Of a stretch of DNA of 64,000 nucleotides, positions 1-64,000 are shown one piece after another; positions within the stretch are counted from its first letter, which is position 1; every line of letters starts with the position of its first letter. The DNA is taken from positions 3,441 to 67,440 of the forward strand of contig CAZMID010000004.1 of NCBI GenBank assembly GCA_964566255.1, in the 5' to 3' direction. The stretch is from an uncultured Planctomycetia bacterium. GTDB lineage: Bacteria; Omnitrophota; Gorgyraeia; Gorgyraeales; Gorgyraeaceae. A program made the position numbers and the translations under genes. The notes below the pieces were generated by a model, which did not search any database, was not told the DNA's origin, and saw only the letters and a program-made list of their open reading frames with translations.

Positions 1-1235
1 TTACAATGATGGCATGTAAGTTTTTTTGTATGAAAATGGTATGTTAAAGATACGCTGCACCTTTTACAAGTAATAACATAACCACATTTTCTGCAACTTA
101 TAAATGTAGAAAAACCTCTACGATTCAAAAAAAGTATTACTTGTTTTCCTTGGGAAATATCTTTTTCTATCCATGTCTTAAGCGGATGTGAAAAAATAGG
201 TAATTTTTTTGATCTGGTTAATTCCTCCCTCATGTCTACGATATTCACCTCAGGTAAAAGCTTAGAATCTATCCTCTCAGGTAACTCTACAAGTACATAT
301 AAACCTTTCCTCGCTTTATAAAAAGATTCTAAAGAAGGTGTAGCGCTCCCAAGTATGACACTTGCACCTGATATCTCAGCTCTTTTTATTGCAACATCCC
401 TTGCATTATATCTGGGAACATCTTCCTGCTTATAAGAAGTTTCATGCTCTTCATCTACAACTACTAAACCTAAATTCTTTACAGGTGCAAATATGGCTGA
501 TCTTGCACCTACTACGATATGTGCTTCTCCAGAACGAATCCTTTCCCATTCAGACATCCTTTTTGAACCTAAAAGCCTTGAATGAAGGACTGCAATACTA
601 TCTTTAAATCTTGCCTTAAAGCGTGCTACTGTTTGAGGTGTAAGTGAAATCTCAGGAACAAGTATTATACTTGATTTATTTAACTTTAAGGCATGTTCTA
701 TAGACTGCAAATAGACTTCTGTCTTTCCGCTTCCTGTTACACCGTGAAGTAAAAAAACCTTATGAATACTATCATCTATACATTTTTTTATTGCAGAAAG
801 AGCTTCTTTCTGCTCAGGTGTAGGAGATAAATTAGTGTCTGAACCATCTATAAATTCTATTTCAGATTCATCTGGTTCTTTTTTCTTTGTGTGGCGTTTT
901 GTTTTCGTAGATCGCTTCAAAACACTAGGAACTGCTGCAGAAAGCGCCTCTCCCCATGAAGAATAATAATATTCCGATATCCACTTTGTAAGTTTAAGCA
1001 TATGACTATCAAGCATAGAGGATTTATCAAGAGATTTTAGTATAGGTTTAACAGTGTTTAATTTGCATTCTGAAGAAAACCCTACCACATATCCTTTAAT
1101 ATTTTTATTTCCAAAAGATACCTCTACCAAATTCCCTATATCTATAGAGTCTTTTAATTCAGAAGGAACAGAATATGTAAAAGGTTTCTCTAGGGGACGG
1201 TTAAAAACAATATCTGCAAAATTCTTACTACTCAC
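1..1235 (-). CDS. priA: Primosomal protein N' (PriA helicase), 5' portion; gene continues beyond window start. Proposed GTG start at 1235-1233.
   Basis: Manual minus-strand translation: N-terminus ...FADIVFNRPLEKPFTYSVPSELKDSIDIGNLVEVSFGNKNIKGYVVGF (PriA 3'-DNA-binding domain signature), Walker A HGVTGSGKTEVY at ~746-711. Frame is open to position 1. In-frame stop at 1278-1280 and no ATG downstream of it, so GTG(1235-1233) preceded by GGAG is the likely start. Confidence 0.85.
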   Translation of the reverse strand, partial: MSSKNFADIVFNRPLEKPFTYSVPSELKDSIDIGNLVEVSFGNKNIKGYVVGFSSECKLNTVKPILKSLDKSSMLDSHMLKLTKWISEYYYSSWGEALSAAVPSVLKRSTKTKRHTKKKEPDESEIEFIDGSDTNLSPTPEQKEALSAIKKCIDDSIHKVFLLHGVTGSGKTEVYLQSIEHALKLNKSSIILVPEISLTPQTVARFKARFKDSIAVLHSRLLGSKRMSEWERIRSGEAHIVVGARSAIFAPVKNLGLVVVDEEHETSYKQEDVPRYNARDVAIKRAEISGASVILGSATPSLESFYKARKGLYVLVELPERIDSKLLPEVNIVDMREELTRSKKLPIFSHPLKTWIEKDISQGKQVILFLNRRGFSTFISCRKCGYVITCKRCSVSLTYHFHTKKLTCHHC

Positions 1236-1867
1236 AATAACTCCATTATCTTTTTCATGTCCTGCCAGACGAGTTTTTTATCCTTAGGATTGCGCAAAAG
1301 ATACGCAGGATGAAATGTCGGCATAAATCTTATACCTCTAAAACTATGCCAATTACCCCTTAACTTGCTTATTGAAATATTACTATTCAAAAGAGTCTGA
1401 CTTGCAAATTTTCCAAGACCGCAAATTATCTCTGGTTTTATATATTCTATTTGTTTATAAAGATAATCTAGGCAAAGAGGTATTTCTTCGGGTAAAGGGT
1501 TTCTGTTTTGAGGAGGTCTGCACTTTAAAATATTACATATATATACATCTTCTCTCTTCATGCCCATAGATTCTATTATCTTTGTTAAAAGCATTCCTGC
1601 ATCCCCAACAAAAGGACATCCCTGGATATCTTCTTCATGACCAGGTGCTTCTCCAACAAACATCAATCTTGCATGTATATTACCCTCGCCAAAGACGACT
1701 TTCTTTCTAGTATTTGATAAAGAACACTTCTTACAATCCAGAACCTGATTTTTTAATGATAAAATATTAGAATCTTTGCTCTTTAATGAAAAAAGATACT
1801 CAAAGATACCGCCTTCCTTTTCCATCTTAAAATAATTTTTTATATCTCTTAATAAATTCTCTGACAT
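1232..1867 (-). CDS. Uracil-DNA glycosylase, family 4 (Fe-S type)
   Basis: ORF translation has GEAPGHEEDIQGCPFVGDAGMLL (UDG family 4 motif A) and HPAYLLRNP (motif B). Four Cys (CKKC...C...C) are consistent with the 4Fe-4S cluster. Confidence 0.85.
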   Translation of the reverse strand: MSENLLRDIKNYFKMEKEGGIFEYLFSLKSKDSNILSLKNQVLDCKKCSLSNTRKKVVFGEGNIHARLMFVGEAPGHEEDIQGCPFVGDAGMLLTKIIESMGMKREDVYICNILKCRPPQNRNPLPEEIPLCLDYLYKQIEYIKPEIICGLGKFASQTLLNSNISISKLRGNWHSFRGIRFMPTFHPAYLLRNPKDKKLVWQDMKKIMELL

Positions 1868-1873
1868 CTTATA

Positions 1874-2761
1874 TTAGGGCCTTGGATGAAACTTATGATG
1901 AATAGATTTAAGCCTATCTTTATTTACATGTGTATATATCTGCGTAGTCGATATATCAGAGTGCCCCAGCATCTCCTGAACCACCCTTAAATCAGCTCCT
2001 CTTTCAAGGATATGAGTTGCAAAAGAATGTCTCAAGCTGTGAGGTGTGATATCTTTTTTAATACCTGCAAGACGAGCATACTTTTTTATGGTCTTCCAGA
2101 ATGACTGACGCGACATAGGTTTACCCAACCTTGTAAGAAACAGAAAATTCGAAACCTTTTTCTTTAAAAAAGATGGCCTTGCCTTAGCTAAATACCTTAC
2201 TATACTCTCCTTTGCCTTCCTACCAAAAGGAATGATTCTTTCCTTGCCACCTTTTCCAAGACACTTTACAAAACCTACATCCATATTTACATCATTCATC
2301 TTTAAACTGATAAGTTCTGTCACTCTCATACCCGTAGCATACATAAGTTCTAATGATGCCTTGTCCCTTGTGCCCATAACATCTCTCACATTGGGAGATT
2401 TTAACAATAAATCGACTTCATCTATGCTCAAAGTGAATGGAAGTTTTTTCCAAAGCTTTGGAGATTCTATAACACTTGTAACATCTTCTTTTATTTTATT
2501 TTCCATTAGAAGAAATTTTAAAAAACTCTTTAGACATGCCAATTCTCTTGAGATAGAATTTGCAGAAAGCCCCCTATCTTTTTCAGAAAGCATGAAGGAA
2601 TTTACAGTCTGCCTTGACACCCTCTGGATAGAAGCTATATGTCGGGATTTGAGGTATTCAAAAAATCTCGCAAGATCTCTTTTATAGGAAGATAGGGTAT
2701 TACTGGCTAATCCTCTTTCTACGGAGAGATAATTTAAGAATTCTTCGATAAGTTCGTTCAT
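1874..2761 (-). CDS. Tyrosine site-specific recombinase, XerC/XerD family (chromosome dimer resolution type)
   Basis: C-terminal catalytic signature HSLRHSFATHILERGADLRVVQEMLGHSDISTTQIYTHV with R...HxxR...Y arrangement; 295 aa. No flanking phage or mobile genes. Confidence 0.85.
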   Translation of the reverse strand: MNELIEEFLNYLSVERGLASNTLSSYKRDLARFFEYLKSRHIASIQRVSRQTVNSFMLSEKDRGLSANSISRELACLKSFLKFLLMENKIKEDVTSVIESPKLWKKLPFTLSIDEVDLLLKSPNVRDVMGTRDKASLELMYATGMRVTELISLKMNDVNMDVGFVKCLGKGGKERIIPFGRKAKESIVRYLAKARPSFLKKKVSNFLFLTRLGKPMSRQSFWKTIKKYARLAGIKKDITPHSLRHSFATHILERGADLRVVQEMLGHSDISTTQIYTHVNKDRLKSIHHKFHPRP

Positions 2762-3366
2762 GATATAAATGGATTGTTTGTCTTTTCATTGCCTATGGTG
2801 GAGCTGGGGCCGTGTCCAGGATAAATTACATATTTATCGCTAAGCGTAAATAGTTTTTCTTTTATGGAACTAACTATATCTTCTTCCGAACCATATGTAA
2901 AATCTGTCCTACCAATACCCTCACAAAAAAGTGTATCACCAGTAAAAATAACCCCATCTCCTTTCAAAGATATAGAACCAGGAGTATGTCCAGGCGTATG
3001 TAAGACCTCTAGAGTATATTTACCAATTTTTAAAATATCCCCTTCTTTCAAAAGCCTTGAAGCTGTCTTGGTCCTCATTAAAAATCCAAAACTACCTGAT
3101 AAGTTTTTTGAAGGATCCTGTAAGAACTCAGCATCTAAGCTATGTATCCAGACAGGTAAATTGAATTCACTGTCTGATGCAATATGATCTCCATGACCAT
3201 GGGTATTTATAACAGCTTTGGGATTTAACTTCTCAGTATCGATTATTTTTTTTATCTTTTTGTAATCTCCTCCTGGATCTATAATAAAAACCTCTTTAGT
3301 AGATTCATCTCCTGCTATATAACAATTTGTAGACATCATTCCTACAACAATAGTCTCAATAATCAT
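2758..3366 (-). CDS. MBL-fold metallo-hydrolase (glyoxalase II / YcbL-like)
   Basis: HGHGDH metal-binding motif, later HTPGHTPGS and GDTLF; 202 aa. Confidence 0.75.
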   Translation of the reverse strand: MIIETIVVGMMSTNCYIAGDESTKEVFIIDPGGDYKKIKKIIDTEKLNPKAVINTHGHGDHIASDSEFNLPVWIHSLDAEFLQDPSKNLSGSFGFLMRTKTASRLLKEGDILKIGKYTLEVLHTPGHTPGSISLKGDGVIFTGDTLFCEGIGRTDFTYGSEEDIVSSIKEKLFTLSDKYVIYPGHGPSSTIGNEKTNNPFIS

Positions 3367-3367
3367 A

Positions 3368-5868
<2,501 letters not shown>

Positions 5869-6150
5869 TCAGAATCTTATTTCAAATCCATTTAACTTAT
5901 CTATCGGCTCTTCCCACGTAACATCTGTATTATCGACATAATGATTTGGAAATTCCTTACTCATTTCATCCAGAAATCTCTTTAGTTTGCTTTCTTCACC
6001 CTCACAAACAACTTCTACATTGCCATCTCTTAAATTCTTGGCCCAACCAGCCAAGCCTAATTGAGATGCAACACTACGTGCAGTATATCTAAACCCTACA
6101 CCCTGAACTTTACCTGAATAAAGTATGTGAATACGTTTAATTAAAGTCAT
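5869..6150 (-). CDS. acyP: Acylphosphatase
   Basis: 93 aa; signature VQGVGFRYTARSVASQLGLAGWAKNLRDGNVEVV (acylphosphatase signatures 1 and 2). Confidence 0.85.
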   Translation of the reverse strand: MTLIKRIHILYSGKVQGVGFRYTARSVASQLGLAGWAKNLRDGNVEVVCEGEESKLKRFLDEMSKEFPNHYVDNTDVTWEEPIDKLNGFEIRF

Positions 6151-6156
6151 AAATCA

Positions 6157-6234
6157 TGGTCGGGGCGGACGGACTCGAACCGTCGACCTCTTGCTCCCGA
6201 AGCAAGCGCGCTAGCCAAACTGCGCTACGCCCCG
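6157..6234 (-). tRNA. tRNA-Pro (anticodon CGG), CCA encoded
   Basis: Reverse complement reads CGGGGCG-TA-GCGC AGTTTGGCTA GCGC-G-CTTGC TTCGGGA GCAAG-AGGTC-GACGG TTCGAGT CCGTC-CGCCCCG-ACCA. Cloverleaf hand-folded; anticodon loop TT-CGG-GA; 7-bp acceptor stem; T-loop TTCGAGT. Confidence 0.9.
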
Positions 6235-6240
6235 TGAATA

Positions 6241-7272
6241 TCAATCCAATTTTTGTATTTTTCTTTTCCGTTCCAGAGAATCTATCATTGAAAGCTTATT
6301 GCCAAACTTATCAAGGCGTTCTTCCGCCCTATCATAACTGGATTTGACATTTCCGATGTGTGAACCCATCTTATCAAAATCCACTCTAAATTTTTCAAGA
6401 GAAGTTTTTAAAGTAACTATTCTCTTTATAACTTCCTGGGTTTTTTCTTCTATGCCTAAACCTTTTAAGCCAAGAATAATAACCTGTAAATACGCATAAA
6501 AACTATTTGGGGAGACAGGAATTACCTTTTTGGATATAGCATGGGAGAATATGGATTTTTCACCTGCAAAATCATCATCTTTTATAACAGCTTCATAATA
6601 AACATTCTCAGCAGGTATATACATAAGAGCAAAATCATATGTATCCTCATCAGGAAGGATATATTTATCTGCAATAGAATTTATATGTTCTTTGAGGGAC
6701 TTTACAAATTCCTTTTTGGCGCGCTTTCTATCTACGTCGCTTGTAGCTTCTATAAAACGACTAAAGCTTTCCATGGGAAACTTTGAATCTACAGGTACTA
6801 ATTTTTTACCAATCTTTATTACGGCATCTACCCTTTCTCCGCTTTTAAATGAATACTGCAGTTCATAAAAATCCCTATCTGGCATTATCTGACTTAAAAG
6901 ATTATCTAAAAATAATTCTCCAAGTCCACCTCTCATTTTTGGAGCCCTTAAGATCTCCTGTAAACTAGATATATCCTTACCTACTTCATAGATCTGTTGT
7001 GTCCTTTGATCTAAGGAACCTAGACTCTCTCTAACCTCTCCAAAGACCCTAGTCGTATTATTAAGCTGCGAACCTACAGACGTACTCATATTATTTAACT
7101 GCTTTAAGATAAGATCTGTATTCTTTGAAAGGGTGTCGCTCCATTCAGAGCGGAGGACATTAATCTTTTCTTCATTTTCTCTTGAAGTAGAATCTTTACC
7201 TTTACGCGTTAAAAACACTACTAAAGTAATAGTTACAAAAATCCACACTACATTTATTAGTATAATATTCAT
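6241..7272 (-). CDS. rmuC: DNA recombination protein RmuC
   Basis: 343 aa; N-terminal TM helix and long coiled-coil, then conserved C-terminal block VPVDSKFPMESF...FALMYIPAENVYYEAV typical of the RmuC family. RBS AAGGAG upstream of ATG at 7272. Confidence 0.7.
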   Translation of the reverse strand: MNIILINVVWIFVTITLVVFLTRKGKDSTSRENEEKINVLRSEWSDTLSKNTDLILKQLNNMSTSVGSQLNNTTRVFGEVRESLGSLDQRTQQIYEVGKDISSLQEILRAPKMRGGLGELFLDNLLSQIMPDRDFYELQYSFKSGERVDAVIKIGKKLVPVDSKFPMESFSRFIEATSDVDRKRAKKEFVKSLKEHINSIADKYILPDEDTYDFALMYIPAENVYYEAVIKDDDFAGEKSIFSHAISKKVIPVSPNSFYAYLQVIILGLKGLGIEEKTQEVIKRIVTLKTSLEKFRVDFDKMGSHIGNVKSSYDRAEERLDKFGNKLSMIDSLERKRKIQKLD

Positions 7273-7333
7273 GATAGTCTCCTTGTGGGCTATATTGGTT
7301 ATATTATACTAAAATATATAATGTTTGGGAAGT

Positions 7334-7966
7334 TTAAATATACTGGTACTTCTTAAGAAGATGTTGTAAATCTGTCTTTTGGGCGTGACGAGCTAGGTAT
7401 TTTGAAAGGATGTCTATCTCTACGTTAAGTAAATCACCCTTTTTCTTATTGCTAAAGGTCGTTATCTTAAGAGTGTGTGGTATTAAATATACTGTAAAAC
7501 TCTTTTTTTCCACTTTGACTACTGTCAAACTCACTCCATCTAAAGCAATAGAACCTTTTTCTGCTACTAAATTTGAAAATTCCTCTGGTAAAAACACTTT
7601 AAAGCCTGTACCTTCTGAACCTTTTAAAATCTTCTCTATCCTAGCTTTATAATCTATGTGACCAGAGACAAAATGACCTCCTATTTTAGAGTCTACCTTC
7701 AAGCTTCTCTCTAAGTTGATAGAATCTCCTATCTTTAACTCTGAAAGCGTAGTCTTTTTAAGGGATTCTTTTATAACATCAAAACTAAGAAATTTTTCTT
7801 TTATATCAGTAACACTTAAGCATACACCACTTACAGCTATGCTATCTCCTAATTTTACATCCACAGAAACACTATCTGCCTTTATTCTAAGAGAAACACC
7901 TTCTCTCGTCTTATTTATAGCTATAACAATACCTTTTTCTTCAATTATTCCTGTAAACATAACCAC
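7334..7966 (-). CDS. ribE: Riboflavin synthase (alpha subunit)
   Basis: Starts (M)VMFTGIIEEKG..., classic riboflavin synthase N-terminus. Two lumazine-binding repeats (second begins GHFVSGHID). True start may be the Met two codons in (7960). Confidence 0.9.
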   Translation of the reverse strand: MVMFTGIIEEKGIVIAINKTREGVSLRIKADSVSVDVKLGDSIAVSGVCLSVTDIKEKFLSFDVIKESLKKTTLSELKIGDSINLERSLKVDSKIGGHFVSGHIDYKARIEKILKGSEGTGFKVFLPEEFSNLVAEKGSIALDGVSLTVVKVEKKSFTVYLIPHTLKITTFSNKKKGDLLNVEIDILSKYLARHAQKTDLQHLLKKYQYI

Positions 7967-9050
7967 CTACCAATATATCTTCTCCGATTTTTTCAATCTT
8001 TATATCTTTTAATTTTAAAGATTTTCTGACTTTATCAACACCCTTTCCTTCAACTGAAGTAATAGCATTCTTTCCACCAATTATCTTAGGGGATATAAAA
8101 AATAAAACTCTATCTACAAAGCCTCCTTCTATAAAACCTGCTAGGGTCTGACCCCCTCCTTCTACCAATAAATGACTAATCTCAAGTTCAGCTAATTCCT
8201 TTAAAAGAAATCTCAAGTCAATCTTACTATTTTTACTAGGACAAGTTATAACTAAAATACCTCTTTTATTTAAACGTTTAATCTTTTCTAAAATATCTTT
8301 ATCATCCAAAGGTTCTTTTAAAATAACAATGATATTTAAACTAGGAGAATATTTTGAGAAAATCTTTGCTTTTTCAGGAGTCTTTAAATTAGGATCCAAT
8401 ATAACTTTAATAGGCGACTGAGATCTCCTAGAAGTAAGTAAGGGATTATCTTTTATAACAGTGTTAATCCCGACGAGGATAGCATCTACTTCACTGCGTA
8501 ACTTATGAGAATAATCTCTAGACTCATCAGAAGTTATCCATTTTGAATCGTAAATTTTAGTAGCAATCTTCCCGTCTAAAGATTCTGCAGCCTTTAATGT
8601 TACAAAGGGCATTTTTTTTGTTATATATTTTATAAAAACTTCATTTAGCTTTTCAGCATCTTTTTTTAATAACCCGACCTTAACATCAATATTATTTTTC
8701 TTTAGTATTTTTATGCTGCGGCCATTATTTAAAGGATTGGGATCTATCATTGCACAATAAACACGCTTTATTTTGCTTTTTATAATGCTATCAGTGCAAG
8801 CAGGAGTCCTTCCTGTATGACTACATGGTTCAAGATTAACATATAAAGTAGCACCTTTTGCTTTTTTACCAGCTTCTTTTAAAGCAATCGCCTCTGCATG
8901 TAAACTACCTATCCTCTTATGATAACCACAAGATATAACCTTTCCGTTCTTCACTACTACAGCACCTACCATAGGATTAGGACTAGTGGAGGATTTTCCT
9001 TTTCTAGCTAACTCCAAACACATTCTCATAAAAAATTCATGTTTATTCAT
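7941..9050 (-). CDS. ribD: Bifunctional diaminohydroxyphosphoribosylaminopyrimidine deaminase / 5-amino-6-(5-phosphoribosylamino)uracil reductase
   Basis: Deaminase zinc motif HAEAIALKEAG...PCSHTGRTPAC, followed by a RibD C-terminal reductase domain; 369 aa. Confidence 0.9.
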   Translation of the reverse strand: MNKHEFFMRMCLELARKGKSSTSPNPMVGAVVVKNGKVISCGYHKRIGSLHAEAIALKEAGKKAKGATLYVNLEPCSHTGRTPACTDSIIKSKIKRVYCAMIDPNPLNNGRSIKILKKNNIDVKVGLLKKDAEKLNEVFIKYITKKMPFVTLKAAESLDGKIATKIYDSKWITSDESRDYSHKLRSEVDAILVGINTVIKDNPLLTSRRSQSPIKVILDPNLKTPEKAKIFSKYSPSLNIIVILKEPLDDKDILEKIKRLNKRGILVITCPSKNSKIDLRFLLKELAELEISHLLVEGGGQTLAGFIEGGFVDRVLFFISPKIIGGKNAITSVEGKGVDKVRKSLKLKDIKIEKIGEDILVGGYVYRNN

Positions 9051-9051
9051 A

Positions 9052-9876
9052 TTATTTACTAGCTTCTTTTATCTTATCAACCAATTCATAAGGAATTTTT
9101 ACACTACCTAGTAAAACTTCTTTTTTACCCAGTCCATGACAATCTGATCCACCGCTTATAAGTAAACTATATTTTTCAGCTAATTCTTTGAACTTATTTT
9201 CATCAGAAGAGGTATGATTATAATAATATGCTTCTATACCCTGTATGCCATCTTCGATTAACATTTTTAAAGCTTTATCTACATCCATGCGAATCGTCTT
9301 TGGATGTGCTAAAACAGCGACACCGCCAACACGCTTTATCATACTTACTGCCTCTTTGGGAGATAATTTAAACTTTTTAACATAACAAGATCCATTATCT
9401 CCTAGATATTTTCTGAAGGCCTCTTCTATAGATCCAACATGCCCTTTTTTAGCTAAAAACTGTGCTATATGTAACCTACCCACAGAACCAAACCCACTAA
9501 ATTCAAAGAATTCTTTCTCTGAAACATCCATCCCATGCTCTCTTAACTTTTCTAATATTTTCTTTGCCCTATTTCTTCTTACGGCTGAGATTTCTTCTAG
9601 TTTTTTAATAAAAGTAAGGTCTTTCCAATCTACAAAATACCCCAGGATATGCGCCTCTACTCCATTGAATTCTGCACTCATCTCTACTCCTGATATAACT
9701 TCTATACCAAGATCTTTTGCTGTTGCAATGGCCCGTTCAATTCCAGAACAAGAGTCATGATCTGTTATTGCTATTGCAGAAAGTCCTCTTTCCTTCGAAT
9801 GCTTTACTGCATCTTCAGGCGAAAAGGTCCCATCTGAAAAATAAGTATGAACATGTAAATCAGCTACTTTTTGCAT
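9052..9876 (-). CDS. PHP-domain phosphoesterase (TrpH/YciV-like), embedded in the rib operon
   Basis: N-terminus DLHVHTYFSDGTFSPED and later AITDHDS, GVE, HP: PHP family metal-binding motifs; 274 aa. Confidence 0.75.
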   Translation of the reverse strand: MQKVADLHVHTYFSDGTFSPEDAVKHSKERGLSAIAITDHDSCSGIERAIATAKDLGIEVISGVEMSAEFNGVEAHILGYFVDWKDLTFIKKLEEISAVRRNRAKKILEKLREHGMDVSEKEFFEFSGFGSVGRLHIAQFLAKKGHVGSIEEAFRKYLGDNGSCYVKKFKLSPKEAVSMIKRVGGVAVLAHPKTIRMDVDKALKMLIEDGIQGIEAYYYNHTSSDENKFKELAEKYSLLISGGSDCHGLGKKEVLLGSVKIPYELVDKIKEASK

Positions 9877-10274
9877 TCTTTATCCCTAATCTTGTCCAAA
9901 ATCCCATTCACAAACTTCCCGGAATCCACATCTCCGTATTTTTTTGCAAGGTCTATTGCCTCATTTATGGAAACCTTATAAGGTATATCATCCATATGAA
10001 GAAGCTCAAATACACCCATACGTAAGACATTTTTATCTATAACAGCCATTCTTTTGATTTCCCAGTTGTCTGCATAGCTTGAAATAACTTCATCTATCTT
10101 TGAACAGTTATCTAAAGTTCCCTTTGCAAGAAGATTTGCAAAATCCTTTACTTCTTTACTAGCATCTTCCCTTTTCCAAAAATCCTCTATGCTGGATTCT
10201 AAGGGTTCCCTAGAAATTTCAACTCTATAGAGGATCTTTAATGCGCATTCTCTCGCTAATGTACGTTTACGCAT
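9864..10274 (-). CDS. nusB: Transcription antitermination factor NusB
   Basis: 136 aa, begins MRKRTLARECALKILY (NusB RxxARExALQxLY signature); lies between ribH and the PHP gene. Confidence 0.85.
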   Translation of the reverse strand: MRKRTLARECALKILYRVEISREPLESSIEDFWKREDASKEVKDFANLLAKGTLDNCSKIDEVISSYADNWEIKRMAVIDKNVLRMGVFELLHMDDIPYKVSINEAIDLAKKYGDVDSGKFVNGILDKIRDKECKK

Positions 10275-10276
10275 AT

Positions 10277-10741
10277 TTAGAACTCATCCACTAGATTTGC
10301 CATCTCAATTGCAGATAAAGCTGCGTCACGACCTTTATTACCTTCTTTTGTTCCTGCTCTTTCTATTGCCTGGTCAAGTGAATCAGCTGTTATGATCCCA
10401 AATATTGCAGGTACTCCTGTATTAAAAGATACATATGAAATACCTTTGGCTGCTTCTGAGGCAATATAATCAAAATGAGGTGTTGAACCTCTTATTACAG
10501 TACCCAAACATATTACTGCATCGTATTTTTTAGACTTTGCCATACGCTGCGCTAATAAAGGTATCTCAAATGCTCCTGGAACCCATGCAACTTCTACATC
10601 GTTTTCCTTTACTCCATGTCGCAAAAGTGTATCAGTGCAACCTTCCATAAGACGATTCGTTATAAAATCATTGAATCTGGAAGCAATTATACCGAACTTC
10701 TTACCTTTTGCAATCAGTTGACCTTGAATGGTTTTTACCAT
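10277..10741 (-). CDS. ribH: 6,7-dimethyl-8-ribityllumazine synthase
   Basis: 154 aa; [19 protein letters not shown]...VPGAFEIP...GTVIRG..HFDYI, lumazine synthase signature. Confidence 0.9.
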
Positions 10742-11961
10742 CCTACACCTCCTTTTTTAGTTACCCTAAGTAATTTATGTCCCATTTTCTCCTTTTTAGT
10801 CCTAAGATATCTTTTATTTGTATGCGTTGGTTCTGTCTCTAAAGGAACTCTTTCTGCTACCTTAAGACCATATCCTTCGATACCTACGATCTTCTTTGGA
10901 TTATTTGTCATAAGAAGTATCTTTTTTAAACCAAGATCTACAAGTATTTGTGCACCTATACCATAATCTCTTAAATCTGGCTTAAAACCAAGCGCCTCAT
11001 TGGCTTCTACAGTATCAAGGCCTTTATCCTGTAAAGCATAGGCCTTAATCTTATTCATAAGGCCAATACCTCTTCCTTCCTGTCTCATATAAAGTAGAAC
11101 TCCTCTTCCTTTTTCAGAGATATTTTTCATTGCCTGATGAAGCTGCTCTCCACAGTCACATCTTTTTGAACCAAAGATATCTCCTGTAAGACATTCTGAA
11201 TGAACCCTAACAAATACTTCTCTATTTCCAGAGACGTCTCCTTTTACAAGAGCTATATGATGAGATTTATCTATACTAGATTCGTAAAGATACATCTTGA
11301 ATATACCAAATTCTGTGGGGAGTTGAGTTGAAACAATACGAGTTACTAATTTTTCTGAACGCCTTCTATATTCTATAAGGTCTCTAGTAGTACAAATCTT
11401 AAGATTGTGCCTTTTTGAAAACTTTACTAGATCAGGCATTCTGGACATAGAACCGTCTTCATTTATTATCTCGCATATAACACCTGCAGGGTAAAGTCCT
11501 GATAATTTCATGAGGTCTACGCATGCCTCTGTATGTCCCGCACGCGTTAAGACTCCTCCTTCTTTTGCTCTAAGAGGAAATACATGCCCTGGCCTAACTA
11601 AATCATCTGGTTTTGTCTTAGGATTTATAAGAGTCTTTACAGTAATTGCACGATCATGTGCAGATATACCTGTCCTTACCCCATCCCTAGCATCTATAGA
11701 AATTGTCCAAGCAGTTTTAAAAGGATCTTCATTGCTTTCAAACATGGGATGTAATCCCAGTTCATCTAAGCGTTTTGCCTCCATAGGAGAACAAACAAGG
11801 CCTCTACCATGCTTTATCATGAAATTTATTGCCTCATGGTCAGTAAATTCTGCTGCAATGACAAGATCCCCTTCATTCTCTCGATCTTCGTCATCCACAA
11901 CAACGATCATCCTGCCTTTTTTTAAATCCTTTAGGACTTCTGGTATTGTGTTGAATTTCAT
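10735..11961 (-). CDS. ribBA: Bifunctional 3,4-dihydroxy-2-butanone-4-phosphate synthase / GTP cyclohydrolase II; start re-called at the internal ATG
   Basis: DHBP synthase motifs ([12 protein letters not shown]) and GTP-CH-II motifs (C..C..C, RGIG). The track's 5' extension (to 12039) runs through the riboswitch and its terminator. The ATG at 11961-11959 ([10 protein letters not shown]) is preceded by AAGGAG at 11969-11974 and follows the terminator U-tract. Confidence 0.85.
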
Positions 11962-11979
11962 TATCGACTCCTTAAAAAT

Positions 11980-12140
11980 AAAAAACCCGAAGGTTACTCT
12001 TCGGGTATAAAGGATTATATCCTTATCATCTTCTCCCATCTAGCCTTTTACTATCGGTCCCGGAATTGCGCCGGGTCTGCCCTTTAATAGAGCTCGCGGA
12101 CTTTACCGCCGGTGGGGAATTTCACCCTCTCCCGAAGATC
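11980..12140 (-). promoter_or_regulatory. FMN riboswitch (RFN element) controlling the rib operon
   Basis: Minus-strand RNA GAUCUUCGGGAGAGGGUGAAAUUCCCCACCGGCGGUAAAGUCCGCGAGC...CCGGCGCAAUUCCGGGACCGAUAGUAAAAGGCUAGAUGGGAGAAG matches the conserved RFN core (GGGUGAAAUUCCC, ACCGGCGGUA, CCGCGAGC, GACCGAUAGU, GGAUGGGAGAAG) in the correct order. Confidence 0.9.
11981..12010 (-). terminator. Intrinsic terminator hairpin (FMN riboswitch expression platform)
   Basis: Minus-strand RNA CCCGAAG-AGUAAC-CUUCGGG (7-bp GC-rich stem, 6-nt loop) followed by UUUUUUAUUUUU, immediately upstream of the ribBA RBS. Confidence 0.75.
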
Positions 12141-12156
12141 AAATTTTATTAGAATT

Positions 12157-12185
12157 ATTATAACAAACTACAAAATACCTGTCAA
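12157..12185 (-). promoter_or_regulatory. Sigma70-type promoter for the riboswitch/rib operon
   Basis: Minus strand reads TTGACA (12185-12180), 17-nt spacer, TATAAT (12162-12157); perfect consensus, about 15 nt upstream of the riboswitch 5' end. Confidence 0.7.
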
Positions 12186-12196
12186 TAGCTATTAAA

Positions 12197-13267
12197 CTAA
12201 CGTATAAATAACTTTAAAAACTCATTTGCTGTGTTTGACCATGTAAAATGCTTAGCTTTATCAATGCCTTTTCTAATCAACTCTTCTTTAAGATCTTTAT
12301 CATTAATAATTTTTAACATTGCTTCAGCGATTTCCTTATAATTATCAGGATTTATTAATAAACTTCCATCTTTTGCTATCTCACCACAGGATGATGTCTT
12401 AGATGTAACTACGGGTATACCTGATGCAAATGCCTCTATTATTGGAAAACCAAACCCTTCATAAAATGATGGATATACAAATATAGCCGCATCCCTATAT
12501 AGATTCCTCAATTCCTCATCTTTTACGTAACCTTTGAAAATTATATCTTCCTTAAATTCAGACTCATCGTACGCCTTAAAAATATTCTCAAACATCCATC
12601 CTTTCATACCTACAATATATAATTTATGTTTTATATCAGAATTTTTTCTTAACCATGTAAATGCCTTTATTAGCCCATCTACGTTTTTTCTTGGTTCCAA
12701 AGTCCCTACAAAAAGTATAAAATCTTCTTTTTCTCTACGATCTTCTTTTACTTGTGTAGAAATTTTAAGTATTGGATTTACACCTGGATAAATAACAGAA
12801 ACCTTTGAATCATCTACTTCATAAAACTTTATTAAATCAGACTTTGTATTATAAGAATCCGCTACTATTATGTCTACCTCGGATAAAGATTTCCTGAGTT
12901 TTTGATCAACTTCGCTTATCGTGTGCTCATTATGGCCATATGGATATGCCTTTATAATTACATCATGAACTGTAAGTATAAATTTTGAACCTTTGGGTTT
13001 TGCTAAATCATAGGATGAAGTATGAAATATATCTATATCTGACAAAATTCTATTAGGACCCTTTTTAAAGTAATCTACAGCATGATGGAAATTCCTGGCC
13101 GGAAGTTTAGGCAGTTTTCTTTTAAAATCTAAAATCTTTTTTCTACTATATAAAAAATAGTTATTTTTTAAATCAACTTCTGCAAGGGCATTAATTAGAT
13201 TAGAAGTATATTTTCCTATACCTGTAGATTTTTTAAGGGTGGGACGGATATCTATTGCAATTCTCAT
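12197..13267 (-). CDS. Glycosyltransferase, family GT4
   Basis: 356 aa; C-terminal GT4 signature FVYPSFYEGFGFPIIEAFASGIPVVTS (E-x7-E motif). Confidence 0.8.
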   Translation of the reverse strand: MRIAIDIRPTLKKSTGIGKYTSNLINALAEVDLKNNYFLYSRKKILDFKRKLPKLPARNFHHAVDYFKKGPNRILSDIDIFHTSSYDLAKPKGSKFILTVHDVIIKAYPYGHNEHTISEVDQKLRKSLSEVDIIVADSYNTKSDLIKFYEVDDSKVSVIYPGVNPILKISTQVKEDRREKEDFILFVGTLEPRKNVDGLIKAFTWLRKNSDIKHKLYIVGMKGWMFENIFKAYDESEFKEDIIFKGYVKDEELRNLYRDAAIFVYPSFYEGFGFPIIEAFASGIPVVTSKTSSCGEIAKDGSLLINPDNYKEIAEAMLKIINDKDLKEELIRKGIDKAKHFTWSNTANEFLKLFIR

Positions 13268-13268
13268 A

Positions 13269-15059
13269 TTATTTTGGAAGGATATCTTGCATCTTTTTAC
13301 AGCTTATATCCAAGCTTCTACAAGAATCCACTACTTCTCCAAAAATATCCTTTGAAAGGCGCGGTATTGCTATTATTAATTCATTTACCCTGCTATGCCT
13401 TGCAATCTTTTCAATATCTTTCCTTGGGCCAAGAACAGGAACACCATGTATGTTTCTACCTATCTTTTCTTCGTCATCATCTAAAAAGCCAACAGGCTTA
13501 TAATGTAAAAGTTTATTATTCTTTATTTCCCTTAAAGTAAATTCTCCTGCATCCCCTGCACCATAAATCAAAACCTTCTTGCCATCTAAACTAACCTGGT
13601 CAAATATCTCTTTATAAACCCTTTCGAGAATCCTTGATCCTGAAATTAAAACAAAAAGTAAAAGCCAATCTATAACAAAAACTGCTCTTGAGAATCCCTG
13701 AAAACGCCACATAAAAAGAATGGTTGCTGCAGATACAATCGAAGCAAGAGAAATCCCTTTAAATACGTTTATAAGATCAGGTATAGACACATATCTCCAG
13801 ACACCTCTATAAAGTCCACATTTAAAAAATACAATATACTTTATAATTACTATTAAAGGCAGAGATTTTACAATAATATCCTGGTTTTTAATAGATAACA
13901 TGCCTTCAAACCTTAAAAGATATGCTGATATGTATGCCACGCATATCAACACAAAATCTCCGCCTACTTCTAAAATCCTTCTCTTATGCATCAGCACATT
14001 GTTCAATACAACATTACCATTTTTATTTTTTAAATTAGTTACTTCTCCAACTGGATATACTTTTACCTTGCCCAAAAAGGCTGCAAAATATATCAGGATT
14101 ACAGAAGCAAGCAAAACGAGCATGACTGTCACAACTGGATTTGCATACATAGACAAAACACTCACAGCTCCAAAAAATATGCTTATGATATACAGAACTA
14201 TTACGGTATTCCTTTCAGAAAGCCCTAATACTACCATTCTATGTGAAATATGGTCCTTACCTCCCTGAAAAACCTTGCGAGAACTGATGCCTCTTATAAA
14301 CGTAACAAATGCTGTATCAAATATAGGAACCGCTAACACTAAAACAGGGATAGCAAGCATCATAATTAAATGGGTAGATTCTTTCCAGCTACCCTGTAAT
14401 GCCATTGTAGCAAGCATAAAACCTATAAACATACTACCACAATCACCCATAAAGATCTGGGCAGGAGAAAAGTTATATCTCAAAAATCCCAATAGACTTC
14501 CAGCAAGAATTAACATCGGTAATGCAACCAAGAAATTCCCATTCAAAAATGCCCATAAAAATAGAACAACACTCGCAATAACCGCAACTCCACTTGAAAG
14601 GCCATCCATATTATCAAGTAAATTAAAGGCATTGACAACTGCTATCATCCATAGAATTGTAAGGGGCATTCTTATTATCTGGTAAGGTATTACTTTTATA
14701 CTCACGCCAAAGCTAACTAATAAAGATGCAACGATTATCTGCCCTATAAGCTTTGTAGAAGGCTTTATATGCATAACGTCGTCAAAAAGTCCCAGGGCAA
14801 AAATAATACTCCCACATAATATAATACTAGCAGTTTCAAAAGTAGGCTTTACAAAAATAATATATGGAATAATAAATGAAAAGAAAATACCTATGCCACC
14901 AAAAAGCGCTGTTTCCTTCTTGTGCCATCTGTCTTCTTTTGGTTTAGCAAGGTAACCTTTAACTATAGCTATCCTTCTAATAACAGGTGCTAAAAGTATG
15001 GACATAGCAAATGAGGTAAGAAATGGAATAAGGTAAGTTTTAAACATAAAGGAGGTCAA
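13269..15059 (-). CDS. Fusion: polyprenyl-phosphate HexNAc-1-phosphate transferase (WecA/MraY family) N-terminal domain + C-terminal membrane/CoA-binding-like domain of the CapD/PglF/WbaP N-terminal type
   Basis: N-half: GLFDDVMH (DDxxD), NAFNLLDNMDGL, FMGDCGSMF, HISHR; multiple TM helices. C-half: further TM helices then VLIYGAGDAGEFTLREI...PVGFLDDDEEKIGRNIHGVPVLG, matching the Rossmann-like domain that precedes the catalytic domain in WbaP/PglF-type proteins; 596 aa. Confidence 0.7.
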   Translation of the reverse strand: MTSFMFKTYLIPFLTSFAMSILLAPVIRRIAIVKGYLAKPKEDRWHKKETALFGGIGIFFSFIIPYIIFVKPTFETASIILCGSIIFALGLFDDVMHIKPSTKLIGQIIVASLLVSFGVSIKVIPYQIIRMPLTILWMIAVVNAFNLLDNMDGLSSGVAVIASVVLFLWAFLNGNFLVALPMLILAGSLLGFLRYNFSPAQIFMGDCGSMFIGFMLATMALQGSWKESTHLIMMLAIPVLVLAVPIFDTAFVTFIRGISSRKVFQGGKDHISHRMVVLGLSERNTVIVLYIISIFFGAVSVLSMYANPVVTVMLVLLASVILIYFAAFLGKVKVYPVGEVTNLKNKNGNVVLNNVLMHKRRILEVGGDFVLICVAYISAYLLRFEGMLSIKNQDIIVKSLPLIVIIKYIVFFKCGLYRGVWRYVSIPDLINVFKGISLASIVSAATILFMWRFQGFSRAVFVIDWLLLFVLISGSRILERVYKEIFDQVSLDGKKVLIYGAGDAGEFTLREIKNNKLLHYKPVGFLDDDEEKIGRNIHGVPVLGPRKDIEKIARHSRVNELIIAIPRLSKDIFGEVVDSCRSLDISCKKMQDILPK

Positions 15060-15064
15060 GAAGG

Positions 15065-16027
15065 CTAATTTTCTCTACAATACTCTACTACACTTTTAAT
15101 AATCCCCTCGAGATTTATAGTTGGACTAAAGCCTATTGCTTTTTTAATCTTTGCAGTATCAGGCATCCTGCGCTGCATATCTTCAAATCCCTCTTCGTAG
15201 GCTTTATCATATGGTATATAAACTACTTCTGATTTACTCTTTGTAATTCCTATTACTCTTTTAGCAAGGTCTTCTATAGTTATTTCCTCCTGACTGCCTA
15301 TATTGAACACCTTACCTACAGCATCTTTATTATTCATTAACTTCATAAGCGCACTTACTGCGTCTTTAACATGCAAAAAACACCTTGATTGCTTTCCATT
15401 GCCATAAACGGTTATCTCCTTATCTTTGAGTGCCTGATTTACAAACCTGGGGACAACCATACCATAATTGCCAGTCTGCCTCGGGCCCACTGTATTAAAA
15501 AGCCTTACTATTACAGCAGGTACTTTTTTCTGTCTCCAATAAATATAAGCAAGCATCTCATCTAAGGCCTTTGCAGTAGAATATCCCCACCTTGCTTTCA
15601 ATGGAGAGCCTAAAATTCTATCATCCTCTTCTTTTAAAGGACCATTACTGTTTTTACCATATATCTCTGAAGTAGAAGTTATAAGGACTTTCTTATGATA
15701 GCGATACACCATGTCCAAAACAACTTCGCTTCCCTTTATATTTGTAACCAGCGATTCCAGAGGTTTTTTTACTATTAAATCCACACCTACTGCAGCAGCT
15801 AAATGATATACTACATCACATTTTTCAACAAGTTTATCCACCAACATCTCATTTAAAATAGTACCTTCAACAAAACGAAATCTCTTATTCTCTTCCAGAT
15901 GAGCAATATTTTCAAATCTGCCAGTTGATAGATTATCTAGTACGACAACATCATCTCCACCTGTAATCAGTTCGTCTGCCAAATGAGACCCAATAAACCC
16001 TGCGCCACCTGTAATCAATATCTTCAC
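15065..16027 (-). CDS. NAD-dependent sugar-nucleotide epimerase/dehydratase (SDR; UDP-glucuronate decarboxylase/4-epimerase-like)
   Basis: ILITGGAGFIGSHL Rossmann motif, YSTAKA (YxxxK catalytic), 320 aa. Confidence 0.8.
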   Translation of the reverse strand: MKILITGGAGFIGSHLADELITGGDDVVVLDNLSTGRFENIAHLEENKRFRFVEGTILNEMLVDKLVEKCDVVYHLAAAVGVDLIVKKPLESLVTNIKGSEVVLDMVYRYHKKVLITSTSEIYGKNSNGPLKEEDDRILGSPLKARWGYSTAKALDEMLAYIYWRQKKVPAVIVRLFNTVGPRQTGNYGMVVPRFVNQALKDKEITVYGNGKQSRCFLHVKDAVSALMKLMNNKDAVGKVFNIGSQEEITIEDLAKRVIGITKSKSEVVYIPYDKAYEEGFEDMQRRMPDTAKIKKAIGFSPTINLEGIIKSVVEYCREN

Positions 16028-17205
16028 AACACTCTTCTCCTATTTGATAGAAGGGTATTATACAACCTATCTATATCATTTATCAACCTTTCTTTTAAAA
16101 ATCTATTTTTCGCTACCTCTCTGGCGTATTCTCCAAATCTCTCTCTTTTATTACGATCATCTATCAAATCTTGAAGTTTCTTCGAAAAATTCTCATCATC
16201 TTTAGGACCTATAAGGTATCCACTCTTATTGTCCTCTACTATATCTGAAACCCCACCTACTTTAGCTGCCACAACTGGCCTTGCAGCAGCCATAGCCTCA
16301 ATTATAGATACCGGGGTCCCTTCATTCAAAGATGTCAATGCTACAATATCCAGCTCTTTATAGATCCCATGCAAATCCTTTATCCAACCCTTAAACTCTA
16401 CCATATCCTCTATATTTAACTCTTTAGCGTAATCTTTCAACTCTTGACTCAACTTTCCATCTCCAATAATCAGAAATTTCACCTTTAGCCCTTTATCCTT
16501 CACGCCTTTAGCTACCCTGAATAACATCCTGTGATTCTTCACTGGCACCAATCTTCCTATAATCCCGATATTTATGCAATCCGAGTTCTCTCTCGCATGC
16601 AATTTTAATAATTCACTGAGGTTAAATCCTAATTCTATTACAGAAAATTTTTTTTCTTGTGCTATTTTGAATTTTTCAACGAGCTCTTTTTTTAGAGATT
16701 CACCTACTGTAACAACCCTATCTGTAAAAAGCGCCAATATTCTTTCTATCCATATGAAAAAAAAGGTCTTAATCGTTCCAAAATAACTATGCAATACATG
16801 ACCATGAAAGGTATGCACTAAAATAATTCTCTTCTCTTTCCTCTTTGTAGTAAGGGCAAAGAAAAAATTATACAGAACTCCAGCTAGTCTCCCTAATGTC
16901 CCTGCCTTCGCAGTATGTGTATGTATAATATCTGGTTTTTCCCTACAAATAATCCTGTATATATTCCAAAAGGTCCTCCAGTCATTCCTGATAGATAATT
17001 CCCTACCTAATTCCTTCACAATGATTGGCTCAATTCCTTTTTCCCTTATCAGATACATCATATCGCCTTCAGACTCACTGACTTCACCACATAAAAGAAT
17101 TGTCTCAAATCCCTTATTATGCAATCCTTCTGTTAAAAGTACTGCATTCCTCGCCGGGCCTCCTATATTAAGTCTCGCGATTATCCTTAAAACTTTAGCA
17201 TTCAT
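16024..17205 (-). CDS. Glycosyltransferase, family GT4
   Basis: 393 aa; N-terminal GT4 donor-domain start LRIIARLNIGGPARN; C-terminal TSLNEGTPVSIIEAMAAARPVVAAKVGG. Confidence 0.8.
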   Translation of the reverse strand: MNAKVLRIIARLNIGGPARNAVLLTEGLHNKGFETILLCGEVSESEGDMMYLIREKGIEPIIVKELGRELSIRNDWRTFWNIYRIICREKPDIIHTHTAKAGTLGRLAGVLYNFFFALTTKRKEKRIILVHTFHGHVLHSYFGTIKTFFFIWIERILALFTDRVVTVGESLKKELVEKFKIAQEKKFSVIELGFNLSELLKLHARENSDCINIGIIGRLVPVKNHRMLFRVAKGVKDKGLKVKFLIIGDGKLSQELKDYAKELNIEDMVEFKGWIKDLHGIYKELDIVALTSLNEGTPVSIIEAMAAARPVVAAKVGGVSDIVEDNKSGYLIGPKDDENFSKKLQDLIDDRNKRERFGEYAREVAKNRFLKERLINDIDRLYNTLLSNRRRVL

Positions 17206-17215
17206 AATAGCTCAT

Positions 17216-18340
17216 TCAAAAAAAATCCTTTATGTAACTTACTATTCGATCCTGGTCTTTTAAAGTCAAGTCGGGATAAAGAGGAAGGGTTAAGAGTTTC
17301 TTCCAGGCAGCTTCTGTTGCAGGACAATCTGCCTTGAATTTTTTATACATTCTGTAATGATAATTAGGTATATAGTGCACTCCCGTAGATACACCTTTCT
17401 TCTGAAGGTAGATATTTAATCTATCCCTTTCATCACTTTTTATTACATAATTATGATGAGAACTTCTTACATATCTTTTTACCACAGGAACTTCTATTGA
17501 AGGCATGTTTTTCAATAGGTTATTATACTGAAAACTTAACCTCCGTCTTCTATTATTCATTTTGTCAAGCTTCCTTAACTGCACAATTCCTATCGCAGCT
17601 GGGATATCATTCATATGATATTTAAAACCTACTTCCTCGACATCATAATACCAAGAGTATTTTTTAATAAAACTTTTTTCTTCTTTCTCTCTATCCCATG
17701 TAGCTTTTGTAATCCCAAGCCATCTCAATTTTTTAAGCTTCTCGTAAACCTTTCTATCATTTGTCGTTACCATACCACCCTCACCTGTAGCAAGATTTTT
17801 TACTGCATGAAAAGAAAAACAAGCGATGTCTCCTAAAATACCGACTTTCTTATCTTTATACTCGGCTCCACAAGCATGCGCTGCATCCTCTATTATCTTT
17901 ATATTTTTAGCCTTTGCAAACCTTCTTATAGGATCCATATCACACGGGTGTCCACCATAATGCATTGTAATTATTGCCTTTGTTTTCCTGGTAATTTTCT
18001 TCTCAATTTCTTCTAAGCTGATATTCAAGGTATCTGGCTCTATGTCACAAAATAGAGGTCTAGCCTTATTGTACAAAATAGCATGATTTGTGGAAATAAA
18101 TGTCATAGGGGTTGTCAAGACCTCTCCTCCCTCTACACCCATAACTTTTAATGCAAGATGAAGTGCAGCAGTGCAGGAATTTAAAGCCACCGCATATTTT
18201 GCACCTATATATTTTGCAAAGGAATTTTCAAATTCTTGGGTCTTTGGGCCGAGTCCTACCCATCCTGAATTCATAACTCTTTTAACTGCTTCAAATTCTT
18301 CTTTTCCGTATGAAGGTTTAAATACTGGTATCATAATCAA
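17216..18340 (-). CDS. DegT/DnrJ/EryC1/StrS-family PLP-dependent sugar aminotransferase
   Basis: 374 aa; EFENSFAKYIGAKYAVALNSCTAALHLAL; conserved FSFHAVKNL with the lysine; Pse/Arn/WecE-like. Confidence 0.85.
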   Translation of the reverse strand: MIMIPVFKPSYGKEEFEAVKRVMNSGWVGLGPKTQEFENSFAKYIGAKYAVALNSCTAALHLALKVMGVEGGEVLTTPMTFISTNHAILYNKARPLFCDIEPDTLNISLEEIEKKITRKTKAIITMHYGGHPCDMDPIRRFAKAKNIKIIEDAAHACGAEYKDKKVGILGDIACFSFHAVKNLATGEGGMVTTNDRKVYEKLKKLRWLGITKATWDREKEEKSFIKKYSWYYDVEEVGFKYHMNDIPAAIGIVQLRKLDKMNNRRRRLSFQYNNLLKNMPSIEVPVVKRYVRSSHHNYVIKSDERDRLNIYLQKKGVSTGVHYIPNYHYRMYKKFKADCPATEAAWKKLLTLPLYPDLTLKDQDRIVSYIKDFF

Positions 18341-20181
18341 ATATATCCTTTAAGCCAATAATAGACTATACCCAGATATTCATGCATAATAGCTCTTATC
18401 TGTTTCAATTTTACCCCTTCTCCCCTATAATAAAACTGGCTCTTCTCTACTGGAGTATAAAAAACCTTTATGCCTTCAGCACATTTATTAAATACTAGCG
18501 ATACCCGCCGCATATTATAAGGTGAGGAAATCAATAATATTGAATCCCATTTATGCCTATCTAATATATCTTTTGAAAACAGAACATTTTCATAGCTGCT
18601 ATTTGCTTTTTGTTCTAAAATAATATCCCTATTAGAAACTCCCATAGAAATAGCGAATAGCCGCATATTTTCTGCATCATTGTAATTGTAAGTATAGCCA
18701 GATGAAAATATTATCTTATCTGCATAGCCTTCGTTATATAGCTCTGTCGCGTATCTTGCTCTCTCCATAGTACTCTTACCAGGTGAACCTGTTTCACCCA
18801 CACCGCCTCCAAATACAACAATAGCATCACTTTTTTGCGGTGGTTCAGAAATCTTTAAAGGACTGGCCAAAAACCAAAGAAAGGGTGCTTTAAATAACAA
18901 AAAATACGACAAGAAACAAACTATGGCTAAACGTAGTGTTCTTTTTCTTATAACTCTATAAAAATTAACTAGATTTTCTTTCCACCTTGCTTCCATATCT
19001 GTTTTTTTTCTTTCCATCTCTTTTTGTATTAAATTATCCATCTTTTCAATGCGATTTTCCCAGTTATTTTGTCTAGCTACCTCGACTCTCTTTTGTCTTA
19101 AAATCTGATTATCCTCAACAACAGCCTTATCGATATATTTGCTGAATTCTTTTTTATCGCTTGCCACATATACTATATCTCCATATTCATTATTAAATGA
19201 AATTACCTCTGGTAAGGATGTCGATATAACAGCCTTTCCTAATGCAAGATACTCATTTAATTTAGTAGGATAGACATTCTTTGTGTAATCAGCAATAACA
19301 TATGGAATAAGGCATACATCAAAATTCTTTATAAAGAGAGGTAGATCTTTATGGTCTTTATTTCCCAAAAAATAAACATTTTTATAAGGCGATATCGAAG
19401 CTATATTCGTCTGTATAGGCCCTACGAATACAAAAGAATAATCCGAGTGCCTCTCTATCATTTCCTTTATTAAACCCTGGTCTATCCATTTATGCACACC
19501 TCCTACGTAACCGATTATAGGGGGTTTAATATTTTTAAAGTCTTTAGGAGTAATATTTTCTTCTAATCTTGCTTTTTCAAATTCACTAAAATTAACGGCA
19601 AACGGAAAATTATAAACCTTATCATTATATTTAGAACAATGATTAAATAATTCTTTTGAAGTCACGAAAACCAAATCTACATTCTTTAATAATTTTCTTT
19701 CCGATCTTTCTATCTTTTTAGCTGATATCGAACTAACAGAAAAGCTATCGATACAATAATAAATAAAGACCTTTTTTATAACATTATTGGCTATATCCAA
19801 ACTCAAAGGTGTTGGTAAAAATGTCCATATAATCGGGTCGTTAAAATCCATCACCTTCGTCCATTTCGTCAGAATAGATAAAATCAAATACCGATTAAAC
19901 CATCTTGCTATTCGTAAATAAGGAAACGGCAAAACCAAAGGAGAAAATACATATAGATTTTCGGTCTCTTTTCTTATGCCCTTTACGCCTCTAAACCAAT
20001 TCTTTATTCTTTTCCTGATGCGGGAGATGTCTTTTATTCCAGGTGAACGCACCCCAGTGTTTTCTATAAAAAGAACTCTATTGCCATTCTTGGCAAAAGT
20101 CGCCATTACCTCTTGGTGCCCCTGCCAGATAAAATCCCAGTCAATACTGGATATGCAAATTATATTTTCTCCCTTTATCAT
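18337..20181 (-). CDS. Fusion protein: N-terminal GT4-like glycosyltransferase + coiled-coil + TM + C-terminal DUF218 (YdcF/ElyC/SanA-like) domain
   Basis: 614 aa; GT-B C-domain signature NEYLALGKAVISTSLPE; after a TM segment SDAIVVFGGGVGETGS...YNEGYADKIIFSSG...ANSSYENV (DUF218 signature). Confidence 0.65.
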   Translation of the reverse strand: MIKGENIICISSIDWDFIWQGHQEVMATFAKNGNRVLFIENTGVRSPGIKDISRIRKRIKNWFRGVKGIRKETENLYVFSPLVLPFPYLRIARWFNRYLILSILTKWTKVMDFNDPIIWTFLPTPLSLDIANNVIKKVFIYYCIDSFSVSSISAKKIERSERKLLKNVDLVFVTSKELFNHCSKYNDKVYNFPFAVNFSEFEKARLEENITPKDFKNIKPPIIGYVGGVHKWIDQGLIKEMIERHSDYSFVFVGPIQTNIASISPYKNVYFLGNKDHKDLPLFIKNFDVCLIPYVIADYTKNVYPTKLNEYLALGKAVISTSLPEVISFNNEYGDIVYVASDKKEFSKYIDKAVVEDNQILRQKRVEVARQNNWENRIEKMDNLIQKEMERKKTDMEARWKENLVNFYRVIRKRTLRLAIVCFLSYFLLFKAPFLWFLASPLKISEPPQKSDAIVVFGGGVGETGSPGKSTMERARYATELYNEGYADKIIFSSGYTYNYNDAENMRLFAISMGVSNRDIILEQKANSSYENVLFSKDILDRHKWDSILLISSPYNMRRVSLVFNKCAEGIKVFYTPVEKSQFYYRGEGVKLKQIRAIMHEYLGIVYYWLKGYI

Positions 20182-21275
20182 ACAAAATTACCTCTGTCCC
20201 TTAACTTCATACCAAGAAGAACCCTGATAAGTTGAATTGGAGTTAGGGAGAAATTAGTACAACTTCTACATGCAGGAAATAGACTATTGAAGATCCTTTT
20301 TAAAAAATATTTCCTTCTGGAACTATTTAAAATAGATATGAGGTTTTCTTCCCTTATATTTCCATATTTAAAACCATCTAGGTTTGGACACGGCAATACG
20401 TCTCCATAAGGATCTATGGTGACTATGTTCCTTGCAGCGTAGCACCTCTTTATAGGAACTGTGCTCTCTTTTAAATTAGAATGCTTCCAGCGAATTAGTG
20501 ATTTTAATGAAAATGGTAATTTAAAATCTCTCTCTTTCATCTTTTTAGCGCAATCTTCTAGATCTCTAATATTCGAATCGCTAAAACTCAAGCTCTTTTC
20601 TTTAAATAATATCCTCGAGGAAGCAATACGCCTACCCTTATAAAGAGTGCTACGGAAATGTTCCTCCTTGGTCTGGCATGCATAAGAATATCCTATGCTA
20701 TCCGCGCCTATCCTTTTCTTTAAGTGCCACATATCTCCTACTTCAGCTACGTTCAAATTAGAAAGTGTAACATGGATAGATATAAATGGATTTGTCCTTA
20801 CTAAGTCCTCTCTTGCTTTCTTTAAATGGCTAATAGCAGTTACTGCCTTATCAAATGCTCCTTCGTGCGACCTCATAAGATCATGGCCTTTCCCAACTCT
20901 ATCTATCGATACAATCACATTGTCAAGTCCGCATTCGCAAAGCTCCTTAGCAACCTTGGCATCTATAATAGTAGCATTTGTTGTAACGCTACAGTTAAGC
21001 CCCTTCTTTTTGATATACCTTATAATTGACACTATATCATCTCTCATAAAAGGCTCTGCCCCCGCTAACAGAACCTCATCTATGCCCAACTCCTTCATCT
21101 GGTCTATTACCAAAAAAAGTTCTCGCAAGCTAAGTTCTTCTCGTTTTGGAAGTTTCCATACATCACAAGTAAGGCACCGACAATTGCACCTATAAGTCAA
21201 CTCCAAAACTCCCAAATAAGGCGTATTTCTTAAATATGAATATTCTCTTTTTAAAATAGACACGAGCTCTTTCAT
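20178..21275 (-). CDS. Radical SAM enzyme with C-terminal SPASM/twitch-like Cys-rich domain
   Basis: 365 aa; LELTYRCNCRCLTCDVW (CxxxCxxC), GAEPF glycine-rich SAM motif; C-terminal CYAARN...YGDVLPC...CRSC auxiliary cluster cysteines. Confidence 0.8.
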   Translation of the reverse strand: MKELVSILKREYSYLRNTPYLGVLELTYRCNCRCLTCDVWKLPKREELSLRELFLVIDQMKELGIDEVLLAGAEPFMRDDIVSIIRYIKKKGLNCSVTTNATIIDAKVAKELCECGLDNVIVSIDRVGKGHDLMRSHEGAFDKAVTAISHLKKAREDLVRTNPFISIHVTLSNLNVAEVGDMWHLKKRIGADSIGYSYACQTKEEHFRSTLYKGRRIASSRILFKEKSLSFSDSNIRDLEDCAKKMKERDFKLPFSLKSLIRWKHSNLKESTVPIKRCYAARNIVTIDPYGDVLPCPNLDGFKYGNIREENLISILNSSRRKYFLKRIFNSLFPACRSCTNFSLTPIQLIRVLLGMKLRDRGNFV

Positions 21276-22774
21276 CGCAAAATTGAACCTTGATATTTTA
21301 CCCTAAATAATTTTCTGGTAAATATAAGTATGGCTTTAACAAAATAAATTAATTTCTCTTCAGGATATGGTCCAATTATATTAAACTTAATCATTACTTT
21401 TGTCCTAAGCCTAAACCACCATCCTACCCACCGTAAGGCTTTAGCTTGAATACAAATCCGCCTGACTATATCAACACTTTTTATTAACCATTTTGAATGA
21501 CCAGGCGTTATGAATGGTAAGCATGTCTTTTCATCCCATTCAAACCTTGCCCAGCTTCCAAGATCTTCTGGAGATTTAAACCCCATTTCAATGCATCTAT
21601 GATATAAGGGCGTTTCAGGATATGGCGTATATATAGATGGACCATAAAATCTTGCACGTGGATATTTATCATGTAATTCCAACATAACCCTATATGTCTC
21701 AAGCAGGTCTTCTTTAGTCTCTCCCGGAAAACCAGCCATAAAGTGATAATAAACTCCCATCTGCCATTTTTTCAGTTTTTCATTTACTTTAAAAACCTTG
21801 TCTAAGTTTATGTCTTTGTGTATTAAATTTAATATTCTCTGAGATCCGCTTTCCACCCCAAAAGTCAATACCTTGCAACCACTTTCTTTTAATAAAGCAA
21901 TGAATGAATCGTCATATCCAGCAAAATAATCTATTCTGCAGTCAGCATGCCAAGCAATCTTAATTTTTCTTTTTATAATCTCATTACAAATGTCGGCAAC
22001 TCTCTGTTTGTCTACAAAAAAATTATCAGCTACAAAATTAATCCCATCTAGTGAAAATTTTTTGACAAGACACTCGATTTGTTCTATCACTTTAGATGCA
22101 GTAAAACATCTCCATTTATGTCCATTTATATTGATATTATAACAAAAGCCACATCTATGAGGACATCCTCTATCCGTATGTAGTTCAAATGTACGCCTAC
22201 AACCAGGAAAGTAGGCCCGTTCTATTTTGATATATTTTTCACAATCTAATAAATGATAAGGCAGCGAATTAAAATTATTTAGATCAATAAATTGAGCCAT
22301 TGGATTTGAGCAAATCTTACCATTTTCTTTCCACCAAACATTTGGTATATTCTTAAGGCTGTTGCCATATTTCATGGTGGTTACTATTTTTAAAAAAGCT
22401 TCCTCTCCCTCACCTTTGACCACAACATCAACTAGGTCATTTTTGATTGTTTGTTCTGGCAACATACTTGCATGCAAACCTCCCCAAATAACCGGTATAT
22501 TAAATCTATCCTTAACAATTTTAGAAAATTTTAATCCTCTTGAAATTTGTCTTCCGGTCATCGAAGAAACCCCTACGCAAACAGTCGACTCATCCAGCTC
22601 TTTATCTAAATCCTCAAGCCAATAAAGATTTGTTTCTGCGTCTACGATCTTTACCTTATAATTATTTTTAGTCAAAGGAGCAGCTATAGATAATAAACCC
22701 AAAGGAGGTCTATAATCCAACGTTATAGTCTCCCCTTTGGACATCTTAGGCCGAAATAAAATTACATCTGCCAT
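21272..22774 (-). CDS. Cobalamin(B12)-binding-domain radical SAM enzyme (class B), copy A
   Basis: 500 aa; N-terminal B12-binding-like domain (ILFRP...PPLGLLSIAAPL...KVKIVD), radical SAM core HTDRGCPHRCGFC. Confidence 0.8.
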   Translation of the reverse strand: MADVILFRPKMSKGETITLDYRPPLGLLSIAAPLTKNNYKVKIVDAETNLYWLEDLDKELDESTVCVGVSSMTGRQISRGLKFSKIVKDRFNIPVIWGGLHASMLPEQTIKNDLVDVVVKGEGEEAFLKIVTTMKYGNSLKNIPNVWWKENGKICSNPMAQFIDLNNFNSLPYHLLDCEKYIKIERAYFPGCRRTFELHTDRGCPHRCGFCYNININGHKWRCFTASKVIEQIECLVKKFSLDGINFVADNFFVDKQRVADICNEIIKRKIKIAWHADCRIDYFAGYDDSFIALLKESGCKVLTFGVESGSQRILNLIHKDINLDKVFKVNEKLKKWQMGVYYHFMAGFPGETKEDLLETYRVMLELHDKYPRARFYGPSIYTPYPETPLYHRCIEMGFKSPEDLGSWARFEWDEKTCLPFITPGHSKWLIKSVDIVRRICIQAKALRWVGWWFRLRTKVMIKFNIIGPYPEEKLIYFVKAILIFTRKLFRVKYQGSILR

Positions 22775-23631
22775 TACTTTTTATACCCCCACGCAACCCA
22801 ACCAGCTCTATCTTTTATTCTTGTAACATTAATATCCCGAAATCCACACTTAGCAAAAATATCATAAAGTTCTCGTTTGCTAAATCTATGTTCTATCGGC
22901 GCATTGAAGCGATCATAGAGATCTCCTCGCAATGAAAAAAGACTAGTTCCGAAATTAAAAGGTATTCTATCAGCAAGACATCGCGTAACCTTAAAACATC
23001 TCAATATCTTTGATGGTAATGAAAATAAGATAAAAACAAAAGGGGAAAAGATCCAGGACAATACATAAAATTTTGCCGGAGGTATCTTAACTGTAATATT
23101 CCTTATTTTGGTTATTATCTTCACAGCTATATATTTCATAATATTCTCGGAATGATCCTCGTAAAGATATAAAAAAACAGGGCTTGCTTTTCTCAGAACT
23201 CTAGCTATCTCTAAAAGTCCCTTTATGGGGCTAGCAACATGATGTAATACGCCAAAGGAGTACGCAAAATCAAAAATGTCACCTTTTGTGGGTATATCTA
23301 AAGCAGAACACCTTATCACATTGACATTACCCAACTTAGAAGTTAACTCTCTGGTTTTGTATACACCGTCACTTATATCTATGCTTACTATATTAACAGA
23401 AGGATTGTTCTTCGCCATGATATAAGTATCATATCCACATCCTGAGCCCACTTCTATACCCCTTCTGCCTCTAACCAATGATTCGGTAACTACTTCCTGC
23501 ACACTATTAAAATGCCATCTTTCAGGAGGCGATGTATCCTTATCTTTTTTCCACATAAATCCATACATCTTTTCTGTCTTTTTTGCACTATCCATAATCC
23601 CTCTATCAATCCTTTTTTCAATTGATATCAT
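22774..23631 (-). CDS. Class I SAM-dependent methyltransferase
   Basis: 285 aa; motif I IEVGSGCGYDT, motif post-I VSIDIS, Methyltransf_11/23-like. Confidence 0.75.
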   Translation of the reverse strand: MISIEKRIDRGIMDSAKKTEKMYGFMWKKDKDTSPPERWHFNSVQEVVTESLVRGRRGIEVGSGCGYDTYIMAKNNPSVNIVSIDISDGVYKTRELTSKLGNVNVIRCSALDIPTKGDIFDFAYSFGVLHHVASPIKGLLEIARVLRKASPVFLYLYEDHSENIMKYIAVKIITKIRNITVKIPPAKFYVLSWIFSPFVFILFSLPSKILRCFKVTRCLADRIPFNFGTSLFSLRGDLYDRFNAPIEHRFSKRELYDIFAKCGFRDINVTRIKDRAGWVAWGYKK

Positions 23632-25178
23632 AAAGCATATTTTAATCTCGGCATTAGCTTAACAGCTATACCCTTCATTAGCCTAGCATCTAACATCTGT
23701 ACCCAATGGCGATTATCCGGAGGTAAAGAATTTATATAATCATTTACTTCACCAACTCTTAATTTAAAAAGAATATCCTTTTCAGAATCATATATACTGA
23801 TGTAACTTGTTACCTTGTCTTTTATGTTATATTTTGTATCTATTAAATAGCCATTTATATATTTATGTCTTTTATTCAAAGATTTTGCCGAAATATCTTT
23901 ATTTACTACTAGCTTGAATATGCGATCTACTACCCAGTCTTCAGATAAAAACTCTATATGGCTGATCGGACCGTATTTGCTATATTGACTGCCTGATACA
24001 TAAATAATCTTATCTTCTCGGTATCTATTAAGGTCTTGATTGTCCTTTATATTAGCTATAACCATTTGCTGGTGGAGATTCCAATTTTTCCAATGGTCTG
24101 AGATGCCTAAAATTGTAAAGATCACTAGAGTGAAAACCAATGTCTTTATCTTTTTTGATACAGGTATCAAGACAATAAGATATGACAATAATAATGATCC
24201 ATAAATAGTAACCCTATTACCAAGATTAAAAGCAAGCTGAGGGTAGCGGCCGGTAACAGCAAACATCAAAAAAGAAGAAAACAACAAAACTAACAGGCTT
24301 ATAATAAGCTTTGAATTATATTCTTTATTGTCTTCTTGGGCTATTCTATAAAAAATTATTACAGATAAAACTCCTATTACAAATGACAGTATTGATAATT
24401 GAGAAAAAGAAAAATATATCTTTAGCCACATTGAAGGACCAAACATCGAATCCACAAAGGTCAGGGCCTGTAATGCAAATTGTTTAATTGCAGCGAGGAC
24501 AGTTAATTTTTCAATTATTCGAGGAGCCCCTAAATGAAATATCATATTGATAGAGATAAAATATAATGCATAGATAATATTGGGAATAATTATAACAGCT
24601 CCTTTTTTAAACTCTTTATCTAATGCAAACAAAATAAAGAGCGATAAGGCAATTGGAGTAGAGCCATAAGACATAAATGACGCGACCAATGCTAATAAAA
24701 AAGCTCGTATCAGCTTATTACTATATGCTAAATAAAAAGAAAATAAATATAAACAAAATGATGTGGCAATATATTGCGACATAAAGTTATATACAGTACC
24801 GTCGTGCGAAGGAAAAAAAATAAAGAGAAAAGACATCCAAAACGCAGTATATTTATCCAGAAAAATCCTAAAGAACGGCAATATCAAACAAAAACCTAAG
24901 ATAATAGAAAATATTTTTACTATATTAACAGCTATTTGATTATCTAGTCGAAACCAATAGTACCATATATAATGCGCTAGATGTTGCATCGGCGTCGTAA
25001 TAAAATAACCATCTGGAATCAATACATCCTTTAGGCCCCTACCTTTGAGTCTCAGCATTGCATCAAAATCATCGGAGATAATGCCTGTATTGATCAAAAG
25101 ATAAGCAATTAAAATAAGATATAAAAAAAATATCAAATTTTTAGTCTTAAAAACTCTTCTCATAAATCTTTCTAACAA
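23628..25178 (-). CDS. Polytopic membrane protein, possible GT-C-fold glycosyltransferase (ArnT/PMT-like) or glycan polymerase
   Basis: 516 aa; about 11-13 hydrophobic helices, ISDDFD acidic motif just after TM1 (GT-C-like), ~150-aa soluble C-terminal domain. Function inferred only from architecture and context. Confidence 0.4.
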   Translation of the reverse strand: MLERFMRRVFKTKNLIFFLYLILIAYLLINTGIISDDFDAMLRLKGRGLKDVLIPDGYFITTPMQHLAHYIWYYWFRLDNQIAVNIVKIFSIILGFCLILPFFRIFLDKYTAFWMSFLFIFFPSHDGTVYNFMSQYIATSFCLYLFSFYLAYSNKLIRAFLLALVASFMSYGSTPIALSLFILFALDKEFKKGAVIIIPNIIYALYFISINMIFHLGAPRIIEKLTVLAAIKQFALQALTFVDSMFGPSMWLKIYFSFSQLSILSFVIGVLSVIIFYRIAQEDNKEYNSKLIISLLVLLFSSFLMFAVTGRYPQLAFNLGNRVTIYGSLLLSYLIVLIPVSKKIKTLVFTLVIFTILGISDHWKNWNLHQQMVIANIKDNQDLNRYREDKIIYVSGSQYSKYGPISHIEFLSEDWVVDRIFKLVVNKDISAKSLNKRHKYINGYLIDTKYNIKDKVTSYISIYDSEKDILFKLRVGEVNDYINSLPPDNRHWVQMLDARLMKGIAVKLMPRLKYAL

Positions 25179-25187
25179 TAATTCTAT

Positions 25188-26348
25188 TTAACCGCATTCA
25201 AAATACTTATCATAAGTAACACGTGGTAAAATATTAAGCCATGATAACATTCTTATTACAGGTTTCATGGATTTAATATAATTATAACTTGTAGGATAAT
25301 CTCGAAAGGTTTTTATTGGCTCTGTCATATACCTATCAAACTCTTCACGGCTAAGCCCTAGACGATTAATACAAAGCTCTATAACCTTAGGGTCCTCAAT
25401 AACATAAACTTCTTTAACCCTGTTTAAGGCTTCGTCTCTTGGCATCTGATGCGACCTGATTAATGCAGAATAATTAAATCTGCGTCTATCTATATTGAAT
25501 TTAACTCTATAAACATAAGTCATCAAGCTCTGGTATAAGTCATCGTAATAATGGGCGCCAGTATATACCCAATCAAGTTCTCTTTTGATAATTTCTTCAG
25601 CATCCTTTCTAATATAATTAACATAATAAAGTATGGGGATGGTTTTTATCTGCTTCAATACTGAATAGTAAAACATATGGAAAATATCCAAATTAAACCC
25701 TGGATCTTCAGGTCTCCACTTTTTGAGTCTAATGGTTCCAAATCTTTTATGTACATTTCTTAAGTAAACTCCGTCTAAATAGTTCCACTCCAATGGACTT
25801 ATTCCTTCTGTCCTAAATGACTGTCCGATAAGAACGTATTTTATATTCTCTTTTACGGCAACACCGTACAATGCTGTCGCAATACCAATATCTGCACCTT
25901 CTTCGAGATCTGGCGTAGAGGCCTTTAAAAAAGCAATCCTTATGTCTTTTGACTCACGCCAGTCTGATGTAACAATCCGTAAGTCTATATTTAGTTTTTT
26001 AGTTGCTTTTTTCATATTCTCGACTGCTATTGGATTCCCAAAGCCATCATTAAAGTGAACTGCCAGTAGTCTTAAGCCCAACTGTTTTAATAAATAAAGT
26101 GTATATGTACTATCTCTTCCTCCACTAATACCCAATATGCAGTCATATTTATCGTCTTTACCTTTTCTTCTGATATTCTCAATAATTTTTTTAAACCTTT
26201 TTTCTCCCTCTTTATTTAAAGTATATTCTTTGTCCAGTTTATCGTGTAGTTTACAATAATTACATTCTCCTTTATCATCAAATTTAACTGCCGGTACCGT
26301 TGTGTCGATTATACATCTTGAACAGAATACCCTTTCCTTATTATGCAT
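25188..26348 (-). CDS. N-acetyl sugar amidotransferase (WbuX/PseA/LfnA family, PP-loop ATPase)
   Basis: 386 aa; N-terminal zinc ribbon CSRC...CNYC, PP-loop LGISGGRDSTY. Family makes acetamidino sugars. Confidence 0.8.
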   Translation of the reverse strand: MHNKERVFCSRCIIDTTVPAVKFDDKGECNYCKLHDKLDKEYTLNKEGEKRFKKIIENIRRKGKDDKYDCILGISGGRDSTYTLYLLKQLGLRLLAVHFNDGFGNPIAVENMKKATKKLNIDLRIVTSDWRESKDIRIAFLKASTPDLEEGADIGIATALYGVAVKENIKYVLIGQSFRTEGISPLEWNYLDGVYLRNVHKRFGTIRLKKWRPEDPGFNLDIFHMFYYSVLKQIKTIPILYYVNYIRKDAEEIIKRELDWVYTGAHYYDDLYQSLMTYVYRVKFNIDRRRFNYSALIRSHQMPRDEALNRVKEVYVIEDPKVIELCINRLGLSREEFDRYMTEPIKTFRDYPTSYNYIKSMKPVIRMLSWLNILPRVTYDKYFECG

Positions 26349-27270
26349 CTGACCTTTTTTCTATAAAAAATAACGGACGTTTGCGCGACTCATTGAGATT
26401 CCGCCATAGATATTCGCCTATTACACCTAACATTAGCATATGTATACCGCTAATAAGTAAAATTGCCAACATTATTAATGACCAGCTCTCTGGTGGACTA
26501 CCCATAATAGCCTTTACCATCATAGATATTGCATACAAAAGGCTAATTAATATAACAAACACTCCTATAATAGACATCAAACTCAAAGGTAAACCAGAAA
26601 ATCCCATTAGCCAATCCTTTGCAAGGCGTAGTTGAAAGTTAAAATTCCATTTGGATCTTCCTGATTTACGAATGCGACGTTCGTACTCTACGGAATCTTG
26701 TTTAAAACCTAGCCATATTATAAGACCAAAAAGAGAGGTATTTCGCTCTAGACAGTTATTAACTGCATTTGTAACCATACGGTCTAATAGGCAAAAATCA
26801 GCTCTAGATATATCAATATCAGTCTCTCCTGCCCCCCCAAGCCATGCCAAAAGTTTATAAAAAACTTGAGCTGGTTTTCGAATATGCCACGGTTCTTTGC
26901 CCCTCGTCTTTCTAAGGGCCCAAACAACATTAACTCCACTGCTATACTTCTTTAGCATATCTTTAAGACAGCTAGGATCTTCTTGTCCATCAGCTGAAAT
27001 ACATAATACTGCTTCGCCAGTGGCTTCTTTTATTCCAGCGCGCAATGCAGTATGACTGCCACATCGCCTACTCAACCTCAAACACGATATCCTTAAATCA
27101 TTTATCTTGCTAATAATATCGAATGTATTATCCGAAGAATGATCATCTACTACTATAATCTGAAACTCCTCAATATCTGAAATAGATCCAAAAACTGATA
27201 TTAATTCTTCGATAGTGCCTTTGATGTTTTTCTCTTCGTTACAAGCGGGGATTACAACAGATAGTTTCAT
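26341..27270 (-). CDS. GT2 polyprenyl-phosphate glycosyltransferase (ArnC/GtrB/DPM1-like) with C-terminal TM anchor
   Basis: 309 aa; LSVVIPACNEEKNI, VVDDHSSDNT, SADGQEDP (DxD/ED region), two C-terminal TM helices. Confidence 0.8.
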   Translation of the reverse strand: MKLSVVIPACNEEKNIKGTIEELISVFGSISDIEEFQIIVVDDHSSDNTFDIISKINDLRISCLRLSRRCGSHTALRAGIKEATGEAVLCISADGQEDPSCLKDMLKKYSSGVNVVWALRKTRGKEPWHIRKPAQVFYKLLAWLGGAGETDIDISRADFCLLDRMVTNAVNNCLERNTSLFGLIIWLGFKQDSVEYERRIRKSGRSKWNFNFQLRLAKDWLMGFSGLPLSLMSIIGVFVILISLLYAISMMVKAIMGSPPESWSLIMLAILLISGIHMLMLGVIGEYLWRNLNESRKRPLFFIEKRSDA

Positions 27271-27285
27271 AATAACCTTCCTTAG

Positions 27286-28218
27286 TTACTTGCCTAGGGT
27301 AGTTGCTATTGAAGAAAAAACTTCCCTTGCTTCGACAGGATCCTCTGTAGTAGATGCAATTCTATTTAAGATGATTTGACCTGTACCACATAACACCAAA
27401 ATGCCATTATCCAGAACAGATACCACCCTACCCGGGGTGTTCCCTTCATATCTTAACTGGTTACGAGGCAAAGAAGCTCTCTCGATTATAAACTTTTCAC
27501 CATTGTACTTAGTCCATGCACACGGATATGGAGGTGAAAGCGCTCTTATCAAATTAAAAATATTTGCTGCAGATTTAGTCCAATTAATTTCGCCATCTTC
27601 TGGAACCCTTTTGCAGGTATAAGTCGCCTGCGTTTCATCCTGATCACGCCATTCTAATGTGCCTTTCTCTAAAGTGCAGAGAAAATCTTTATATAGTTCC
27701 ACAGTGGCCTTGTTAATACGCGGATAAACATCGGTAGCTACCTCCTCGTCTCCTATCTCAACAGTCTTCTGCTTGAATATTTTTCCTGAATCAACAGCGC
27801 CATCATCAATCTTAAAAAGAGTTACGCCTGTTTGTTTTTCGCCGTTGATGATTGCCCAATTTAATGGGGCAAAACCACGATATCTCGGTAGAAGCGAATC
27901 GTGGGCAGCTATACACCCTATAGGAATATTTTTATAAATAAATGACGGGATCAATGTCCTCCATCCACAAACAAAAGCAACATCAGGTTTAAATTCTAGT
28001 ATCTTAGAAAGGTTTCCAGAATCAAGCCGCTTACAAACTGTGACTGGAATATTATGTTGACTGCAAAGTTCTTTCAGATCTCCTGAAACCTTAATAATCT
28101 CATGTTTATCCTCTTCCAATATATACGCATAAACAATATTCTTACCTAAGGCTATCAACATTTCCATTAAGTTAAGTCCTCGCCTTGTCCCTCCTATAAA
28201 TAAAATCCTCTGGCTCAT
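27286..28218 (-). CDS. Sugar N-formyltransferase (formyl_trans_N family; ArnA-FT/Fmt-like)
   Basis: 310 aa; HDSLLPRYRGFAPLNWAIINGEKQTGVTLFKIDDGAVDSG (HxSLLPxxRG and D catalytic triad). Confidence 0.8.
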   Translation of the reverse strand: MSQRILFIGGTRRGLNLMEMLIALGKNIVYAYILEEDKHEIIKVSGDLKELCSQHNIPVTVCKRLDSGNLSKILEFKPDVAFVCGWRTLIPSFIYKNIPIGCIAAHDSLLPRYRGFAPLNWAIINGEKQTGVTLFKIDDGAVDSGKIFKQKTVEIGDEEVATDVYPRINKATVELYKDFLCTLEKGTLEWRDQDETQATYTCKRVPEDGEINWTKSAANIFNLIRALSPPYPCAWTKYNGEKFIIERASLPRNQLRYEGNTPGRVVSVLDNGILVLCGTGQIILNRIASTTEDPVEAREVFSSIATTLGK

Positions 28219-29474
28219 CAGGCTATCTCCTTTATGCGATTTATTATATATACTATCTCTTTCTTGGTGATCCCATTAAAAATAGGAAGAAGAATAACTG
28301 AATTCAATGCTAATTCAGAGCTTTCTAATGAAATATTTGATGTATAGGCCTTTTCCTGGTGAGCATTGATGATTCCACGTCGAGTCGAAATACCATTATC
28401 AAGCAGACGTTGCATGATTTCATTGCGGCTTAATGGGGCATTATCTAATATTCTTACCGGATAGCTTTGCCAATTAGACTTACAATAAATATCTTCCTGG
28501 GGCAATTTCAACCACGGTACATCTTTAAGCTTCTTACGATAAATATCGGCTATTTTCTTACGCTCTGATATCATGCGGGAGACCTTCTTTAACTGTACAA
28601 TGCCTATCGCAGCATGTATATCCGACATTCGATAGTTATAACCAGTAGTCACATATTCCTCAAAAATAACTTTCTTTGAGTTATGTCTTACTGTATCTAA
28701 TATGCTCATACCATGATGCCTGAGTAATTTAATCTTAGAATTATAATCAGAATTATTGGTAGTAATCATTCCTCCTTCACCAGTGGTAATTATTTTTCTG
28801 GGATGAAAACTAAAACAAGCAATATCTCCATGGGGCTTACCAAGCTTATCCCAAGTCTTTCCTTTATCCATAGAAATCTCGCTTCCAACAGCACATGCAG
28901 CATCTTCAACAACAGGAAGATTAAATTTGCGGGCAAGGGGTAAGATTTTATTCAAATCACAAGGCATCCCCATTTGATGAACAGGCATAATAGCTGCTAC
29001 ACGGCCCAAATTAAGAGAATGACTAGAATTTTTAATATTGGAAAAATATCGTAATGGGGACTCTTTCGTTATAACCTCTGAAATTTTTTTATAATATAAG
29101 CAACCATCTCGAACTTCACATTCTCCATTAAGAAAACTTTCTAGGCATTGGGCAGACATATTGAAAGTATTTAAATCAATATCAACAAAAACTGGCTCTG
29201 CCCCGCAATGCCGTACACTGTTAGCTGTTGCAATAAAAGAATGACTTGGGGTTATAACTACATTGCCTGGCTTAACTCCTATTACAATAAGAGCTAGATG
29301 TAAAGCAGCCGTACAGTTTGAAACACAACAAGCATAGCGAGAAGAGACATAAGATGCAAAGGCTTCTTCGAATTGCCGTACTTTTGGACCTTGCGTTATC
29401 CAGCCAGAACAAAGAGATTTGCTTACAGCAGCTATATCTTTTTTGTCAATAAATGGCTTTGAAATAGGTATCAT
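28218..29474 (-). CDS. DegT/DnrJ/EryC1-family PLP-dependent sugar aminotransferase (ArnB/WbpE-like); start re-called at internal ATG
   Basis: Signature EFEEAFASYVSSRYACCVSNCTAALHLAL, FSFHPRKIIT (Lys). The Met at 29474 (MIPISKPF) gives the usual 4-nt ATGA overlap with the upstream SDR gene. Confidence 0.8.
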   Translation of the reverse strand: MIPISKPFIDKKDIAAVSKSLCSGWITQGPKVRQFEEAFASYVSSRYACCVSNCTAALHLALIVIGVKPGNVVITPSHSFIATANSVRHCGAEPVFVDIDLNTFNMSAQCLESFLNGECEVRDGCLYYKKISEVITKESPLRYFSNIKNSSHSLNLGRVAAIMPVHQMGMPCDLNKILPLARKFNLPVVEDAACAVGSEISMDKGKTWDKLGKPHGDIACFSFHPRKIITTGEGGMITTNNSDYNSKIKLLRHHGMSILDTVRHNSKKVIFEEYVTTGYNYRMSDIHAAIGIVQLKKVSRMISERKKIADIYRKKLKDVPWLKLPQEDIYCKSNWQSYPVRILDNAPLSRNEIMQRLLDNGISTRRGIINAHQEKAYTSNISLESSELALNSVILLPIFNGITKKEIVYIINRIKEIA

Positions 29475-30460
29475 CTGGTTTGACTTCCAACTTTTTCTTG
29501 TGTCTTTAACCATTCGATTAATCTTACGAGCCCTTCCTTTAAATGAAACTTTGGCTTAAATCCCATAATTTTATATGCCTTAGAAATATCTGCCCAACGT
29601 CTTAGTATTTCTACTTTTTTAATATTTTCGGAAATAGGTACATACTTGGGTTTTAGATTTACTTCCATTGCTTCTATCAATAAACGACATAATTCTTCTA
29701 GAGATGTTTCGATGCCGCTGGCTATATTAAAAACCTCATCACTAATTTCTGTTCTGAGTGCTAAAATAGTAGCCCGAGCAACATCTTCGATGTAAACAAA
29801 ATCCATGGTTTGTTTTCCATCACCATAAATTAAAGGCTCTCTGCCATCTTTTATTAAATCATACCATCGTATCATTACCTCAGTATATCTACCATGTATA
29901 TCCATGCGAGGCCCATATATATTAAAATATCTCAAGGCTACATAGTTCAAGCCATACATGTGATAAAAAGAACGTAACATTAACTCATTTGCCATCTTAG
30001 CCGAACCATATAACGTAATACTATTATAAGGATGATGATCTTCCTTTGTTGGAAATGCATCAGCCAAACCATATACTGAAGCAGAAGAAGCCGCAACGAC
30101 TTTCTTTATGTTATATTTTACGCACGCCTCTAATACATTAAATGTCCCTTCAAGCATCACCTGAATTGCCTCTCTGGGTTCAGCAACACAATGAGTTATA
30201 CGTAGTGCGGCCATATGAAAGCAATAATCTATACCTTGAAAAAGTTCATGTAATAAAACACGATCCCTTATATCTCCTTCCCTAAACCTTATCTTCTCTG
30301 ATGACAATATATTCTTAATATTGTTTTTTGACCCACGGCTAAGATTGTCTAAAATTATAATCTCTTTAACGCCTTGGTTTAAAAGTTGATCTGCAATAAA
30401 AGATCCTACAAATCCTGCCCCGCCTGTAATTAATACTCTGCTATCTTTAAGTTCATTCAT
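29471..30460 (-). CDS. NAD-dependent UDP-sugar epimerase/dehydratase (SDR; WbpP/ArnA-C-like)
   Basis: 329 aa; VLITGGAGFVGSFIA, SSASVYG, YGSAK (YxxxK). Confidence 0.8.
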   Translation of the reverse strand: MNELKDSRVLITGGAGFVGSFIADQLLNQGVKEIIILDNLSRGSKNNIKNILSSEKIRFREGDIRDRVLLHELFQGIDYCFHMAALRITHCVAEPREAIQVMLEGTFNVLEACVKYNIKKVVAASSASVYGLADAFPTKEDHHPYNSITLYGSAKMANELMLRSFYHMYGLNYVALRYFNIYGPRMDIHGRYTEVMIRWYDLIKDGREPLIYGDGKQTMDFVYIEDVARATILALRTEISDEVFNIASGIETSLEELCRLLIEAMEVNLKPKYVPISENIKKVEILRRWADISKAYKIMGFKPKFHLKEGLVRLIEWLKTQEKVGSQTR

Positions 30461-30461
30461 C

Positions 30462-30971
30462 TTATTGTGAACCGATAAAATCGGTATCCCCTTCTACTTT
30501 TCTCATAAATCTTGCTGGATTGCCTACCCAAAGTTCTCCAGAAGGAATATCTTTCGTAACAACACTTCCTGCACCAATAATCGCCCCATCTCCAATAACC
30601 ACATTACCTAAGATAGTTACATTACTACCAACTGATACATTATTCCCAATGTCTATCCTGACTAATCTACCTGCCCAATCTGCATCGTTTTCAATACTAC
30701 CATCTCTATTTGTTGCCCTTGGATAATTATCGTTTATAAACATTACGCCGTGTCCTACAAAACAATTATCCCCTATCTTTACCCCTTCGCATATAAATGT
30801 ATGGCTTGAAACCTTACAATTCTTGCCAACTGTCGCATTTTTCTGTATCTCTACTAAAGCGCCTATCTTCGTATTATCACCGATCGAACAACCGTAAAGA
30901 TTAATGAAGTTTGAAAGCTTTACATTCTTTCCTAATTTAACATCTTTAGATATAGACATATATTTATTCAT
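30462..30971 (-). CDS. Left-handed beta-helix (hexapeptide) sugar N-acetyltransferase (WbpD/WlbB-like)
   Basis: 169 aa of hexapeptide repeats (IGDN..., VGHGVMF, IGNNVSVGSNVTILGNVVIGDGAIIGAGSVV). Confidence 0.75.
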   Translation of the reverse strand: MNKYMSISKDVKLGKNVKLSNFINLYGCSIGDNTKIGALVEIQKNATVGKNCKVSSHTFICEGVKIGDNCFVGHGVMFINDNYPRATNRDGSIENDADWAGRLVRIDIGNNVSVGSNVTILGNVVIGDGAIIGAGSVVTKDIPSGELWVGNPARFMRKVEGDTDFIGSQ

Positions 30972-31972
30972 AACTTAACCTGATTTCCTTTATCCTTCAA
31001 TGACTTATCTGCTGCCTCAAGCATCCTCACTATCCTCAAACCCGCCTCGCCATCATTAATTGGCGTTTTATTGTTCAAAATACAGTCAATGAAATATTCT
31101 GTCTCGAGCTTCAAGGCCTCTGTATGGTCTATGCGCGGTGACCACATGTCGCCGGAACGATATTCAACCAACAGCTTATATATACCTTCCTTGTTTTCAA
31201 TCCTCACGCCTTTATCGTATACCTTAATCTTTTCATTTGTCTCCAAATCATTCCAAAGCAACATCTTTTTCTCACCACCAATCAGAGCAGTCCTAATTTT
31301 AACCGGTGACAGCCAGTTTATATTAAAATGAGCTATCATATTATTATTGAAATGTGCCACAATATATGCAATGTTTTCCAGTTTCTGACCAAAATGCCTC
31401 GCACCAATCGCTGAAATTGCAACAGGTTTTTCTTTTATGAGGTAATCCATTATAGACAAATCATGAGGGGCAAGATCCCAAACTACATTTACATCGTGCT
31501 GAAAAAGTCCCAAGTTTATCCTAGTAGAATCATAGTAACATAAACCTCCTAACATATTATCATCTATTAATGCTTTGATTTTTCTTACGGCTCCGGTAAA
31601 AAGAAAGGTATGGTCAACCATGATCTTAAGTCTTTTTTTATCGGCTAGTTCTATTAACTCTTCTGCCTCGCTCACCTTTAATGTAAATGGTTTTTCAACA
31701 AAGATGTGTTTTCCGTTCTGAAGTGCCTCCTTAGCCAAAGCAAAATGAGTAACTACAGGAGTGATAATAGCTACAACATCTACATCTTTAGAAGTTACTA
31801 TATCGCGGTAATCAGTAAAAATCTTTAAATGCTCATACGTCTTTTTAGCGCGTTCTAAAGCATGAGGATCTACATCACAAACTGAGACAGTCCTTACCTC
31901 TTCAATCGAACTAAAATTGCGGACTATATGGGGGCCCCAATATCCATAGCCTATTACACCTATATTAATCAT
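30968..31972 (-). CDS. Gfo/Idh/MocA-family NAD-dependent sugar oxidoreductase (WbpB/WlbA-like)
   Basis: 334 aa; MINIGVIGYGYWGPHI Rossmann start, EKP motif (FVEKPFT). Confidence 0.75.
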   Translation of the reverse strand: MINIGVIGYGYWGPHIVRNFSSIEEVRTVSVCDVDPHALERAKKTYEHLKIFTDYRDIVTSKDVDVVAIITPVVTHFALAKEALQNGKHIFVEKPFTLKVSEAEELIELADKKRLKIMVDHTFLFTGAVRKIKALIDDNMLGGLCYYDSTRINLGLFQHDVNVVWDLAPHDLSIMDYLIKEKPVAISAIGARHFGQKLENIAYIVAHFNNNMIAHFNINWLSPVKIRTALIGGEKKMLLWNDLETNEKIKVYDKGVRIENKEGIYKLLVEYRSGDMWSPRIDHTEALKLETEYFIDCILNNKTPINDGEAGLRIVRMLEAADKSLKDKGNQVKL

Positions 31973-32057
31973 ATTTCCCCCTTATTTATAAGGTATATAT
32001 TATACACTGATTAAAACAGAAAAGACACCCAATTTAATTGTGAAGCTGTTACTAGCA

Positions 32058-33956
32058 TTAATCTCTATCTATAAACCTTCTATGCCATAATTCCAAGATA
32101 AGAAGACCCCACAGATGCTGTCCATAATTATTTTTGCCTTTTATATGTGCCTCTATAACCTGACAAAGCGAATCTCGCTTAAAATAACCCCTCTCCAATG
32201 CCCTTGGTGAAAGGACAATATCTACCAAATAACGCCTTAGAGGACCTCTAAACCACTCATCCACTGGAACAGCAAAACCTCTTTTTGCTCGCTTTAAAAC
32301 TTTATCAGGCACTAAGCCTTTAAGGGTTCTTTTAAAGATATACTTCAAAGAAAAATTACGGATCTTAAAATCAGACGGAAGAGATGCCAAAAATTCCATA
32401 AGGTGCTGATCTAACAATGGAGATCTTGTCTCTAATGAATTTGCCATACTGGCTATATCCATCTTCACCAATAAGTCATTTTGTAATCCAAATACAGTAT
32501 CTACATATAATGCTGCATCTATACTGTCCAGCCTACTAGCAATAGAGAATGCATCCGTCAGGAACCTGCTTGAATCTAAGGTATTAGTCTTCTTTTTAAA
32601 CTCATCTGTATATAATTTTCTTTTAAAGTCTTCTGAAAAAAATCCTATCCAGTGCATATGGCGATGGGCCCTATTGAGTTCTGTGGCGTCTAAAAAACGT
32701 CTTATACTGCCAGGAGATCTTGGGTTGGTAGGTTTATCTGGAAACGCATTAAAAAACATCTTTAAGGGGGACCTATTTATCATTTTTGATACAGGTCCAA
32801 AAACCTCTGCCATGTGTCCTGCTAAATGCCTTCTATATCCCCCAAAAATCTCATCACCTCCATCTCCATTCAGTGCTACTTTTACTCCTTCCCTAGCTAC
32901 CTTACATGCATAATAAGTAGGAAGGGCTGAAGAATCAGCAAATGGTTCACCATAGTGCTCAACAAGCGTGGGTAAGCACTCCATGGCATTTGGAGTTATA
33001 TGCTTTTGGGAATGCCTTGTAGCAAAATAATCAGCAATAAAGTTAGCATATGGGAGCTCATTAAATTGCTCTTCGCCAAAACCTATAGAAAATGTGCGAA
33101 GACTTTTTATTTTTGACTGGCTCATAAATGCTGTTACACAACTTGAATCAACGCCTCCACTTAGAAGAGTACCTAATGGAACATCACTAACTAACCTCGC
33201 ATCAACGGCATCTTTTAAAAGTGCCTGTATCTGGCTTATACCTTCTTCCTCGGTTATCTTTATCTTCTTAGAAAAATCCAACTCCCAATATTTCTTAGTG
33301 ATTACCTTACCATTTTGATATATCAAGATATGAGCAGGAGGAAGCTTTTTTATACTGCGAAAGCCAGTTAAAGGTGCAGGGACACACAAATATGTAAGGT
33401 AGTGATGTATAGCTTCTAAATCTACTTCCCTATCAACATCAGGGTGTTTAAGAATTGCCTTGAATTCTGAGGCAAAAACCAATTTATCATTTAATTGAGA
33501 ATACAATAAAGGTTTCTTCCCTATCCTGTCTCTTGCCAAAACTAATTTCTTCTGCTCTTCATCCCATATAGCAAATGCAAACATCCCTCGAAAATGTCTT
33601 ACCGCATCTTCTCCGTATTCTTCATATGCATGCACAATTACTTCTGTATCAGAATACGTAGAAAAAACATGGCCTTTTTCTTCTAAGGATCTCCTCAATT
33701 GTCTAAAGTTATATATCTCGCCATTATGAATCACCCAGATATTTTTCTTTTCATTATGCATGGGTTGATGACCAGTCTTAAGATCTATAATAGACAATCG
33801 CCTGTGCCCTAAAGCAATAGAAAGACCTGGGTTATTACGCAAATAATATCCTTCATCATCAGGACCACGATGAACCATGGCATCTGCCATTGCCTTTATA
33901 AGAGAAGGTTCTATACTCTTATTATCAAAAGCTAATATCCCTGCTATACCACACAT
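32058..33956 (-). CDS. asnB: Asparagine synthase (glutamine-hydrolysing)-family amidotransferase
   Basis: 632 aa; N-terminal MCGIAGIL (Ntn Cys2), SGGVDSS PP-loop. Confidence 0.85.
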   Translation of the reverse strand: MCGIAGILAFDNKSIEPSLIKAMADAMVHRGPDDEGYYLRNNPGLSIALGHRRLSIIDLKTGHQPMHNEKKNIWVIHNGEIYNFRQLRRSLEEKGHVFSTYSDTEVIVHAYEEYGEDAVRHFRGMFAFAIWDEEQKKLVLARDRIGKKPLLYSQLNDKLVFASEFKAILKHPDVDREVDLEAIHHYLTYLCVPAPLTGFRSIKKLPPAHILIYQNGKVITKKYWELDFSKKIKITEEEGISQIQALLKDAVDARLVSDVPLGTLLSGGVDSSCVTAFMSQSKIKSLRTFSIGFGEEQFNELPYANFIADYFATRHSQKHITPNAMECLPTLVEHYGEPFADSSALPTYYACKVAREGVKVALNGDGGDEIFGGYRRHLAGHMAEVFGPVSKMINRSPLKMFFNAFPDKPTNPRSPGSIRRFLDATELNRAHRHMHWIGFFSEDFKRKLYTDEFKKKTNTLDSSRFLTDAFSIASRLDSIDAALYVDTVFGLQNDLLVKMDIASMANSLETRSPLLDQHLMEFLASLPSDFKIRNFSLKYIFKRTLKGLVPDKVLKRAKRGFAVPVDEWFRGPLRRYLVDIVLSPRALERGYFKRDSLCQVIEAHIKGKNNYGQHLWGLLILELWHRRFIDRD

Positions 33957-35122
33957 TAATCCACTCCTGTAAAAGTTGCCAATGCCTTATTATAAATACT
34001 CTCGTAGGTTTCAAGCATATGGCGTTGAGTAAAACGCTCTTGAAAAATTTGTTTTGCTTTTTTTCCAAAACGCATTCTCTTTTCTTCATCTTTAACCAAA
34101 TCCAATATTGCATCTGCTAGTCTCACCGGATCTCTCGCTGGCACTAATAATCCTGATTCATCGTGCTTGATAATTTCTGGTATCCCTCCTACCTTTGTTG
34201 CGACAATTGGCTTTTCAAAACACATTGCCTCAAGTAAAGACGTCGGACACCCTTCTGATATAGAACCTATTATAAAAATATCTGTTATAGATAAAAGGTC
34301 ATTCTTCCTTTTGTCTTCTAAATTACCTAAGAAATAAACATTCGCATTTAGGCCGAGATCTGACATTCTCTTCTCTAATCGTTCTTTATCCGGTCCATCT
34401 CCAGCAATAAAGAGTTTTACATCTGAGTATTTCGTAAGTACTAAAGAAAGGGCTTCTAAGATATTATCATAATCCTTTACTTCATTTAAAGTCCCAATTG
34501 CCGAAACAATCAATTTCTTATCTCCTGAAGAGTTAATTCGAAAATCCTTAATATCCCCTCCTGAAGAAGTATGAGATGCATTTATTCCTGCAGCCAATAC
34601 TGTTTTTATCTTTTTGGGATCTGCTTTAATGCCATTACGATCAATAAGATCCTGCCTTACAGCTTCTGAAACAGCTATTAGTCTATCTGAATATCGATAG
34701 ATAAATCTATAAACAAAGGAAGCAATCCTTCTTTTTAATCGCAAACTACCTTTTTCCAAAACCATAAAATTAAACCCGTTTATAGTATTCAAAATGCAAG
34801 GTCTTCCAGAAAACCTCCGTGCTACGATGCCACAAAAATCACTTGTATAAAGCATAGTATGTATAATATCGATCTTGTTCTCCTTTATAAACTTTGCTAC
34901 GCGCAGAATAATCCCGAGATTCATAAAACTCCTTCGGGGATCTACCAAAAGTACCTTTTTTGTCAAGAGGCTGAATTTTTCTGTATAATAGCCTCCGGCG
35001 GGACAGACAATATATTTTTCAAATCTGGCATTATCCAAAGATTCCAAGAACGTATAAACAAAATTCTCAGCGCCTCCCATATTAGAAGATGCTATAATAT
35101 ATAATATCCGTATTTTATTCAT
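33956..35122 (-). CDS. Glycosyltransferase, family GT4
   Basis: 388 aa; ILYIIASSNMGGAENFV N-terminus, SISEGCPTSLLEAMCFEKPIVATKVGGIPE C-terminal GT4 motif. Confidence 0.8.
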   Translation of the reverse strand: MNKIRILYIIASSNMGGAENFVYTFLESLDNARFEKYIVCPAGGYYTEKFSLLTKKVLLVDPRRSFMNLGIILRVAKFIKENKIDIIHTMLYTSDFCGIVARRFSGRPCILNTINGFNFMVLEKGSLRLKRRIASFVYRFIYRYSDRLIAVSEAVRQDLIDRNGIKADPKKIKTVLAAGINASHTSSGGDIKDFRINSSGDKKLIVSAIGTLNEVKDYDNILEALSLVLTKYSDVKLFIAGDGPDKERLEKRMSDLGLNANVYFLGNLEDKRKNDLLSITDIFIIGSISEGCPTSLLEAMCFEKPIVATKVGGIPEIIKHDESGLLVPARDPVRLADAILDLVKDEEKRMRFGKKAKQIFQERFTQRHMLETYESIYNKALATFTGVD

Positions 35123-36225
35123 CTTTTTCTTTCTAAAACATTCTCATTTAAAAAACTATACAATGCTTCCGCGACTAATTTGTTCCCTTTTTCATTAAAA
35201 TGAGGGTCAAACCTGAAATAATACTTTCTTTTATCCTGCCTATATTCATGGCTAATTTCAGAAAAGCTGGCGTAAAAAAAGCCTAAATCATTACTTAATT
35301 TACTAAAATAATCTGCATTATTTTCCGACTTATCATCCTTTAATAAAAAGGTTAAAAGGCTTCCTCCATTCTGCTTTAAGGTATCAAGGATGTCCTTAAT
35401 AACAAAAGTGGAAATCCTCTCGTTCAATTCTTTATTGTCAATGTAAAGATATCTTTTATTCTGAGGATATTTTAAAATACCTTTTTTAAAACCCAGCGAC
35501 ACCCCTATTTTTCTCAAAAAGATATTTCCATCAGAAGCTATCCTTAAAAAACCATATAATGCTGAATGTTTACGCAAGCCTCTCTTTAAAAACTCAATTT
35601 TATCCTTCACATATATGGCCCTATCGGGTTTAGGAACCGGAACCCCTTTTAACATCAGCTTTTCATCTTTCAAATTATAATATGGTCTATAATATCGCTG
35701 CACTATATCAGCTGCGAGAAAAGTCCCATCACTTACAACATCCAAATCGCCAGTCACTACAGCGATAATAAGCAAGTCTGGTTTATATTTTTTATATAAC
35801 GATTGAAATAAAATATGATACTGTGTTAAATTATAACCTCTCACACCAGCATTAATCACCTCTACATCTTTATTATTTTTATTACACATGGTCTCTGTCA
35901 AATATGAAAACCTCTTATGCTGTTGAATCCCTAACCCTTCACTAAAAGAATCGCCCAATATTAAAATACGATATACAGAATCTTCTTTATTCCCTATATC
36001 CAATCTTCCACGAATTCCATCTTCATTTATATGATATTTCACTTTCCATTCAAATCCACTGTCTATGGCATCTATATCTGGAATAAGTGACCACCCCAAC
36101 TTTTCATGGTATTGAATAAACTCTCTTTTATCGCTCTCTCCATGAAACCCCGCTATCCTTAATGAGATTTCAGGGATTAAAAATATAACAATAAGTAAAT
36201 AAACCACATATCTAATAGTTTTCAT
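35119..36225 (-). CDS. SGNH/GDSL-family hydrolase or O-acyltransferase with N-terminal membrane anchor
   Basis: 368 aa; LILGDSFSEGLG (GDSx block I), G block, C-terminal FDPHFN (DxxH block V). Confidence 0.6.
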   Translation of the reverse strand: MKTIRYVVYLLIVIFLIPEISLRIAGFHGESDKREFIQYHEKLGWSLIPDIDAIDSGFEWKVKYHINEDGIRGRLDIGNKEDSVYRILILGDSFSEGLGIQQHKRFSYLTETMCNKNNKDVEVINAGVRGYNLTQYHILFQSLYKKYKPDLLIIAVVTGDLDVVSDGTFLAADIVQRYYRPYYNLKDEKLMLKGVPVPKPDRAIYVKDKIEFLKRGLRKHSALYGFLRIASDGNIFLRKIGVSLGFKKGILKYPQNKRYLYIDNKELNERISTFVIKDILDTLKQNGGSLLTFLLKDDKSENNADYFSKLSNDLGFFYASFSEISHEYRQDKRKYYFRFDPHFNEKGNKLVAEALYSFLNENVLERKR

Positions 36226-37154
36226 ATATCGTGTTGTCCCCTTGAAAATAGAAACTTTCCTATAAAATTCGTATAGCTACATGGTAGACAAGTCACAAGA
36301 AATCCTAGATAAAAATACAAACAAAAGGACATTTCTTTGAGTTTAACAAAGAAATAATCCCTTGCTTTAATCTTCATACCCCTTTGTAAATATAGTATAC
36401 CCAGATCAAATTGAAATCTCTGTTTTTTCTTTTTAAGCATATTTGTCGTAATCTTATCTACAAAATTTATATTTTTGTCTATTATATTAACTGATTCCGT
36501 AAGTGCAATATCCTTTCTTCTAGAAAAACTCCCTTCATGAATCCTATATTCCGCAAGAGGTTGATTAATAAAAGTCATTGGATACCGCCTTGACATTCTA
36601 AGAAAAAAATCCCAATCTTCAACAATCTTATATTGTGGATTAAAGAGTCCTATCTCTTTGAAAATATCTTTTCTGACTACAGCCGTTATAATAGGAATGA
36701 AATTCTCTTTCAATAACTCTCTAAAAACCATTCCCCTATGTGGTCGATATATCTCAAATAGTGTGTTATTCCTTCTTCTTCCTTTTTTATCAATTATATA
36801 AGCATCGGAAAAACAAAGGTAAAGACCTCTATCTTCTTCCAATAAAGTCAATCCTACTTTAAGTCTTTCAGGAAGCCAGATGTCATCATGGTCTAAAAAG
36901 GCGATGTATTCACCTCTGGCTACTGCAATCCCCGTGTTTCTGGCAAGAGATAAGCCTTGATTCTCCTTCAGGATATAAGTCAACCGATCCTTATATTTAG
37001 AAATGACTTTACCTGTTCCATCGCAAGAACCATCGTCAACTACTATTACTTCAAAATCCTGATAGCTTTGGTTAAATACACTATCTAGGGTTTTGTCTAT
37101 AAATTGTTCTGCATTATAAGCAGGTATTATAATACTGACTTTTGGTATCTTCAT
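36222..37154 (-). CDS. Glycosyltransferase, family GT2
   Basis: 310 aa; VSIIIPAYNAEQFIDKTLDSVFNQSY, VIVVDDGSCDGT, FLDHDDIW. Confidence 0.8.
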   Translation of the reverse strand: MKIPKVSIIIPAYNAEQFIDKTLDSVFNQSYQDFEVIVVDDGSCDGTGKVISKYKDRLTYILKENQGLSLARNTGIAVARGEYIAFLDHDDIWLPERLKVGLTLLEEDRGLYLCFSDAYIIDKKGRRRNNTLFEIYRPHRGMVFRELLKENFIPIITAVVRKDIFKEIGLFNPQYKIVEDWDFFLRMSRRYPMTFINQPLAEYRIHEGSFSRRKDIALTESVNIIDKNINFVDKITTNMLKKKKQRFQFDLGILYLQRGMKIKARDYFFVKLKEMSFCLYFYLGFLVTCLPCSYTNFIGKFLFSRGQHDI

Positions 37155-38713
37155 CTTTTGCTGGTAAAAAATCCCCTCTTAATTATTGTCTTTGCTATCT
37201 TTTCATTTTTTGAAGCCTTGAAACCAATATATACATTTTGTGCCTTCTTGTGTCTAATTCTCTTTTTTATCTTTATCTTGATTTGATTAGGAACTAACGA
37301 CTTAAAAAACAACATAGGGTCCTTAAAAATACATCGGAGCTGATTCTTCTTTCGCTCTTGACTAACCAACCTAATCACATCTTCTCCCCTCCAGTCTTCT
37401 GTATCTATATTGGGATTACGAATAGATAGGTGATCGAAATCAAAATCTTTTTTAAAATATTTTCTGTCCTTACAAATATTGTAAAGTTCGGTACCTGGAT
37501 ATGGAGTAGCCATGGATATGTGCTGTGCATTACAAAGTCCTAAAGACCTGGCAAAGCGAAAGGTCTCTTTTATTTGTCCTAAAGTTTCTCCTGGCATACC
37601 AACAACCAAAAACAGAATAACTTCTATTCCTATCTTCCGAGCATGTTTAACCAAGCGTGGAATCTTCTCCAGATCTACAGGTTTTTTTATAATAGCTTCT
37701 AATACAGATTTATTTCCTGATTCAACGCCTAGACCAATCTGGTAGCACCCACTTAGTTTCATTTTATCCAGTAGAACCTCATCAAGAGTAGCAACTGCTA
37801 TTCCATTAGGAGTCCGCCATATTAAATCAAATCTTTCTCTTATAATCCCTTCAAAAATATCAAAGGCCCTTTTTCTATCCAGCAACATATTATCATCTTC
37901 AAAAAGAAGCTCTTTTATACCATAAGTATCTACCAAATACCTTATCTCATTTAATATATTTGCCGCTGACCTAGTCCTATATCTCCTACTCCAGACCTTA
38001 TGGGTAGAACAAAACGTACACTTAAAAGGGCAACCTCTTGAAGTCAATATGGATGCATGAGGGGATTTTCGATTTAGACCATGTGCCATTTTGGACCTAA
38101 AATATTTCTCCATGGGTAAAAGATGTCTTGCTGGAAAAGGAAGAGAATCTAAATCTTCTATAAATCTTTTCTTCTCGTTTATCACTGTCCTACCATTAGA
38201 ACGAAATCCTAAGCCATCTATTCTAGATACATCCCCATCCTCCTCTAAATGCTGCAACAAATCAAGGACTACTCTTTCGCCTTCACCTAGAACCACAAAA
38301 TCTACCGCATGATCATTAAAAACCATGAGAGGCTCTACAGTCGGATGCGGCCCACCCATAATAGTTATTATATTGTTGCTTATCTCCTTAGCTATTCTAC
38401 AAATCATATGTGCATTTTTGCGCTGCATTGTAAAAAGACTTGATACTCCAACTACCTGAGGAGAAAATTGTTCGATCTCTTTCCTTATATGACCAGGTGT
38501 CAGGCCCACTAATACTCTTTCATCATCAATCTCTTTTTCATTCTCCAGTCCCTCAACAAAGGCATCTAGTAATCGAACTTCATATCCACTGCGCTCCAAC
38601 ACTGCTGCAATATAAGCCAATCCTAAGGGAACATTCGGATTCATATCGCTCTTGTCCTTCAGCACAAAAGCTGGGGGCTGAATTAACATAATCCTATCTA
38701 TTTTTCTATTCAT
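37151..38713 (-). CDS. Cobalamin(B12)-binding-domain radical SAM enzyme (class B), copy B
   Basis: 520 aa; IMLIQPPAF...VPLGLAYIAAVLERSGYEVRLLD B12-binding domain, SRGCPFKCTFCSTHKVW radical SAM core. Confidence 0.8.
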   Translation of the reverse strand: MNRKIDRIMLIQPPAFVLKDKSDMNPNVPLGLAYIAAVLERSGYEVRLLDAFVEGLENEKEIDDERVLVGLTPGHIRKEIEQFSPQVVGVSSLFTMQRKNAHMICRIAKEISNNIITIMGGPHPTVEPLMVFNDHAVDFVVLGEGERVVLDLLQHLEEDGDVSRIDGLGFRSNGRTVINEKKRFIEDLDSLPFPARHLLPMEKYFRSKMAHGLNRKSPHASILTSRGCPFKCTFCSTHKVWSRRYRTRSAANILNEIRYLVDTYGIKELLFEDDNMLLDRKRAFDIFEGIIRERFDLIWRTPNGIAVATLDEVLLDKMKLSGCYQIGLGVESGNKSVLEAIIKKPVDLEKIPRLVKHARKIGIEVILFLVVGMPGETLGQIKETFRFARSLGLCNAQHISMATPYPGTELYNICKDRKYFKKDFDFDHLSIRNPNIDTEDWRGEDVIRLVSQERKKNQLRCIFKDPMLFFKSLVPNQIKIKIKKRIRHKKAQNVYIGFKASKNEKIAKTIIKRGFFTSKR

Positions 38714-38728
38714 CTATCTTCCTCTTAA

Positions 38729-40825
38729 TTAAAAACTGATCCTTGATCTCAAAAATTCTTCAAATGCCCCATTGATAGGGAATGTTTCCGGATTTCTATA
38801 GTAAGCATATTCTTTTGTCCTCTGCTCCAAAGCTGCAAGAGGTGGAACTAGTCGTAATATTTGTTTCGGTATTCCCGTTAGTTCAGCGTATAGACTGATC
38901 CAACTAGTTATATATTTTGTTAAATTATACCTATCCAATAAAACACAAAGAGGCAGAGTATTTTTTTTGCGCTCAGAACTTACCAATATTGGATTAAATA
39001 TAAGAGTCGCTAAGTCAAGAAAAGGTAAACACCCTTCTTGAAAATGTTCAAAATCTACTATCTTCAGTTCGTTCTTAGTGAATAAAGTGTTACAAAAATC
39101 ATAATCTCCGTGTTGGGCGCATAGTGGTATAGTAAAGTTTTTAAGCCTACATAACTCTTCCTTTAATCCACCAATAGATTTTTTTGCATCTTCTGTTAAT
39201 AGGCTATGCTTTTCTAATATTTTTTTCTGATCCTCTAAAAATGATATCAGATATGGTGTTGACTCGACCTGTGTCTTTATCGTATGTTTCTGAAAGCTCG
39301 CAAGAAACCTGATCGCCATCTTAATTTCTCGATCGAGATATTCTAATTTTGTCTTTAAACGATCGTTAAAAGTGAATACTGAATTTTTAGCTTCGACAAA
39401 CTCTGTCACCATAAAGGTAACATCATCTATGGTGCCATAGTATAACAATTTTGGGATATTTGAAACTAACCTTGTATCTTTGAGCAAAAAATCAACTCTT
39501 TTTAAATTTTTCGATTCAGCATCCAAAATGTCAATAGATTCTCTATTGCGACAAACTTTGCAAAAATATCTTGGCCTATTTTTATTGTCACTATAAACCC
39601 AATAATTGACTGTAAGGTCATTTCCTGGGCGACTGTCACATTTTACAATCTTTACGTTGGAAGATTCATTAGTTATTAAGCCTGCTAGCCTCAATAATTT
39701 AATCAACCTCGGCTCATTATTTGCTATAGAAGAGCCTTTGACAGCAATAGCAATTATACTCGGCGACAACCATTTCAATAAACCCTTTGGAAGAAACCTT
39801 AATAGGATTCTATTCAAGATTCCTTTTGTAGATGATATCTCTTTTTTTAAATTCTTGATCAAATCCAAAGGGATCACTTCTGATGGTGTTATATAATGCA
39901 TAAAAGCTCCATAAAAATCAATATTCCTAAATCCACTTTCTTTCAGTAATGACCTATATCCCGGTATACCATGGACATGAGTTCTGTATTCACGTTTCAG
40001 AATCAATTTTGTAAGTAGATTAGCTATGGATCTCGGCATAAATGATATAAATGGAATATTCATGTGATCATCGGGATAGCCTGCTAAATATATGTATCCA
40101 ATTCTATTCTCAATCGCCAAGTAGATACACCCTCCTGGCTTAATAACTCGCCTTATTTCCCGTAAAACTCGGAGCTGGATTGTCTTTGGATCTTCAGAAT
40201 ATCTCAGAGCTTTTTCAGCTCGAAGTCCGCGTCCAAATTTCTTCCAATGTCTTTCTAAAACAACTTCTTCTTCAAGAGCAACCCATTCTAGAACCCCACT
40301 CAGAACAACTAAATCAAAAAAATCATCAGCAAAAGGTAATTTCTCAAGCCCGGAGGCTACAGTATGGATATTAGAAAAACCCATTTGTTGCGCACGGATT
40401 CTCAGAAATTCAAGGGTTTCTACTGTCTTATCAACGGCATAAACTTCACTATGAAATTGGGCTGCCGGGACTGCGATACCACCCCACATACTACCAGCAT
40501 CTAAAATTTTTGAATCTTTTGTGCAAGGCCATAAAAATTGGGAATCTGCCCTATTAAAAGATACAAAATGGTCCATATACTGAGGTACTGTCTTTTTAGC
40601 TGTTCCAAGCCAATCACCGCTAATATCAGCAAGCCTATTTAGTTCTTGCATCTTTTCCCGACTGACATTACACCAATATCCAGCTCTATCTCTAAAATCA
40701 GGTGTGTCATTAATAACAGGGTAATCTTTTCTGCACGATGAACAGATCAATTTATTATGATCGTGACTCAAAAAAGAATGGCACTTTGGACAAACTAAAT
40801 CGTCAAAAATACGGATATTCTTCAT
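38729..40825 (-). CDS. Tri-domain fusion: N-terminal Trm112-like zinc ribbon + class I SAM methyltransferase + C-terminal aminoglycoside/choline-kinase-like (APH-fold) phosphotransferase
   Basis: 698 aa; CPKCHS...CSSCRKDYPV; MTase motif I ILDAGSMWGGIAVPAA and LVVLSGVLEWV; C-terminal HGDYDFCN (HGDxxxxN catalytic loop) and IVDFEHF (DFG-equivalent). Confidence 0.65.
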   Translation of the reverse strand: MKNIRIFDDLVCPKCHSFLSHDHNKLICSSCRKDYPVINDTPDFRDRAGYWCNVSREKMQELNRLADISGDWLGTAKKTVPQYMDHFVSFNRADSQFLWPCTKDSKILDAGSMWGGIAVPAAQFHSEVYAVDKTVETLEFLRIRAQQMGFSNIHTVASGLEKLPFADDFFDLVVLSGVLEWVALEEEVVLERHWKKFGRGLRAEKALRYSEDPKTIQLRVLREIRRVIKPGGCIYLAIENRIGYIYLAGYPDDHMNIPFISFMPRSIANLLTKLILKREYRTHVHGIPGYRSLLKESGFRNIDFYGAFMHYITPSEVIPLDLIKNLKKEISSTKGILNRILLRFLPKGLLKWLSPSIIAIAVKGSSIANNEPRLIKLLRLAGLITNESSNVKIVKCDSRPGNDLTVNYWVYSDNKNRPRYFCKVCRNRESIDILDAESKNLKRVDFLLKDTRLVSNIPKLLYYGTIDDVTFMVTEFVEAKNSVFTFNDRLKTKLEYLDREIKMAIRFLASFQKHTIKTQVESTPYLISFLEDQKKILEKHSLLTEDAKKSIGGLKEELCRLKNFTIPLCAQHGDYDFCNTLFTKNELKIVDFEHFQEGCLPFLDLATLIFNPILVSSERKKNTLPLCVLLDRYNLTKYITSWISLYAELTGIPKQILRLVPPLAALEQRTKEYAYYRNPETFPINGAFEEFLRSRISF

Positions 40826-41676
40826 ATAGACAAATCTCTTATTTTATCTTCCACTTTCTTCTCTGCCCAACCCCCCTTTGCCACAATATAGAAAGAGGCA
40901 GAGAAGAGCAAAAAATGCCTTGCTACAAATCCCAAAAACACAACCCATGTGATAAAAATACTTGTGAAGATTTCCAGTAAAAGCAAAAGACATACAAAAT
41001 CGACAGTCTTAGCGTGATCATCCAAGAAATTCTTGATTAGATTATAAAATATACTCTTTTTCTTATTAGCAATCCTATGGGTTTTCTCACTTTTAGTCCT
41101 ATATTCTTTTAGTTCTTCTGATTTAAGGCAGCTCTGAAAAAGAATTTTATAGCCAAACGAGATCAGGTTAGCTGCATAAAACAATGGGATTAATAATGTT
41201 AAATAATAAAATAGCATCATTCCAGATTTTTGAGCCACATAAAGGCCCAGTCCTACCTGAAAACCCAATGTCCCCAGTAAAGCCCCATAAGGATCTAGCA
41301 CGACTCCAGTAATAGAAGTCTGGTTTTTTATTCTTGCAAGATGTCCATCACTCCAATCTAATATTGCTTTTAAGAAAAATATAAAAATTGCAATAAAAAC
41401 CGTCTTGTTTGTAGAGATCGCTAACAAAATGCCCCCAGCTAAGCCCAATAGACCATAAATAATTGATAAGGTATTAGGTTTAATTCTTGTCTTTAACAAA
41501 AAATATACTAATACAGCACTTGATTCCATATACAACCTTGCTTTTAAAAAGGTATAAGGATTTTTTTTCCAGTTGTTAATATATGGGCAATCACTAATCT
41601 TATCCTTATATTGTTCTAATCTAAGCTGCCTGAGTGTTATGTTTTTATTGGTCATATTTACGAACCCTTTCAACAT
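40822..41676 (-). CDS. CDP-alcohol phosphatidyltransferase-family membrane enzyme
   Basis: 284 aa; DWSDGHLARIKNQTSITGVVLDPYGALLG matches D-G-x2-A-R-x8-G-x3-D-x3-D; about 6 TM helices. Confidence 0.8.
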   Translation of the reverse strand: MLKGFVNMTNKNITLRQLRLEQYKDKISDCPYINNWKKNPYTFLKARLYMESSAVLVYFLLKTRIKPNTLSIIYGLLGLAGGILLAISTNKTVFIAIFIFFLKAILDWSDGHLARIKNQTSITGVVLDPYGALLGTLGFQVGLGLYVAQKSGMMLFYYLTLLIPLFYAANLISFGYKILFQSCLKSEELKEYRTKSEKTHRIANKKKSIFYNLIKNFLDDHAKTVDFVCLLLLLEIFTSIFITWVVFLGFVARHFLLFSASFYIVAKGGWAEKKVEDKIRDLSI

Positions 41677-42352
41677 CTCCTATGAAATCAATCTCTACCC
41701 ATTTTAAGCCATTAATGTCCTCAAAACTAAAATCCACTTTCTTAAAAAGATCTGGCAATATATCCTCATAGCCAATATCAAGATTGCCCTTTTCTATATT
41801 ATTTTCTACAATCCTTCGCAGGATATTTGTTGTCGTCTTTTCCATCTTTAAAAAACCAACCCACTCACCCATTAGGTCAAAATCTCCCTTTAGGCCTCTT
41901 TCTATAGTACAGACTCTTCCTTTCTTTATACCTGCTATACATTCCTCTCCAGCATTTGGAGAAACAGTATCAATAACAATAGAATTAACTCCCTTTGCTT
42001 CCATCAATCTTCTTAATATCTCCTTTTCAAAAAAGACATCTCCATCCATTAAAAGAATAGTATCATCCAATTCCTCCCTTGCCGTCCATAAAGAAAGAAT
42101 ACTACCCCTGGAATAATCAGAATTCGCTATCACTCTAATGCTACCCTTAAAAGGAATAGTCTGAATCTTTTGTTCTACCAAATCTTTCCTATATCCTGTT
42201 ACAACAACTACATCTTCTATGCCAAGCTCCTCAAAATGCTCTAAATATCTTTCAATAAGAGTCTTGTTTCTCGTTTCAATTAAACATTTTGGCTTATCAG
42301 TATAATCTCTTATCCTATTCCCTATCCCTGCAGCTAAAATTATAGCCTTCAT
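41645..42352 (-). CDS. Nucleotidyltransferase (LicC/PntC-like cytidylyltransferase for phosphocholine/AEP-type substrates)
   Basis: 235 aa; MKAIILAAGIGNRI (GxGxR NTP-transferase P-loop), KCLIE; sits between the transaminase and the CDP-alcohol transferase. Confidence 0.65.
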   Translation of the reverse strand: MKAIILAAGIGNRIRDYTDKPKCLIETRNKTLIERYLEHFEELGIEDVVVVTGYRKDLVEQKIQTIPFKGSIRVIANSDYSRGSILSLWTAREELDDTILLMDGDVFFEKEILRRLMEAKGVNSIVIDTVSPNAGEECIAGIKKGRVCTIERGLKGDFDLMGEWVGFLKMEKTTTNILRRIVENNIEKGNLDIGYEDILPDLFKKVDFSFEDINGLKWVEIDFIGDVERVRKYDQ

Positions 42353-43434
42353 AAGTTCTTTCTTTTCTTCTCTAGGATAGATTTCAATACTTCAAGAAAA
42401 CCTTTAATGTCGTCTTCTGAAATAAGGCCGACTGTCCCAATGCGAAAAGTCTTATCGCTCAATCCCTTTACAGGAACATATATCTCATACCCCATTCTTC
42501 TGCATTCCTGATAAAGATATTCATAAGTAATCCCATCGGGCAGAAAAACAGTCGTCATTGTATTAGAGAATAAACCTTCCTTTAAATATAACTTTAAACC
42601 CAGATTTAGCAAACCATCTCTCAAAAGCCTCGTTATCTTTGCATAATGCCTTATCCTTTTATCCATACCCTCTTCTATTAGTTCTCTTAACGCTTCCCTT
42701 AATGCATAGAATGTCTGAACAGCTGGAGTAAAAGGTGTCTGACCTTTTCTCTCATAATCAAGGTGTCTAATTAAACTAAGGTAATATCCTTTTTCTGTAC
42801 CTTTTGAACATAATTGAATAAATTTATTCGATGCCAATACAAAAGAAAGACCAGCTGTTCCCCTTATACATTTATTTGCACTTCCTATTATAAAATCAAT
42901 ACCCCAATCTTTAAGGTTAAGTTCCTCACCAGCAATACTAGATATTGCATCTACCATAACCAAAGAACCTTTTTCTTTAGCAAGTCTTGCTAAATCCTTC
43001 AAAGGATTAAGCATCCCTGTGCCTGTTTCATGATGGACAAGATAAGTTATTGCTGGTTTTACTTTACCCATTGCCTCTGAGGCTATATTTAAATCAATTG
43101 CACCAGAGTCTGGAAAATTCACTCTATGCACATCTAATCCATTTAATAATGATATTTCATATGTCCTCTCGCTATACGCTCCGTTAGAAACTACCAGAAT
43201 AGGTTCAAGTGTATTTTTTAATGATAATAAAGAAGCCTCTATAGCTGCTGTTCCAGAACCTGTAAATATCACTGGACTATAACCTTCTGAGCCAGGACAT
43301 ATCTTAAGCAATAGATTGCGTGTTTCTTCAAGTAGCGCTTTAAAATCAAGACCTCTATGGTTTATGTCAGGTCCTAATAGGGCACGCCTTACATTTTCAG
43401 AGATATTAGCCGGGCCAGGTGAAAAGATTATCAT
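42349..43434 (-). CDS. Class V aminotransferase, 2-aminoethylphosphonate:pyruvate transaminase (PhnW/AepZ)-like
   Basis: 361 aa; N-terminus IIFSPGPANIS (cf. LLTPGPLTTS), HHETGTGMLNPL, VDAISSIAGE, SANKCIRG (Lys). Confidence 0.7.
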   Translation of the reverse strand: MIIFSPGPANISENVRRALLGPDINHRGLDFKALLEETRNLLLKICPGSEGYSPVIFTGSGTAAIEASLLSLKNTLEPILVVSNGAYSERTYEISLLNGLDVHRVNFPDSGAIDLNIASEAMGKVKPAITYLVHHETGTGMLNPLKDLARLAKEKGSLVMVDAISSIAGEELNLKDWGIDFIIGSANKCIRGTAGLSFVLASNKFIQLCSKGTEKGYYLSLIRHLDYERKGQTPFTPAVQTFYALREALRELIEEGMDKRIRHYAKITRLLRDGLLNLGLKLYLKEGLFSNTMTTVFLPDGITYEYLYQECRRMGYEIYVPVKGLSDKTFRIGTVGLISEDDIKGFLEVLKSILEKKRKNL

Positions 43435-44939
43435 AATAGACCTTCCCTCTTTAAATATATCTTTGTTAGTCGATTAAAAGCTTGATTACCTTCTTTATCG
43501 AATTTCTCGCATCTTTTAATTTCAGGCCACATTTCCTTTGGAAATCTAACATACATCGCGAATGTCCTTTGTAAGCCTCGGATCTGCTTTTGTCCCAGAT
43601 GCGGCATCTTTATTATAGCCTCGGATCTATAGTCGCCAGCCAAGGCATCTCTATCTAAATAGCCCTTTTCTATAGCAAGCTCTCTTAATTTTGTTCCTCT
43701 ATATGGGTTAAATATATTCACGATGATATTGTCTGCATCTATATTCCTGTTTAACTCAATAGTATCAAAAATAAGCCTCCTTGTTTCCGTAGGAAATCCT
43801 ATAACATTATTCGCGCAAGCCCTTATCTTTGTCTTTTTTGCTATACAAAATGCCTTTATAATAGAACGGTTAGTTACCTTCCTATTAAGCACTCTGTTCC
43901 TAAATTTATAACTTCCATGATCAACACCAATGCTCATCCCTTCACATCCAATCTTCCCCAATTTTAAAATCCTTTCTTCTGTTACAGCCTCTGGCCTTGT
44001 TTCTATCCAAAACGGTAATCCTATATTTTTATATCCCTCTATAAATTCATTGAATCTATCACTATCCATTAAAAGGAAATTTTCAGCTACTATATATAAA
44101 TATTGCAGGCCGTATTGTTTTTTCTTCGATCGTATCTCTTTCATCAAGGTATCTATCTTTCTATACCTATAATAATGACCGTGATGTTTGTATATATCCT
44201 GAAGACTCTTGTTGCAACAAAATGCACAATTATAAGGACATCCTCGATTCATCTCAAAAGAGCCAGCGATATAAACCTTGCCGCCCATTGGCTTATAGAA
44301 ACGTTCTTTTTCGTATATACTCCAATCGGGTTCCGGCAGCTTATTAAGATCTACCAAAGGTCTAACTGGATTCTTGTATATCTTGCGTCCTTTTTTTACC
44401 CATAAGTTTGCAACATGCGTATAGTCTTTTCTATCCTTGATCCTATCTGCTAACTCTACTATAGCGCCTTCTCCTTCTCCGATACATACCATGTCAACTG
44501 CCTTTTCGCGAATAACCTCTTGGGCTGAGAATGTAACATGGATGCCACCTATTATTGTCGGAATCCTTAAATCTCTTATTGCATTTAACAATCTTAACCC
44601 AATCAAATATGTTATTTCTACAACCGAGACTGCTACTAGGTCTGGCTTGAATTCATTAATCAATTTTCTAAAATCGCTGACCATATCAGTCTGTTTAGGA
44701 CGAATACCAAAATCTGCCAGATTGGTATATCTTACCTGCAATGTCTTCACCCTGGCATCATCTCCTGTTTCTTCCCGGGTTTTATAAAAAGTAGTATCGA
44801 ATAACTTGACTTCATGACCAGCCTGCTTAAGACAAGCTGACAATATAGATACGCCCAAAGGAATCAGATTATCCATGAAGCTATTAGCCAAAACCAACAA
44901 CACTCTTATCCGTTTCTTTTTGCTTCCATGGCTATTCAT
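43431..44939 (-). CDS. Cobalamin(B12)-binding-domain radical SAM enzyme (class B), copy C
   Basis: 502 aa; RVLLVLANSF...PLGVSILSACLKQAGHEVKLFD, NRGCPYNCAFCCNKSL. Confidence 0.8.
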   Translation of the reverse strand: MNSHGSKKKRIRVLLVLANSFMDNLIPLGVSILSACLKQAGHEVKLFDTTFYKTREETGDDARVKTLQVRYTNLADFGIRPKQTDMVSDFRKLINEFKPDLVAVSVVEITYLIGLRLLNAIRDLRIPTIIGGIHVTFSAQEVIREKAVDMVCIGEGEGAIVELADRIKDRKDYTHVANLWVKKGRKIYKNPVRPLVDLNKLPEPDWSIYEKERFYKPMGGKVYIAGSFEMNRGCPYNCAFCCNKSLQDIYKHHGHYYRYRKIDTLMKEIRSKKKQYGLQYLYIVAENFLLMDSDRFNEFIEGYKNIGLPFWIETRPEAVTEERILKLGKIGCEGMSIGVDHGSYKFRNRVLNRKVTNRSIIKAFCIAKKTKIRACANNVIGFPTETRRLIFDTIELNRNIDADNIIVNIFNPYRGTKLRELAIEKGYLDRDALAGDYRSEAIIKMPHLGQKQIRGLQRTFAMYVRFPKEMWPEIKRCEKFDKEGNQAFNRLTKIYLKREGLL

Positions 44940-45493
44940 GCAATAACTCCTTTTATACGTCGAGTCAATGCCTCTGGCATAAGAGAAATTCTGGCAGCAT
45001 CTTTTAAACTCTCTGATTCGACTTTTAAGAGTAAAAAAGAAGGACCAGTCTCTTCTATGACATGCGAAAATATCCTAGTCAACTCATTCTCTTTATCGAT
45101 TTTATACACATGATCATATCCTGCCCCACTAGCAATACGTGAAAGATCGATGTCCTTTGAAATGCTTGGTTGATTGCCTGTCGATTGATAAGACTCATTA
45201 TCCAAAACAATATGTATGAGATTTTTTGGTTTAAATGAAGCTGTCATAGCCATGCTCCCCATGTCCATCAAAATACTACCGTCTCCATCGAATATTACTA
45301 CTTTCTTATTAGTATTCAACGCAATCCCTAGACCTACTGCTGAAACAAGACCCATAGATCCAAGCATATAAAAATTGGCCTCTCTATCTTTGGCGCAAAA
45401 AGCATCTCTACTAATCATGCCAGTAGTAAAAAGCGCTACATCCTCATCCTTTAATAAATCCAGTATTACCGTTATAGCGTCGAATCTCTTCAT
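44936..45493 (-). CDS. Phosphonopyruvate (or sulfopyruvate-type) decarboxylase, beta subunit (TPP-binding PP domain)
   Basis: 185 aa; TPP motif GSMGLVSAVGLGIALN...VVIFDGDGSILM...N; follows a PYR-domain ORF and a PEP mutase. Confidence 0.7.
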   Translation of the reverse strand: MKRFDAITVILDLLKDEDVALFTTGMISRDAFCAKDREANFYMLGSMGLVSAVGLGIALNTNKKVVIFDGDGSILMDMGSMAMTASFKPKNLIHIVLDNESYQSTGNQPSISKDIDLSRIASGAGYDHVYKIDKENELTRIFSHVIEETGPSFLLLKVESESLKDAARISLMPEALTRRIKGVIA

Positions 45494-45978
45494 CCTACCA
45501 TTCCTTTCTTCAGGATAATAGCAACAGGCCTGGAGCTCTTATTCATTTCTTCAACTGCCCAATCAATATCCTTTGTAAAATCTTCAGTCAATATTAGAGT
45601 CGGGATACCTAATTCCTTAAGTAAAGGTAACATCTTCTTCCCCATAATAATATGCTCGGGCTCGTCTTGCTGCTGATACCCCCGCCAGGTAATAAACATT
45701 AATACAGGAACCTTGTAAATAAGGTTAAAGGATGTAAGGGCATTAATAATGTTTCCCAGGCCTGAATTTTGAATTAATATACCACTTTTCCTGCCTGCTA
45801 GATAAGCGCCGCTAGCTATACCTAAAGCCGCATTTTCTCTAACTGCCGGGATATAGTCTATATCAGAATCACTTAACGAACCCTTTAATATCTCTTTTAA
45901 GATAGAACAAGGGACTCCGGAAAAAAAAGTAAACCCTTTCTTTTTTAAATGGTCCCAAAAATTATAATACGAAATCAT
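45490..45978 (-). CDS. Phosphonopyruvate decarboxylase, alpha subunit (TPP PYR domain)
   Basis: 162 aa; FFSGVPCSILKEI, ENAALGIASGAYLAG: TPP pyrimidine-binding domain as in split ComD/ComE-type and Ppd enzymes. Confidence 0.7.
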   Translation of the reverse strand: MISYYNFWDHLKKKGFTFFSGVPCSILKEILKGSLSDSDIDYIPAVRENAALGIASGAYLAGRKSGILIQNSGLGNIINALTSFNLIYKVPVLMFITWRGYQQQDEPEHIIMGKKMLPLLKELGIPTLILTEDFTKDIDWAVEEMNKSSRPVAIILKKGMVG

Positions 45979-45990
45979 ATTATTTCTGCC

Positions 45991-47649
45991 TCATTTAATA
46001 AGCGAACAAGCCAATTTGTAATCCTCAAACGAATGGATTTCCAACCATCCTGAATTAATCTCTATCCCGTTTACTTTATGTCCACAGTTTATGATTTCCT
46101 GGATTAGATCTGACAAGTTTGCTTTTTCAAAAATAGGGGCACTGTGGAACGGTTTCCCTCGATAATCATGAGCTGATCTAGAATATATATCCTTGAAGAT
46201 CTCTGTCCCTCTTGAAGACAAGAGCATTAATCCAGGAAATTCATAGTGAGCTTTCTTAAGTTCAATATCCAAACCTATCTTCTTTATCTCTTTTGTAGAG
46301 CTACCCCTAAGTCTTCTTCTTGTATTAATAGGTTTTGAATCTGATATAACCAGATCTACTCTTTTCTTAGGTCCATAATTTTTCGAATCAAAGGTAGAAT
46401 CTAGAAGAATAGTAATATCTTCCTTACTCTGTAAAAGTTGATCTAAGATAAAATAGTCAAAAAGTATATCTGAGTAAGCAATAAAGGTCTTTCCTGTCAT
46501 ATATTCACTAGCACGCATTACAGAATTTAATATTCCTGTTGTCTTATAATCAGGATTACTGATAAGCTTGATACCATCCATATCTATCTTTTCCTTTTTA
46601 TACCCCCCGATTACGCAAATTTCTGATATCCCTGCTTTATTAAAGACCTCTAACTGCCTCTTTAATAAAGGTCTACCATTTATGTCTAACATAGCTATAG
46701 GAATTTCACTAGAAACATCTTTCATAGAATACTCTTCTATATGGTCTCCTGCTGCAGGAATAAATGCTGCTACCTTTTCTTTTTCCGCTCGCAAATAAAC
46801 TCTTTCTGCCTTTTTCATCTGTGGCATACCTTGAAGCTCAAACACCTGCTTCATAGAAGTGATTTTTTCCTCTACACTACCCACTGTTCCTGTCCGTTTA
46901 ATCTCATCAAACACCCCCTCCATAGCCCTGATAGCTGCCCTTATTCCCTGATTTGCATAGATCACCATCTTCACGCCAATGTCTTCTAATTCTTTGGAGG
47001 TAACTTTACAGTAAGTAGTAGGAACAACTATTAAAGGAACTCTATTTTGCCATCTCCTAGCAAAATCAAATATCTCATTGGGCTCACTTGATTTAGAATG
47101 AATCAGTATAGCATCTGCTCCTGCATCTATATAGGTATGGGCTCGTTTTAGAGCCTCTTCCATGCCCCAACCTGCAATTAGCGCTTCTACTCGAGCTATA
47201 ACCATAAAATCCTGGTTTTCCTGTGCATTCTTAGCAGCCATAATTTTCCCTACAAACTCAGGTATAGAAGCAAGCTCTTGCCTGCCAGGGATATAGCTAT
47301 TTACTTTTGGAAACTGTTTATCTTCAATACACACTCCAGCTATACCCGCTGTCTCATACTTTTTAACCATATGAACCACGTTATTTGAGTTTCCATATCC
47401 TGTATCGCAATCAGCAATAACTGGGATTGAAACAGCATCGTTCATTTCACAAGCCCTTTCTAAATATTGTGACATCGTAAGGATATTGGCGTCTGGGACA
47501 GCATAAGAAGTAGATATCTCTAAGCTACTCGCCCATATTCCATCAAATCCATTCCGCTCTACTAATTTTGCACTCAAGCCATCATGTGCACCTACTATTT
47601 CTATTAAACCTCGTCTGTTAAAAAGGCTTCTTAGTTTTGTTGTTTTCAT
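45991..47649 (-). CDS. Fusion: N-terminal phosphoenolpyruvate phosphomutase (Ppm) + C-terminal nucleotidyl(cytidylyl)transferase domain
   Basis: 552 aa; LRSLFNRRGLIEIVGAHDGLSAKLVERNGFDGIWASS, IPVIADCDTGYG, CIEDKQFPK (PEP mutase/ICL superfamily motifs), then FIPAAGDHIEEY...IAMLDINGRPLL...ICVIGGYK NTP-transferase fold. Confidence 0.8.
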   Translation of the reverse strand: MKTTKLRSLFNRRGLIEIVGAHDGLSAKLVERNGFDGIWASSLEISTSYAVPDANILTMSQYLERACEMNDAVSIPVIADCDTGYGNSNNVVHMVKKYETAGIAGVCIEDKQFPKVNSYIPGRQELASIPEFVGKIMAAKNAQENQDFMVIARVEALIAGWGMEEALKRAHTYIDAGADAILIHSKSSEPNEIFDFARRWQNRVPLIVVPTTYCKVTSKELEDIGVKMVIYANQGIRAAIRAMEGVFDEIKRTGTVGSVEEKITSMKQVFELQGMPQMKKAERVYLRAEKEKVAAFIPAAGDHIEEYSMKDVSSEIPIAMLDINGRPLLKRQLEVFNKAGISEICVIGGYKKEKIDMDGIKLISNPDYKTTGILNSVMRASEYMTGKTFIAYSDILFDYFILDQLLQSKEDITILLDSTFDSKNYGPKKRVDLVISDSKPINTRRRLRGSSTKEIKKIGLDIELKKAHYEFPGLMLLSSRGTEIFKDIYSRSAHDYRGKPFHSAPIFEKANLSDLIQEIINCGHKVNGIEINSGWLEIHSFEDYKLACSLIK

Positions 47650-49132
47650 TTTGATCTCCTTTGACTTTCCTAATAATTCTATTCATTAAGCTAATAGGCT
47701 TCTGGTTTAAAAAAATATTAATTTTTACCTTTATAGAATCACTTAGTTTCTGAAACTGTAATTTTAACTTCAGCATGGCCAATATCATTTTCCTCTTCTT
47801 ATACCATGCATATTTAATGTCTCTAGATAATGCCTCTATCCTTTTCTGCAGAGTCTTATTGCTAAGACTGGAGTAATTTATAACCAAACGAGATGCATTT
47901 TCAAGCCTTACCATATACTCATCAACATTTTGAATTATCCCTTTTGACAAAGCATATTCAAAAAGTGTTGACCCGGGATAAGCTGTAGCATAGAAAGTAC
48001 CTATCGTCTTAACGTCTTCTCCGATTAAAAATTCCTTTGTTTCTTCAATTGTTTCAATTGTCTCTGATGGCATCCCAAATACCATTGTAGGACTAGCATA
48101 AATACCAACTTCATTACACCATCTAATAGCCTTTCTATTCTCTTCTACAGTAATCTGCTTATTCATTTCCCTTAGGATAGTTGGGCTACCGCTTTCAATT
48201 CCAACATCTATCTCGTAACAATGGGTATCTTTTAAAATCCTCAAAAGCTCTCTATCTAAACTATTAGCACGTGCATTTATCCGATATGGTATATCCAAAC
48301 CGCTTGCTTTGTATTTTGCGCAAAAATCTATCACCCAATCACGATGCATAGTCATTAATTCATCTGCTATGCAAAATAAATCAGGAGAATATTTTCTACT
48401 TACAATAACCATATGCTCAATAAATCTATCTACGGAATGCTGCACAAAATGCTGTCCAAAATTCCTAGAACAGAAGAAACAATTGTAAGGACATCCTCTA
48501 CTGGAAAATAATACAAACTCAAAAATCTTTTTGCGTTTATCCTTCTGTCTAATATAGTCCCATTGTGTACTACTGGGGTTGATAAAATTGCGATAATAAT
48601 CAATATCTATCAAATCATATGGCGGAATCATAACCTCAAAATCCATGTCTTTCACATGAAGACCTGGCTTGATGACAACCTTTTCATCTCTGCGATATCC
48701 AATCCCATCAAGGTCATCTAAAGCCTTATGGTGTAGAAGGCGTTCTGTCAACTCAGAAACTATAGGTTCACAATCACTGGTAACTATGACATCTACATCA
48801 ATGAATTTTAAGAAAGTTTCTGGCATTGTCGAGGCAACAGATCCACCTGCCATAATTGGGATAGAATCTCCGTATTTCCGGCGGAATAGCGGGACAAATT
48901 CCTTCCAAAAATAGTAAGATGTGGAAATTCCTGTAATACCAAGTATATCAAAATCCAACGCAGCTATATCCTGAAAAGTTTCATAAGGAGTATGTTTTTT
49001 TATGTGAGAATCAACTATTTGTATCTTGTGTCCATTTGCTTTAAGTACGGCGGCAACTGCTAAAAGGCCATGGGGTATTTCGTTCATTGGCCGACTGCGA
49101 TATGTTGGACCCAACAGTAATATATTCGCCAT
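47618..49132 (-). CDS. Cobalamin(B12)-binding-domain radical SAM enzyme (class B), copy D
   Basis: 504 aa; ILLLGPTY...PHGLLAVAAVLKANGHKIQIVD, SRGCPYNCFFCSRNF. Confidence 0.8.
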   Translation of the reverse strand: MANILLLGPTYRSRPMNEIPHGLLAVAAVLKANGHKIQIVDSHIKKHTPYETFQDIAALDFDILGITGISTSYYFWKEFVPLFRRKYGDSIPIMAGGSVASTMPETFLKFIDVDVIVTSDCEPIVSELTERLLHHKALDDLDGIGYRRDEKVVIKPGLHVKDMDFEVMIPPYDLIDIDYYRNFINPSSTQWDYIRQKDKRKKIFEFVLFSSRGCPYNCFFCSRNFGQHFVQHSVDRFIEHMVIVSRKYSPDLFCIADELMTMHRDWVIDFCAKYKASGLDIPYRINARANSLDRELLRILKDTHCYEIDVGIESGSPTILREMNKQITVEENRKAIRWCNEVGIYASPTMVFGMPSETIETIEETKEFLIGEDVKTIGTFYATAYPGSTLFEYALSKGIIQNVDEYMVRLENASRLVINYSSLSNKTLQKRIEALSRDIKYAWYKKRKMILAMLKLKLQFQKLSDSIKVKINIFLNQKPISLMNRIIRKVKGDQNENNKTKKPF

Positions 49133-49144
49133 AACTATCCCTTC

Positions 49145-50650
49145 CTAAAACCTCAATAGGGCGAGTCTTTTAATAATGCGTCTATTATCAGGAGATAATA
49201 AGTTATACCCAACTACTTGAGTTATTCCGTAAATAAACGCCATTATCGTAATAATCTGAAATACATTTATACCCTTCATGAATCTTTGTGCTATAAAAGA
49301 TAAAAAGAAACATAAGAAAAAATGTGGTACATTCGGCACAACAGCCTTACGAAGAAAGTCCAGAACAGAAATCGATAGAATCCTACAATAACGAAATACA
49401 TAAAAATTTGATGCTAAAATCCATGGAATAGCTGTACCCCATGCTACTCCTGTAATACCTATAAATCTTATAAGTAAAAGGCTCAAGCCTAAATTGGCCA
49501 CTGCTACAAAACCATTGATCCTTACGGGCTCAATAATCTTGCCCTTGCCTCCGACTACAGCCTGACTTAATATTGCTATCATGATATTAAAAAACCAATA
49601 ACTTAAAAGAATCTTACAGGGTAATATAGAACCTGAAAACCTTACACCGACCCACGCTAAAATAAAGTCATCCACGCTTATCAATGCAATGATAACAATA
49701 GGGATTAATATGCCTGAATGAATCCTCGTCGCATTAATCACCATAGCGTCTCTATTGTTTTTATTCTGCTTGGCAAATTCTGCTACTATAACAGGATATA
49801 ATGGGCTGCCGAGTAAGGCATTAAGCCTTCTTATATAAGTATGAATGATAAAAGCAATAGAATATACTGCAACAGCATTAACACCTAAAATAGCCCCGAT
49901 TATAAGGTTGTCAATCTGATATATAATAAGCCCAAAAATACTGGCGACAAAATACCATCCGCTAAATTTAATAAGTTTATCCCTTAAAGACCTTGGAATA
50001 GGTCTTAATCTGAAACGAAAGTTAGGTATGAGCTTTATTGCAACGACGATGTTCACACAAGAAACTACAACAGTAATAAACTGCAATAGGGCTATGTAAA
50101 ATAAATATGATCCTGAATATGTCAATACTATCAGGGCAAGCGGAATGTTAAAAATTGAAATGACCAGGCTGACCTTACTTATAATATCCATCCGTTGAAA
50201 TCCTTTGAGTACCCCCTGAAATGGAATAACAACCCATACAAACATAGATGAAACTGCATATATTAATAATAAAATCCGACCCTTCACAACTAATTCTGCC
50301 TCTATATGGAATAACCTCTCATAAAAAAAGGACAGGGCAAATAAGGAAATAGCCACTAAAATTCCCAAAACTACAAAAAACTTAATACCGAAATGTAAGA
50401 TATCTGATACTCGATCCTGTTTTCCTTCGCCAAAAAATACTGCAGTAAATCGCGATATCCCTGAAGCCAATCCAAAATCCAATATATTAAAATAACCAAC
50501 AATAGATAATATCAAAACATTCAACCCATATAATCCTAAATCAACATGTCTCAGGATAAAGGGTATCAGAAAAAAACTAGTCAAAACCAAAATGAACTGG
50601 GAATAAGCCGAAAACTGTAAATTGCGACCTAATCTATCTACTACTGACAT
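49145..50650 (-). CDS. Polysaccharide biosynthesis membrane protein, Wzx-like flippase (MOP superfamily)
   Basis: 501 aa, about 12-14 TM helices, Wzx-like N-terminus (RLGRNLQFSAYSQFILVLTSFFLIPFILRHV...GLYG...ILDFGLASGISRF). Confidence 0.6.
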   Translation of the reverse strand: MSVVDRLGRNLQFSAYSQFILVLTSFFLIPFILRHVDLGLYGLNVLILSIVGYFNILDFGLASGISRFTAVFFGEGKQDRVSDILHFGIKFFVVLGILVAISLFALSFFYERLFHIEAELVVKGRILLLIYAVSSMFVWVVIPFQGVLKGFQRMDIISKVSLVISIFNIPLALIVLTYSGSYLFYIALLQFITVVVSCVNIVVAIKLIPNFRFRLRPIPRSLRDKLIKFSGWYFVASIFGLIIYQIDNLIIGAILGVNAVAVYSIAFIIHTYIRRLNALLGSPLYPVIVAEFAKQNKNNRDAMVINATRIHSGILIPIVIIALISVDDFILAWVGVRFSGSILPCKILLSYWFFNIMIAILSQAVVGGKGKIIEPVRINGFVAVANLGLSLLLIRFIGITGVAWGTAIPWILASNFYVFRYCRILSISVLDFLRKAVVPNVPHFFLCFFLSFIAQRFMKGINVFQIITIMAFIYGITQVVGYNLLSPDNRRIIKRLALLRF

Positions 50651-52496
50651 TTATTTCTCCTTGCACAAAACGTTCATATTCAGTATAAGAAAATTGTCTT
50701 ACATAGGTATCAATAAATCCACGGGCCCTTACATCTACCCCTTCTAATGATTCTGTTTTTAAAAAATCTGCTAATTGCGACTTAAGCTCATCTATAGTTT
50801 GAGAATAAACTACCCTCTCCTTAAGGAGAATAAGGGCATCTTCCCCTATTGACCATGATTCCTGATTAACCATCAGAAAAACTGGTCCAACATACTGTTT
50901 AAGGACCTGCAAGAGTACAGTTGATGGATTATCAAGGATAACGAAATCATAATTACTAACTAAGGCCTTATTTATTAAAATATCGCTATACGAAACCGAA
51001 CCATAGCCTTTCTCTTTTATATATCTACTCAGTTCAAGATGCGCTTGATGACCTTTTAATCCCTTAACTACTAGTTCTGTCTCGGTATTAGAGCCAAAAA
51101 AATCGATTATTTGTCTAGTTGCCTCGAACTGCAACACACTATTCCACTTAACCCGACCTTGACTATAAAAATTACCAATTACAGCTGGTATAAAAAGTCC
51201 CTTCTTTGAAGTGGGTAAGCTATTTACCTCAGAACCATCTCGAACTAGCTTCCTGTTAAACATATTTGACCCAACCTGAACACAAACAAAAGAACTATCT
51301 TCTTTAGATCCCGCTATACCATTGGAATCGTTCCTTCCAAAAGATAAAAAATAGTCAGCGGCCTTATAATCCGAAACATGCTGCAGAAAATGACTGCTAT
51401 ATCCATAAAACCCGCCATGCTGCCATACCGCTATTTTTCCATTAGCTTCTTTTGTCTTTTTAATAAGAAAATATGAGCTTAAGTGGACAGGGGCTAAACT
51501 GAAAATCATCAAATATTGCTTCTGACTATCCAAACAGGTATGCCAAAATAAATCCACATAATCTTGCATCCACATTGTATCATTTAAATATTGGACAATA
51601 GTATTATGAAACCTTTCGGCAAAATCAAATTCAAAGTCAAAGAATTTGCAGCGATAAGGCTTGGTTACCGACGTAGTGCAATCAGAACTACTCTTCTTAA
51701 GAAAACTCCTAGTAATCAGAAAGCGGAATAATTTACTCCATGAATGTAGATATGGCATTCGCCCGCCATGAAAAACCTGAGGAAATAAACTGCGAGAAGA
51801 ATAGACCCTATTATAATTAATTTTATTATCGTATCCGGGCCTAACCAAAATACAATCATGGTCTTTTCTGTTAAATGATAACACCTTCCAATAAATAAAT
51901 TTTAACGTATGCAAAAAAGGATTTAAATCAGATCTCTGATTATAAAAAATCGTCCTGGGTTTCTTTCGAAGGTCTCCACGATTCAGGCATCTGGTCTTTA
52001 CGCCTTTACTTTCAAAAAAATCTCTAACTAAACTACTAAATGAAGCCATTTCGAGCAATAGACCACCTTCATTCAACACCCTGTTTCTCTGTATCAAAAT
52101 AACTTCTTCCACTGGGCATTGATTTAACAAATCATTGCAAAATGAAATGATTCTATGGGTTGCGACCCAAATAGATAGCCAAAAATATTCCAGTGGAAAA
52201 GAACCCTCTGATGCATTATCGACAACCTTATTATTCAAACATAGCTCTTTTAAGAATTTTTGAGATTCCCCATAAAGTCTTTGCGTAAGAATAGAGCAAT
52301 CAACCTTTTCGCTTATGCGAGGAAGAAAATAATTTTTTTCAACTTCCTGCCACATAAGCTGCATCATAGGCAAAAAAGTAATAGGAAACCAGCAAAATTC
52401 CTTTGGAAGCACCTCTTTATAGAGTCCCTTAAAAGCTACAAAATCATTCTCATCAATTAAAATACAGGCTGTTTTATAATTAGATTTTTCTTTCAT
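50634..52496 (-). CDS. Hypothetical protein (620 aa), possible distant TagF-like CDP-/CMP-dependent phosphotransferase
   Basis: No strong motif; VWQHGGFYGYSSHF faintly resembles the WHG block of glycerophosphotransferases; soluble. Confidence 0.3.
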   Translation of the reverse strand: MKEKSNYKTACILIDENDFVAFKGLYKEVLPKEFCWFPITFLPMMQLMWQEVEKNYFLPRISEKVDCSILTQRLYGESQKFLKELCLNNKVVDNASEGSFPLEYFWLSIWVATHRIISFCNDLLNQCPVEEVILIQRNRVLNEGGLLLEMASFSSLVRDFFESKGVKTRCLNRGDLRKKPRTIFYNQRSDLNPFLHTLKFIYWKVLSFNRKDHDCILVRPGYDNKINYNRVYSSRSLFPQVFHGGRMPYLHSWSKLFRFLITRSFLKKSSSDCTTSVTKPYRCKFFDFEFDFAERFHNTIVQYLNDTMWMQDYVDLFWHTCLDSQKQYLMIFSLAPVHLSSYFLIKKTKEANGKIAVWQHGGFYGYSSHFLQHVSDYKAADYFLSFGRNDSNGIAGSKEDSSFVCVQVGSNMFNRKLVRDGSEVNSLPTSKKGLFIPAVIGNFYSQGRVKWNSVLQFEATRQIIDFFGSNTETELVVKGLKGHQAHLELSRYIKEKGYGSVSYSDILINKALVSNYDFVILDNPSTVLLQVLKQYVGPVFLMVNQESWSIGEDALILLKERVVYSQTIDELKSQLADFLKTESLEGVDVRARGFIDTYVRQFSYTEYERFVQGEINVSSR

Positions 52497-52507
52497 AATA
52501 TAACTCT

Positions 52508-53392
52508 TTAATATTGTTCTTTATATTTTAGAGTATCTTGTAAAAATTGATACGATTGGACTACTTTATCAATATCCAAATGTCGACCTTCAAAAATCAC
52601 TGGGATATCCTTGAAAAAATTGTCTCGCAAAACCTCCATATACCAGCCATCGCTTCTTAGGGCCTCGTGGTCGTCTTCCAATCCTTCGTTGTGACTAAGT
52701 TCAACTGCTACTATTCGAGGTTTTAACATCTCAATCACTCTATATTTATCAAAACTCCAGGCATAAGCTGCCAGGTTCAAATGTCCTAAGTTAAGGTTTA
52801 TGCCTATCTTTCTATCTTGGACCTCTTTTAGAAAAATAAAGAAATCATCTGGTTTTGAAAAAAGAACAAAATCCTTTTTTGAGACAGACCCTTGAGTCTC
52901 AACAGCTACTGTAATCGCTCTATCATTTATATACCGGGCAATCTCTTTTAGAGAGTCCAGAAAAATATTAAAACATTGCATATAATCAGGGAGCGGAACA
53001 GATGAATCTGGTAATGAAAAATCAAAGTCATAATTCTTTGATGATCGGGCCTCTCCTATCGGATCAACTAAGAAACCTGGATGTATTGTGTAAATCTTGG
53101 CGCCTATTGCCTCAGCAAAATCAATGGAATACTTGATAAACTCCAGACTCTTTCGGCGTATCTGATCATTGCAAGAGGCAATATTTAATATAATGCGTTC
53201 CGAAAGAGGAGGAAAAAAATTATGGACAATATAACTACATCTTATTTCCTTAAGTAAAGGCCCTAATCTCCTTTCACAACAATGTATAGATCCCAATTCT
53301 ATGTTAAAAATATTCTTTTCAGTAAGAAGACTTACCGCTTTGATAACTGAACTTTGATTCTGCATAAATGTCGTAGAAACGTAAACAGGCAT
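52508..53392 (-). CDS. Xylose-isomerase-like TIM-barrel protein (sugar-phosphate isomerase/epimerase family), tentative
   Basis: 294 aa; alternating conserved H/E/D residues (IHPGF, ETQG, NLGHLN, ELSHNEG) compatible with AP-endo2/xylose isomerase-like fold. Confidence 0.4.
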   Translation of the reverse strand: MPVYVSTTFMQNQSSVIKAVSLLTEKNIFNIELGSIHCCERRLGPLLKEIRCSYIVHNFFPPLSERIILNIASCNDQIRRKSLEFIKYSIDFAEAIGAKIYTIHPGFLVDPIGEARSSKNYDFDFSLPDSSVPLPDYMQCFNIFLDSLKEIARYINDRAITVAVETQGSVSKKDFVLFSKPDDFFIFLKEVQDRKIGINLNLGHLNLAAYAWSFDKYRVIEMLKPRIVAVELSHNEGLEDDHEALRSDGWYMEVLRDNFFKDIPVIFEGRHLDIDKVVQSYQFLQDTLKYKEQY

Positions 53393-53406
53393 AATATAAA
53401 TAAATC

Positions 53407-54057
53407 TTATTTTTGTAGATCAGTCTTGTGTCTAATTTCTTGAGCTGGCACTCCTACTACTGTAGTTTCAGGCAGGACATCTTTCCTCACGAGTGCCGCA
53501 GCTCCAACTATAGCCATGCGCCTGATAACTACATTCTCTAAAATAGATGCCCCCATACCTAAAAAGGCTGATTCTTCGATCTTCACTTTACCTGCAATAT
53601 CAACTCCTGGATTAATATTTACAAAATCTCCAATTTCCACATCATGACCTATGGAAACATTGGAGTTTATTATTACTGAATTTCCGATATTGACATTCGT
53701 ATTAATCGTAACGTTCGGATAAATCACGACTCCTTGGCCCAAAGAAACATCCGAAGCAACAACCGCTGAAGGATGCACTATGTTTATTGGCTTGAAACCA
53801 ATATCGCATATTTTTCTAAACAAAACCTTTCGCGTAGCTATCTCGCTCACTGCAACAAAGGCATAAGTCACATTTTGTCTGATAATACGCTCCAGTAAAT
53901 TATCATCGCCTAGAACAGGTATATCATTTATCAATATCCCCTTTCTAATTGAGCTGGGATCAGTAAAACCAATAATTCTATATTCATTGCTAGGTTGTAA
54001 AAAAGAAAGGGCTTCTCGAGCAAAAGCGCCAGTTCCTAAAATAACAACATTTCTCAT
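53407..54057 (-). CDS. PglD/NeuD-family sugar N-acetyltransferase (N-terminal Rossmann-like + hexapeptide LbH)
   Basis: 216 aa; VVILGTGAFAREAL...IIGFTD then hexapeptide repeats. Confidence 0.75.
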   Translation of the reverse strand: MRNVVILGTGAFAREALSFLQPSNEYRIIGFTDPSSIRKGILINDIPVLGDDNLLERIIRQNVTYAFVAVSEIATRKVLFRKICDIGFKPINIVHPSAVVASDVSLGQGVVIYPNVTINTNVNIGNSVIINSNVSIGHDVEIGDFVNINPGVDIAGKVKIEESAFLGMGASILENVVIRRMAIVGAAALVRKDVLPETTVVGVPAQEIRHKTDLQK

Positions 54058-54116
54058 ATAAACTTCCTATTTTATCTGATTCGATATAAATGTTGTAGAC
54101 ACAAAAATAGACATAT

Positions 54117-55064
54117 CTAGGACAAAATCATTCCGACTTTTAAATCTTTATTTTTAAAAAAATTATATGCTAAAGAACTATCGCCTTTATCTTCCCAACC
54201 AGCTTTCATCAGGCTAACATAACCATCTGATGCGGCAACAACAATGCCTTTTCCTTGCGTTACTTCTACAATTTCACCATTTATTCTCTTTTTAGAAGGT
54301 TTTACATTAGTCTTGCACTCCTTTGCCTCCCATATTAAAAGCTTTCTGTTATTATACATAGTGAAAGCTGGTTTAAATGGAGGAAAACATAACGCTCGTA
54401 TTAAAGTAACAACTTCTCTTTTATCTTTTTTCCAATCAATTTCTCCTCTAAAAGGAACCTGTCTTCCGTAATATTGAGCCAAAGTATGATCTTGTTTGAT
54501 ACTTTGAACCTTACCGCGCTTTTCAAAAAGTAGCAGCTTTTCTTTAAATAAATCTATCGCTCGTTCGCCTACTTTCTGATACAATGAAAATGCAGTATCT
54601 CTATTAGAAATCGTCACTTTTTTTATATCGATAATATCTCCAGCGTCAATTTCAGGTTCAATATAATGCATTGTAACACCTGTCTCTTTTTCTCCATTTA
54701 TAATGCTCCAGGCTCCTGAATAACAACCTCTGTATTTAGGCAATAATCCACCGTGTAAATTAATAGCACCATAACAAGGTATATCCAATATAGCCTTTGG
54801 GATAATCTTTGGATAATAACAAGAAAAGATTATATCAGGTTTTAAAGCATCAATTTTAGCTATAAATTTCTCACTCTTTAAATCAATCGAGTTTAGCATA
54901 TTCAAATTGTTCTCTAGTGCGATTTTCTTAACAGAACGACACCATGTATCTATACCTCTATCATCTGGAGACACAGCAACCCCAACAATATTTTTATTGC
55001 TTTTAAGTAGATATTCTAAGCAATAAGCTCCTACATCTCTATAACCCAATAGTAATATCTTCAT
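54117..55064 (-). CDS. Sugar N-formyltransferase (second copy, formyl_trans_N family)
   Basis: 315 aa; AINLHGGLLPKYRGCYSGAWSIINGEKETGVTMHYIEPEIDAGDI. Confidence 0.75.
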   Translation of the reverse strand: MKILLLGYRDVGAYCLEYLLKSNKNIVGVAVSPDDRGIDTWCRSVKKIALENNLNMLNSIDLKSEKFIAKIDALKPDIIFSCYYPKIIPKAILDIPCYGAINLHGGLLPKYRGCYSGAWSIINGEKETGVTMHYIEPEIDAGDIIDIKKVTISNRDTAFSLYQKVGERAIDLFKEKLLLFEKRGKVQSIKQDHTLAQYYGRQVPFRGEIDWKKDKREVVTLIRALCFPPFKPAFTMYNNRKLLIWEAKECKTNVKPSKKRINGEIVEVTQGKGIVVAASDGYVSLMKAGWEDKGDSSLAYNFFKNKDLKVGMILS

Positions 55065-56125
55065 TTTTCCATTTCAGTTTTTAACATCTTCCAGTCTATA
55101 ACGCTATCTTTTTGTATAAACGCTTTGACCCTTTTACCTATAAGAGAATCAATGAATTTTGGCTGGATTCCTGTTCCTGGCCTTTTTGTAACAAGCATAT
55201 CTCGAGTTATTGTCTCATTTTTATTTATATCTACTTTACTAACTACACTCTTCCTTAATTTTATACGATTCTCTTTTTCTGATTCAGCAGGTTTTTTGAT
55301 AGAACTACCTAGTGTTAGCTCTGTAGTACGTATATCATGAACAAGCCTTTTTAATTCTTGAGGATTTAGTGAACTTTTATGATCAGGACCCGGTAGATTT
55401 TTATCAAGTGTAAAATGTTTTTCGTATAAAACAGCTCCTAATACAGTAGCAGCAATTGGATTAATATAATCTGGCGTATGGTCAGAGTACCCCACTAAAA
55501 GGTTAAATTCCTCCCTCAATAGAGAGATTACTCTCAAATTTGTATCTTCCAATTTGGCAGGATAATTTGCTGTGCAATGAAGTAGTATCAGGTCTTGGTA
55601 ACCTTCGTTTCTTATAGTATCAATGCCTTCTTTAACCTCTTCCAGCGTACACATGGCGGTGGACAAAATGATTGGACGCTTCTTGCGTGCTAAATATTTA
55701 AGAAAAGGGATGTTATTGGCATCTGTAGATGCTACTTTAAAGGCAGGAATATCCAAATCCTCCAGCATGTCAGCACTCTTCTCATCGTAAGGCGTAGAAA
55801 GAAACATAATTCTCATTTTATTACAGTGTTCTATCAATGCCTCATGAGCATATCTATCGAGTTCCTGACTCTTCAGCAAATCAAACCAAGACTGCTCCAT
55901 GCCTGTGGTTTCAATATGATAAGTAGATTTTGGAGCGGTTTTGGTATTCAGATTCTCTGCTTTAAAAGTCTGGAATTTCACAGCATCTGCACCAGATTCT
56001 TTAGCTAGTTCAATCATCTTTTTAGCCAGTTCAATATCACCATTGTGATTAACGCCGGCTTCTGCAATAATAAATACTGGCTCTCCTTCACCAATAATTC
56101 GATTAGCAATCTTTATCTTCTTCAT
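55061..56125 (-). CDS. Nonulosonic acid synthase (NeuB/PseI/LegI family) with C-terminal SAF domain
   Basis: 354 aa; FIIAEAGVNHNGDIELAKKMIELAKESGADAVKFQTF (NeuB N-terminal signature), SDHT metal site, C-terminal SAF-like region. Confidence 0.85.
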   Translation of the reverse strand: MKKIKIANRIIGEGEPVFIIAEAGVNHNGDIELAKKMIELAKESGADAVKFQTFKAENLNTKTAPKSTYHIETTGMEQSWFDLLKSQELDRYAHEALIEHCNKMRIMFLSTPYDEKSADMLEDLDIPAFKVASTDANNIPFLKYLARKKRPIILSTAMCTLEEVKEGIDTIRNEGYQDLILLHCTANYPAKLEDTNLRVISLLREEFNLLVGYSDHTPDYINPIAATVLGAVLYEKHFTLDKNLPGPDHKSSLNPQELKRLVHDIRTTELTLGSSIKKPAESEKENRIKLRKSVVSKVDINKNETITRDMLVTKRPGTGIQPKFIDSLIGKRVKAFIQKDSVIDWKMLKTEMEK

Positions 56126-56823
56126 TTACTCATTTTCTCCCACCATGGATATAAAAGTTCAGCAATCTTGAAATCAAGTTCAGTATCTATGTCAACAGCG
56201 GCTATATCACCCATCTTTATAAAACCGACTTTATCTCCATATATACTTTTCTTGTCTAAGATAGTCTCCCTTTTTATCACCTCAATAGTCCCATTGCCCT
56301 GATATACCTTAGGAAGATCTTGTCGTCTCGTCAGTTCATACCCTGTCTCAATAAAATTTACCAGCCTATCTTCAGCGATCCTTTTCATCCAATATGGCGG
56401 ATAAACTGCTTTTGATATTGCCCTAATAGAATCAAAATCAGATTCAAAAATCCTCTTTATCGCTTTATCAATTTCATCAGCAGTACGAAATATACTAGTA
56501 GGTCGTAAAAAAACAATATAATCCGGCTTCCAATTATGCGCATCAAACCAGAGTAGGGCATGTTCAATCACAGAAAAATCAGAAGCAGTATCTTCTGCGA
56601 GTTCACCGGGTCTCAAAAATGGAACTTCAGCACCATATTTCTTGGCCACATCAGCTATCTCCTGATCTTCAGTAGAAACTACAGTCCTACTTATAAATTT
56701 ACTCTTTAATGCTTCTTCAATCGCGTAAGCAACCAAAGGTCTATCCTTTAAAAGCCTAATGTTTTTGCGTTTTATCTCTTTTGATTTTCCACGTGCAGGT
56801 ATTAAACCAAGGACATTCTTCAT
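56122..56823 (-). CDS. CMP-nonulosonic acid synthetase (acylneuraminate cytidylyltransferase family); start re-called at internal ATG
   Basis: LGLIPARGKSKEIKRKNIRLL and FLRPTS motifs of the NeuA/PseF/LegF family. Starting at MKNVLGLIPARG removes the overlap with the upstream methyltransferase. Confidence 0.8.
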   Translation of the reverse strand: MKNVLGLIPARGKSKEIKRKNIRLLKDRPLVAYAIEEALKSKFISRTVVSTEDQEIADVAKKYGAEVPFLRPGELAEDTASDFSVIEHALLWFDAHNWKPDYIVFLRPTSIFRTADEIDKAIKRIFESDFDSIRAISKAVYPPYWMKRIAEDRLVNFIETGYELTRRQDLPKVYQGNGTIEVIKRETILDKKSIYGDKVGFIKMGDIAAVDIDTELDFKIAELLYPWWEKMSK

Positions 56824-56824
56824 T

Positions 56825-57646
56825 CTATGCCTCCATCTTTCTGGCATACGTTGTCATTATATTGCCATAAAAAGGCGGTGATATTTTACCCTTATCAAAT
56901 AATCGAATAAGATTTTTAATAGTAAAATAATCTGTTGTAAAAAAGGGGGTTTCTTTCTTTATAACCCTGTATCCAATCTTATTTAACAATAATTGTACGG
57001 TCTTCTCTGAAAACATCGTTAAATGCTCTTTTCCTAATAATCTAAAGTTACCCTTGAATCTTTTTGCACAGAAACTACTCACATTCGGTAATCCAATAAT
57101 TACAATGCCATTCTTCTTCATGATCGTTTTGATCATCTGCATGAATTCAAGTGGATCCACTAAATGTTCAATTACATGATAAAGCACTACTATATCAAAA
57201 TATTCTCTTGGAAAGGTGTTCTTATCTAGTAAGTCCTTGCATATATTAATTTCCTGGTAGTTGTCTTTTATATACTCTACGCATACATCTGAAATCTCAA
57301 GGCCGTATTTTTCATGTTTATTAGAAATAGCGGAAAGCAAAAAACCTGGGCCACACCCCACATCAAGAAGTCTCCCCGAAGACTGTCTGTTGATAAACGA
57401 AGGTATCCTACCATACCAATTTTTTAATTTGGGACTTCTTTCTAAAAGCATGTTTCTCTTTTTCCCATCAGGATCAAGTGATTGCTGCCAATAGTCTTCC
57501 TTGTATTCCATCTCCAGATAGGGGTTCTGGATAATAAGACTACAATTAACGCATTCGACAAACTGGTTATTTTGCCAATCATAAAAAGTAAACTTAAAGT
57601 CACTCCCCTTACATAAGGGACAATTTTTTCTATATAACTTTTTCAT
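56825..57646 (-). CDS. Class I SAM-dependent methyltransferase with N-terminal Cys4 zinc ribbon
   Basis: CPLCKGSDF...CVNCSL, motif I LLDVGCGPGFL; start probably at MKKLYRKNCPLC. Confidence 0.7.
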   Translation of the reverse strand: MKKLYRKNCPLCKGSDFKFTFYDWQNNQFVECVNCSLIIQNPYLEMEYKEDYWQQSLDPDGKKRNMLLERSPKLKNWYGRIPSFINRQSSGRLLDVGCGPGFLLSAISNKHEKYGLEISDVCVEYIKDNYQEINICKDLLDKNTFPREYFDIVVLYHVIEHLVDPLEFMQMIKTIMKKNGIVIIGLPNVSSFCAKRFKGNFRLLGKEHLTMFSEKTVQLLLNKIGYRVIKKETPFFTTDYFTIKNLIRLFDKGKISPPFYGNIMTTYARKMEA

Positions 57647-58376
57647 GACTAATGATATGTTTATTTTTAAATGCAACTAAGTATAAAAAAGACAAGATGA
57701 AAAGCCATAAAGAAATAGACTTATAAAATGTCTTCTCTGGAATCAATGGCAGATCTTCCTTCTCAGAAAAGACAACTCGCCTATCTTCATCCATAATATC
57801 AAAGGATATATAATTCCTGCCTGGCTTTTCAAAACTGAAATTGGCAAGTACCCTTACCTCATTCAGCCCTAATTGTAAAAATTTGGTAATTTCTATCACT
57901 GGGAAGTCTTTTTTATATTCGCGATTAGTGCCAAATGTTTTGTTATAATCAGGTACCCAGTTAAACTCTACAAAATTGTCATTGATGTAAAGCCTGTAAA
58001 GCTCTTGCGTCTTGATACGCATAAAATACTTATCCCTTTTATCTATCTCTATCTGTCCGGACAATTCATAATTCCTTCCGTGCATAAAATACTGGTCAAC
58101 CTTATTCCCATCAAACACTATATTCTCTGGATAATGCCGCCTCCTAATAGACCTTGCGTATGCATGGTAAGAATCGTATAAATCAGCTATCCTATTATTG
58201 TCTCCTTCCTTATTTAGCAAAATATTTTTGAATTCGCTCCAAAAAGGATAGCGATCGACCTTTAAAAAAATTATCCCAGTAAAAACTGACCATGTTACGG
58301 TCAATAGTATCAAAGTAATAATAACTATGATGTTCTTGAGCGGTAGGCCTTTGATAATACGCGTATCTTCTAACAT
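57630..58376 (-). CDS. Hypothetical bitopic membrane protein
   Basis: 248 aa; N-terminal TM helix, ~180-aa extracytoplasmic domain, C-terminal TM helix. No motif recognised. Confidence 0.4.
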   Translation of the reverse strand: MLEDTRIIKGLPLKNIIVIITLILLTVTWSVFTGIIFLKVDRYPFWSEFKNILLNKEGDNNRIADLYDSYHAYARSIRRRHYPENIVFDGNKVDQYFMHGRNYELSGQIEIDKRDKYFMRIKTQELYRLYINDNFVEFNWVPDYNKTFGTNREYKKDFPVIEITKFLQLGLNEVRVLANFSFEKPGRNYISFDIMDEDRRVVFSEKEDLPLIPEKTFYKSISLWLFILSFLYLVAFKNKHIISHEKVI

Positions 58377-58389
58377 CTAAAACTCCTAA

Positions 58390-59616
58390 TTATCTAGTAA
58401 CTACTAAAAAATTGCTCTTCTTCACTAAAGACACTAGCCAGATCAATATAAGTGCCGGAAGAAGTGCTACGCCTCCTATAAAATGAAAAGACTTAACAAA
58501 ACATTCTGGATAAAGCCAATAATTATAAAAACTCTTCATGGATGTCAATGGAACAAACTGATGATAATTTGCATATTGATTTGTTTCGAAAATCAAGTAT
58601 TGAGAGAAATTCAACTGCCATATAAACCCTAAAACAGAATATAGACAAAAAAGTTTATCTATAAAGATAACACCTATCGGAATAACCCAATATAAATACT
58701 GCGATGCCAAAACTGGAGATAAAATATAAACAACGAGTATAGTTATCAAAAGTAATGCCAAGATATTTGTTTTTCTGCCAACATACCCAATAATAACTGC
58801 AGAGATAATTATAATAAATTTTGAAAATTTAGCATAAACTCTTATTAAATCTCCGATGGTAGCTAACTCAAAGAAAGGAATCCCCCATCCAAGATGTCCA
58901 CCACCGCTATAACCAAGCATTGACCTAATGCTTCTAATAATCAAAAGTTGGTCTAACAACAGCAAAAAAGGCAAGATACACCCCAATATATAGATCAAAA
59001 GAAAACCTCTTTTATCTTTTGCATGAGGCCTCTTGAAAAAGAAAGCCGGGAGACAGAAAATAACATACGGCTTAAAATATGTAGCTAACAACAATGTCAA
59101 TGGAATAGCTACATTTTTATGTCTTTCTGCCCAGGAATGCGATAATTCAATATAGACTGCTAGCAGGATAAAAAAGAATACCTGCTGATCAAATTGCCCA
59201 TGCAGTGCAGTAAGCTGAAAACTCATGGGATTAAAAATATAAGCAGCGCATACAAATAATGAAAATCTGTCAGATTTTCCCATTTGTCTTGTGATTTTAA
59301 ACAATAAGAACATAATTCCTATGTCTGCGAAAATATCAGCTAATCTCATCCAAAACGAGTAAAAGAGTCCAAAATGATCTACAAAGACTCCAAAGATATA
59401 CCCAAATACATAAATTGAAGGAAAATATGGTATCCCTATAGGTATTTGACCATCAATCAAATATTCATTATAAGATTCGAGGTTCGAAGGATCGCCATGC
59501 CCTTTAAAAAGATAAGCAAATGCCAATCTTATTAACACGCCTAAAAATAATAAAATGGCGTATTTGATATAATCTCTACGGCAAGCCTTATCTTGTAATG
59601 TCGCTTTAAAAAACAT
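58390..59616 (-). CDS. Polytopic membrane protein, possible GT-C-fold polyprenyl-phosphate-sugar-dependent glycosyltransferase (DUF2029/PMT_2-like)
   Basis: 408 aa, about 10-11 TM helices, first loop rich in aromatic/acidic residues. Immediately downstream of a DPM1-like GT2. Confidence 0.4.
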   Translation of the reverse strand: MFFKATLQDKACRRDYIKYAILLFLGVLIRLAFAYLFKGHGDPSNLESYNEYLIDGQIPIGIPYFPSIYVFGYIFGVFVDHFGLFYSFWMRLADIFADIGIMFLLFKITRQMGKSDRFSLFVCAAYIFNPMSFQLTALHGQFDQQVFFFILLAVYIELSHSWAERHKNVAIPLTLLLATYFKPYVIFCLPAFFFKRPHAKDKRGFLLIYILGCILPFLLLLDQLLIIRSIRSMLGYSGGGHLGWGIPFFELATIGDLIRVYAKFSKFIIIISAVIIGYVGRKTNILALLLITILVVYILSPVLASQYLYWVIPIGVIFIDKLFCLYSVLGFIWQLNFSQYLIFETNQYANYHQFVPLTSMKSFYNYWLYPECFVKSFHFIGGVALLPALILIWLVSLVKKSNFLVVTR

Positions 59617-59619
59617 AAA

Positions 59620-60318
59620 TCATCTTCCTTTCAACCTGAAGTAAAACATCTCTTTTAATCCAGAAAAAGCAGCGGGGATATGCCTAATTGACCTTCTGCC
59701 TTTTACGCGCTTCAAATAAGCTATAGGGATTTCTTTTATAGATAATTGCATACTTTTACTTTTTATAGCAACTTTTGTTGTTGTCATAATAGGGTGGATA
59801 TCAAGTATGCCTAAAACAGGTAAGAGCTTTTCCCTCCTGTATAATTTAAAGGCGCAATTAGGATCTCTTAAGAATATGCGAAAAAGAATCAAGGTTAATA
59901 AAATATTCCCTATCGTGAAAAAAATACGCTCCCTGCTATCCCTATGGGTTATATTTCGAACTCCCCATATAGCATCGTAATCATCGCGATACTTCCATAA
60001 CTTCCAGATATCCTTAGGATAATGTGAATAATCGGCATCTGCCCACATAACATAATCCTTAGAGGCATACTTAAGTCCTTTAAAAACTGTTTCGCCATAT
60101 CTTTTATTTTTCTCATTATTTAATACAACAACTTGGGAGAACTGTCCTTTTAACTTTCTTAGTATCTGTGATGTAGAATCTGTTGAAGCGTCATTAACTA
60201 TAATTATCTCAAAATCGTCTAAATGCCTACTAAGCTCAGCATGCCAATCACACGTAAAACGCTGAATATTATCTTCTTCGTTATAACACGGGACCACAAG
60301 ACTTAATGACGGTTTCAT
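59620..60318 (-). CDS. GT2 polyprenyl-phosphate sugar synthase (DPM1/ArnC-like), soluble form
   Basis: 232 aa; LSLVVPCYNEEDNI, IIVNDASTDST, DADYSHYP (DAD motif). Confidence 0.8.
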   Translation of the reverse strand: MKPSLSLVVPCYNEEDNIQRFTCDWHAELSRHLDDFEIIIVNDASTDSTSQILRKLKGQFSQVVVLNNEKNKRYGETVFKGLKYASKDYVMWADADYSHYPKDIWKLWKYRDDYDAIWGVRNITHRDSRERIFFTIGNILLTLILFRIFLRDPNCAFKLYRREKLLPVLGILDIHPIMTTTKVAIKSKSMQLSIKEIPIAYLKRVKGRRSIRHIPAAFSGLKEMFYFRLKGR

Positions 60319-60339
60319 AAAGAGCCTCTTTTATAAAAA

Positions 60340-61716
60340 TTAAATACCGGCAACTTCTGCTTCTCCTGCCAAATCAACTAAATAATCATACCAGCCAAAA
60401 ACTTCCTTTGCATTACGATGGGCGATCCGAGGACGCTTGGAACCACCACATTCCTCTTTTCGCTGAAAATTACCTATTGTCTGAAATTCTGAAAAGTCTT
60501 TCAGGCGCTCAGGTACCCAATGTATAGGGTCTGCCAAGGCCTCTTGGTACGAAACTGTCCCCGGCAAAGGCTGAAAGATATGAAAACTAAATTTCACTTT
60601 CCCATTTGTTTCACTAATGATCCTCTTTACATATTCGCCTGTCAGCTTAACATCACTTGACGTCTCATAAGGTAGGCAACCTGTTATCATCTGGGCCCTG
60701 ACCTTCAAATTATACTTTGCAGTTAAAAGTAAGGCCTTGTAATTTTGCTCAGATGTATTCTGCTTATTCAAACCCGCTAATACCTGATCAGAAAAATGTT
60801 CCACACCAAAAACTATCCCCACGCATCCAGAATCTACCATCATCTGCAACTTCTTCTCATCTATATGATCTGTTCTTCCCAGGCAAAGCCAATCCAACCC
60901 AGACCGAGACATCTGTTTACATAATTCATCAAGCATATCTTTCTTGGTCAACATGTCATCATCATCAAAATATACCCTATTTATTCCCCATCGCTTTTTA
61001 TGCTGTATAAGTTCATCTACGGCATTTTTTATATTGCGATGGCGAATCCATTTATGACCGGCTTGACCACTCATGCAAAACTTACATCTGCTATAACATC
61101 CACGACTGACCATTACATTAAATTGTAAATCATCTTTATGTTTGTTCAGATAGCTGTATACACCGGGCTTTAGATAACGGTAGATGCCATAATCTTCAAA
61201 CCGTAATGGATAATATTTTTCAATATCTCTTTCCAGTGGCCGTTTACCTGTATCAATAATACTTCCATCTTTACTTAAAAAGACAAGACCGGGAATATTC
61301 GAGATATCTTTCTGACTGGTCATTAATTCCAATATGCATTCTTCGCCCTCACCATTAACTGCAATATCAGCATTACGACTACGTAAACAATCCTCGGGAA
61401 GCGCTATAGCATGAGCGCCTCCGATAACTATCCGCGCCGATGGATTTCTAGATTTTAAAAATGTCGCTAATTCCTGGGCATAAAATATTTGACAGGTTAC
61501 GGCGGAGATGCCATAGAGATCGGCATCTGGAATTACATCCCATGATTCCTGCTTGGTTCCAGCTAAATCTACCAACGTGGAATCAACACCGTTCTTTCGC
61601 AAATAAGAATGGATAGACAAAGGGCCCCTTGCCATAATCTCAGTGTCGGATTTTAAATGGGATGTCGGAAGATTTATTATTACTATCCTACTCCGATCCA
61701 CACCTTTTAAGATCAT
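60340..61716 (-). CDS. Cobalamin(B12)-binding-domain radical SAM enzyme (class B), copy E
   Basis: 458 aa; IVIINLP...GPLSIHSYLRKNGVDSTLVD, SRGCYSRCKFCMSGQ. Confidence 0.75.
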   Translation of the reverse strand: MILKGVDRSRIVIINLPTSHLKSDTEIMARGPLSIHSYLRKNGVDSTLVDLAGTKQESWDVIPDADLYGISAVTCQIFYAQELATFLKSRNPSARIVIGGAHAIALPEDCLRSRNADIAVNGEGEECILELMTSQKDISNIPGLVFLSKDGSIIDTGKRPLERDIEKYYPLRFEDYGIYRYLKPGVYSYLNKHKDDLQFNVMVSRGCYSRCKFCMSGQAGHKWIRHRNIKNAVDELIQHKKRWGINRVYFDDDDMLTKKDMLDELCKQMSRSGLDWLCLGRTDHIDEKKLQMMVDSGCVGIVFGVEHFSDQVLAGLNKQNTSEQNYKALLLTAKYNLKVRAQMITGCLPYETSSDVKLTGEYVKRIISETNGKVKFSFHIFQPLPGTVSYQEALADPIHWVPERLKDFSEFQTIGNFQRKEECGGSKRPRIAHRNAKEVFGWYDYLVDLAGEAEVAGI

Positions 61717-61745
61717 TTGCCTACTTCCTCCTTAAATCCTTAACA

Positions 61746-63137
61746 TCAGGTATAATTCCCTATAAACCTTCTTACTATGTTCCAAAAATTCGAAAAGGAA
61801 CCTAAATTTAAAAGTATCTTTGATAATATTAAAGGACGTAAATGAAATAACAGTATGGCTTTTTTTAACAGAATATCTACCTCTTTTTTGGAAAGATGTG
61901 GGGAGAAGCTTTTCACTACTTTATAATAAGACATATCACCGAAGTCTAAATCATCAAGCTGCCTGTCTTTCTTTAAATCAAAAAAGATCTGGCTTCCAGG
62001 GAATGGCGAAAAACTGGCAAATCCTCCACGTTCTATAGGTAGTCTTTTGGAAAATTCTATCGTATCTAAAATATCCTTACGCGTTTCAGTAGGATAGCCA
62101 ATAATAAACTGGCCTGTTATCCTCATTTTATATTTAGCCAAAAGATTAACTTTTTCCTCTATTTGACTAATATTCAAGTCCTTGTTCATATCATTTAAAA
62201 TTCTCTGAGAACCAGATTCAATCCCAACAGCAACCGCATAACACCCAGCCTCCTTCATAGCCTTAACAACTTCATCATCAATCGAATTTAATTGTATCCC
62301 GTTATTACAATTCCAGAGTATATTTAAACTACTCACTTTATCACAAAATTCTAAAACAGCGCTCTTTTTAAAAGTAAAGTTGTCATCTTGAATTATAATC
62401 TCCTTTACACCAAACCGCTTAACTAAATACTTTATCTCAGCAATAACATTATCTATGTTTCGATACCGAAATCCATTACCATAAACTGACTTTACAGTAC
62501 AAAAATTACATCTCATGGGGCATCCCCGGCTTATAGCTATAGGGACATTTGGAAATCTCTTAGCAAAAACACCTTGTGGCGCATGAGGATATAATGTTGG
62601 CTTAAGTAATTCCCAATCTGGCCAGGGCAATTTGTCAATGTCTCTTATGGATTCTTTTGCATTCTTGACAATTTCTCCATTTCTATTCCGCCAAACCAAA
62701 CCTGGGATACCATGCCAAGAGGCTCCACCTTCAGCTATCATATTTACCAGGGACAAAAAGGCCTGTTCACCTTCGCCTACAATAATAAAATCCAAATCAG
62801 GACCTAAATAATCCATCGTCTCATCCGGTAATGCAGAAGGATGAGGTCCACCTATGACTGTAATTATCTGCGGATTGTATGCTTTAATACAGCGGAGGTA
62901 TCCTTTTACTGTAGCTAGATCAACAGAATAGACTTGTATACCTACAACGCCTGGTTTTACATGACTCAAAAAATTATAAAAAGAATCTATTGTTGAAATT
63001 TTATCTCGGATTGCCTCACATAGAAAAACATCATGCCCACCTTTAAGTTTAAGCATCGAAGCTAAATAGCCCAAGCCCAAAGGAGGCGTAAATGAGTAAG
63101 AAAATTTATTAAATGGACGCGTCAGAAGTACTCTCAC
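61746..63137 (-). CDS. Cobalamin(B12)-binding-domain radical SAM enzyme (class B), copy F
   Basis: 463 aa; VLLTRPFNKF...PPLGLGYLASMLKLKGGHDVFLCE, SRGCPMRCNFCTVKSV. Confidence 0.75.
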   Translation of the reverse strand: MRVLLTRPFNKFSYSFTPPLGLGYLASMLKLKGGHDVFLCEAIRDKISTIDSFYNFLSHVKPGVVGIQVYSVDLATVKGYLRCIKAYNPQIITVIGGPHPSALPDETMDYLGPDLDFIIVGEGEQAFLSLVNMIAEGGASWHGIPGLVWRNRNGEIVKNAKESIRDIDKLPWPDWELLKPTLYPHAPQGVFAKRFPNVPIAISRGCPMRCNFCTVKSVYGNGFRYRNIDNVIAEIKYLVKRFGVKEIIIQDDNFTFKKSAVLEFCDKVSSLNILWNCNNGIQLNSIDDEVVKAMKEAGCYAVAVGIESGSQRILNDMNKDLNISQIEEKVNLLAKYKMRITGQFIIGYPTETRKDILDTIEFSKRLPIERGGFASFSPFPGSQIFFDLKKDRQLDDLDFGDMSYYKVVKSFSPHLSKKEVDILLKKAILLFHLRPLILSKILLNLGSFSNFWNIVRRFIGNYT

Positions 63138-64000
63138 CCTTGCTCCTTTTCTTTTGAATGCCTTCTTTTTATTTCTCTATCATAAGACTTGAGGGCCGCT
63201 TGGATTGTAGCATCCATATCATAATATCTATAGTCTCCTAACCTTCCTCCAAAAATAACATTTTTGAGTCTTTCCTTTTCATCTGAATATTTATTAAAAA
63301 TCTCTTCGTTTCTGAGAGTATTAACTGGATAATATGGGTTACCTCTTGTATCCAATTTAGAGTATTCCCTTACAATTAAAGTCTTCTCTTTTGAATAATT
63401 TCGTTCAACATGTAGATGTTTCGGCTCATGAATACGTGTATAAGGAATAGATAACTCTGTATAATTCATAACAGATACTCCTTGATAATCTTCCAGTTTT
63501 AATATCTCTTTTTCAAAATCTAAAGTCCGCCATTCAAGTTTGCCAAATTTATAATCAAAAAATCTATCAATTGGGCCACTATATATAATAAGGCAATTTG
63601 GAGGGATATTATCTTTTATATCAAAAAAATCAATATTGAGACGTAAATCTATATTTTTATGATCCAGCATCCGTTTAAATATTTGACTGTATCCATCAAA
63701 AGGTATTCCTTGCCATCTATCAAAAAAATAGTTTTCATTGTAATTTCTTCTAACAGGCAATCTATCAATAATAGATGTTGGGAGTTCCCTGGGATCTCTC
63801 TGCCATTGTTTTTCTGTGTATCCTTTTATGAAGGCCTTATATAGGGGGCGTCCAACCAGCGATATTGCTTTTTCTTCTAAGTTTTTCGGCTCTGTAATCT
63901 TTCCCTTATTTATCTCAGCCCGTAAAAAATCATATACTTCAAATGGCCTTAGGTTAACATTATAAAAAGAATTGATTGTCTCCAAATTGATAGGCATCTG
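63134..64000 (-). CDS. glf: UDP-galactopyranose mutase, C-terminal ~288 aa (gene continues past window end)
   Basis: Translation aligns by eye along its length with E. coli Glf: NLEEKAISLVGRPLYKAFIKGYTEKQW, PVRRNYNENYFFDRWQGIP, YSGPIDRFFDYKFGKLEWRTLDFE, IPYTRIHEPKH, NPYYPVN, VIFGGRLGDYRYYDM. Frame open through position 64000. Confidence 0.85.
   Translation of the reverse strand, partial: QMPINLETINSFYNVNLRPFEVYDFLRAEINKGKITEPKNLEEKAISLVGRPLYKAFIKGYTEKQWQRDPRELPTSIIDRLPVRRNYNENYFFDRWQGIPFDGYSQIFKRMLDHKNIDLRLNIDFFDIKDNIPPNCLIIYSGPIDRFFDYKFGKLEWRTLDFEKEILKLEDYQGVSVMNYTELSIPYTRIHEPKHLHVERNYSKEKTLIVREYSKLDTRGNPYYPVNTLRNEEIFNKYSDEKERLKNVIFGGRLGDYRYYDMDATIQAALKSYDREIKRRHSKEKEQG

Follow-up and report, generated by a model that had tools for sequence, protein, structure and literature searches.

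Does the long run of glycan genes in a 64,000-nucleotide stretch of Candidatus Omnitrophota DNA (the window) form one super-operon that makes one surface glycan, as a sequence-only reading had proposed? We consider it likely that the run makes up most of an island of at least 64 kb, with 59 or more genes, that encodes a multi-branch pathway for a cell-surface glycoconjugate. The locus is of a familiar kind and stands out mainly by its size and its seven cobalamin-dependent radical SAM tailoring enzymes.

Extent and packing of the array

The ORF listing of the window contains 45 consecutive ORFs (at least 100 aa) across 12197-63997, all on the minus strand, and no rival plus-strand chain in this interval. 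Of their 44 junctions (median -4 nt), 27 overlap, mostly as 4-nt ATGA, 15 leave 0-29 nt between the genes, and two are wider: 85 nt (31973-32057) and 59 nt (54058-54116). The 45-gene, almost continuously coupled array of the sequence-only reading is borne out, down to the exact positions of both sizeable gaps, and the genes it named (glf, the WecA-like initiator, Wzx, the GT4 gene at 12197, NeuB, PEP mutase and the rib operon) were all found. The polarity is not specific to the locus, because all 57 genes of the window and a tRNA, housekeeping genes included, lie on the minus strand and similar compact same-strand runs occur in related Omnitrophota. The housekeeping genes of the window are spaced as tightly as the glycan array.

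The search for the rest of the locus past coordinate 64000 was fruitful: contigs L089 and L092, 100% identical to the window, add 14 genes over at least 12,377 nt (12.4 kb) to the array, whose 5' end lies still further out. In its extended form the array spans no less than 64 kb, with 59 or more genes on one strand; about 76 kb of sequence was viewed in total. The gene truncated by the window edge encodes a complete protein of 386 aa in both contigs:

63134-64000, minus: glf, UDP-galactopyranose mutase (PF03275, 1.4e-78)

All those of the 45 ORFs that match a Pfam or NCBIfam family are enzymes for glycans, phosphonates or head groups. NeuB, NeuD/PglD, WbuX, PEP mutase and asparagine synthase score above curated NCBIfam cut-offs, and the AEPT, the CMP-synthetase and all seven B12-radical-SAM enzymes score below theirs.

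Glycan assembly and sugar modification

The assembly and membrane proteins are as follows.

12197-13267, minus: GT4 glycosyltransferase, final array gene (Pfam; ortholog in L012)
13269-15059, minus: initiating polyprenyl-phosphate HexNAc-1-P transferase, WecA/MraY family (Pfam/NCBIfam, TM helices)
15065-16027, minus: SDR sugar dehydratase/decarboxylase-like protein, conserved anchor block (81-85% identical in relatives)
16024-17205, minus: GT4 glycosyltransferase, conserved anchor block (61-69% identical in L004, L005 and L012)
18337-20181, minus: TuaH-like GT-B glycosyltransferase fused to DUF218 (Pfam/NCBIfam)
23628-25178, minus: polytopic membrane protein, 516 aa, weak EpsG similarity (PF14897, 20.6 bits; cut-off 30.1)
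26341-27270, minus: polyprenyl-phosphate glycosyltransferase (GT2_a), PgfS/ArnC/GtrB type (NCBIfam, TM helices)
33956-35122, minus: GT4 glycosyltransferase (Pfam)
35119-36225, minus: SGNH/GDSL-like esterase or acyltransferase (Pfam)
36222-37154, minus: GT2 glycosyltransferase, conserved partner of B12-rSAM_2 (Pfam/NCBIfam)
49145-50650, minus: Wzx-type flippase, about 14 TM helices (PF01943, PF13440)
57630-58376, minus: 248-aa protein with terminal TM segments (TM prediction)
58390-59616, minus: polytopic membrane protein, 408 aa, about 10 TM helices (TM prediction)
59620-60318, minus: GT2 glycosyltransferase, 232 aa, catalytic domain only (PF00535; partial PgfS/ArnC matches)

The window has one WecA-family initiator, one Wzx and seven or more Leloir glycosyltransferases, which together with aminosugar, nonulosonate and phosphonate enzymes uphold the assignment to an envelope glycoconjugate. 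The initiator carries a WbaP/WbpM-type module (TM helices and CoA_binding_3) fused at its N-terminus and has relatives of equal length that are 72-76% identical, and the TuaH-like/DUF218 fusion has orthologs in L083 and L084 (51-52% identity). Two GT2/GT-C pairs had been proposed. GT2_a is a PgfS/ArnC-type enzyme by NCBIfam, with a full-length PgfS match (187 bits; ArnC 110 bits) and two C-terminal TM helices, which points to a separate periplasmic decoration branch; the proposed GT-C partners show weak or low-confidence matches only. The best match of GT2_a, PgfS, which NCBIfam labels simply as a Streptococcus glycosyltransferase, is presumably part of the S. mutans Pgf protein-glycosylation machinery. 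Judged by its sub-threshold EpsG match, the 516-aa protein, for which no PDB relative was found, is a candidate Wzy-type polymerase or GT-C enzyme. The 408-aa protein is possibly GT-C-like: it has no Pfam match and belongs to a very rare family (five homologs found, one with PF09594), and its low-confidence AF2 model gives weak fold matches to a GPI-transamidase subunit and the GT-C enzyme AftD.

The genes for sugar synthesis and modification are as follows.

17216-18340, minus: DegT-family sugar aminotransferase (Pfam/NCBIfam)
22774-23631, minus: class I SAM methyltransferase (Pfam)
25188-26348, minus: WbuX-family N-acetyl sugar amidotransferase, acetamidino-forming (TIGR03573, 235 bits; cut-off 203)
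27286-28218, minus: sugar N-formyltransferase, ArnA-N-like (Pfam/NCBIfam)
28218-29513, minus: DegT-family sugar aminotransferase (Pfam/NCBIfam)
29471-30460, minus: SDR sugar epimerase/dehydratase (Pfam/NCBIfam)
30462-30971, minus: hexapeptide-repeat N-acetyltransferase (Pfam/NCBIfam)
30968-31972, minus: Gfo/Idh/MocA oxidoreductase, UDP-GlcNAc 3-dehydrogenase-like (WbpB-like; Pfam/NCBIfam)
32058-33956, minus: AsnB-type glutamine amidotransferase (TIGR01536, 490 bits; TIGR03108, 633 bits)
50634-52496, minus: 620-aa GT-B-fold transferase, divergent LIC12162/BFO_1060 superfamily member (hhalign, AF2)
52508-53392, minus: xylose-isomerase-like TIM-barrel protein (PF01261; PDB 3wqo)
53407-54057, minus: NeuD/PglD-family sugar N-acetyltransferase (TIGR03570, 206 bits; cut-off 161)
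54117-55064, minus: sugar N-formyltransferase, ArnA-N-like (Pfam/NCBIfam)
55061-56125, minus: NeuB-type nonulosonate synthase (TIGR03569, 421 bits; cut-off 400)
56122-56847, minus: CMP-nonulosonate synthetase-like cytidylyltransferase (PF02348; PseF, 171 bits, below the 206 cut-off)
56825-57676, minus: class I SAM methyltransferase (PF13489, 1e-20)

The 620-aa protein aligns with the LIC12162 superfamily in hhalign (probability 100%, E 7e-40); among 24 aligned relatives, 15 match LIC12162 and five BFO_1060. Its AF2 model (pLDDT 86) gives GT-B fold matches. Since relatives of BFO_1060 are genetically proven Pse/Leg transferases (PMC5420450), the 620-aa protein is a candidate nonulosonate transferase. 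No hydrolysing 2-epimerase (NeuC/LegG/PseG) is recognisable for the nonulosonate pathway. The AsnB-type enzyme probably amidates a uronic acid.

By its gene families, the content is modular, with a Wzx-dependent glycan, a nonulosonate, diamino and formamido sugars, an Und-P-sugar branch and an AEP-type phosphonate cassette. On the cytoplasmic side, the WecA-family transferase would start an oligosaccharide linked to polyprenyl diphosphate, and about ten Leloir glycosyltransferases would extend it with sugars made by the locus: galactofuranose (Glf), a 2,3-diamino or N-acyl sugar (Gfo-type dehydrogenase, DegT and hexapeptide acetyltransferase), N-formyl and acetamidino aminosugars (the two formyltransferases and WbuX) and an amidated uronic acid (AsnB). 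A CMP-activated nonulosonate (NeuB, cytidylyltransferase and NeuD/PglD) would probably be attached by the LIC12162-superfamily GT-B protein. Wzx would flip the product of this assembly across the membrane to its outer face, and the PgfS/ArnC-type GT2 would put a formamido sugar on polyprenyl phosphate for separate extracytoplasmic decoration.

Phosphonate cassette and radical SAM enzymes

The phosphonate cassette consists of five units.

40822-41676, minus: CDP-alcohol phosphatidyltransferase-family membrane enzyme (PF01066)
41645-42352, minus: second, stand-alone nucleotidyltransferase, NTP_transf_3 (Pfam/NCBIfam)
42349-43434, minus: 2-aminoethylphosphonate aminotransferase-like protein, AEPT (TIGR03301, top match, 301 bits; cut-off 361)
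44936-45978, minus: phosphonopyruvate decarboxylase (Ppd), split into alpha (45490-45978) and beta (44936-45493) (TIGR03297, Pfam)
45991-47649, minus: PEP mutase fused to a LicC/PntC-type nucleotidyltransferase (TIGR02320, 337 bits; cut-off 320)

The PEP mutase carries the motif EDKQFPKVNS (EDKxxxxxNS), matches PDB 5unc (1.7e-105) and has a LicC-like C-terminal domain (1jyk), in agreement with Ppm-PF12804 fusions on record (PMC6697681). The two parts of the decarboxylase score 140.6 and 179.9 bits with TIGR03297, whose cut-off of 312.5 bits is set for the unsplit enzyme. In the CDP-alcohol transferase the family motif lacks its fourth Asp, so the acceptor chemistry may differ. The cassette would yield a CMP-activated AEP-type phosphonate, which would then be handed to a lipid or a lipid-linked glycan.

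The B12-radical-SAM set, six enzymes in the window and seven with the extension, is the most distinctive feature of the locus; a SPASM enzyme is present in addition.

20178-21275, minus: radical SAM/SPASM enzyme (Pfam/NCBIfam)
21272-22774, minus: B12-binding radical SAM enzyme 1 (Pfam/NCBIfam, motif)
37151-38713, minus: B12-binding radical SAM enzyme 2, B12-rSAM_2 (NF038361, 303 bits, below the 575 cut-off)
38729-40825, minus: 698-aa protein with zinc ribbon, class I methyltransferase and weak APH/kinase-like C-terminus (Pfam)
43431-44939, minus: B12-binding radical SAM enzyme 3, between Ppd and aminotransferase (Pfam/NCBIfam, motif)
47618-49132, minus: B12-binding radical SAM enzyme 4 (Pfam/NCBIfam, motif)
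60340-61716, minus: B12-binding radical SAM enzyme 5 (Pfam/NCBIfam, motif)
61746-63137, minus: B12-binding radical SAM enzyme 6 (PF02310, PF04055; CPMRCNFC motif)

The CxxxCxxC motif is intact in all B12-radical-SAM enzymes, and their pairwise identity is only 22-32%. B12-rSAM_2, whose nearest named family is SD_1168, has more than 6000 homologs; its relatives lie in a glycan locus in all five contexts examined (Omnitrophota, Clostridia and Chloroflexota), next to genes for DegT, 4,6-dehydratase, ketoisomerase, GT2, AsnB and GT4. A homolog of the 698-aa protein (48% identical) adjoins a B12-rSAM_2 homolog in the Chloroflexota locus L088, and the methyltransferase/B12-rSAM/GT2 block recurs in glycan loci of Chloroflexota and Clostridia. 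The related locus L083 has a B12-radical-SAM gene at the position of enzyme 3. The family is known to act on lipids and tetrapyrroles too, and context alone cannot fix substrates; we infer that the seven enzymes and the SPASM enzyme most likely tailor nucleotide-sugar or CMP-phosphonate intermediates by radical C-methylation or a related reaction. The sequence-only reading had been silent on the six B12-radical-SAM enzymes of the window, the SPASM enzyme, the two formyltransferases and the WbuX and AsnB amidotransferases.

Transcription units and competing readings

Two regions bear on transcription within the window.

31973-32057, minus: 85-nt intergenic gap, candidate internal promoter (TGTATAAT, extended -10 element, read from sequence)
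11985-12185, minus: boundary outside the locus with rib promoter, FMN riboswitch and terminator (promoter scan and sequence)

Promoter and terminator calls are consensus-scan results without enrichment over shuffled sequence. In the extension, the scan found a consensus-like candidate promoter some 2 kb past coordinate 64000, ahead of a MarR-like gene and accompanied by a perfect 45-bp palindrome (22+1+22); it did not flag the 85-nt gap. The rib promoter (12185-12157; 12/12 match plus TG) is followed by an FMN riboswitch (12143-12024) and its terminator (12006-11985), and from these sequence elements the downstream rib operon appears independent. The listed ribBA start at 12039 is an artefact that overlaps the riboswitch; the true start is at about 11961. 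The array would be expressed polycistronically, probably from more than one transcription unit, one with a MarR-controlled promoter and possibly another starting in the 85-nt gap.

A single transcript of at least 50 kb for a single O-antigen or capsule polymer would suit the tight junctions, the single Wzx and initiating transferase, and the scan, which found no terminator-like enrichment inside the locus and no terminator between its last gene and the rib promoter. We nevertheless hold it improbable: compactness and polarity are equal across unrelated housekeeping genes and in relatives, a strong promoter/operator candidate lies inside the extended array, which reaches at least 10 kb further upstream of it, and the 85-nt gap has its extended -10 element. 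These observations weaken the super-operon. The claim of one glycan is weakened by the modular content, in which modules have independent evolutionary distributions, by the phosphonolipid-type CDP-OH cassette (PMC8942020) and by the second branch implied by the Und-P-sugar GT2. The product might instead be a large non-polymerised oligosaccharide attached to surface, S-layer or giant proteins, as in the general O-glycosylation of Tannerella forsythia, and not an LPS O-antigen or capsule. Ten or more glycosyltransferases for one unit, the PgfS match of GT2_a, the 620-aa transferase beside the nonulosonate genes, and Wzx in a 76-kb region among whose genes no Wzz/Wzc, Wza or WaaL was found speak for it, as do the giant surface proteins abundant in Omnitrophota genomes (preprint 10.64898/2026.06.07.730766). 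The same 76 kb yielded no oligosaccharyltransferase and has an EpsG-like candidate polymerase, and acceptor machinery could sit elsewhere in the genome, so that we regard this outcome as rather unlikely.

The chance that the phosphonate cassette is a mere passenger in the island and serves to build a membrane phosphonolipid, with AEP as the head group of diacylglycerol or a similar lipid, and not to decorate the glycan, is considerable, if somewhat short of even. Its Ppm-PntC, AEPT, second nucleotidyltransferase and CDP-alcohol phosphatidyltransferase form an architecture that has been assigned to group 1 phosphonolipids (PMC8942020), and no LicD-type transferase occurs among the Pfam matches of the cassette region. 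Yet the cassette sits between wzx and glycosyltransferase genes, joined by 4-nt overlaps, and again lies among glycan genes in L083; the missing Asp may mean another acceptor, and even the Burkholderia clusters have no characterised phosphonolipid (PMC8942020). That the B12-radical-SAM enzymes act on lipids, cofactors or peptides and are merely co-located with glycan genes seems very improbable. Their NCBIfam matches do include HpnJ (top match of enzyme 6, 183 bits against a cut-off of 578), BchE, a lipid 'ladder' B12-rSAM and RiPP methylases, but all far below cut-off; the seven genes are interleaved with sugar genes through overlapping stop and start codons, B12-rSAM_2 relatives keep to glycan loci in three phyla, and the region has no peptide precursor, hopanoid or tetrapyrrole genes.

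The proposed multi-branch island shares parts with several known systems. Its enzymology had been called different from that of Leptospira rfb loci. This holds only in part: with the 620-aa protein the locus has a member of the LIC12162 superfamily, and the best, though weak, matches of the GDSL protein are the Leptospira families LA_2486 and LA_2490. The 'Burkholderiales_CDP-OH' architecture, assigned to group 1 phosphonolipids (PMC8942020), combines AEPT, two nucleotidyltransferases (one Ppm-fused) and CDP-OH, the same set as here. In Tannerella forsythia, a BFO_1060/LIC12162-type transferase adjoins the nonulosonate genes, an arrangement that the Omnitrophota locus repeats.

Extent and transcription signals of the gene array

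The best-supported reading of the locus is a composite surface-glycoconjugate island. Its backbone would be a Wzx-dependent lipid-linked oligosaccharide with nonulosonate, Und-P-sugar and CMP-phosphonate branches, heavily tailored by radical SAM enzymes.

The ORF list of the whole window holds 57 minus-strand ORFs of at least 100 aa (1232–63997), with no competing plus-strand ORF chain anywhere in the 64 kb. Forty-five of them fall in 12197–63997. Neighbouring genes in this set overlap at 27 of the 44 junctions (mostly by 4 nt) and are 0–29 nt apart at 15; the two larger gaps measure 85 nt (31973–32057) and 59 nt (54058–54116). This list and junction count confirm the strand, overlaps and two gaps described in the sequence-only reading. 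The 12 housekeeping genes at 1232–12039 lie on the same strand and are packed equally tightly, the only exceptions being a 61-nt gap and a 372-nt gap with a tRNA gene. GC content (0.32–0.38) is uniform across the locus and its flanks, and plus-strand GC skew is −0.10 to −0.35 throughout 1–64000, with G exceeding C on the coding strand. The uniform skew and the location of all 57 genes and the tRNA on one strand suggest an extreme gene-strand bias in this genome. Because the housekeeping neighbours are equally polar and compact and the skew is uniform, polarity and compactness are regional traits and not those of the glycan locus alone. Nor does this uniform composition support horizontal acquisition of the locus as an island. 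No integrase or IS element was found inside it. Two features of the housekeeping flank are:

6157–6234, minus strand: tRNA-Pro(CGG), in the 372-nt intergenic region between rmuC and ligA
9052–9876, minus strand: PHP-domain gene inside the rib operon (ribBA-ribH-nusB-PHP-ribD-ribE), a place kept in many Omnitrophota relatives

The PHP protein may fill a gap in the pathway as its 5-amino-6-ribitylamino-uracil phosphate phosphatase.

Metagenome contigs 99.98–100% identical to the window were retrieved through identity look-ups with its proteins. Sequence 100% identical to it occurs in the JGI samples 3300009374 and 3300009405 and in ENA ERZ23499057 and ERZ23499079. One JGI contig (L089/L092) reaches 12,377 nt past coordinate 64000, all on the same strand, and supplies more of the locus that had been expected there. 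Its genes in this part, in transcription order, are:

Extension, first part, same strand: two small ORFs, polysaccharide deacetylase, methyltransferase, GT2 followed by DUF2304
Extension, second part, same strand: a seventh cobalamin-binding radical SAM enzyme (B12-rSAM), GT4-like protein, 447-aa protein without assignment, DegT, GT1
Extension, third part, same strand: transglutaminase-like protein, MarR-like regulator, DegT, complete glf

With this extension the array has at least 59 genes on no less than 64,181 bp, and its 5' border lies past the end of the contig. Strain variation in this upstream part, considered for L093, another contig, was rejected because L093 differs from L092 only by scaffold Ns and a 7-nt gap. 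A scan of JGI metagenome contigs for an exact match to the 5' end of contig L001 gave none. Two local differences from the window were noted. L090, an ENA assembly of the same population, has 3 SNPs, two of them near the 5' end of wzx with 33 nt between them (window 50550–50650; L090 15517–15552), and wzx is called there as ORFs of 89 and 403 aa. The split call could reflect phase-like variation, a stop codon that comes too early or an error in sequencing. L089 diverges at window position 52082 over its last 87 nt (L089 17536–17622), a GC-richer stretch inside the gene of a 620-aa putative transferase. The cause is a chimera at the contig end or else a breakpoint between strains.

The transcription signals of the array and its downstream border are as follows:

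12185–12157, minus strand: rib promoter, a perfect TTGACA-17-TGTTATAAT with an extended −10, 11 nt past the stop codon of the last glycan gene
12143–12024, minus strand: FMN riboswitch (107 bits)
12006–11985, minus strand: terminator of the riboswitch
About 11961, minus strand: Shine-Dalgarno sequence and ATG of ribBA
31973–32057, minus strand: the 85-nt gap, in which TGTATAAT forms an extended −10 element 27 nt ahead of the following start codon
L092 10271–10336, about 2.1 kb past window coordinate 64000: promoter-like site and palindrome
L092 10292–10336: the palindrome itself, a perfect 22+1+22 (45 bp), overlapping the −10 element

With its own promoter, FMN riboswitch and terminator, the rib operon is an independent, riboswitch-controlled unit. 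As listed, with its start at 12039, the ribBA ORF would overlap the riboswitch; its true start lies at about 11961. Between the last glycan gene and the rib leader there is no terminator, so that read-through from the glycan genes would end at the riboswitch terminator.

Inside the locus, promoter-like and terminator-like consensus sites are no commoner than in shuffled sequence, which is compatible with long polycistronic units without proving them. The only large gap in the extension (151 nt) carries TTGACA-17-(TG)TACCAT directly upstream of the MarR/TrmB-like regulator gene (L092 10373–10927). As RNA, the palindrome there folds with −30 kcal/mol (z-score −8.6), and the window holds no second copy. 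A promoter and palindrome before a MarR-like gene form the classic layout of an autoregulated repressor operator, for which this site is a candidate. From this promoter to 12197 there are about 54 kb and 47 genes, and one transcript could cover them all. This offers a regulatory hypothesis: the ~54-kb array may be under the control of a MarR-type repressor that acts at the perfect 45-bp palindrome, its candidate operator. Two ENA contigs, L001 and L002, start, and L093 and L094 end, within ~65 nt of one another at the 5' end of the MarR-like gene, ~50–110 nt downstream of the palindrome.

A stricter model, in which one operon makes one glycan, would draw on the co-orientation and short intergenic distances of the locus. 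The neighbouring housekeeping genes have both features too, and at least 12 more glycan genes sit upstream of the MarR-proximal promoter. We consider the strict model improbable and retain the reading of a composite island.

Nonulosonate, phosphonate and amino-sugar modules

Within the window, the array is divided into modules, in transcription order:

Module A, minus strand, galactofuranose and nonulosonate: Glf, two B12-rSAMs, short GT2, 408-aa membrane protein (58390–59616), 248-aa protein (57630–58376), methyltransferase, cytidylyltransferase, NeuB, formyltransferase, NeuD/PglD acetyltransferase, TIM-barrel protein, 620-aa soluble protein, Wzx
Module B, minus strand: B12-rSAM, PEP mutase (Ppm) fused to PF12804, split phosphonopyruvate decarboxylase (Ppd), B12-rSAM, 2-aminoethylphosphonate aminotransferase (AEPT)-like protein, second nucleotidyltransferase, CDP-alcohol phosphatidyltransferase (CDP-OH, 40822–41676)
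Module C, minus strand, the cross-phylum block: 698-aa protein (zinc ribbon, methyltransferase, weak kinase-like C-terminus), B12-rSAM_2 (37151–38713), GT2, GDSL protein, GT4, AsnB
Module D, minus strand, after the 85-nt gap, diamino and formamido sugars: Gfo-type 3-dehydrogenase, hexapeptide acetyltransferase, SDR enzyme, DegT, formyltransferase, PgfS/ArnC-type GT2, WbuX amidotransferase, 516-aa EpsG-like membrane protein, methyltransferase, B12-rSAM, SPASM radical SAM enzyme, TuaH-like GT fused to DUF218, DegT
Module E, minus strand, the anchor: GT4, SDR enzyme, WecA-family initiator with a WbaP/WbpM-type N-terminal module (13269–15059), final GT4

In Module A, the NeuB-type synthase (TIGR03569, 421 bits against an equivalog cut-off of 400) and the NeuD/PglD acetyltransferase score above their family cut-offs. 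The CMP-activating cytidylyltransferase matches PF02348 and scores 171 bits for PseF, below the 206-bit cut-off. Neither the window nor L092 has an Epimerase_2 or PseG match that would mark a hydrolysing 2-epimerase or NDP-sugar hydrolase (NeuC/LegG/PseG), and the nonulosonate pathway is therefore incomplete as seen. Wzx matches PF01943, PF13440 and PF01554 and has ~14 TM helices.

The 620-aa protein, whose gene adjoins the nonulosonate and wzx genes, has no Pfam match, no match in a PDB sequence search and only 80 relatives among 1.84 billion cluster representatives. Of 24 aligned relatives, 15 match the LIC12162 transferase model (TIGR04331) and five the BFO_1060 model, while the protein itself scores 19.5 bits for LIC12162 (E 3e-4; cut-off 225 bits). 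Direct BLASTP against a LIC12162 protein gave a local QHGGxYG match only, and the link needed profiles: profile–profile comparison of its close and distant families by hhalign, the latter including a PF27859 protein of the Omnitrophota locus L086, gave a probability of 100% (E 7e-40, 497 columns). The AF2 model (pLDDT 86, pTM 0.89) has a GT-B fold resembling UDP-GlcNAc 2-epimerases, MurG, TagF/TarL and the CMP-Kdo-binding domain of WaaA. The 2-epimerase likeness is one of fold, whereas the sequence relatives are transferases. Pse/Leg transferases that have been proven by genetics have BFO_1060 as their homolog in T. forsythia strain FDC 92A2 (PMC5420450). Given this remote homology, the GT-B fold and the proven Pse/Leg transferase relatives, we propose the 620-aa protein as a candidate nonulosonate transferase. 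It would be a very divergent LIC12162/BFO_1060 branch with a confident GT-B model.

In the phosphonate cassette (Module B), Ppm is above the TIGR02320 cut-off, carries EDKQFPKVNS (the EDKxxxxxNS motif) at residue 109 and matches PDB 5unc at 1.7e-105. Its C-terminus is a fused LicC-like PF12804 domain, of which the cassette contains a second, stand-alone copy; PntC-type nucleotidyl activation is thus predicted to be present. The alpha and beta parts of the split Ppd, each with Ppd as its best match, sum to 320 bits against a cut-off of 312.5. Ppd pulls the unfavourable mutase equilibrium. The AEPT-like aminotransferase has TIGR03301 as its best match (301 bits, below the 361-bit cut-off). CDP-OH (PF01066, 44.7 bits) does not fully have the family motif D(x)2DG(x)2AR(x)8G(x)3D(x)3D: it keeps DWSDGHLAR...G...D, but the window protein has Ala in place of the fourth Asp, and in the ortholog from locus L083 that Asp is displaced by one residue, which may point to a different acceptor or mechanism. 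One in three Ppm enzymes is a fusion with PF12804, and CMP-AEP is the product of PntC enzymes (PMC6697681). Clusters that combine AEPT with two PntCs and CDP-OH have been assigned to group 1 phosphonolipids (PMC8942020). The position of this cassette within a glycan locus bears on the route by which CMP-phosphonates are delivered to lipids or, alternatively, to glycans.

The WbuX amidotransferase of Module D scores above its family cut-off, and the PgfS/ArnC-type GT2 is a full-length match with two C-terminal TM helices. The 516-aa membrane protein, a candidate for the Wzy polymerase or a GT-C enzyme, has no PDB relative and reaches only 20.6 bits for EpsG (threshold 30.1). Neither it nor the 408-aa membrane protein of Module A (~10 TM helices) has a Pfam match or significant similarity to the PMT_2 (GT-C) protein of locus L084. 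Only four non-identical homologs of the 408-aa protein were found among 5.8 billion proteins, one of them, a distant one, carrying PF09594; three of the four are ~630 aa long, with a C-terminal extension. Its AF2 model (pLDDT 52, from a 5-sequence alignment) weakly matches a GPI-transamidase subunit, which we take to have a GT-C-like fold, and the GT-C enzyme AftD; at this low model confidence the matches are suggestive. The adjacent 248-aa protein has no family match.

In the anchor (Module E), the initiating polyprenyl-phosphate sugar-1-P transferase matches PF00953 (1.5e-35), WecA (117 bits) and MraY structures. This WecA/MraY-family initiator is fused at its C-terminus to a TM-helix and CoA_binding_3 module, normally the N-terminus of WbaP/WcaJ or WbpM/PglF, whose catalytic domains are absent here. 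The fusion is kept at 592–600 aa and 72–76% identity in relatives and is thus not a pseudogene. The 59 genes of the window and L092 include no Wzz/Wzc/Wza or WaaL ligase, which may be elsewhere in the genome, and the 76 kb seen contain no oligosaccharyltransferase. The final acceptor of the glycan may be LPS, capsule or protein.

Cobalamin-binding radical SAM enzymes and their contexts

All six B12-rSAMs of the window have an N-terminal B12-binding domain and an intact CxxxCxxC motif; a seventh is in L092. The six share only 22–32% identity pairwise and are therefore not recent duplicates. None reaches the NCBIfam cut-off of a characterised subfamily (Fom3, PhpK, SD_1168, HpnJ, GenK and others). 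Their best matches are HpnJ, BchE and SD_1168, the highest score being 303 bits against 575 for SD_1168. Fom3, MoeK5, HpnJ, GenK and SD1168 belong to one similarity cluster of single-methylation enzymes, and the substrate of SD1168 is unknown (PMC9204698).

B12-rSAM_2 of Module C has over 6000 homologs at E < 1e-30, and all five of the contexts examined are glycan loci:

L083 (unlabelled; 39.9-kb Logan contig of SRR22388187): ortholog 75% identical
L084 (unlabelled): ortholog 66% identical
L086: relative whose protein is labelled Omnitrophota by NCBI
L087: Clostridia MAG
L088: Chloroflexota MAG

DegT, RmlA, a 4,6-dehydratase, a 3,4-ketoisomerase, GT2, AsnB, a methyltransferase and GT4 recur as neighbours in the five loci, with Wzx, a LIC12162 protein and NeuB nearby. 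L083 carries the same Ppd/B12-rSAM/AEPT/NTP-transferase/CDP-OH cassette, with the B12-rSAM in the same position, and further shares B12-rSAM_2, GT2, GT4 and the GT1–DUF218 fusion; its orthologs are 32–74% identical to those of the window. It also encodes an EamA transporter and a protein recognisable as PMT_2 (GT-C). L083 would be useful for comparative dissection of the locus modules. Directly upstream of the B12-rSAM_2 homolog of the Chloroflexota locus lies a homolog of the 698-aa methyltransferase (48% identity), and phosphonate genes are lacking there; B12-rSAM_2 is therefore assigned to the sugar-tailoring block and not to the phosphonate pathway. The 592-aa protein at the same position in the Clostridia locus has no similarity to the 698-aa protein.

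That B12-rSAM_2 might be a P-methyltransferase making a phosphinate was rejected as the leading idea: B12-rSAM_2 scores half of the cut-off, its orthologs keep company with GT2, DegT and sugar genes also in places with no phosphonate genes nearby, and SD_1168 itself has no known function (PMC9204698). B12-rSAM gene density is similar in all examined loci (~1 per 7–11 kb), which makes it a trait of a locus class in uncultivated anaerobes and not of this locus alone. Literature searches returned no description of B12-radical-SAM enzymes in O-antigen, capsule or nonulosonate clusters. We tentatively suggest, at somewhat less than even confidence, that the seven enzymes perform radical C-methylation or rearrangement of nucleotide sugars and CMP-phosphonates, for which there is no characterised surface-glycan precedent. 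The best candidates are the 698-aa protein/B12-rSAM_2/GT2 block and, in the phosphonate cassette, the two B12-rSAMs that alternate with AEP genes. If this is true, the locus would exemplify a widespread, undescribed 'radical-tailored' glycan class in anaerobic uncultivated bacteria (Omnitrophota, Chloroflexota, Clostridia). Its seven uncharacterised cobalamin-dependent radical SAM enzymes stand in an interpretable context and are enzymology targets as candidate sugar or phosphonate C-methylases.

Host lineage and known systems

The closest relatives of RibBA (74–81% identity) come from Candidatus Omnitrophota MAGs and single-cell genomes, some mislabelled Planctomycetia, and have in common the unusual gene order ribBA-ribH-nusB-PHP-ribD-ribE-rmuC-ligA. 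Two proteins of the locus likewise have homologs mostly labelled Omnitrophota. In the three closest relatives (L004, L005 and L012), a GT4_b/SDR/WecA-fusion block 61–85% identical to that of the window adjoins ribBA, with different genes upstream and extra genes inserted; in Omnitrophota that are less closely related, the genes upstream of ribBA are unrelated to these. Related genomes often have long same-strand runs around rib. O-antigen and capsule loci typically combine a conserved anchor with a variable body.

A search of the literature on nonulosonate or phosphonate biology of Omnitrophota found nothing relevant. Population-variable polysaccharide cassettes have been reported in this phylum of uncultured bacteria, a host-dependent or episymbiotic lifestyle has been inferred, and single contigs are ~0.8–3.8 Mbp (preprint 10.64898/2026.06.07.730766). 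The pattern seen here fits such cassettes, as judged by comparison between relatives: the phylum is the same, and a conserved anchor next to rib lies beside a divergent upstream part. With no less than 64 kb, this locus exceeds the preprint's 25-kb example, and radical SAM or phosphonate content of such cassettes is not mentioned there. For a genome in the range of ~0.8–3.8 Mbp, a glycoconjugate island of 64 kb or more is a large outlay, and the surface of Omnitrophota is likely the main interface with hosts.

Like the rfb (O-antigen) loci of Leptospira, the array is very long, single-stranded in orientation and tightly packed, has a LIC12162-superfamily transferase beside the flippase and contains nonulosonate genes; the best, weak matches of its GDSL protein are the LA_2486/LA_2490 families. 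The LIC12162 relationship is remote (E 3e-4), and the likeness is judged by family matches. The phylum and the embedded phosphonate cassette and seven B12-radical-SAM enzymes set this locus apart. The Tannerella forsythia general protein O-glycosylation/nonulosonate locus (Tanf_01245/TFUB4_00887/BFO_1060 transferases) is similarly Wzx-dependent, with CMP-nonulosonate synthesis, a methyltransferase and a BFO_1060-related GT-B transferase adjoining the nonulosonate genes, a likeness read from gene content. Here, however, the transferase-like protein has 620 aa instead of ~445 and only its relatives match the BFO_1060 model, and a WecA-type initiator and phosphonate module are present.

The wbp-type pathways of P. 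aeruginosa and WbuX-type pathways of E. coli share with the locus a Gfo-type 3-dehydrogenase, DegT, a hexapeptide acetyltransferase, AsnB-type amidotransferase, WbuX and a WecA/WbpL-type initiator. The Arn (ArnA/B/C/T) pathway shares ArnA-N-like formyltransferases and an ArnC-like GT2, with no ArnT (PMT_2) or ArnD recognisable in the window. These comparisons combine the generally known make-up of the three pathways with family matches, all below equivalog cut-offs except WbuX and asparagine synthase.

The phosphonate cassette resembles Ppm–PntC fusions (Rice 2019) and the 'Burkholderiales_CDP-OH' group 1 phosphonolipid clusters (Li 2022) in its EDKxxxxxNS Ppm fused to PF12804, Ppd, AEPT-like aminotransferase, second nucleotidyltransferase and CDP-alcohol transferase. 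It differs in its two-subunit Ppd, two interleaved B12-radical-SAM enzymes, CDP-OH without the fourth motif Asp and location inside a glycan locus. As in the fosfomycin Fom1/Fom3 system, where a B12-rSAM C-methylates a CMP-activated phosphonate, a Ppm–cytidylyltransferase-type fusion adjoins B12-radical-SAM genes, a likeness seen through family matches and a review, with no radical SAM enzyme of the window reaching any family cut-off. Here, the nucleotidyltransferase domain is C-terminal and belongs to PF12804, not PF01467, an aminotransferase takes the place of the FomC reductase, and there is no epoxidase.

Large single-strand glycan loci, nonulosonate pathways and Ppm–PntC cassettes are already known, and the cluster type is not new. 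What goes beyond them is their combination, the size of at least 64 kb in a phylum with contigs of ~0.8–3.8 Mbp in the preprint (10.64898/2026.06.07.730766) and, above all, the predicted radical-SAM-rich tailoring with a block conserved across phyla.

Follow-up and report, generated by a model that had tools for sequence, protein, structure and literature searches.

The 64,000-nucleotide stretch of DNA analysed here (hereafter, the window) encodes six radical SAM enzymes of class B architecture (R1 to R6) and one further radical SAM enzyme (R0), dispersed through a surface-glycan cluster in which they belong to separate precursor modules, not one system. The balance of the evidence tips towards Fom3/GenK-like radical C-methylation of activated precursors in these modules, with the radical SAM enzymes as tailoring steps that would be built into each of them. 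The first-pass annotation had placed the enzymes in one glycan locus, which was upheld; within it, R2/R3, R4 and R6 each track a different module.

12197..63997, past the window end, minus strand: surface-glycan cluster of the Wzx/Wzy type, about 45 genes
49145..50650, minus strand: Wzx-type flippase (Polysacc_synt and MatE)

The cluster spans at least 52 kb with every ORF on the minus strand, intergenic gaps of at most 85 bp and frequent 4-bp start/stop overlaps, and an FMN riboswitch and the rib operon mark its low-coordinate edge. It reaches beyond the range first given for it on both sides, and its polysaccharide context was borne out: Pfam and NCBIfam profiles identified a WecA-like initiating transferase, Wzx, GT2/GT4 glycosyltransferases, DegT aminotransferases, formyltransferases, NeuB and UDP-galactopyranose mutase (UGM), together with a weak EpsG/Wzy-like match. 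The three conventional SAM methyltransferases proposed earlier all have class I domains (22774-23631, 38729-40825 and 56825-57676), and no cobalamin-synthesis gene lies within the window. Several window proteins have their closest named relatives in Candidatus Omnitrophota MAGs. Four to six enzymes of this type were also found in other metagenomic loci; such enzyme-rich loci in other uncultured lineages make the window one case of a broader unstudied pattern, not a singular oddity. As the annotation had supposed, no description of such a glycan pathway was found in the literature searched.

20178..21275, minus strand: R0, radical SAM with partial SPASM (PF04055 72.7 bits, PF13186 44.8 bits)
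21272..22774, minus strand: R1, class B architecture (PF02310 52.6, PF04055 68.9 bits)
37151..38713, minus strand: R2, class B architecture (PF02310 80.2, PF04055 83.6 bits)
43431..44939, minus strand: R3, class B architecture, between Ppd and the AEP aminotransferase (PF02310 64.3, PF04055 62.0 bits)
47618..49132, minus strand: R4, class B architecture (PF02310 48.6, PF04055 67.3 bits)
60340..61716, minus strand: R5, class B architecture (PF02310 47.3, PF04055 51.9 bits)
61746..63137, minus strand: R6, class B architecture, of a large uncharacterised family (PF02310 66.8, PF04055 84.3 bits)

All seven ORFs were present where they had been placed. Pfam searches found PF02310 (B12-binding; gathering score 32.1) and PF04055 (Radical_SAM; 29.5) above their gathering scores in each of R1 to R6, in agreement with the earlier count of six class B enzymes; the HMM check proposed for the B12-binding domain found it absent from none. 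The PLGL-type Rossmann start and the RGCxxxCxFC motif that had been quoted recur in all six, the CX3CX2C motif is intact and the ORFs are full-length. Pairwise identities of 22-32% identify the six as old paralogues, not recent duplicates, as had been claimed, and their contexts are distinct, again as described, in a locus that also makes a phosphonate. No curated NCBIfam cut-off, of a methylating or any other family, was reached by R1 to R6, so a methyltransferase function is predicted rather than demonstrated. The earlier expectation of multiple C-methylated sugars is a reasonable prediction, and the suggested comparison with TIGR families returned mainly the non-methylating BchE and HpnJ as best generic matches, all below cut-off.

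The phosphonate genes form a contiguous series around R2 and R3.

36222..37154, minus strand: GT2 glycosyltransferase, immediately downstream of R2 (PF00535 135.8 bits)
38729..40825, minus strand: 698-aa protein whose N-terminal domain is a class I methyltransferase (Methyltransf_11/31/25)
40822..41676, minus strand: CDP-alcohol phosphatidyltransferase-family membrane protein (PF01066 44.7 bits; NCBIfam matches weak)
41645..42352, minus strand: free-standing nucleotidyltransferase (NTP_transf_3, 57 bits)
42349..43434, minus strand: 2-aminoethylphosphonate (AEP) aminotransferase-like protein (Aminotran_5)
44936..45978, minus strand: phosphonopyruvate decarboxylase (Ppd), two ORFs (PF02776 and PF02775)
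45991..47649, minus strand: PEP mutase (Ppm) fused to a C-terminal NTP_transf_3 domain, PntC-type (PF13714, PF12804)

The PEP mutase passed the TIGR02320 cut-off (337.2 bits against 319.55) and carries the motif EDKQFPKVNS (EDKxxxxxNS) at residue 109; its fusion to a PntC-type nucleotidyltransferase is of a type already described (PMC6697681). Ppd is split into an N-terminal (45490-45978) and a C-terminal (44936-45493) TPP domain, and its homologues in two other loci (L003 and L008) are single fused ORFs. The aminotransferase scored 300.8 bits against TIGR03301 (PhnW-AepZ; cut-off 360.8). The free-standing nucleotidyltransferase is similar to the IPCT portion of IPCT/DIPPS (75 bits to that model and 45 bits to the Sden_1164 family, both below cut-off) and has homologues in about ten loci with a phosphonate context. 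Homologues of the membrane protein, a putative phosphonyl/phosphoalcohol transferase, adjoin R3 orthologues in six loci. The 698-aa protein matched no specific NCBIfam family and its C-terminal 450 aa had no assignment; homologues occur with Ppm in L031 and without it in L005 and L093. The same set of genes, accompanied by an R3 orthologue and a partner resembling R2, recurs in a Nanoarchaeota genome (L008), in GCA_040961015.1 (L003) and in about 30 metagenomic loci, and R2 and R3 belong to this conserved 2-aminoethylphosphonate module.

The gene content suggests a route from PEP through phosphonopyruvate, phosphonoacetaldehyde and AEP to CMP-AEP. R3, R2 or both may then perform a methylcobalamin-dependent alkylation of an unactivated carbon on the activated phosphonate, as Fom3 does on CMP-hydroxyethylphosphonate, and the modified phosphonate would be transferred onto a glycan or lipid acceptor, the latter being possible given the CDP-alcohol phosphotransferase in the module.

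The R3 family is strongly conserved (over 120 clusters with at least 47% identity; mean column identity 65% in alignment A1), and its best NCBIfam match was BchE (120 bits, below cut-off). The AF2 model (pLDDT 91.2) gives R3 a predicted class B fold, with TsrM, AprD4, MgmA, OxsB, TokK and CysS as top Foldseek matches, of which TsrM, MgmA, OxsB, TokK and CysS matched along the full length. In a neighbor-joining tree, R3 fell in clades with Ppm, Ppd or AEP aminotransferase neighbours in nearly every sufficiently flanked member. A sister clade of about 40 loci adjoins AP_endonuc_2 and LPG_synthase_TM genes and has no phosphonate neighbours, indicating that the family is not phosphonate-specific, and glycan genes are absent from these loci. 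This sister clade, the usual role of the CDP-OH_P_transf family in building lipid head groups, and the many class B enzymes that act on lipids (for example HpnP/R and the ladderane-associated family) would fit a module that makes a phosphonolipid head group, with some of the enzymes acting not on sugars but on membrane lipids or lipid carriers. We regard that as unlikely, however, as the genes are translationally coupled within a glycan cluster with Wzx, GT2/GT4 and NDP-sugar enzymes, a GT2 directly follows R2 both in the window and in L031 (where its homologue likewise comes after the phosphonate module), and the neighbours of R4 and R6 are conserved sugar-pathway genes.

R2 scored 302.6 bits against NF038361, the model of the Sden_1168 family (cut-off 575), followed by HpnJ at 179, and the R2-like partners of R3 orthologues in four loci likewise had NF038361 as best match (244-373 bits, next family about 150-190). 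Its alignments covered residues 85-382 (TokK 66-363) and 4-413 (the Sden_1168 model), and R2 represents a sister clade of the Sden_1168 family.

R4 lies next to the PEP mutase gene but has a different set of partners.

50634..52496, minus strand: 620-aa protein related to the LIC12162 family, conserved alongside R4, with homologues beside R4 orthologues
52508..57676, minus strand: nonulosonic-acid block (Pfam)
56825-57676, minus strand: class I SAM methyltransferase within this block

The block comprises an AP_endonuc_2 TIM barrel, a PglD-like acetyltransferase, an ArnA-N-like formyltransferase (212 bits), NeuB (TIGR03569 421.1 bits, passing the cut-off of 399.65), a CMP-sugar synthetase (PseF-like, 171 bits) and the methyltransferase. 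The R4 family is rare (about 16 clusters with at least 49% identity, then a fall to 33%); one public gene call starts R4 15 codons later (489 aa), its best NCBIfam match was BchE (140 bits, below cut-off), and residues 6-376 align with TsrM 7-404. The window copy of the 620-aa protein had no Pfam, NCBIfam or PDB match, and the L093 copy carries PF27859. Homologues adjoin R4 orthologues in L003, L004, L005, L093 and JGI 3300072015, so that a LIC12162-family protein is near R4 in the window and in all five other contexts. NeuB and a CTP_transf_3 cytidylyltransferase were near R4 wherever the contig was long enough (the window, L003, L005, L093 and JGI 3300072015); four of these five contexts contained Wzx and only two Ppm. 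R4 therefore tracks the nonulosonic-acid block and the LIC12162-family protein rather than the adjacent PEP mutase, and it may modify the nonulosonic acid or its N-acyl group.

59620..60318, minus strand: small GT2, 232 aa (PF00535 94.2 bits)
63134..63997, minus strand: UDP-galactopyranose mutase, C-terminal part, the gene leaving the window (PF03275 263.7 bits)

R6 tracks the small GT2, which adjoins R6 in the window and whose homologues adjoin R6 relatives in three other loci; the GT2 itself had weak PgfS, ArnC and AglJ-type matches below cut-off. R6 relatives occur in MAGs of Omnitrophota, Patescibacteria, Nitrospirota and Elusimicrobia, and the best NCBIfam match was HpnJ (183 bits; cut-off 578). 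UGM matched TIGR00031 with 227.5 bits across model positions 94-375. R6, and perhaps R5, groups with UGM and the small GT2 and may modify a hexose or hexofuranose donor. R5 is closest to R6 among its paralogues (31.6% identity), had HpnJ as best NCBIfam match (124 bits, below cut-off), and had no orthologue in 93 loci, none of whose ORFs matched it best. Its isolation and its domain scores, the weakest of the six, raise the question of whether a count of six overstates the encoded chemistry, some copies being catalytically dead, relics that no longer use cobalamin, or paralogues with a structural role; the examples of AprD4 and ArsL demonstrate that a Rossmann-like N-domain may cease to bind cobalamin. 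We find this very improbable, given the intact motifs, full-length ORFs and above-threshold domains in all six, and the orthologues and neighbours of R2, R3, R4 and R6 conserved across distant lineages, which indicate purifying selection.

22774..23631, minus strand: class I SAM methyltransferase, adjoining R1 (Methyltransf_11/31/25)

R1 and R0, whose genes overlap by 4 bp, neighbour this methyltransferase and amino-sugar genes. R1 had BchE as best NCBIfam match (148.6 bits; cut-off 481), and among 1.84 billion representatives its closest relative was 45% identical and no tight orthologue group was found. R0 reached no NCBIfam cut-off, and its top PDB match was BlsE (7vob, 46 bits). It has the CxxxCxxC motif (CNCRCLTC; C30/C34/C37) and the C-terminal cysteines noted earlier, but its SPASM region contains only four (C278, C296, C336 and C339), making this a partial, Twitch-like SPASM.

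The same glycan and phosphonate substrates might instead undergo other radical chemistry in some or all of the six enzymes, without methylation, a possibility that we hold to be real though clearly the less probable one. Candidate reactions are ring contraction of the HpnJ/OxsB type, an appealing choice for R6 with its neighbours UGM and a GT2; dehydration or deoxygenation as by AprD4; epimerisation; and oxidation or hydroxylation without oxygen in the manner of BchE, which might for instance yield hydroxy-AEP anaerobically. The top matches of R1, R3 and R4 are to the oxidative cyclase BchE and those of R5 and R6 to HpnJ, a putative ring-contraction enzyme, both of them class B members that do not methylate; the locus already has three class I methyltransferases; and the class B reactions covered in reviews include ring contractions, oxidations and cyclisations. 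The top PDB sequence match for R2-R4, and one of the top structural matches for R3, is the cobalamin-free diol dehydratase AprD4. The fold alone therefore cannot establish cobalamin use, and AprD4 and ArsL both illustrate that class B architecture does not guarantee it. However, AprD4 matches in NCBIfam are restricted to the radical SAM core (about positions 165-400 of the model), whereas alignments of the window enzymes with cobalamin-binding relatives run through the N-terminal domain. Among class B enzymes of characterised function, moreover, methylases form the majority; GenK, GenD1, Fms7 and MoeK5 are examples that act on sugars.

We know of no description of C-methylated AEP or C-methylated nonulosonic acid on a cell surface, which weighs against the C-methylation reading. 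Six plus one radical enzymes in separate sugar and phosphonate pathways point to unusual, undescribed surface decorations. For the C-methylation reading, the nearest named family of R2 is a methyltransferase in vitro: SD1168 shares one SSN cluster with Fom3, MoeK5 and HpnJ (PMC9204698). The pairing of R6 with the small GT2 parallels HpnJ, thought to contract the glucosamine ring that the GT2 HpnI installs (PMC13459092), and so lends itself to ring contraction. The Ppm-nucleotidyltransferase fusion of the window has a direct precedent in Fom1, the cytidylyltransferase-Ppm fusion that supplies Fom3 (PMC6697681).

Each of the seven radical SAM ORFs of the window has its catalytic core in Pfam, joined either to a B12-binding domain or to SPASM, as listed here.

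20178-21275, minus strand: R0, radical SAM plus SPASM domains
21272-22774, minus strand: R1, B12-binding domain plus radical SAM core
37151-38713, minus strand: R2, B12-binding domain plus radical SAM core
43431-44939, minus strand: R3, B12-binding domain plus radical SAM core
47618-49132, minus strand: R4, B12-binding domain plus radical SAM core
60340-61716, minus strand: R5, B12-binding domain plus radical SAM core
61746-63137, minus strand: R6, B12-binding domain plus radical SAM core

The first-pass annotation had read R1-R6 as class B enzymes from their motifs, and a profile search with PF02310 and PF04055 found both domains in all six at the same coordinates and above the gathering scores. 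The N-terminal B12-binding domain, lacking in none, scored 47.3-80.2 bits (gathering score 32.1) and the core 51.9-84.3 bits (29.5). The quoted motifs are present in the seven ORFs, and the CX3CX2C motif occurs as RGCxxxCxFC in all six class-B-type ORFs. Pairwise identity among R1-R6 is only 22-32%, which agrees with the description of them as mutually divergent and not recent duplicates, and indicates that they are ancient paralogues. One public gene call puts the start of R4 15 codons later. We regard the class B architecture of R1-R6 as solid. In R0, the SPASM domain appears to be a partial one: PF13186 scored 44.8 bits (cut-off 21.5), and the region has just four cysteines (C278, C296, C336 and C339). 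A full SPASM domain has a seven-cysteine motif for two auxiliary clusters; with four cysteines, that of R0 is likely Twitch-like and fits one. The best solved relative of R0 is the sugar-nucleoside decarboxylase BlsE, at only 46 bits.

None of R0-R6 reached the curated cut-off of any NCBIfam family. The top matches of R1 and R3-R6 were BchE and HpnJ (110-185 bits, cut-offs 481 and 578), a resemblance of the generic class B kind. Across R1-R6, BchE (TIGR02026) scored 112-171 bits against 481, in a window without pigment genes; HpnJ (TIGR03471) scored best with R6, at 183.3 bits against 577.6, and hopanoid genes are absent from the window; the PhpK/BcpD P-methyltransferases (TIGR04479) scored 61-118 bits against 600. 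A RiPP or pigment cluster was rejected, since genes for precursor peptides, pigments or hopanoids are all missing from the window.

In a PDB sequence search with R2-R4, the radical SAM diol dehydratase AprD4 of apramycin synthesis came first, followed by MgmA (9ccb), TokK, TsrM, OxsB and CysS. AprD4 acts on a sugar and is also a top structural match of R3, whose model (pLDDT 91.2) aligned with TMq 0.62-0.66 to TsrM, MgmA, OxsB, TokK and CysS and equally with 0.66 to the cobalamin-free AprD4. However, the AprD4 alignment is restricted to the radical SAM core, whereas the cobalamin-binding relatives also align across the N-terminal domain, and the AprD4 family profile (NF033070) scored 54-114 bits against 500 over R1-R6, covering the core alone. 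An AprD4-like dehydratase was set aside as the main reading because only the core aligns, and it stays as a rival. According to PMC12931638, AprD4 and ArsL have class B architecture and do not bind cobalamin, so cobalamin use is not provable in silico; reviews of the class likewise state that no sequence rule predicts cobalamin binding or methyl transfer. Methylation and cobalamin use by R1-R6 are plausible.

The window genes form one long minus-strand run of ~35% GC, and from 12197 to the window end they are tightly packed, with no gap longer than 85 bp and many overlaps of 4 bp. Based on Pfam and NCBIfam, this glycan locus codes for a WecA-like initiating transferase, GT4 and GT2 enzymes, DegT aminotransferases, dehydratases/epimerases, two ArnA-N-like formyltransferases, an asparagine-synthase-like amidotransferase, Wzx and a weak EpsG/Wzy-like protein. 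Also within it are NeuB (TIGR03569, 421.1 bits, above the curated cut-off of 399.65), a CMP-sugar synthetase, UDP-galactopyranose mutase (UGM) and three class I methyltransferases, the same number of conventional SAM methyltransferases as first annotated. Below 12197 are an FMN riboswitch with the rib operon, tRNA-Pro and housekeeping genes. Individual features of the locus and its edge are as follows.

6157-6234, minus strand: tRNA-Pro (CGG), between ligA and rmuC
12024-12143, minus strand: FMN riboswitch (107 bits), directly upstream of ribBA, at the low-coordinate edge of the glycan cluster
13269-15059, minus strand: initiating transferase, an unusual fusion of a WecA/MraY-type Glycos_transf_4 domain and then a CoA_binding_3 region
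27286-28218 and 54117-55064, minus strand: two separate ArnA-N-like formyltransferases
57630-58376 and 58390-59616, minus strand: two ORFs (248 aa and 408 aa) on the side of the NeuB block, downstream of the small GT2 gene that follows R5

The true start of ribBA is probably further in, since the mechanical ORF start (12039) overlaps the riboswitch. WbaP/WcaJ-type enzymes typically have a CoA_binding_3 region in their N-terminal part. The presence of two formyltransferases suggests that the glycan contains two distinct amino sugars with N-formyl groups. The 248- and 408-aa ORFs had no Pfam or NCBIfam match, with Pfam searched up to E = 10. Proteins identical to those of the window also occur on JGI/ENA metagenome contigs, and Candidatus Omnitrophota MAGs are the named relatives for several of them.

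Between R4 and R2 lies a phosphonate module, in the order PEP mutase (Ppm) fused to a PntC-type enzyme, split phosphonopyruvate decarboxylase (Ppd), R3, an aminotransferase resembling that of 2-aminoethylphosphonate (AEP; AEPT-like), a free IPCT-like nucleotidyltransferase, a CDP-alcohol phosphatidyltransferase-family protein and a large methyltransferase. The PEP mutase scored 337.2 bits with TIGR02320 (cut-off 319.55), carries the EDKxxxxxNS motif as EDKQFPKVNS at residue 109, and is fused at its C-terminus to the PntC-type (NTP_transf_3) nucleotidyltransferase. Two further genes of the module are described here.

38729-40825, minus strand: 698-aa methyltransferase, its C-terminal 450 aa without assignment; relatives in loci L005 (14879-17110) and L093 (15049-16986)
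44936-45978, minus strand: Ppd, split into two overlapping ORFs with the N- and C-terminal TPP domains; a single ORF in GCA_040961015.1 (L003) and a Nanoarchaeota genome (L008)

The Ppm-NTP_transf_3, Ppd and R3 genes are contiguous with 4-bp overlaps, and the arrangement is kept in GCA_040961015.1, the Nanoarchaeota genome and many metagenomic loci; by gene context, R3 thus has the Fom3-type genomic coupling to a Ppm-cytidylyltransferase fusion and Ppd. The large methyltransferase (645-743 aa) is present both with and without Ppm and is therefore not phosphonate-specific; the L005 copy has a faint APH (kinase-like) signal.

The R3 family is highly conserved, with more than 120 clusters at ≥47% identity and 65% mean column identity in the alignment. 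A metagenome scan found 341 relatives, 80 loci were fetched, and their six-frame ORFs were searched with the window proteins. About 30 loci, L003 and L008 among them, have a phosphonate context, in which the R3 orthologue adjoins Ppm, Ppd, AEPT, the nucleotidyltransferase and the CDP-alcohol transferase, often together with an R2-like enzyme; about 40 have none of the phosphonate genes. A neighbor-joining tree set the two context classes almost cleanly apart, with the R3 of the window in the phosphonate-context part. In the sister clade (L007, L030-L072 and others, 47-50% identical), 35 of the 40 loci have a same-strand AP_endonuc_2-type TIM-barrel ORF immediately upstream, a second conserved pairing for the R3 family; in L007, an LPG_synthase_TM gene follows. 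A genome scan with the Ppm-PntC fusion detected one locus, in an Omnitrophota MAG (54% identity), whose 8 kb lack a radical SAM gene.

R2 alone among the class-B-type ORFs has a specific affinity, to the Sden_1168 family (NF038361; 302.6 bits, next family 179). As this and the scores of the R2-like partners in L008, L014, L016 and L031, for which NF038361 was also the best family by a wide margin (244-373 bits), are well under the cut-off of 575, R2 is best placed as a sister clade and not a member of that family. P-methylation of the PhpK/SD1168 type was rejected as the primary reading of R2, given that all scores are below cut-off and phosphinate-forming genes are absent: the Pfam annotation of the window held no extra phosphinate-pathway enzyme, such as a CPEP-mutase-type gene, and its sole isocitrate-lyase-superfamily gene passes the PEP mutase cut-off. 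On the best reading of this gene content, R3 and/or R2 would act on CMP-AEP or a close precursor by alkylation, and the CDP-alcohol-phosphotransferase-type enzyme would install the alkylated phosphonate on a glycan or lipid acceptor.

Although R4 adjoins the PEP mutase gene, its orthologues do not follow the phosphonate genes. The R4 family is rare (~16 clusters at ≥49% identity, then a fall to 33%), and we compared the context in the window with five others (L003, L004, L005, L093 and JGI 3300072015; L004 is only 4 kb). Ppm was present in just the window and L003, whereas a LIC12162-family protein of ~620 aa was found beside R4 in the window and all five other contexts.

50634-52496, minus strand: R4 partner, ~620 aa, LIC12162-family; relatives in L093 (11447-13297, PF27859 'LIC12162') and L005 (11456-13330)

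NeuB and a CTP_transf_3 cytidylyltransferase occur in every R4 context long enough to show them. Other genes often found nearby encode Wzx, SPASM radical SAM enzymes, formyl- or acetyl-transferases and an AP_endonuc_2 protein. From this conserved gene context, R4 most likely modifies the nonulosonic acid or its N-acyl group, or acts in its transfer. A candidate for the nonulosonate transferase is the 620-aa partner, for which searches of Pfam, NCBIfam and PDB detected no homologue of known function and a single-sequence AF2 model came out too poor for use (pLDDT 36.6). SPASM radical SAM genes recur inside the NeuB/CMP-synthetase blocks of other uncultured genomes (L091 17091-21346, L093 and L005), a hint that the synthesis of nonulosonic-acid precursors may include a radical step distinct from those of the class B enzymes.

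The R6 family is large and uncharacterised, and its members come from MAGs of Omnitrophota, Patescibacteria, Nitrospirota and Elusimicrobia. A small GT2 homologous to that at 59620-60318 lies beside R6 relatives in three other contexts, two of which have an amino-oxidase-type flavoprotein upstream, where the window has UGM, and GT-C-type membrane proteins are found near R6 relatives. The small GT2 has only weak PgfS, ArnC and AglJ-type matches, so that a polyprenyl-phosphate-sugar side-branch system is no more than hinted at. The best NCBIfam match of both R6 and R5 is HpnJ of the hopanoid cyclitol ether pathway, a class B enzyme proposed to contract the glucosamine ring of a lipid-linked amino sugar after the GT2 HpnI (PMC13459092), a chemistry still unproven. 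The pairing of a class B enzyme with a GT2 is common to both systems, and non-methylating chemistry such as ring contraction is therefore a serious rival to methylation for R6. R6 reached 183 bits against 578 for HpnJ, in a window devoid of hopanoid genes. No R5 orthologue was found among the 93 fetched loci. R1 had no tight orthologue group among 1.84 billion representatives (5,646 at E ≤ 1e-30; best relative 45% identical), and the best representative sits on a 3.8-kb contig with an uninformative context.

Other fetched loci are similarly rich, so the pattern in the window recurs across uncultured lineages. The 21-kb locus L016 (JGI Ga0210057_1000312, 1-21461) has six class-B-type and at least two SPASM radical SAM ORFs, and in it two repeated triads (an R6-like enzyme, a second class B enzyme and a SPASM enzyme) flank an R2-like/R3 pair. 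There are four class-B-type ORFs in L031 and about four in L089, and in L091 the genes for a SPASM enzyme, a class B enzyme, NeuB and a CMP-synthetase follow one another.

The known roles of class B radical SAM enzymes lie in the tailoring of antibiotics, cofactors, lipids and RiPPs. The chemistry class is already known, but the literature searched does not describe its use in conserved modules for surface glycans and aminophosphonates. Full-text searches found no description of radical SAM enzymes in such loci, as first supposed; by term search, two class B reviews (2022 and 2026) name no cell-surface polysaccharide or phosphonoglycan substrate, and in the latter the words polysaccharide, glycan, sugar and phosphonate are all absent. 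Radical SAM is mentioned in an Omnitrophota genome preprint solely as part of giant multi-domain proteins.

The first-pass annotation had interpreted the enzymes as tailoring one glycan. The class B architecture and a role in glycan/phosphonate tailoring are well supported, but the single pathway gave way to at least three independent conserved modules. As a tentative synthesis, to which we give somewhat less than an even chance, the conserved pair of R3 and R2 (the Sden_1168 sister), as cobalamin-dependent enzymes, would alkylate cytidylylated AEP to give new C-alkylated aminophosphonate head groups, put on the surface by the CDP-alcohol-phosphotransferase-type enzyme, while the R4 family with its LIC12162-family protein would tailor nonulosonic acids and the R6 family with its small GT2 hexose/hexofuranose donors, together a widespread 'radical-methylated' glycocalyx chemistry characteristic of anaerobic uncultured microbes. 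The lineages proposed for the R3/R2 pathway are the bacterium of the window, GCA_040961015.1, the Nanoarchaeota genome and many metagenomic loci. If the enzymes work in this way, phosphonate chemistry would gain an environmentally widespread branch point, the radical alkylation of CMP-AEP, the orphan SD1168 a plausible physiological context, and nonulosonic-acid and furanose chemistry radical modifications. The modules provide concrete, testable enzyme-substrate pairs (Ppm-PntC/Ppd/AEPT/R3/R2-like, R4/LIC12162-family/NeuB and R6/small GT2), and suggest a cobalamin dependence of surface glycans in uncultured lineages, e.g., Omnitrophota and Nanoarchaeota.

Among known systems, GenK, GenD1, Fms7 and MoeK5 are class B enzymes that methylate unactivated sugar carbons in aminoglycoside and moenomycin pathways (PMC9204698), the chemistry proposed for R4 and R6. 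Those enzymes belong to secondary-metabolite clusters of actinomycetes, whereas R4 and R6 come from an uncultured anaerobe-type lineage and are encoded in its Wzx/Wzy surface-glycan locus. For R2 and every R2-like partner in the Ppm loci, the closest named family is Sden_1168 (NF038361) of Shewanella denitrificans, and the free nucleotidyltransferase of the window weakly matches the Sden_1164 family, a neighbor of Sden_1168. In vitro, the class B enzyme SD1168, an orphan with no known physiological substrate, methylates a phosphinate surrogate (PMC9204698); a route to a P-H phosphinate is not evident in the window. SD1168, HpnJ, Fom3 and MoeK5 fall in one SSN cluster (PMC9204698), the only sequence link to Fom3 and an indirect one.

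The PntC-type phosphonoglycan pathways of Treponema denticola and Olsenella uli (Rice et al. 2019, PMC6697681) resemble the window in the Ppm-nucleotidyltransferase fusion, Ppd, AEPT and the activation to CMP-AEP for cell-surface decoration, but radical SAM enzymes are not reported in their clusters; a 2022 phosphonate inventory mentions just a Campylobacter group in which ppm-ppd adjoins a radical SAM gene of unspecified type. The closest mechanistic precedent for the R2/R3 module is the Fom1/Fom3 logic of fosfomycin in Streptomyces, where the Fom1 cytidylyltransferase-Ppm fusion supplies CMP-hydroxyethylphosphonate (CMP-HEP) to the class B C-methylase Fom3 (PMC6697681, PMC9204698), and where, as in the window, the fusion, Ppd and a class B enzyme share one cluster. 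The likeness to the Fom3 system is one of gene content; the nucleotidyltransferase of the window is, unlike that of Fom1, C-terminal and of the NTP_transf_3 type. The window has two radical SAM enzymes in the module instead of one, no FomD-type hydrolase or epoxidase, and an aminotransferase making AEP instead of a reductase making HEP. While the Fom3 system makes a free antibiotic, the CDP-alcohol phosphotransferase and glycosyltransferases of the window point to a cell-surface conjugate.

Follow-up and report, generated by a model that had tools for sequence, protein, structure and literature searches.

An aminoethylphosphonate module with an embedded B12 radical SAM enzyme in a bacterial surface-sugar cluster: a possible route to an undescribed methylated phosphonate

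Earlier work has described the phosphonyl-tailoring (Pnt) pathway together with a family of gene clusters named 'Burkholderiales_CDP-OH' (Rice et al. 2019, PMC6697681; Li & Horsman 2022, PMC8942020). Ppm-PntC, Ppd, AEPT, a second PntC and a CDP-OH transferase form the published core of this family, and formation of CMP-AEP by PntC has also been published. In the early fosfomycin pathway, Fom1 (CyTase-Ppm), Fom2 (Ppd) and FomC (Fe-ADH) are followed by Fom3, a B12-dependent radical SAM enzyme (B12-rSAM) that acts as a C-methyltransferase on CMP-HEP.

A related set of genes is found on the minus strand of the window, i.e. the whole stretch of 64,000 nucleotides analysed here. A sequence-only reading had placed a cassette of eight open reading frames at 40822-49132, and all eight were recovered with Pfam and NCBIfam domains that match their description. 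They are listed below in transcription order with the two genes that follow them.

47618-49132, minus strand: B12-rSAM D (B12-binding and Radical_SAM domains, motif CPYNCFFC)
45991-47649, minus strand: Ppm with C-terminal NTP_transf_3 domain (PF13714, TIGR02320, PF12804)
45490-45978, minus strand: Ppd PYR subunit, N-terminal TPP domain (PF02776, TPP_enzyme_N; TIGR03297)
44936-45493, minus strand: Ppd PP subunit, C-terminal TPP domain (PF02775, TPP_enzyme_C; TIGR03297)
43431-44939, minus strand: B12-rSAM C (B12-binding and Radical_SAM domains, motif CPYNCAFC)
42349-43434, minus strand: AEPT of the PhnW-AepZ type (PF00266, Aminotran_5; TIGR03301)
41645-42352, minus strand: stand-alone LicC/PntC-like cytidylyltransferase (PF12804, NTP_transf_3)
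40822-41676, minus strand: membrane CDP-alcohol phosphotransferase homologue (PF01066, CDP-OH_P_transf)
38729-40825, minus strand: fusion of a class I methyltransferase with a choline/ethanolamine-kinase-like domain (Methyltransf_11, weak APH/Fructosamin_kin)
37151-38713, minus strand: 37151-type class B rSAM (B12-binding and Radical_SAM domains, motif CPFKCTFC)

Neighbouring genes of the cassette either share 4 or 32 nt or are separated by gaps of 12-15 nt, and the cassette therefore reads as a single operon. Both the gene identities and this operon structure were observed in the present analysis. The functional unit does not end at 40822 as first proposed but extends downstream to at least 37151. 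The best reading, which we consider probable, is that of a known AEP module with a predicted Fom3-like C-methylation branch, the cassette being a standard phosphonyl-tailoring (Pnt-type) module inside a surface-glycan locus of the Wzx/Wzy type that spans more than 50 kb.

Nothing in the AEP logic of this locus is new: the order PEP, AEP, CMP-AEP and transfer, the Ppm-NT fusion and the second stand-alone PntC have all been published. With the Pnt and 'Burkholderiales_CDP-OH' systems the cassette shares a PF12804-fused Ppm, Ppd, AEPT, a second stand-alone PntC and a CDP-alcohol phosphotransferase, and the CMP-AEP activation logic is identical. In contrast to them, it has no alpha-ketoglutarate oxygenase, its Ppd is divided over two genes, Ppd and AEPT are separated by one class B rSAM gene, another comes two genes past the transferase, the fourth signature Asp of the transferase is missing, and the module sits in a Wzx/Wzy glycan locus. 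The likeness to fosfomycin biosynthesis comprises Ppm, Ppd, cytidylyl activation and a cobalamin-type radical SAM enzyme, rSAM C being the putative counterpart of Fom3; in two related loci (L015 and L032) Fe-ADH even replaces AEPT. However, the route in the window passes through an amino compound (AEPT) and not a hydroxy compound, and the predicted fate of the CMP conjugate is consumption by the transferase and not hydrolysis. No homologue of the FomD hydrolase or the HppE epoxidase was seen among the annotated genes. As in the Lic (LicA/LicC/LicD) and Kennedy systems, a LicC-like enzyme (best solved match 1jyk) would activate a small zwitterionic head group that a transferase passes to an acceptor, and a choline-kinase-like domain is encoded next to the cassette. 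Here, however, de novo synthesis supplies a head group with a C-P bond and makes a kinase step unnecessary, and the transferase is a member of CDP-OH_P_transf and not of LicD.

The Ppm domain (residues ~1-285) matched PF13714 (PEP_mutase, 1.1e-60) and, with 337.2 bits, exceeded the cut-off of TIGR02320 (NCBIfam, 319.55). It carries EDKQFPKVNS, an instance of the diagnostic EDKxxxxxNS motif, and its closest solved relative is the PEP mutase 5unc (7e-106), methylisocitrate lyases following at ~1e-31; the protein is a true PEP mutase and not an isocitrate or methylisocitrate lyase paralogue. The second domain (residues ~290-552, MobA/LicC-like) matched PF12804 (9.9e-8), which is the commonest Ppm fusion and occurs in about a third (33%) of all Ppm (published). 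More than 7000 Ppm homologues were found, and of the 120 best listed, nearly all had the Ppm + NTP_transf_3 architecture. The sequence-only reading had likened this protein to Fom1 with its two domains in reverse order. The fusion to a cytidylyltransferase-like domain stood, but the comparison did not, as the published CyTase domain of Fom1 is an N-terminal PF01467 whereas that of the window is a C-terminal PF12804. In the fused domain, the canonical Arg/Lys signature GxGxR...PK, which the stand-alone PntC keeps, is absent and is replaced by a conserved AAGDHLxExSMKxIxxDIPxxMLDINGKPLLQRQ stretch; a nucleotidyltransferase activity of this domain is putative.

The assignment of a two-subunit TPP decarboxylase, PYR then PP, was borne out, since the two products align to positions 1-155 and 171-355 of the Ppd model TIGR03297 (140.6 and 179.9 bits). 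For AEPT, TIGR03301 (PhnW-AepZ) was by far the best NCBIfam family (300.8 bits, cut-off 360.8), and the closest solved relatives are the AEP-pyruvate transaminases 9kk8 and 1m32 (2.5e-48). The stand-alone cytidylyltransferase matched PF12804 (3.5e-15), LicC (1jyk, 8e-16) and the full-length PntC domain of Tde1415 (6pd1, 1.2e-11) as its best solved relatives, and retains the signature GIGNRIR...KPK. The CDP-OH homologue, which has several hydrophobic segments, scored 44.7 bits against PF01066 (cut-off 22) and is predicted to be a CMP-phosphonate:acceptor transferase. Its signature reads D107xxD110GxxAR115-x7-G123xxxD127xxxA131, with Ala in place of the last Asp, a replacement also seen in L032 and L091. 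Because this fourth Asp is missing, the acceptor of the enzyme may differ.

The structural model of rSAM C (AF2, pLDDT 94.6) resembled TsrM, AprD4, MgmA, OxsB, CysS and TokK most closely, and its fold and motifs are those of a cobalamin-dependent rSAM. Its orthologues (51-81% identity), picked by sequence alone, come from Omnitrophota, Nanoarchaeota and other lineages and adjoin Ppm, Ppd, AEPT, PntC or CDP-OH genes, as in L006 (Omnitrophota), L007, L008 (Nanoarchaeota), L091 and L092. Phosphonate genes (Ppm/Ppd/AEPT) were found next to the rSAM gene in 26 of the 40 loci from the two nearest clades and in 1 of 46 from the sister clade (p=7e-11), in an unbiased metagenome sample where most negatives are short contigs. 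About one third of the loci in the two linked clades have no phosphonate gene; in L017, which has both rSAMs of the pair as well as a CDP-OH transferase, the full 10-kb flanks contain no Ppm. Gene order around the orthologues is shuffled, yet adjacency within ~100 bp to AEPT, Ppd or Ppm is retained, and in L024 a single 1066-aa open reading frame combines an rSAM C orthologue with Aminotran_5 (AEPT) and Methyltransf_11. In L015 and L032, rSAM C orthologues accompany Ppm, Ppd, Fe-ADH and PntC (HEP-type clusters), which is the Fom1/Fom2/FomC/Fom3 gene set without the epoxidase. These data demonstrate that rSAM C is linked to phosphonate genes in a clade-specific manner. Since rSAM C travels with AEP genes across distant microbes, an undescribed methylated phosphonate is suggested for the surface-sugar cluster of this uncultured bacterium. 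rSAM C is predicted to be a C-methyltransferase that tailors the phosphonate, although neither fold nor sequence tells methylases apart from class B enzymes with other chemistry: the dehydratase AprD4 and OxsB match equally well structurally.

The initial proposal that class B rSAMs tailor the phosphonate could hence be kept for rSAM C but not for rSAM D, which is part of the NeuB/Wzx glycan scaffold and is also found where there is no Ppm. Its orthologue group is small (16 proteins, 49-72% identity, the next dropping to 33%); in L092, L093 and L094 its members adjoin Wzx and LIC12162-like genes, and no Ppm lies within 10 kb in two of these three loci. No orthologue was found in the 88 other fetched loci (window copies excluded). 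Nor do C and D form a special bracketing pair, as six B12-rSAMs and one SPASM rSAM are scattered among the glycosyltransferases of the 52-kb locus. The recurrent partner of C is instead the 37151-38713 type, outside the coordinates first considered. In loci selected via rSAM C or Ppm, homologues at 34-47% identity, clearly nearer to this paralogue than to the others, adjoin rSAM C orthologues (L006, L007, L008, L015, L017, L018, L090 and L092) or share a cluster with them (L032 and L091), and the type was not found in L093 and L094, two syntenic scaffolds that lack phosphonate genes. For N-methyl-AEP, also proposed as a product, no radical SAM enzyme would be required; class I methyltransferases are the recurrent candidates for N-methylation.

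Three other explanations were weighed. It is very improbable that the two TPP subunits form a sulfopyruvate decarboxylase (ComDE) and that the cassette yields a sulfonate and not a phosphonate. The two-gene layout is indeed that of ComDE, and the ComD and ComE models TIGR03845 and TIGR03846 were matched with 131.8 and 169.3 bits. However, both scores are under the cut-offs (147.95 and 221.5), the Ppd model outscores them on both halves, the split genes come directly after a bona fide Ppm, and the identical split was found in the Ppm clusters L004, L006 and L091. A more serious, though still doubtful, possibility is that the module yields a phosphonolipid and not a phosphonoglycan. In that case the CDP-OH transferase would move the (methyl-)AEP group of the CMP conjugate onto a lipid alcohol such as diacylglycerol, as happens in the Kennedy pathway and is predicted for the 'Burkholderiales_CDP-OH' phosphonolipid clusters. 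Phosphonolipid is the predicted product of the published family that has the identical core, and known phosphonoglycan and P-Cho systems are served by LicD-type transferases (published); in L037 the rSAM C orthologue pairs with LicD-like genes instead. The nearest NCBIfam matches of the transferase are likewise lipid synthases (archaetidylinositol-phosphate, cardiolipin, PgsA and PIP synthases), but it scores far under every one of their cut-offs, it lacks the fourth signature Asp, and its gene lies within the Wzx/Wzy glycan operon with overlapping reading frames.

It is also possible, but unlikely, that the decoration is plain AEP and that the interleaved class B rSAMs act on the glycan, by sugar C-methylation or deoxygenation (e.g. 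like GenK, GenD1 or AprD4), their proximity to phosphonate genes reflecting only the abundance of rSAMs in the locus. With six class B rSAMs in the window, some of the co-location could indeed reflect rSAM-rich glycan loci of these lineages. The distribution of the rSAMs among glycosyltransferases, the scaffold linkage of rSAM D, the occurrence of AEP cores without any rSAM (L001-L004) and the fact that AprD4, a sugar diol dehydratase, is the top PDB sequence match of both C and D speak in its favor. The linkage of rSAM C, however, is clade-specific, withstands gene-order shuffling, persists across phyla with differing surrounding glycan genes and is reinforced by the rSAM-AEPT-MT fusion protein, which favors the AEP module with a C-methylation branch.

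The proposed route from PEP through AEP and CMP-AEP to transfer fits the genes, and Pfam, NCBIfam and PDB assignments agree. Ppm would convert PEP to phosphonopyruvate, and the two-subunit Ppd would pull the reaction on to phosphonoacetaldehyde, from which AEPT would form 2-aminoethylphosphonate (AEP) and the stand-alone PntC CMP-AEP. rSAM C would most likely methylate an sp3 carbon of a 2-substituted ethylphosphonate, with further methylation probably by the 37151-38713 rSAM. The likeliest substrate would be the CMP conjugate, by comparison with Fom3 on CMP-HEP; the methyltransferase chemistry, its substrate and its timing are all predictions. The membrane CDP-OH homologue would then pass the head group, which would be a C-methylated aminoalkylphosphonate, to a lipid-linked glycan or a lipid as presumed acceptor.

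The 38729-40825 fusion adjoins the cassette, but its membership is uncertain. It matched Methyltransf_11 (4.7e-14) and weakly APH and Fructosamin_kin, and has the motifs HGDYDFCN and IVDFE. Like rSAM D, it probably belongs to the surrounding nonulosonic-acid/Wzx scaffold. Full-length orthologues come after the CDP-OH transferase in L091 (51%) and after Wzx in L093 (50%) and L094, both of which have no Ppm.

The window is bacterial DNA (NAD-dependent DNA ligase, XerC and a riboflavin operon at 1–12 kb) with a GC content of about 35% and all sizeable ORFs on the minus strand. From 12197 to its end, it carries one unbroken surface-glycan locus encoding GT2 and GT4 glycosyltransferases, DegT aminotransferases, two formyltransferases, NeuB and a CMP-sugar synthetase, Glf, AsnB, a Wzx flippase, an EpsG/Wzy-like protein and a WecA-like priming transferase. 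Neighbouring reading frames from Wzx down to the GT2 gene at 36222 share 4 or 32 nt or are separated by 12–15 nt, so that this stretch reads as one operon without internal boundary. The eight ORFs of the phosphonate cassette (40822–49132) were found exactly at the coordinates assigned by the sequence-only reading, and Pfam and NCBIfam profile searches recovered the domain content described there. Elsewhere in the glycan locus, the second formyltransferase gene (27286–28218) suggests that the glycan contains N-formylated sugars.

The PEP phosphomutase (Ppm) was evaluated against the possibility, raised with the initial annotation, that it lacks the catalytic residues and is an isocitrate or methylisocitrate lyase paralogue. 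[quoted passage not shown] The protein scored 337.2 against TIGR02320, over the equivalog cut-off of 319.55, while remaining under the cut-offs of the PPH (297.1; cut-off 374.4) and PrpB (186.5; cut-off 354.4) models, and its closest solved relatives are PEP mutases (5unc, 7e-106) with methylisocitrate lyases at only ~1e-31. Because motif, profile score and solved relatives all point to Ppm, the lyase paralogue was rejected. Canonical phosphonopyruvate decarboxylase (Ppd) is a single chain, whereas Ppd is encoded here by two genes, which span positions 1–155 (140.6 bits) and 171–355 (179.9 bits) of TIGR03297, a model with a cut-off of 312.5 bits for the single-chain enzyme. The pair supplies PYR and PP domains, adjoins Ppm and fits Ppd better than sulfopyruvate decarboxylase; since both genes score under the ComD and ComE cut-offs of NCBIfam, a ComDE sulfopyruvate decarboxylase was rejected.

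The transaminase scored 300.8 against the PhnW/AepZ model TIGR03301, under the equivalog cut-off of 360.8, and thus lies outside the strict family. PhnW/AepZ is nevertheless its top family by more than 70 bits, its closest solved relatives are 2-aminoethylphosphonate (AEP)-pyruvate transaminases (2.5e-48), and genomic context supports an AEP transaminase (AEPT) function for the gene at 42349–43434. The stand-alone PntC gene (41645–42352) encodes AAGIGNRIRDYTDKPK, which aligns with the N-terminal nucleotide-binding signature GxGxR...PK of LicC and Tde1415 (R15 and K25 of Tde1415), and the alignment to the characterised PntC 6pd1 spans residues 2–227. The gene product is therefore a predicted LicC/PntC-type cytidylyltransferase with its catalytic signature kept. 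The last enzyme of the cassette, a putative CDP-alcohol phosphotransferase, exceeded the gathering score of PF01066 (44.7 bits; gathering score 22), and its signature D1xxD2GxxAR...GxxxD3xxxD4 is complete but for D4, replaced by Ala131. The closest homologues (loci L032 and L091) have Ala at this position too, and His, Ser or Gly stands there in further homologues linked to phosphonate genes. The predicted acceptor is a lipid-linked glycan or a lipid.

The second nucleotidyltransferase (NT) domain of the cassette is fused to Ppm:

45991–46860, minus strand, NT domain of the Ppm-NT fusion; PF12804 without GxGxR...PK; homologues P0002–P0120

It had been likened to the fusion in Fom1 of the fosfomycin pathway, with the same two domains in the opposite order. 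This parallel does not hold, as the domain of the window is a C-terminal PF12804, whereas the Fom1 cytidylyltransferase is an N-terminal PF01467 (CTP_transf_like) domain of another family (Rice 2019, PMC6697681). The fused domain reads AAGDHIEEYSMKDVSSEIPIAML, in which the Arg and the PK Lys of GxGxR...PK are missing, and a motif of its own, AAGDHLxExSMKxIxxDIPxxMLDINGKPLLQRQ, is present instead; at least 90% of the ~118 fused domains compared (the window's and those of 117 homologues) conserve it. The domain has thus lost the canonical catalytic signature, and its activity is putative. Since the stand-alone PntC keeps the signature that the fused domain lacks, PntC is the safer prediction for the enzyme making the CMP conjugate. 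Nucleotidyltransferase fusions account for about 60% of Ppm proteins, those to PF12804 for 33%, and a second, separate PntC is often found in Ppm clusters; PntC makes CMP-AEP by analogy with LicC (Rice 2019, PMC6697681). None of the papers searched reported biochemical work on a PF12804 domain fused to Ppm. The lost signature, next to a canonical PntC in the same operon, raises the question of the real role of the commonest Ppm fusion partner.

A complete cassette for AEP biosynthesis and activation, as first proposed, is thus present but not special. Its core of Ppm-PntC, Ppd, AEPT, second PntC and CDP-alcohol phosphotransferase defines a large published cluster family (Li & Horsman 2022, PMC8942020; see also Rice 2019), a search with Ppm-NT returned more than 7000 homologues, nearly all of the best 120 having this two-domain architecture, and the split Ppd recurs in three other loci (L004, L006 and L091). 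For these reasons the cassette is real but ordinary: the AEP module is textbook and its annotation adds little.

The glycan locus is also unusually dense in radical SAM (rSAM) genes, with six divergent B12-binding (class B) members and one SPASM member:

20178–21275, minus strand, SPASM rSAM
21272–22774, minus strand, class B rSAM, CxxxCxxC
37151–38713, minus strand, class B rSAM, CxxxCxxC (37151-type)
43431–44939, minus strand, class B rSAM C, PF02310 and PF04055, CPYNCAFC
47618–49132, minus strand, class B rSAM D, PF02310 and PF04055, CPYNCFFC
60340–61716, minus strand, class B rSAM, CxxxCxxC
61746–63137, minus strand, class B rSAM, CxxxCxxC

The six class B proteins share just 22–32% pairwise identity. 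With so many in the window, the bracketing of the C-P genes by two of them, taken as a signal in the sequence-only reading, is uninformative alone. Nor do the two proteins resemble P-methylating enzymes of the PhpK type: against the PhpK/Sden_1168 models TIGR04479 and NF038361 (cut-offs 600 and 575), rSAM C scored 66.6 and 56.4 bits and rSAM D 61.1 and 114.7 bits. A phosphonate has no P-H bond of the kind methylated by PhpK-type enzymes, and PhpK-like P-methylation was rejected on both counts. The AF2 model of rSAM C (pLDDT 94.6) matched the folds of TsrM, AprD4, MgmA, OxsB, CysS and TokK about equally. Because every solved cobalamin-dependent rSAM matches to this extent, the model makes the class of rSAM C secure, with predicted cobalamin binding, but the fold search cannot discriminate its chemistry.

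Genomic context was then compared enzyme by enzyme. When homologues of rSAM C at 59–81% identity were taken by sequence search alone, all contexts retrieved were phosphonate clusters (L006 (Omnitrophota), L007, L008 (Nanoarchaeota), L090 and L091), and L092, fetched through its rSAM D orthologue, carries a 52% rSAM C orthologue inside a phosphonate cluster. As the scan of genome contigs with Ppm-NT gave one locus only, these comparisons come from contig look-ups and one metagenome scan. The latter, seeded with rSAM C homologues only, yielded 80 loci, and 86 rSAM C-like ORFs entered the clustering, which separated two clades near the window from one sister clade. Phosphonate genes were visible in 26 of the 40 loci of the two near clades, where the phosphonate-negative loci are mostly contigs of 1.5–3 kb, versus 1 of 46 in the sister clade (Fisher p=7e-11). 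In the phosphonate clades gene order is shuffled, yet one of AEPT, Ppd and Ppm remains within ~100 bp of rSAM C. The L024 locus (9956–13153) joins an rSAM C orthologue, Aminotran_5 (AEPT) and Methyltransf_11 in one ORF of 1066 aa. In L015 and L032, the rSAM C orthologue lies with Ppm, Ppd, PntC and, in place of AEPT, an Fe-ADH, a gene set equivalent to that of Fom1, Fom2, FomC and Fom3. Together, the clade-specific linkage, kept adjacency, fusion and Fe-ADH sets constitute strong evidence, at the level of gene context, that rSAM C would act on the phosphonate head group and tolerate or track both its amino and hydroxy branches. Tailoring of the phosphonate by class B rSAMs, as initially suggested, thus has comparative support for rSAM C (26/40 versus 1/46 and the L024 fusion) but not for rSAM D. 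The putative likeness of rSAM C to Fom3 is one of genomic logic, an analogy drawn from the presence of Ppm, Ppd, PntC and either Fe-ADH or AEPT in its clusters.

Further fusions were observed in related loci: AEPT with NTP_transf_3 in L025 (7139–8968, 610 aa), in the order opposite to Tde1415, and a methyltransferase with AEPT in L090 (356–2014, 552 aa). A small family of methyltransferases, absent from the window, is found elsewhere next to AEPT or rSAM C or joined to one of them in a single protein. In the sister clade (L036–L084), which is 46–50% identical to rSAM C and almost never near phosphonate genes, the partner is an AP_endonuc_2 TIM-barrel gene overlapping the rSAM start in ~30 loci; an APH-like kinase with LPG_synthase_TM accompanies it in some loci and a 3-hydroxyisobutyrate-dehydrogenase-like gene in others. 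With such a partner, and the kinase in some loci only, an analogy to phosphoethanolamine drawn from these contexts is unsupported.

A second rSAM recurs beside rSAM C orthologues. In these loci, for which rSAM C or Ppm served as the bait, it is closest to the 37151–38713 protein of the window (34–47% identity; bit scores 1.5–2.3 times those to any other window paralogue), to the exclusion of rSAM D. L091 shows full synteny with the window: it has Ppm-NT, PpdA, PpdB, rSAM C, AEPT and two 37151-type rSAMs, followed by PntC, the CDP-alcohol phosphotransferase, a 700-aa methyltransferase/kinase-like (MT-kinase) fusion and one more 37151-type rSAM.

Other genes lie around the AEP module. Two of them are:

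38729–40825, minus strand, MT-kinase fusion of 698 aa; Trm112-like zinc ribbon, class I methyltransferase and choline/ethanolamine-kinase-like domain
50634–52496, minus strand, conserved scaffold protein of 620 aa; no Pfam match at E<=0.001

The rSAM D orthologue group comprises 16 proteins at 49–72% identity, the next being at 33%. Two orthologues (L093 and L094) have no Ppm within 10 kb and lie in a syntenic scaffold of methyltransferase, CTP_transf_3, NeuB, formyl- or acetyltransferase, AP_endonuc_2, rSAM D, a 616–624-aa LIC12162-like protein, Wzx, MT-kinase fusion and GT2. Orthologues of the 620-aa protein lie there between rSAM D and Wzx (33% in L093, where PF27859 LIC12162 is matched, and 30% in L094). 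In L092, the rSAM D orthologue adjoins Wzx and a 621-aa gene, in a neighbourhood matching that of 50634–52496, and then comes a phosphonate module that has C-type and 37151-type rSAMs of its own. The MT-kinase fusion, with kinase-like motifs HGDYDFCN and IVDFE, has full-length orthologues after the CDP-alcohol phosphotransferase in L091 and in the Ppm-free scaffolds. From this synteny, rSAM D and the MT-kinase fusion are assigned to a nonulosonic-acid/Wzx scaffold, and the AEP module looks like an insertion between their genes. The nonulosonic-acid-type module of the window (52508–57676: methyltransferase, CTP_transf_3, NeuB+SAF, formyltransferase, PglD-like acetyltransferase and AP_endonuc_2 TIM barrel) is likewise syntenic with L093 and L094.

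The locus is therefore described as an ordinary AEP tailoring module with a conserved, uncharacterised rSAM tailoring step. Upon the observed gene identities, operon structure and phylogenomic linkage, the following route can be proposed. AEP would be made by Ppm, Ppd and AEPT and converted to CMP-AEP by PntC, as established for these families. Fom3 methylates CMP-hydroxyethylphosphonate (CMP-HEP) at C2; by analogy, C-methylation of a CMP-activated 2-substituted ethylphosphonate would fall to rSAM C, probably together with the 37151-type enzyme. The membrane CDP-OH-family transferase may then directly consume the methylated CMP conjugate, and for this reason no FomD-like hydrolase would be needed. 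N-methylation by a radical SAM enzyme, the other outcome originally envisaged, was rejected, the chemistry being unnecessary and class I methyltransferases being recurrent neighbours; if N-methylation occurs, it would be the task of such a methyltransferase, and the MT-kinase fusion, found in Ppm-free loci as well, is the only adjacent candidate in the window.

A literature search found neither a B12-rSAM acting on AEP nor a C-methylated AEP head group, and a 2022 inventory of ppm neighbourhoods lists radical SAM genes for a Campylobacter family only (Li & Horsman 2022, PMC8942020). We tentatively propose, as a reading somewhat short of even odds, that the rSAM C clade and its 37151-type partner form a widespread branch of phosphonate tailoring, Fom3-like and so far uncharacterised, among uncultured anaerobes that include Omnitrophota and Nanoarchaeota. 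This branch would C-methylate CMP-AEP or CMP-HEP and give surface glycan or lipid head groups so far unreported from nature, e.g. 2-aminopropylphosphonate or 2-hydroxypropylphosphonate. If so, Fom3-type chemistry would not be confined to antibiotic pathways and may have passed from cell-surface tailoring into fosfomycin biosynthesis. A clade whose members accompany C-P biosynthesis genes in bacterial and archaeal phyla alike, in one case as a fusion to AEPT, is a concrete, testable candidate for a new class of cell-surface phosphonate head groups and a non-antibiotic setting for Fom3-like chemistry, and thus a worthwhile lead.

Two further arrangements were seen in the fetched loci. In L007 (13018–15904), a fusion of CTP_transf_like and citrate-synthase-like domains and an HD-domain gene stand beside the AEP/rSAM cluster, reminiscent of FrbC/FrbH-type phosphonomethylmalate chemistry. 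Beside the Ppm-NT clusters of L003 (4750–15357) and L002 (19749–21662) lie genes for a PPDK_N/PEP-utilizer kinase, a Peptidase_C26 amidase, an NTP transferase, an APS-kinase-like protein and methyltransferases, which resemble the Campylobacter O-methyl phosphoramidate pathway and hint at a combined phosphoramidate and phosphonate decoration.
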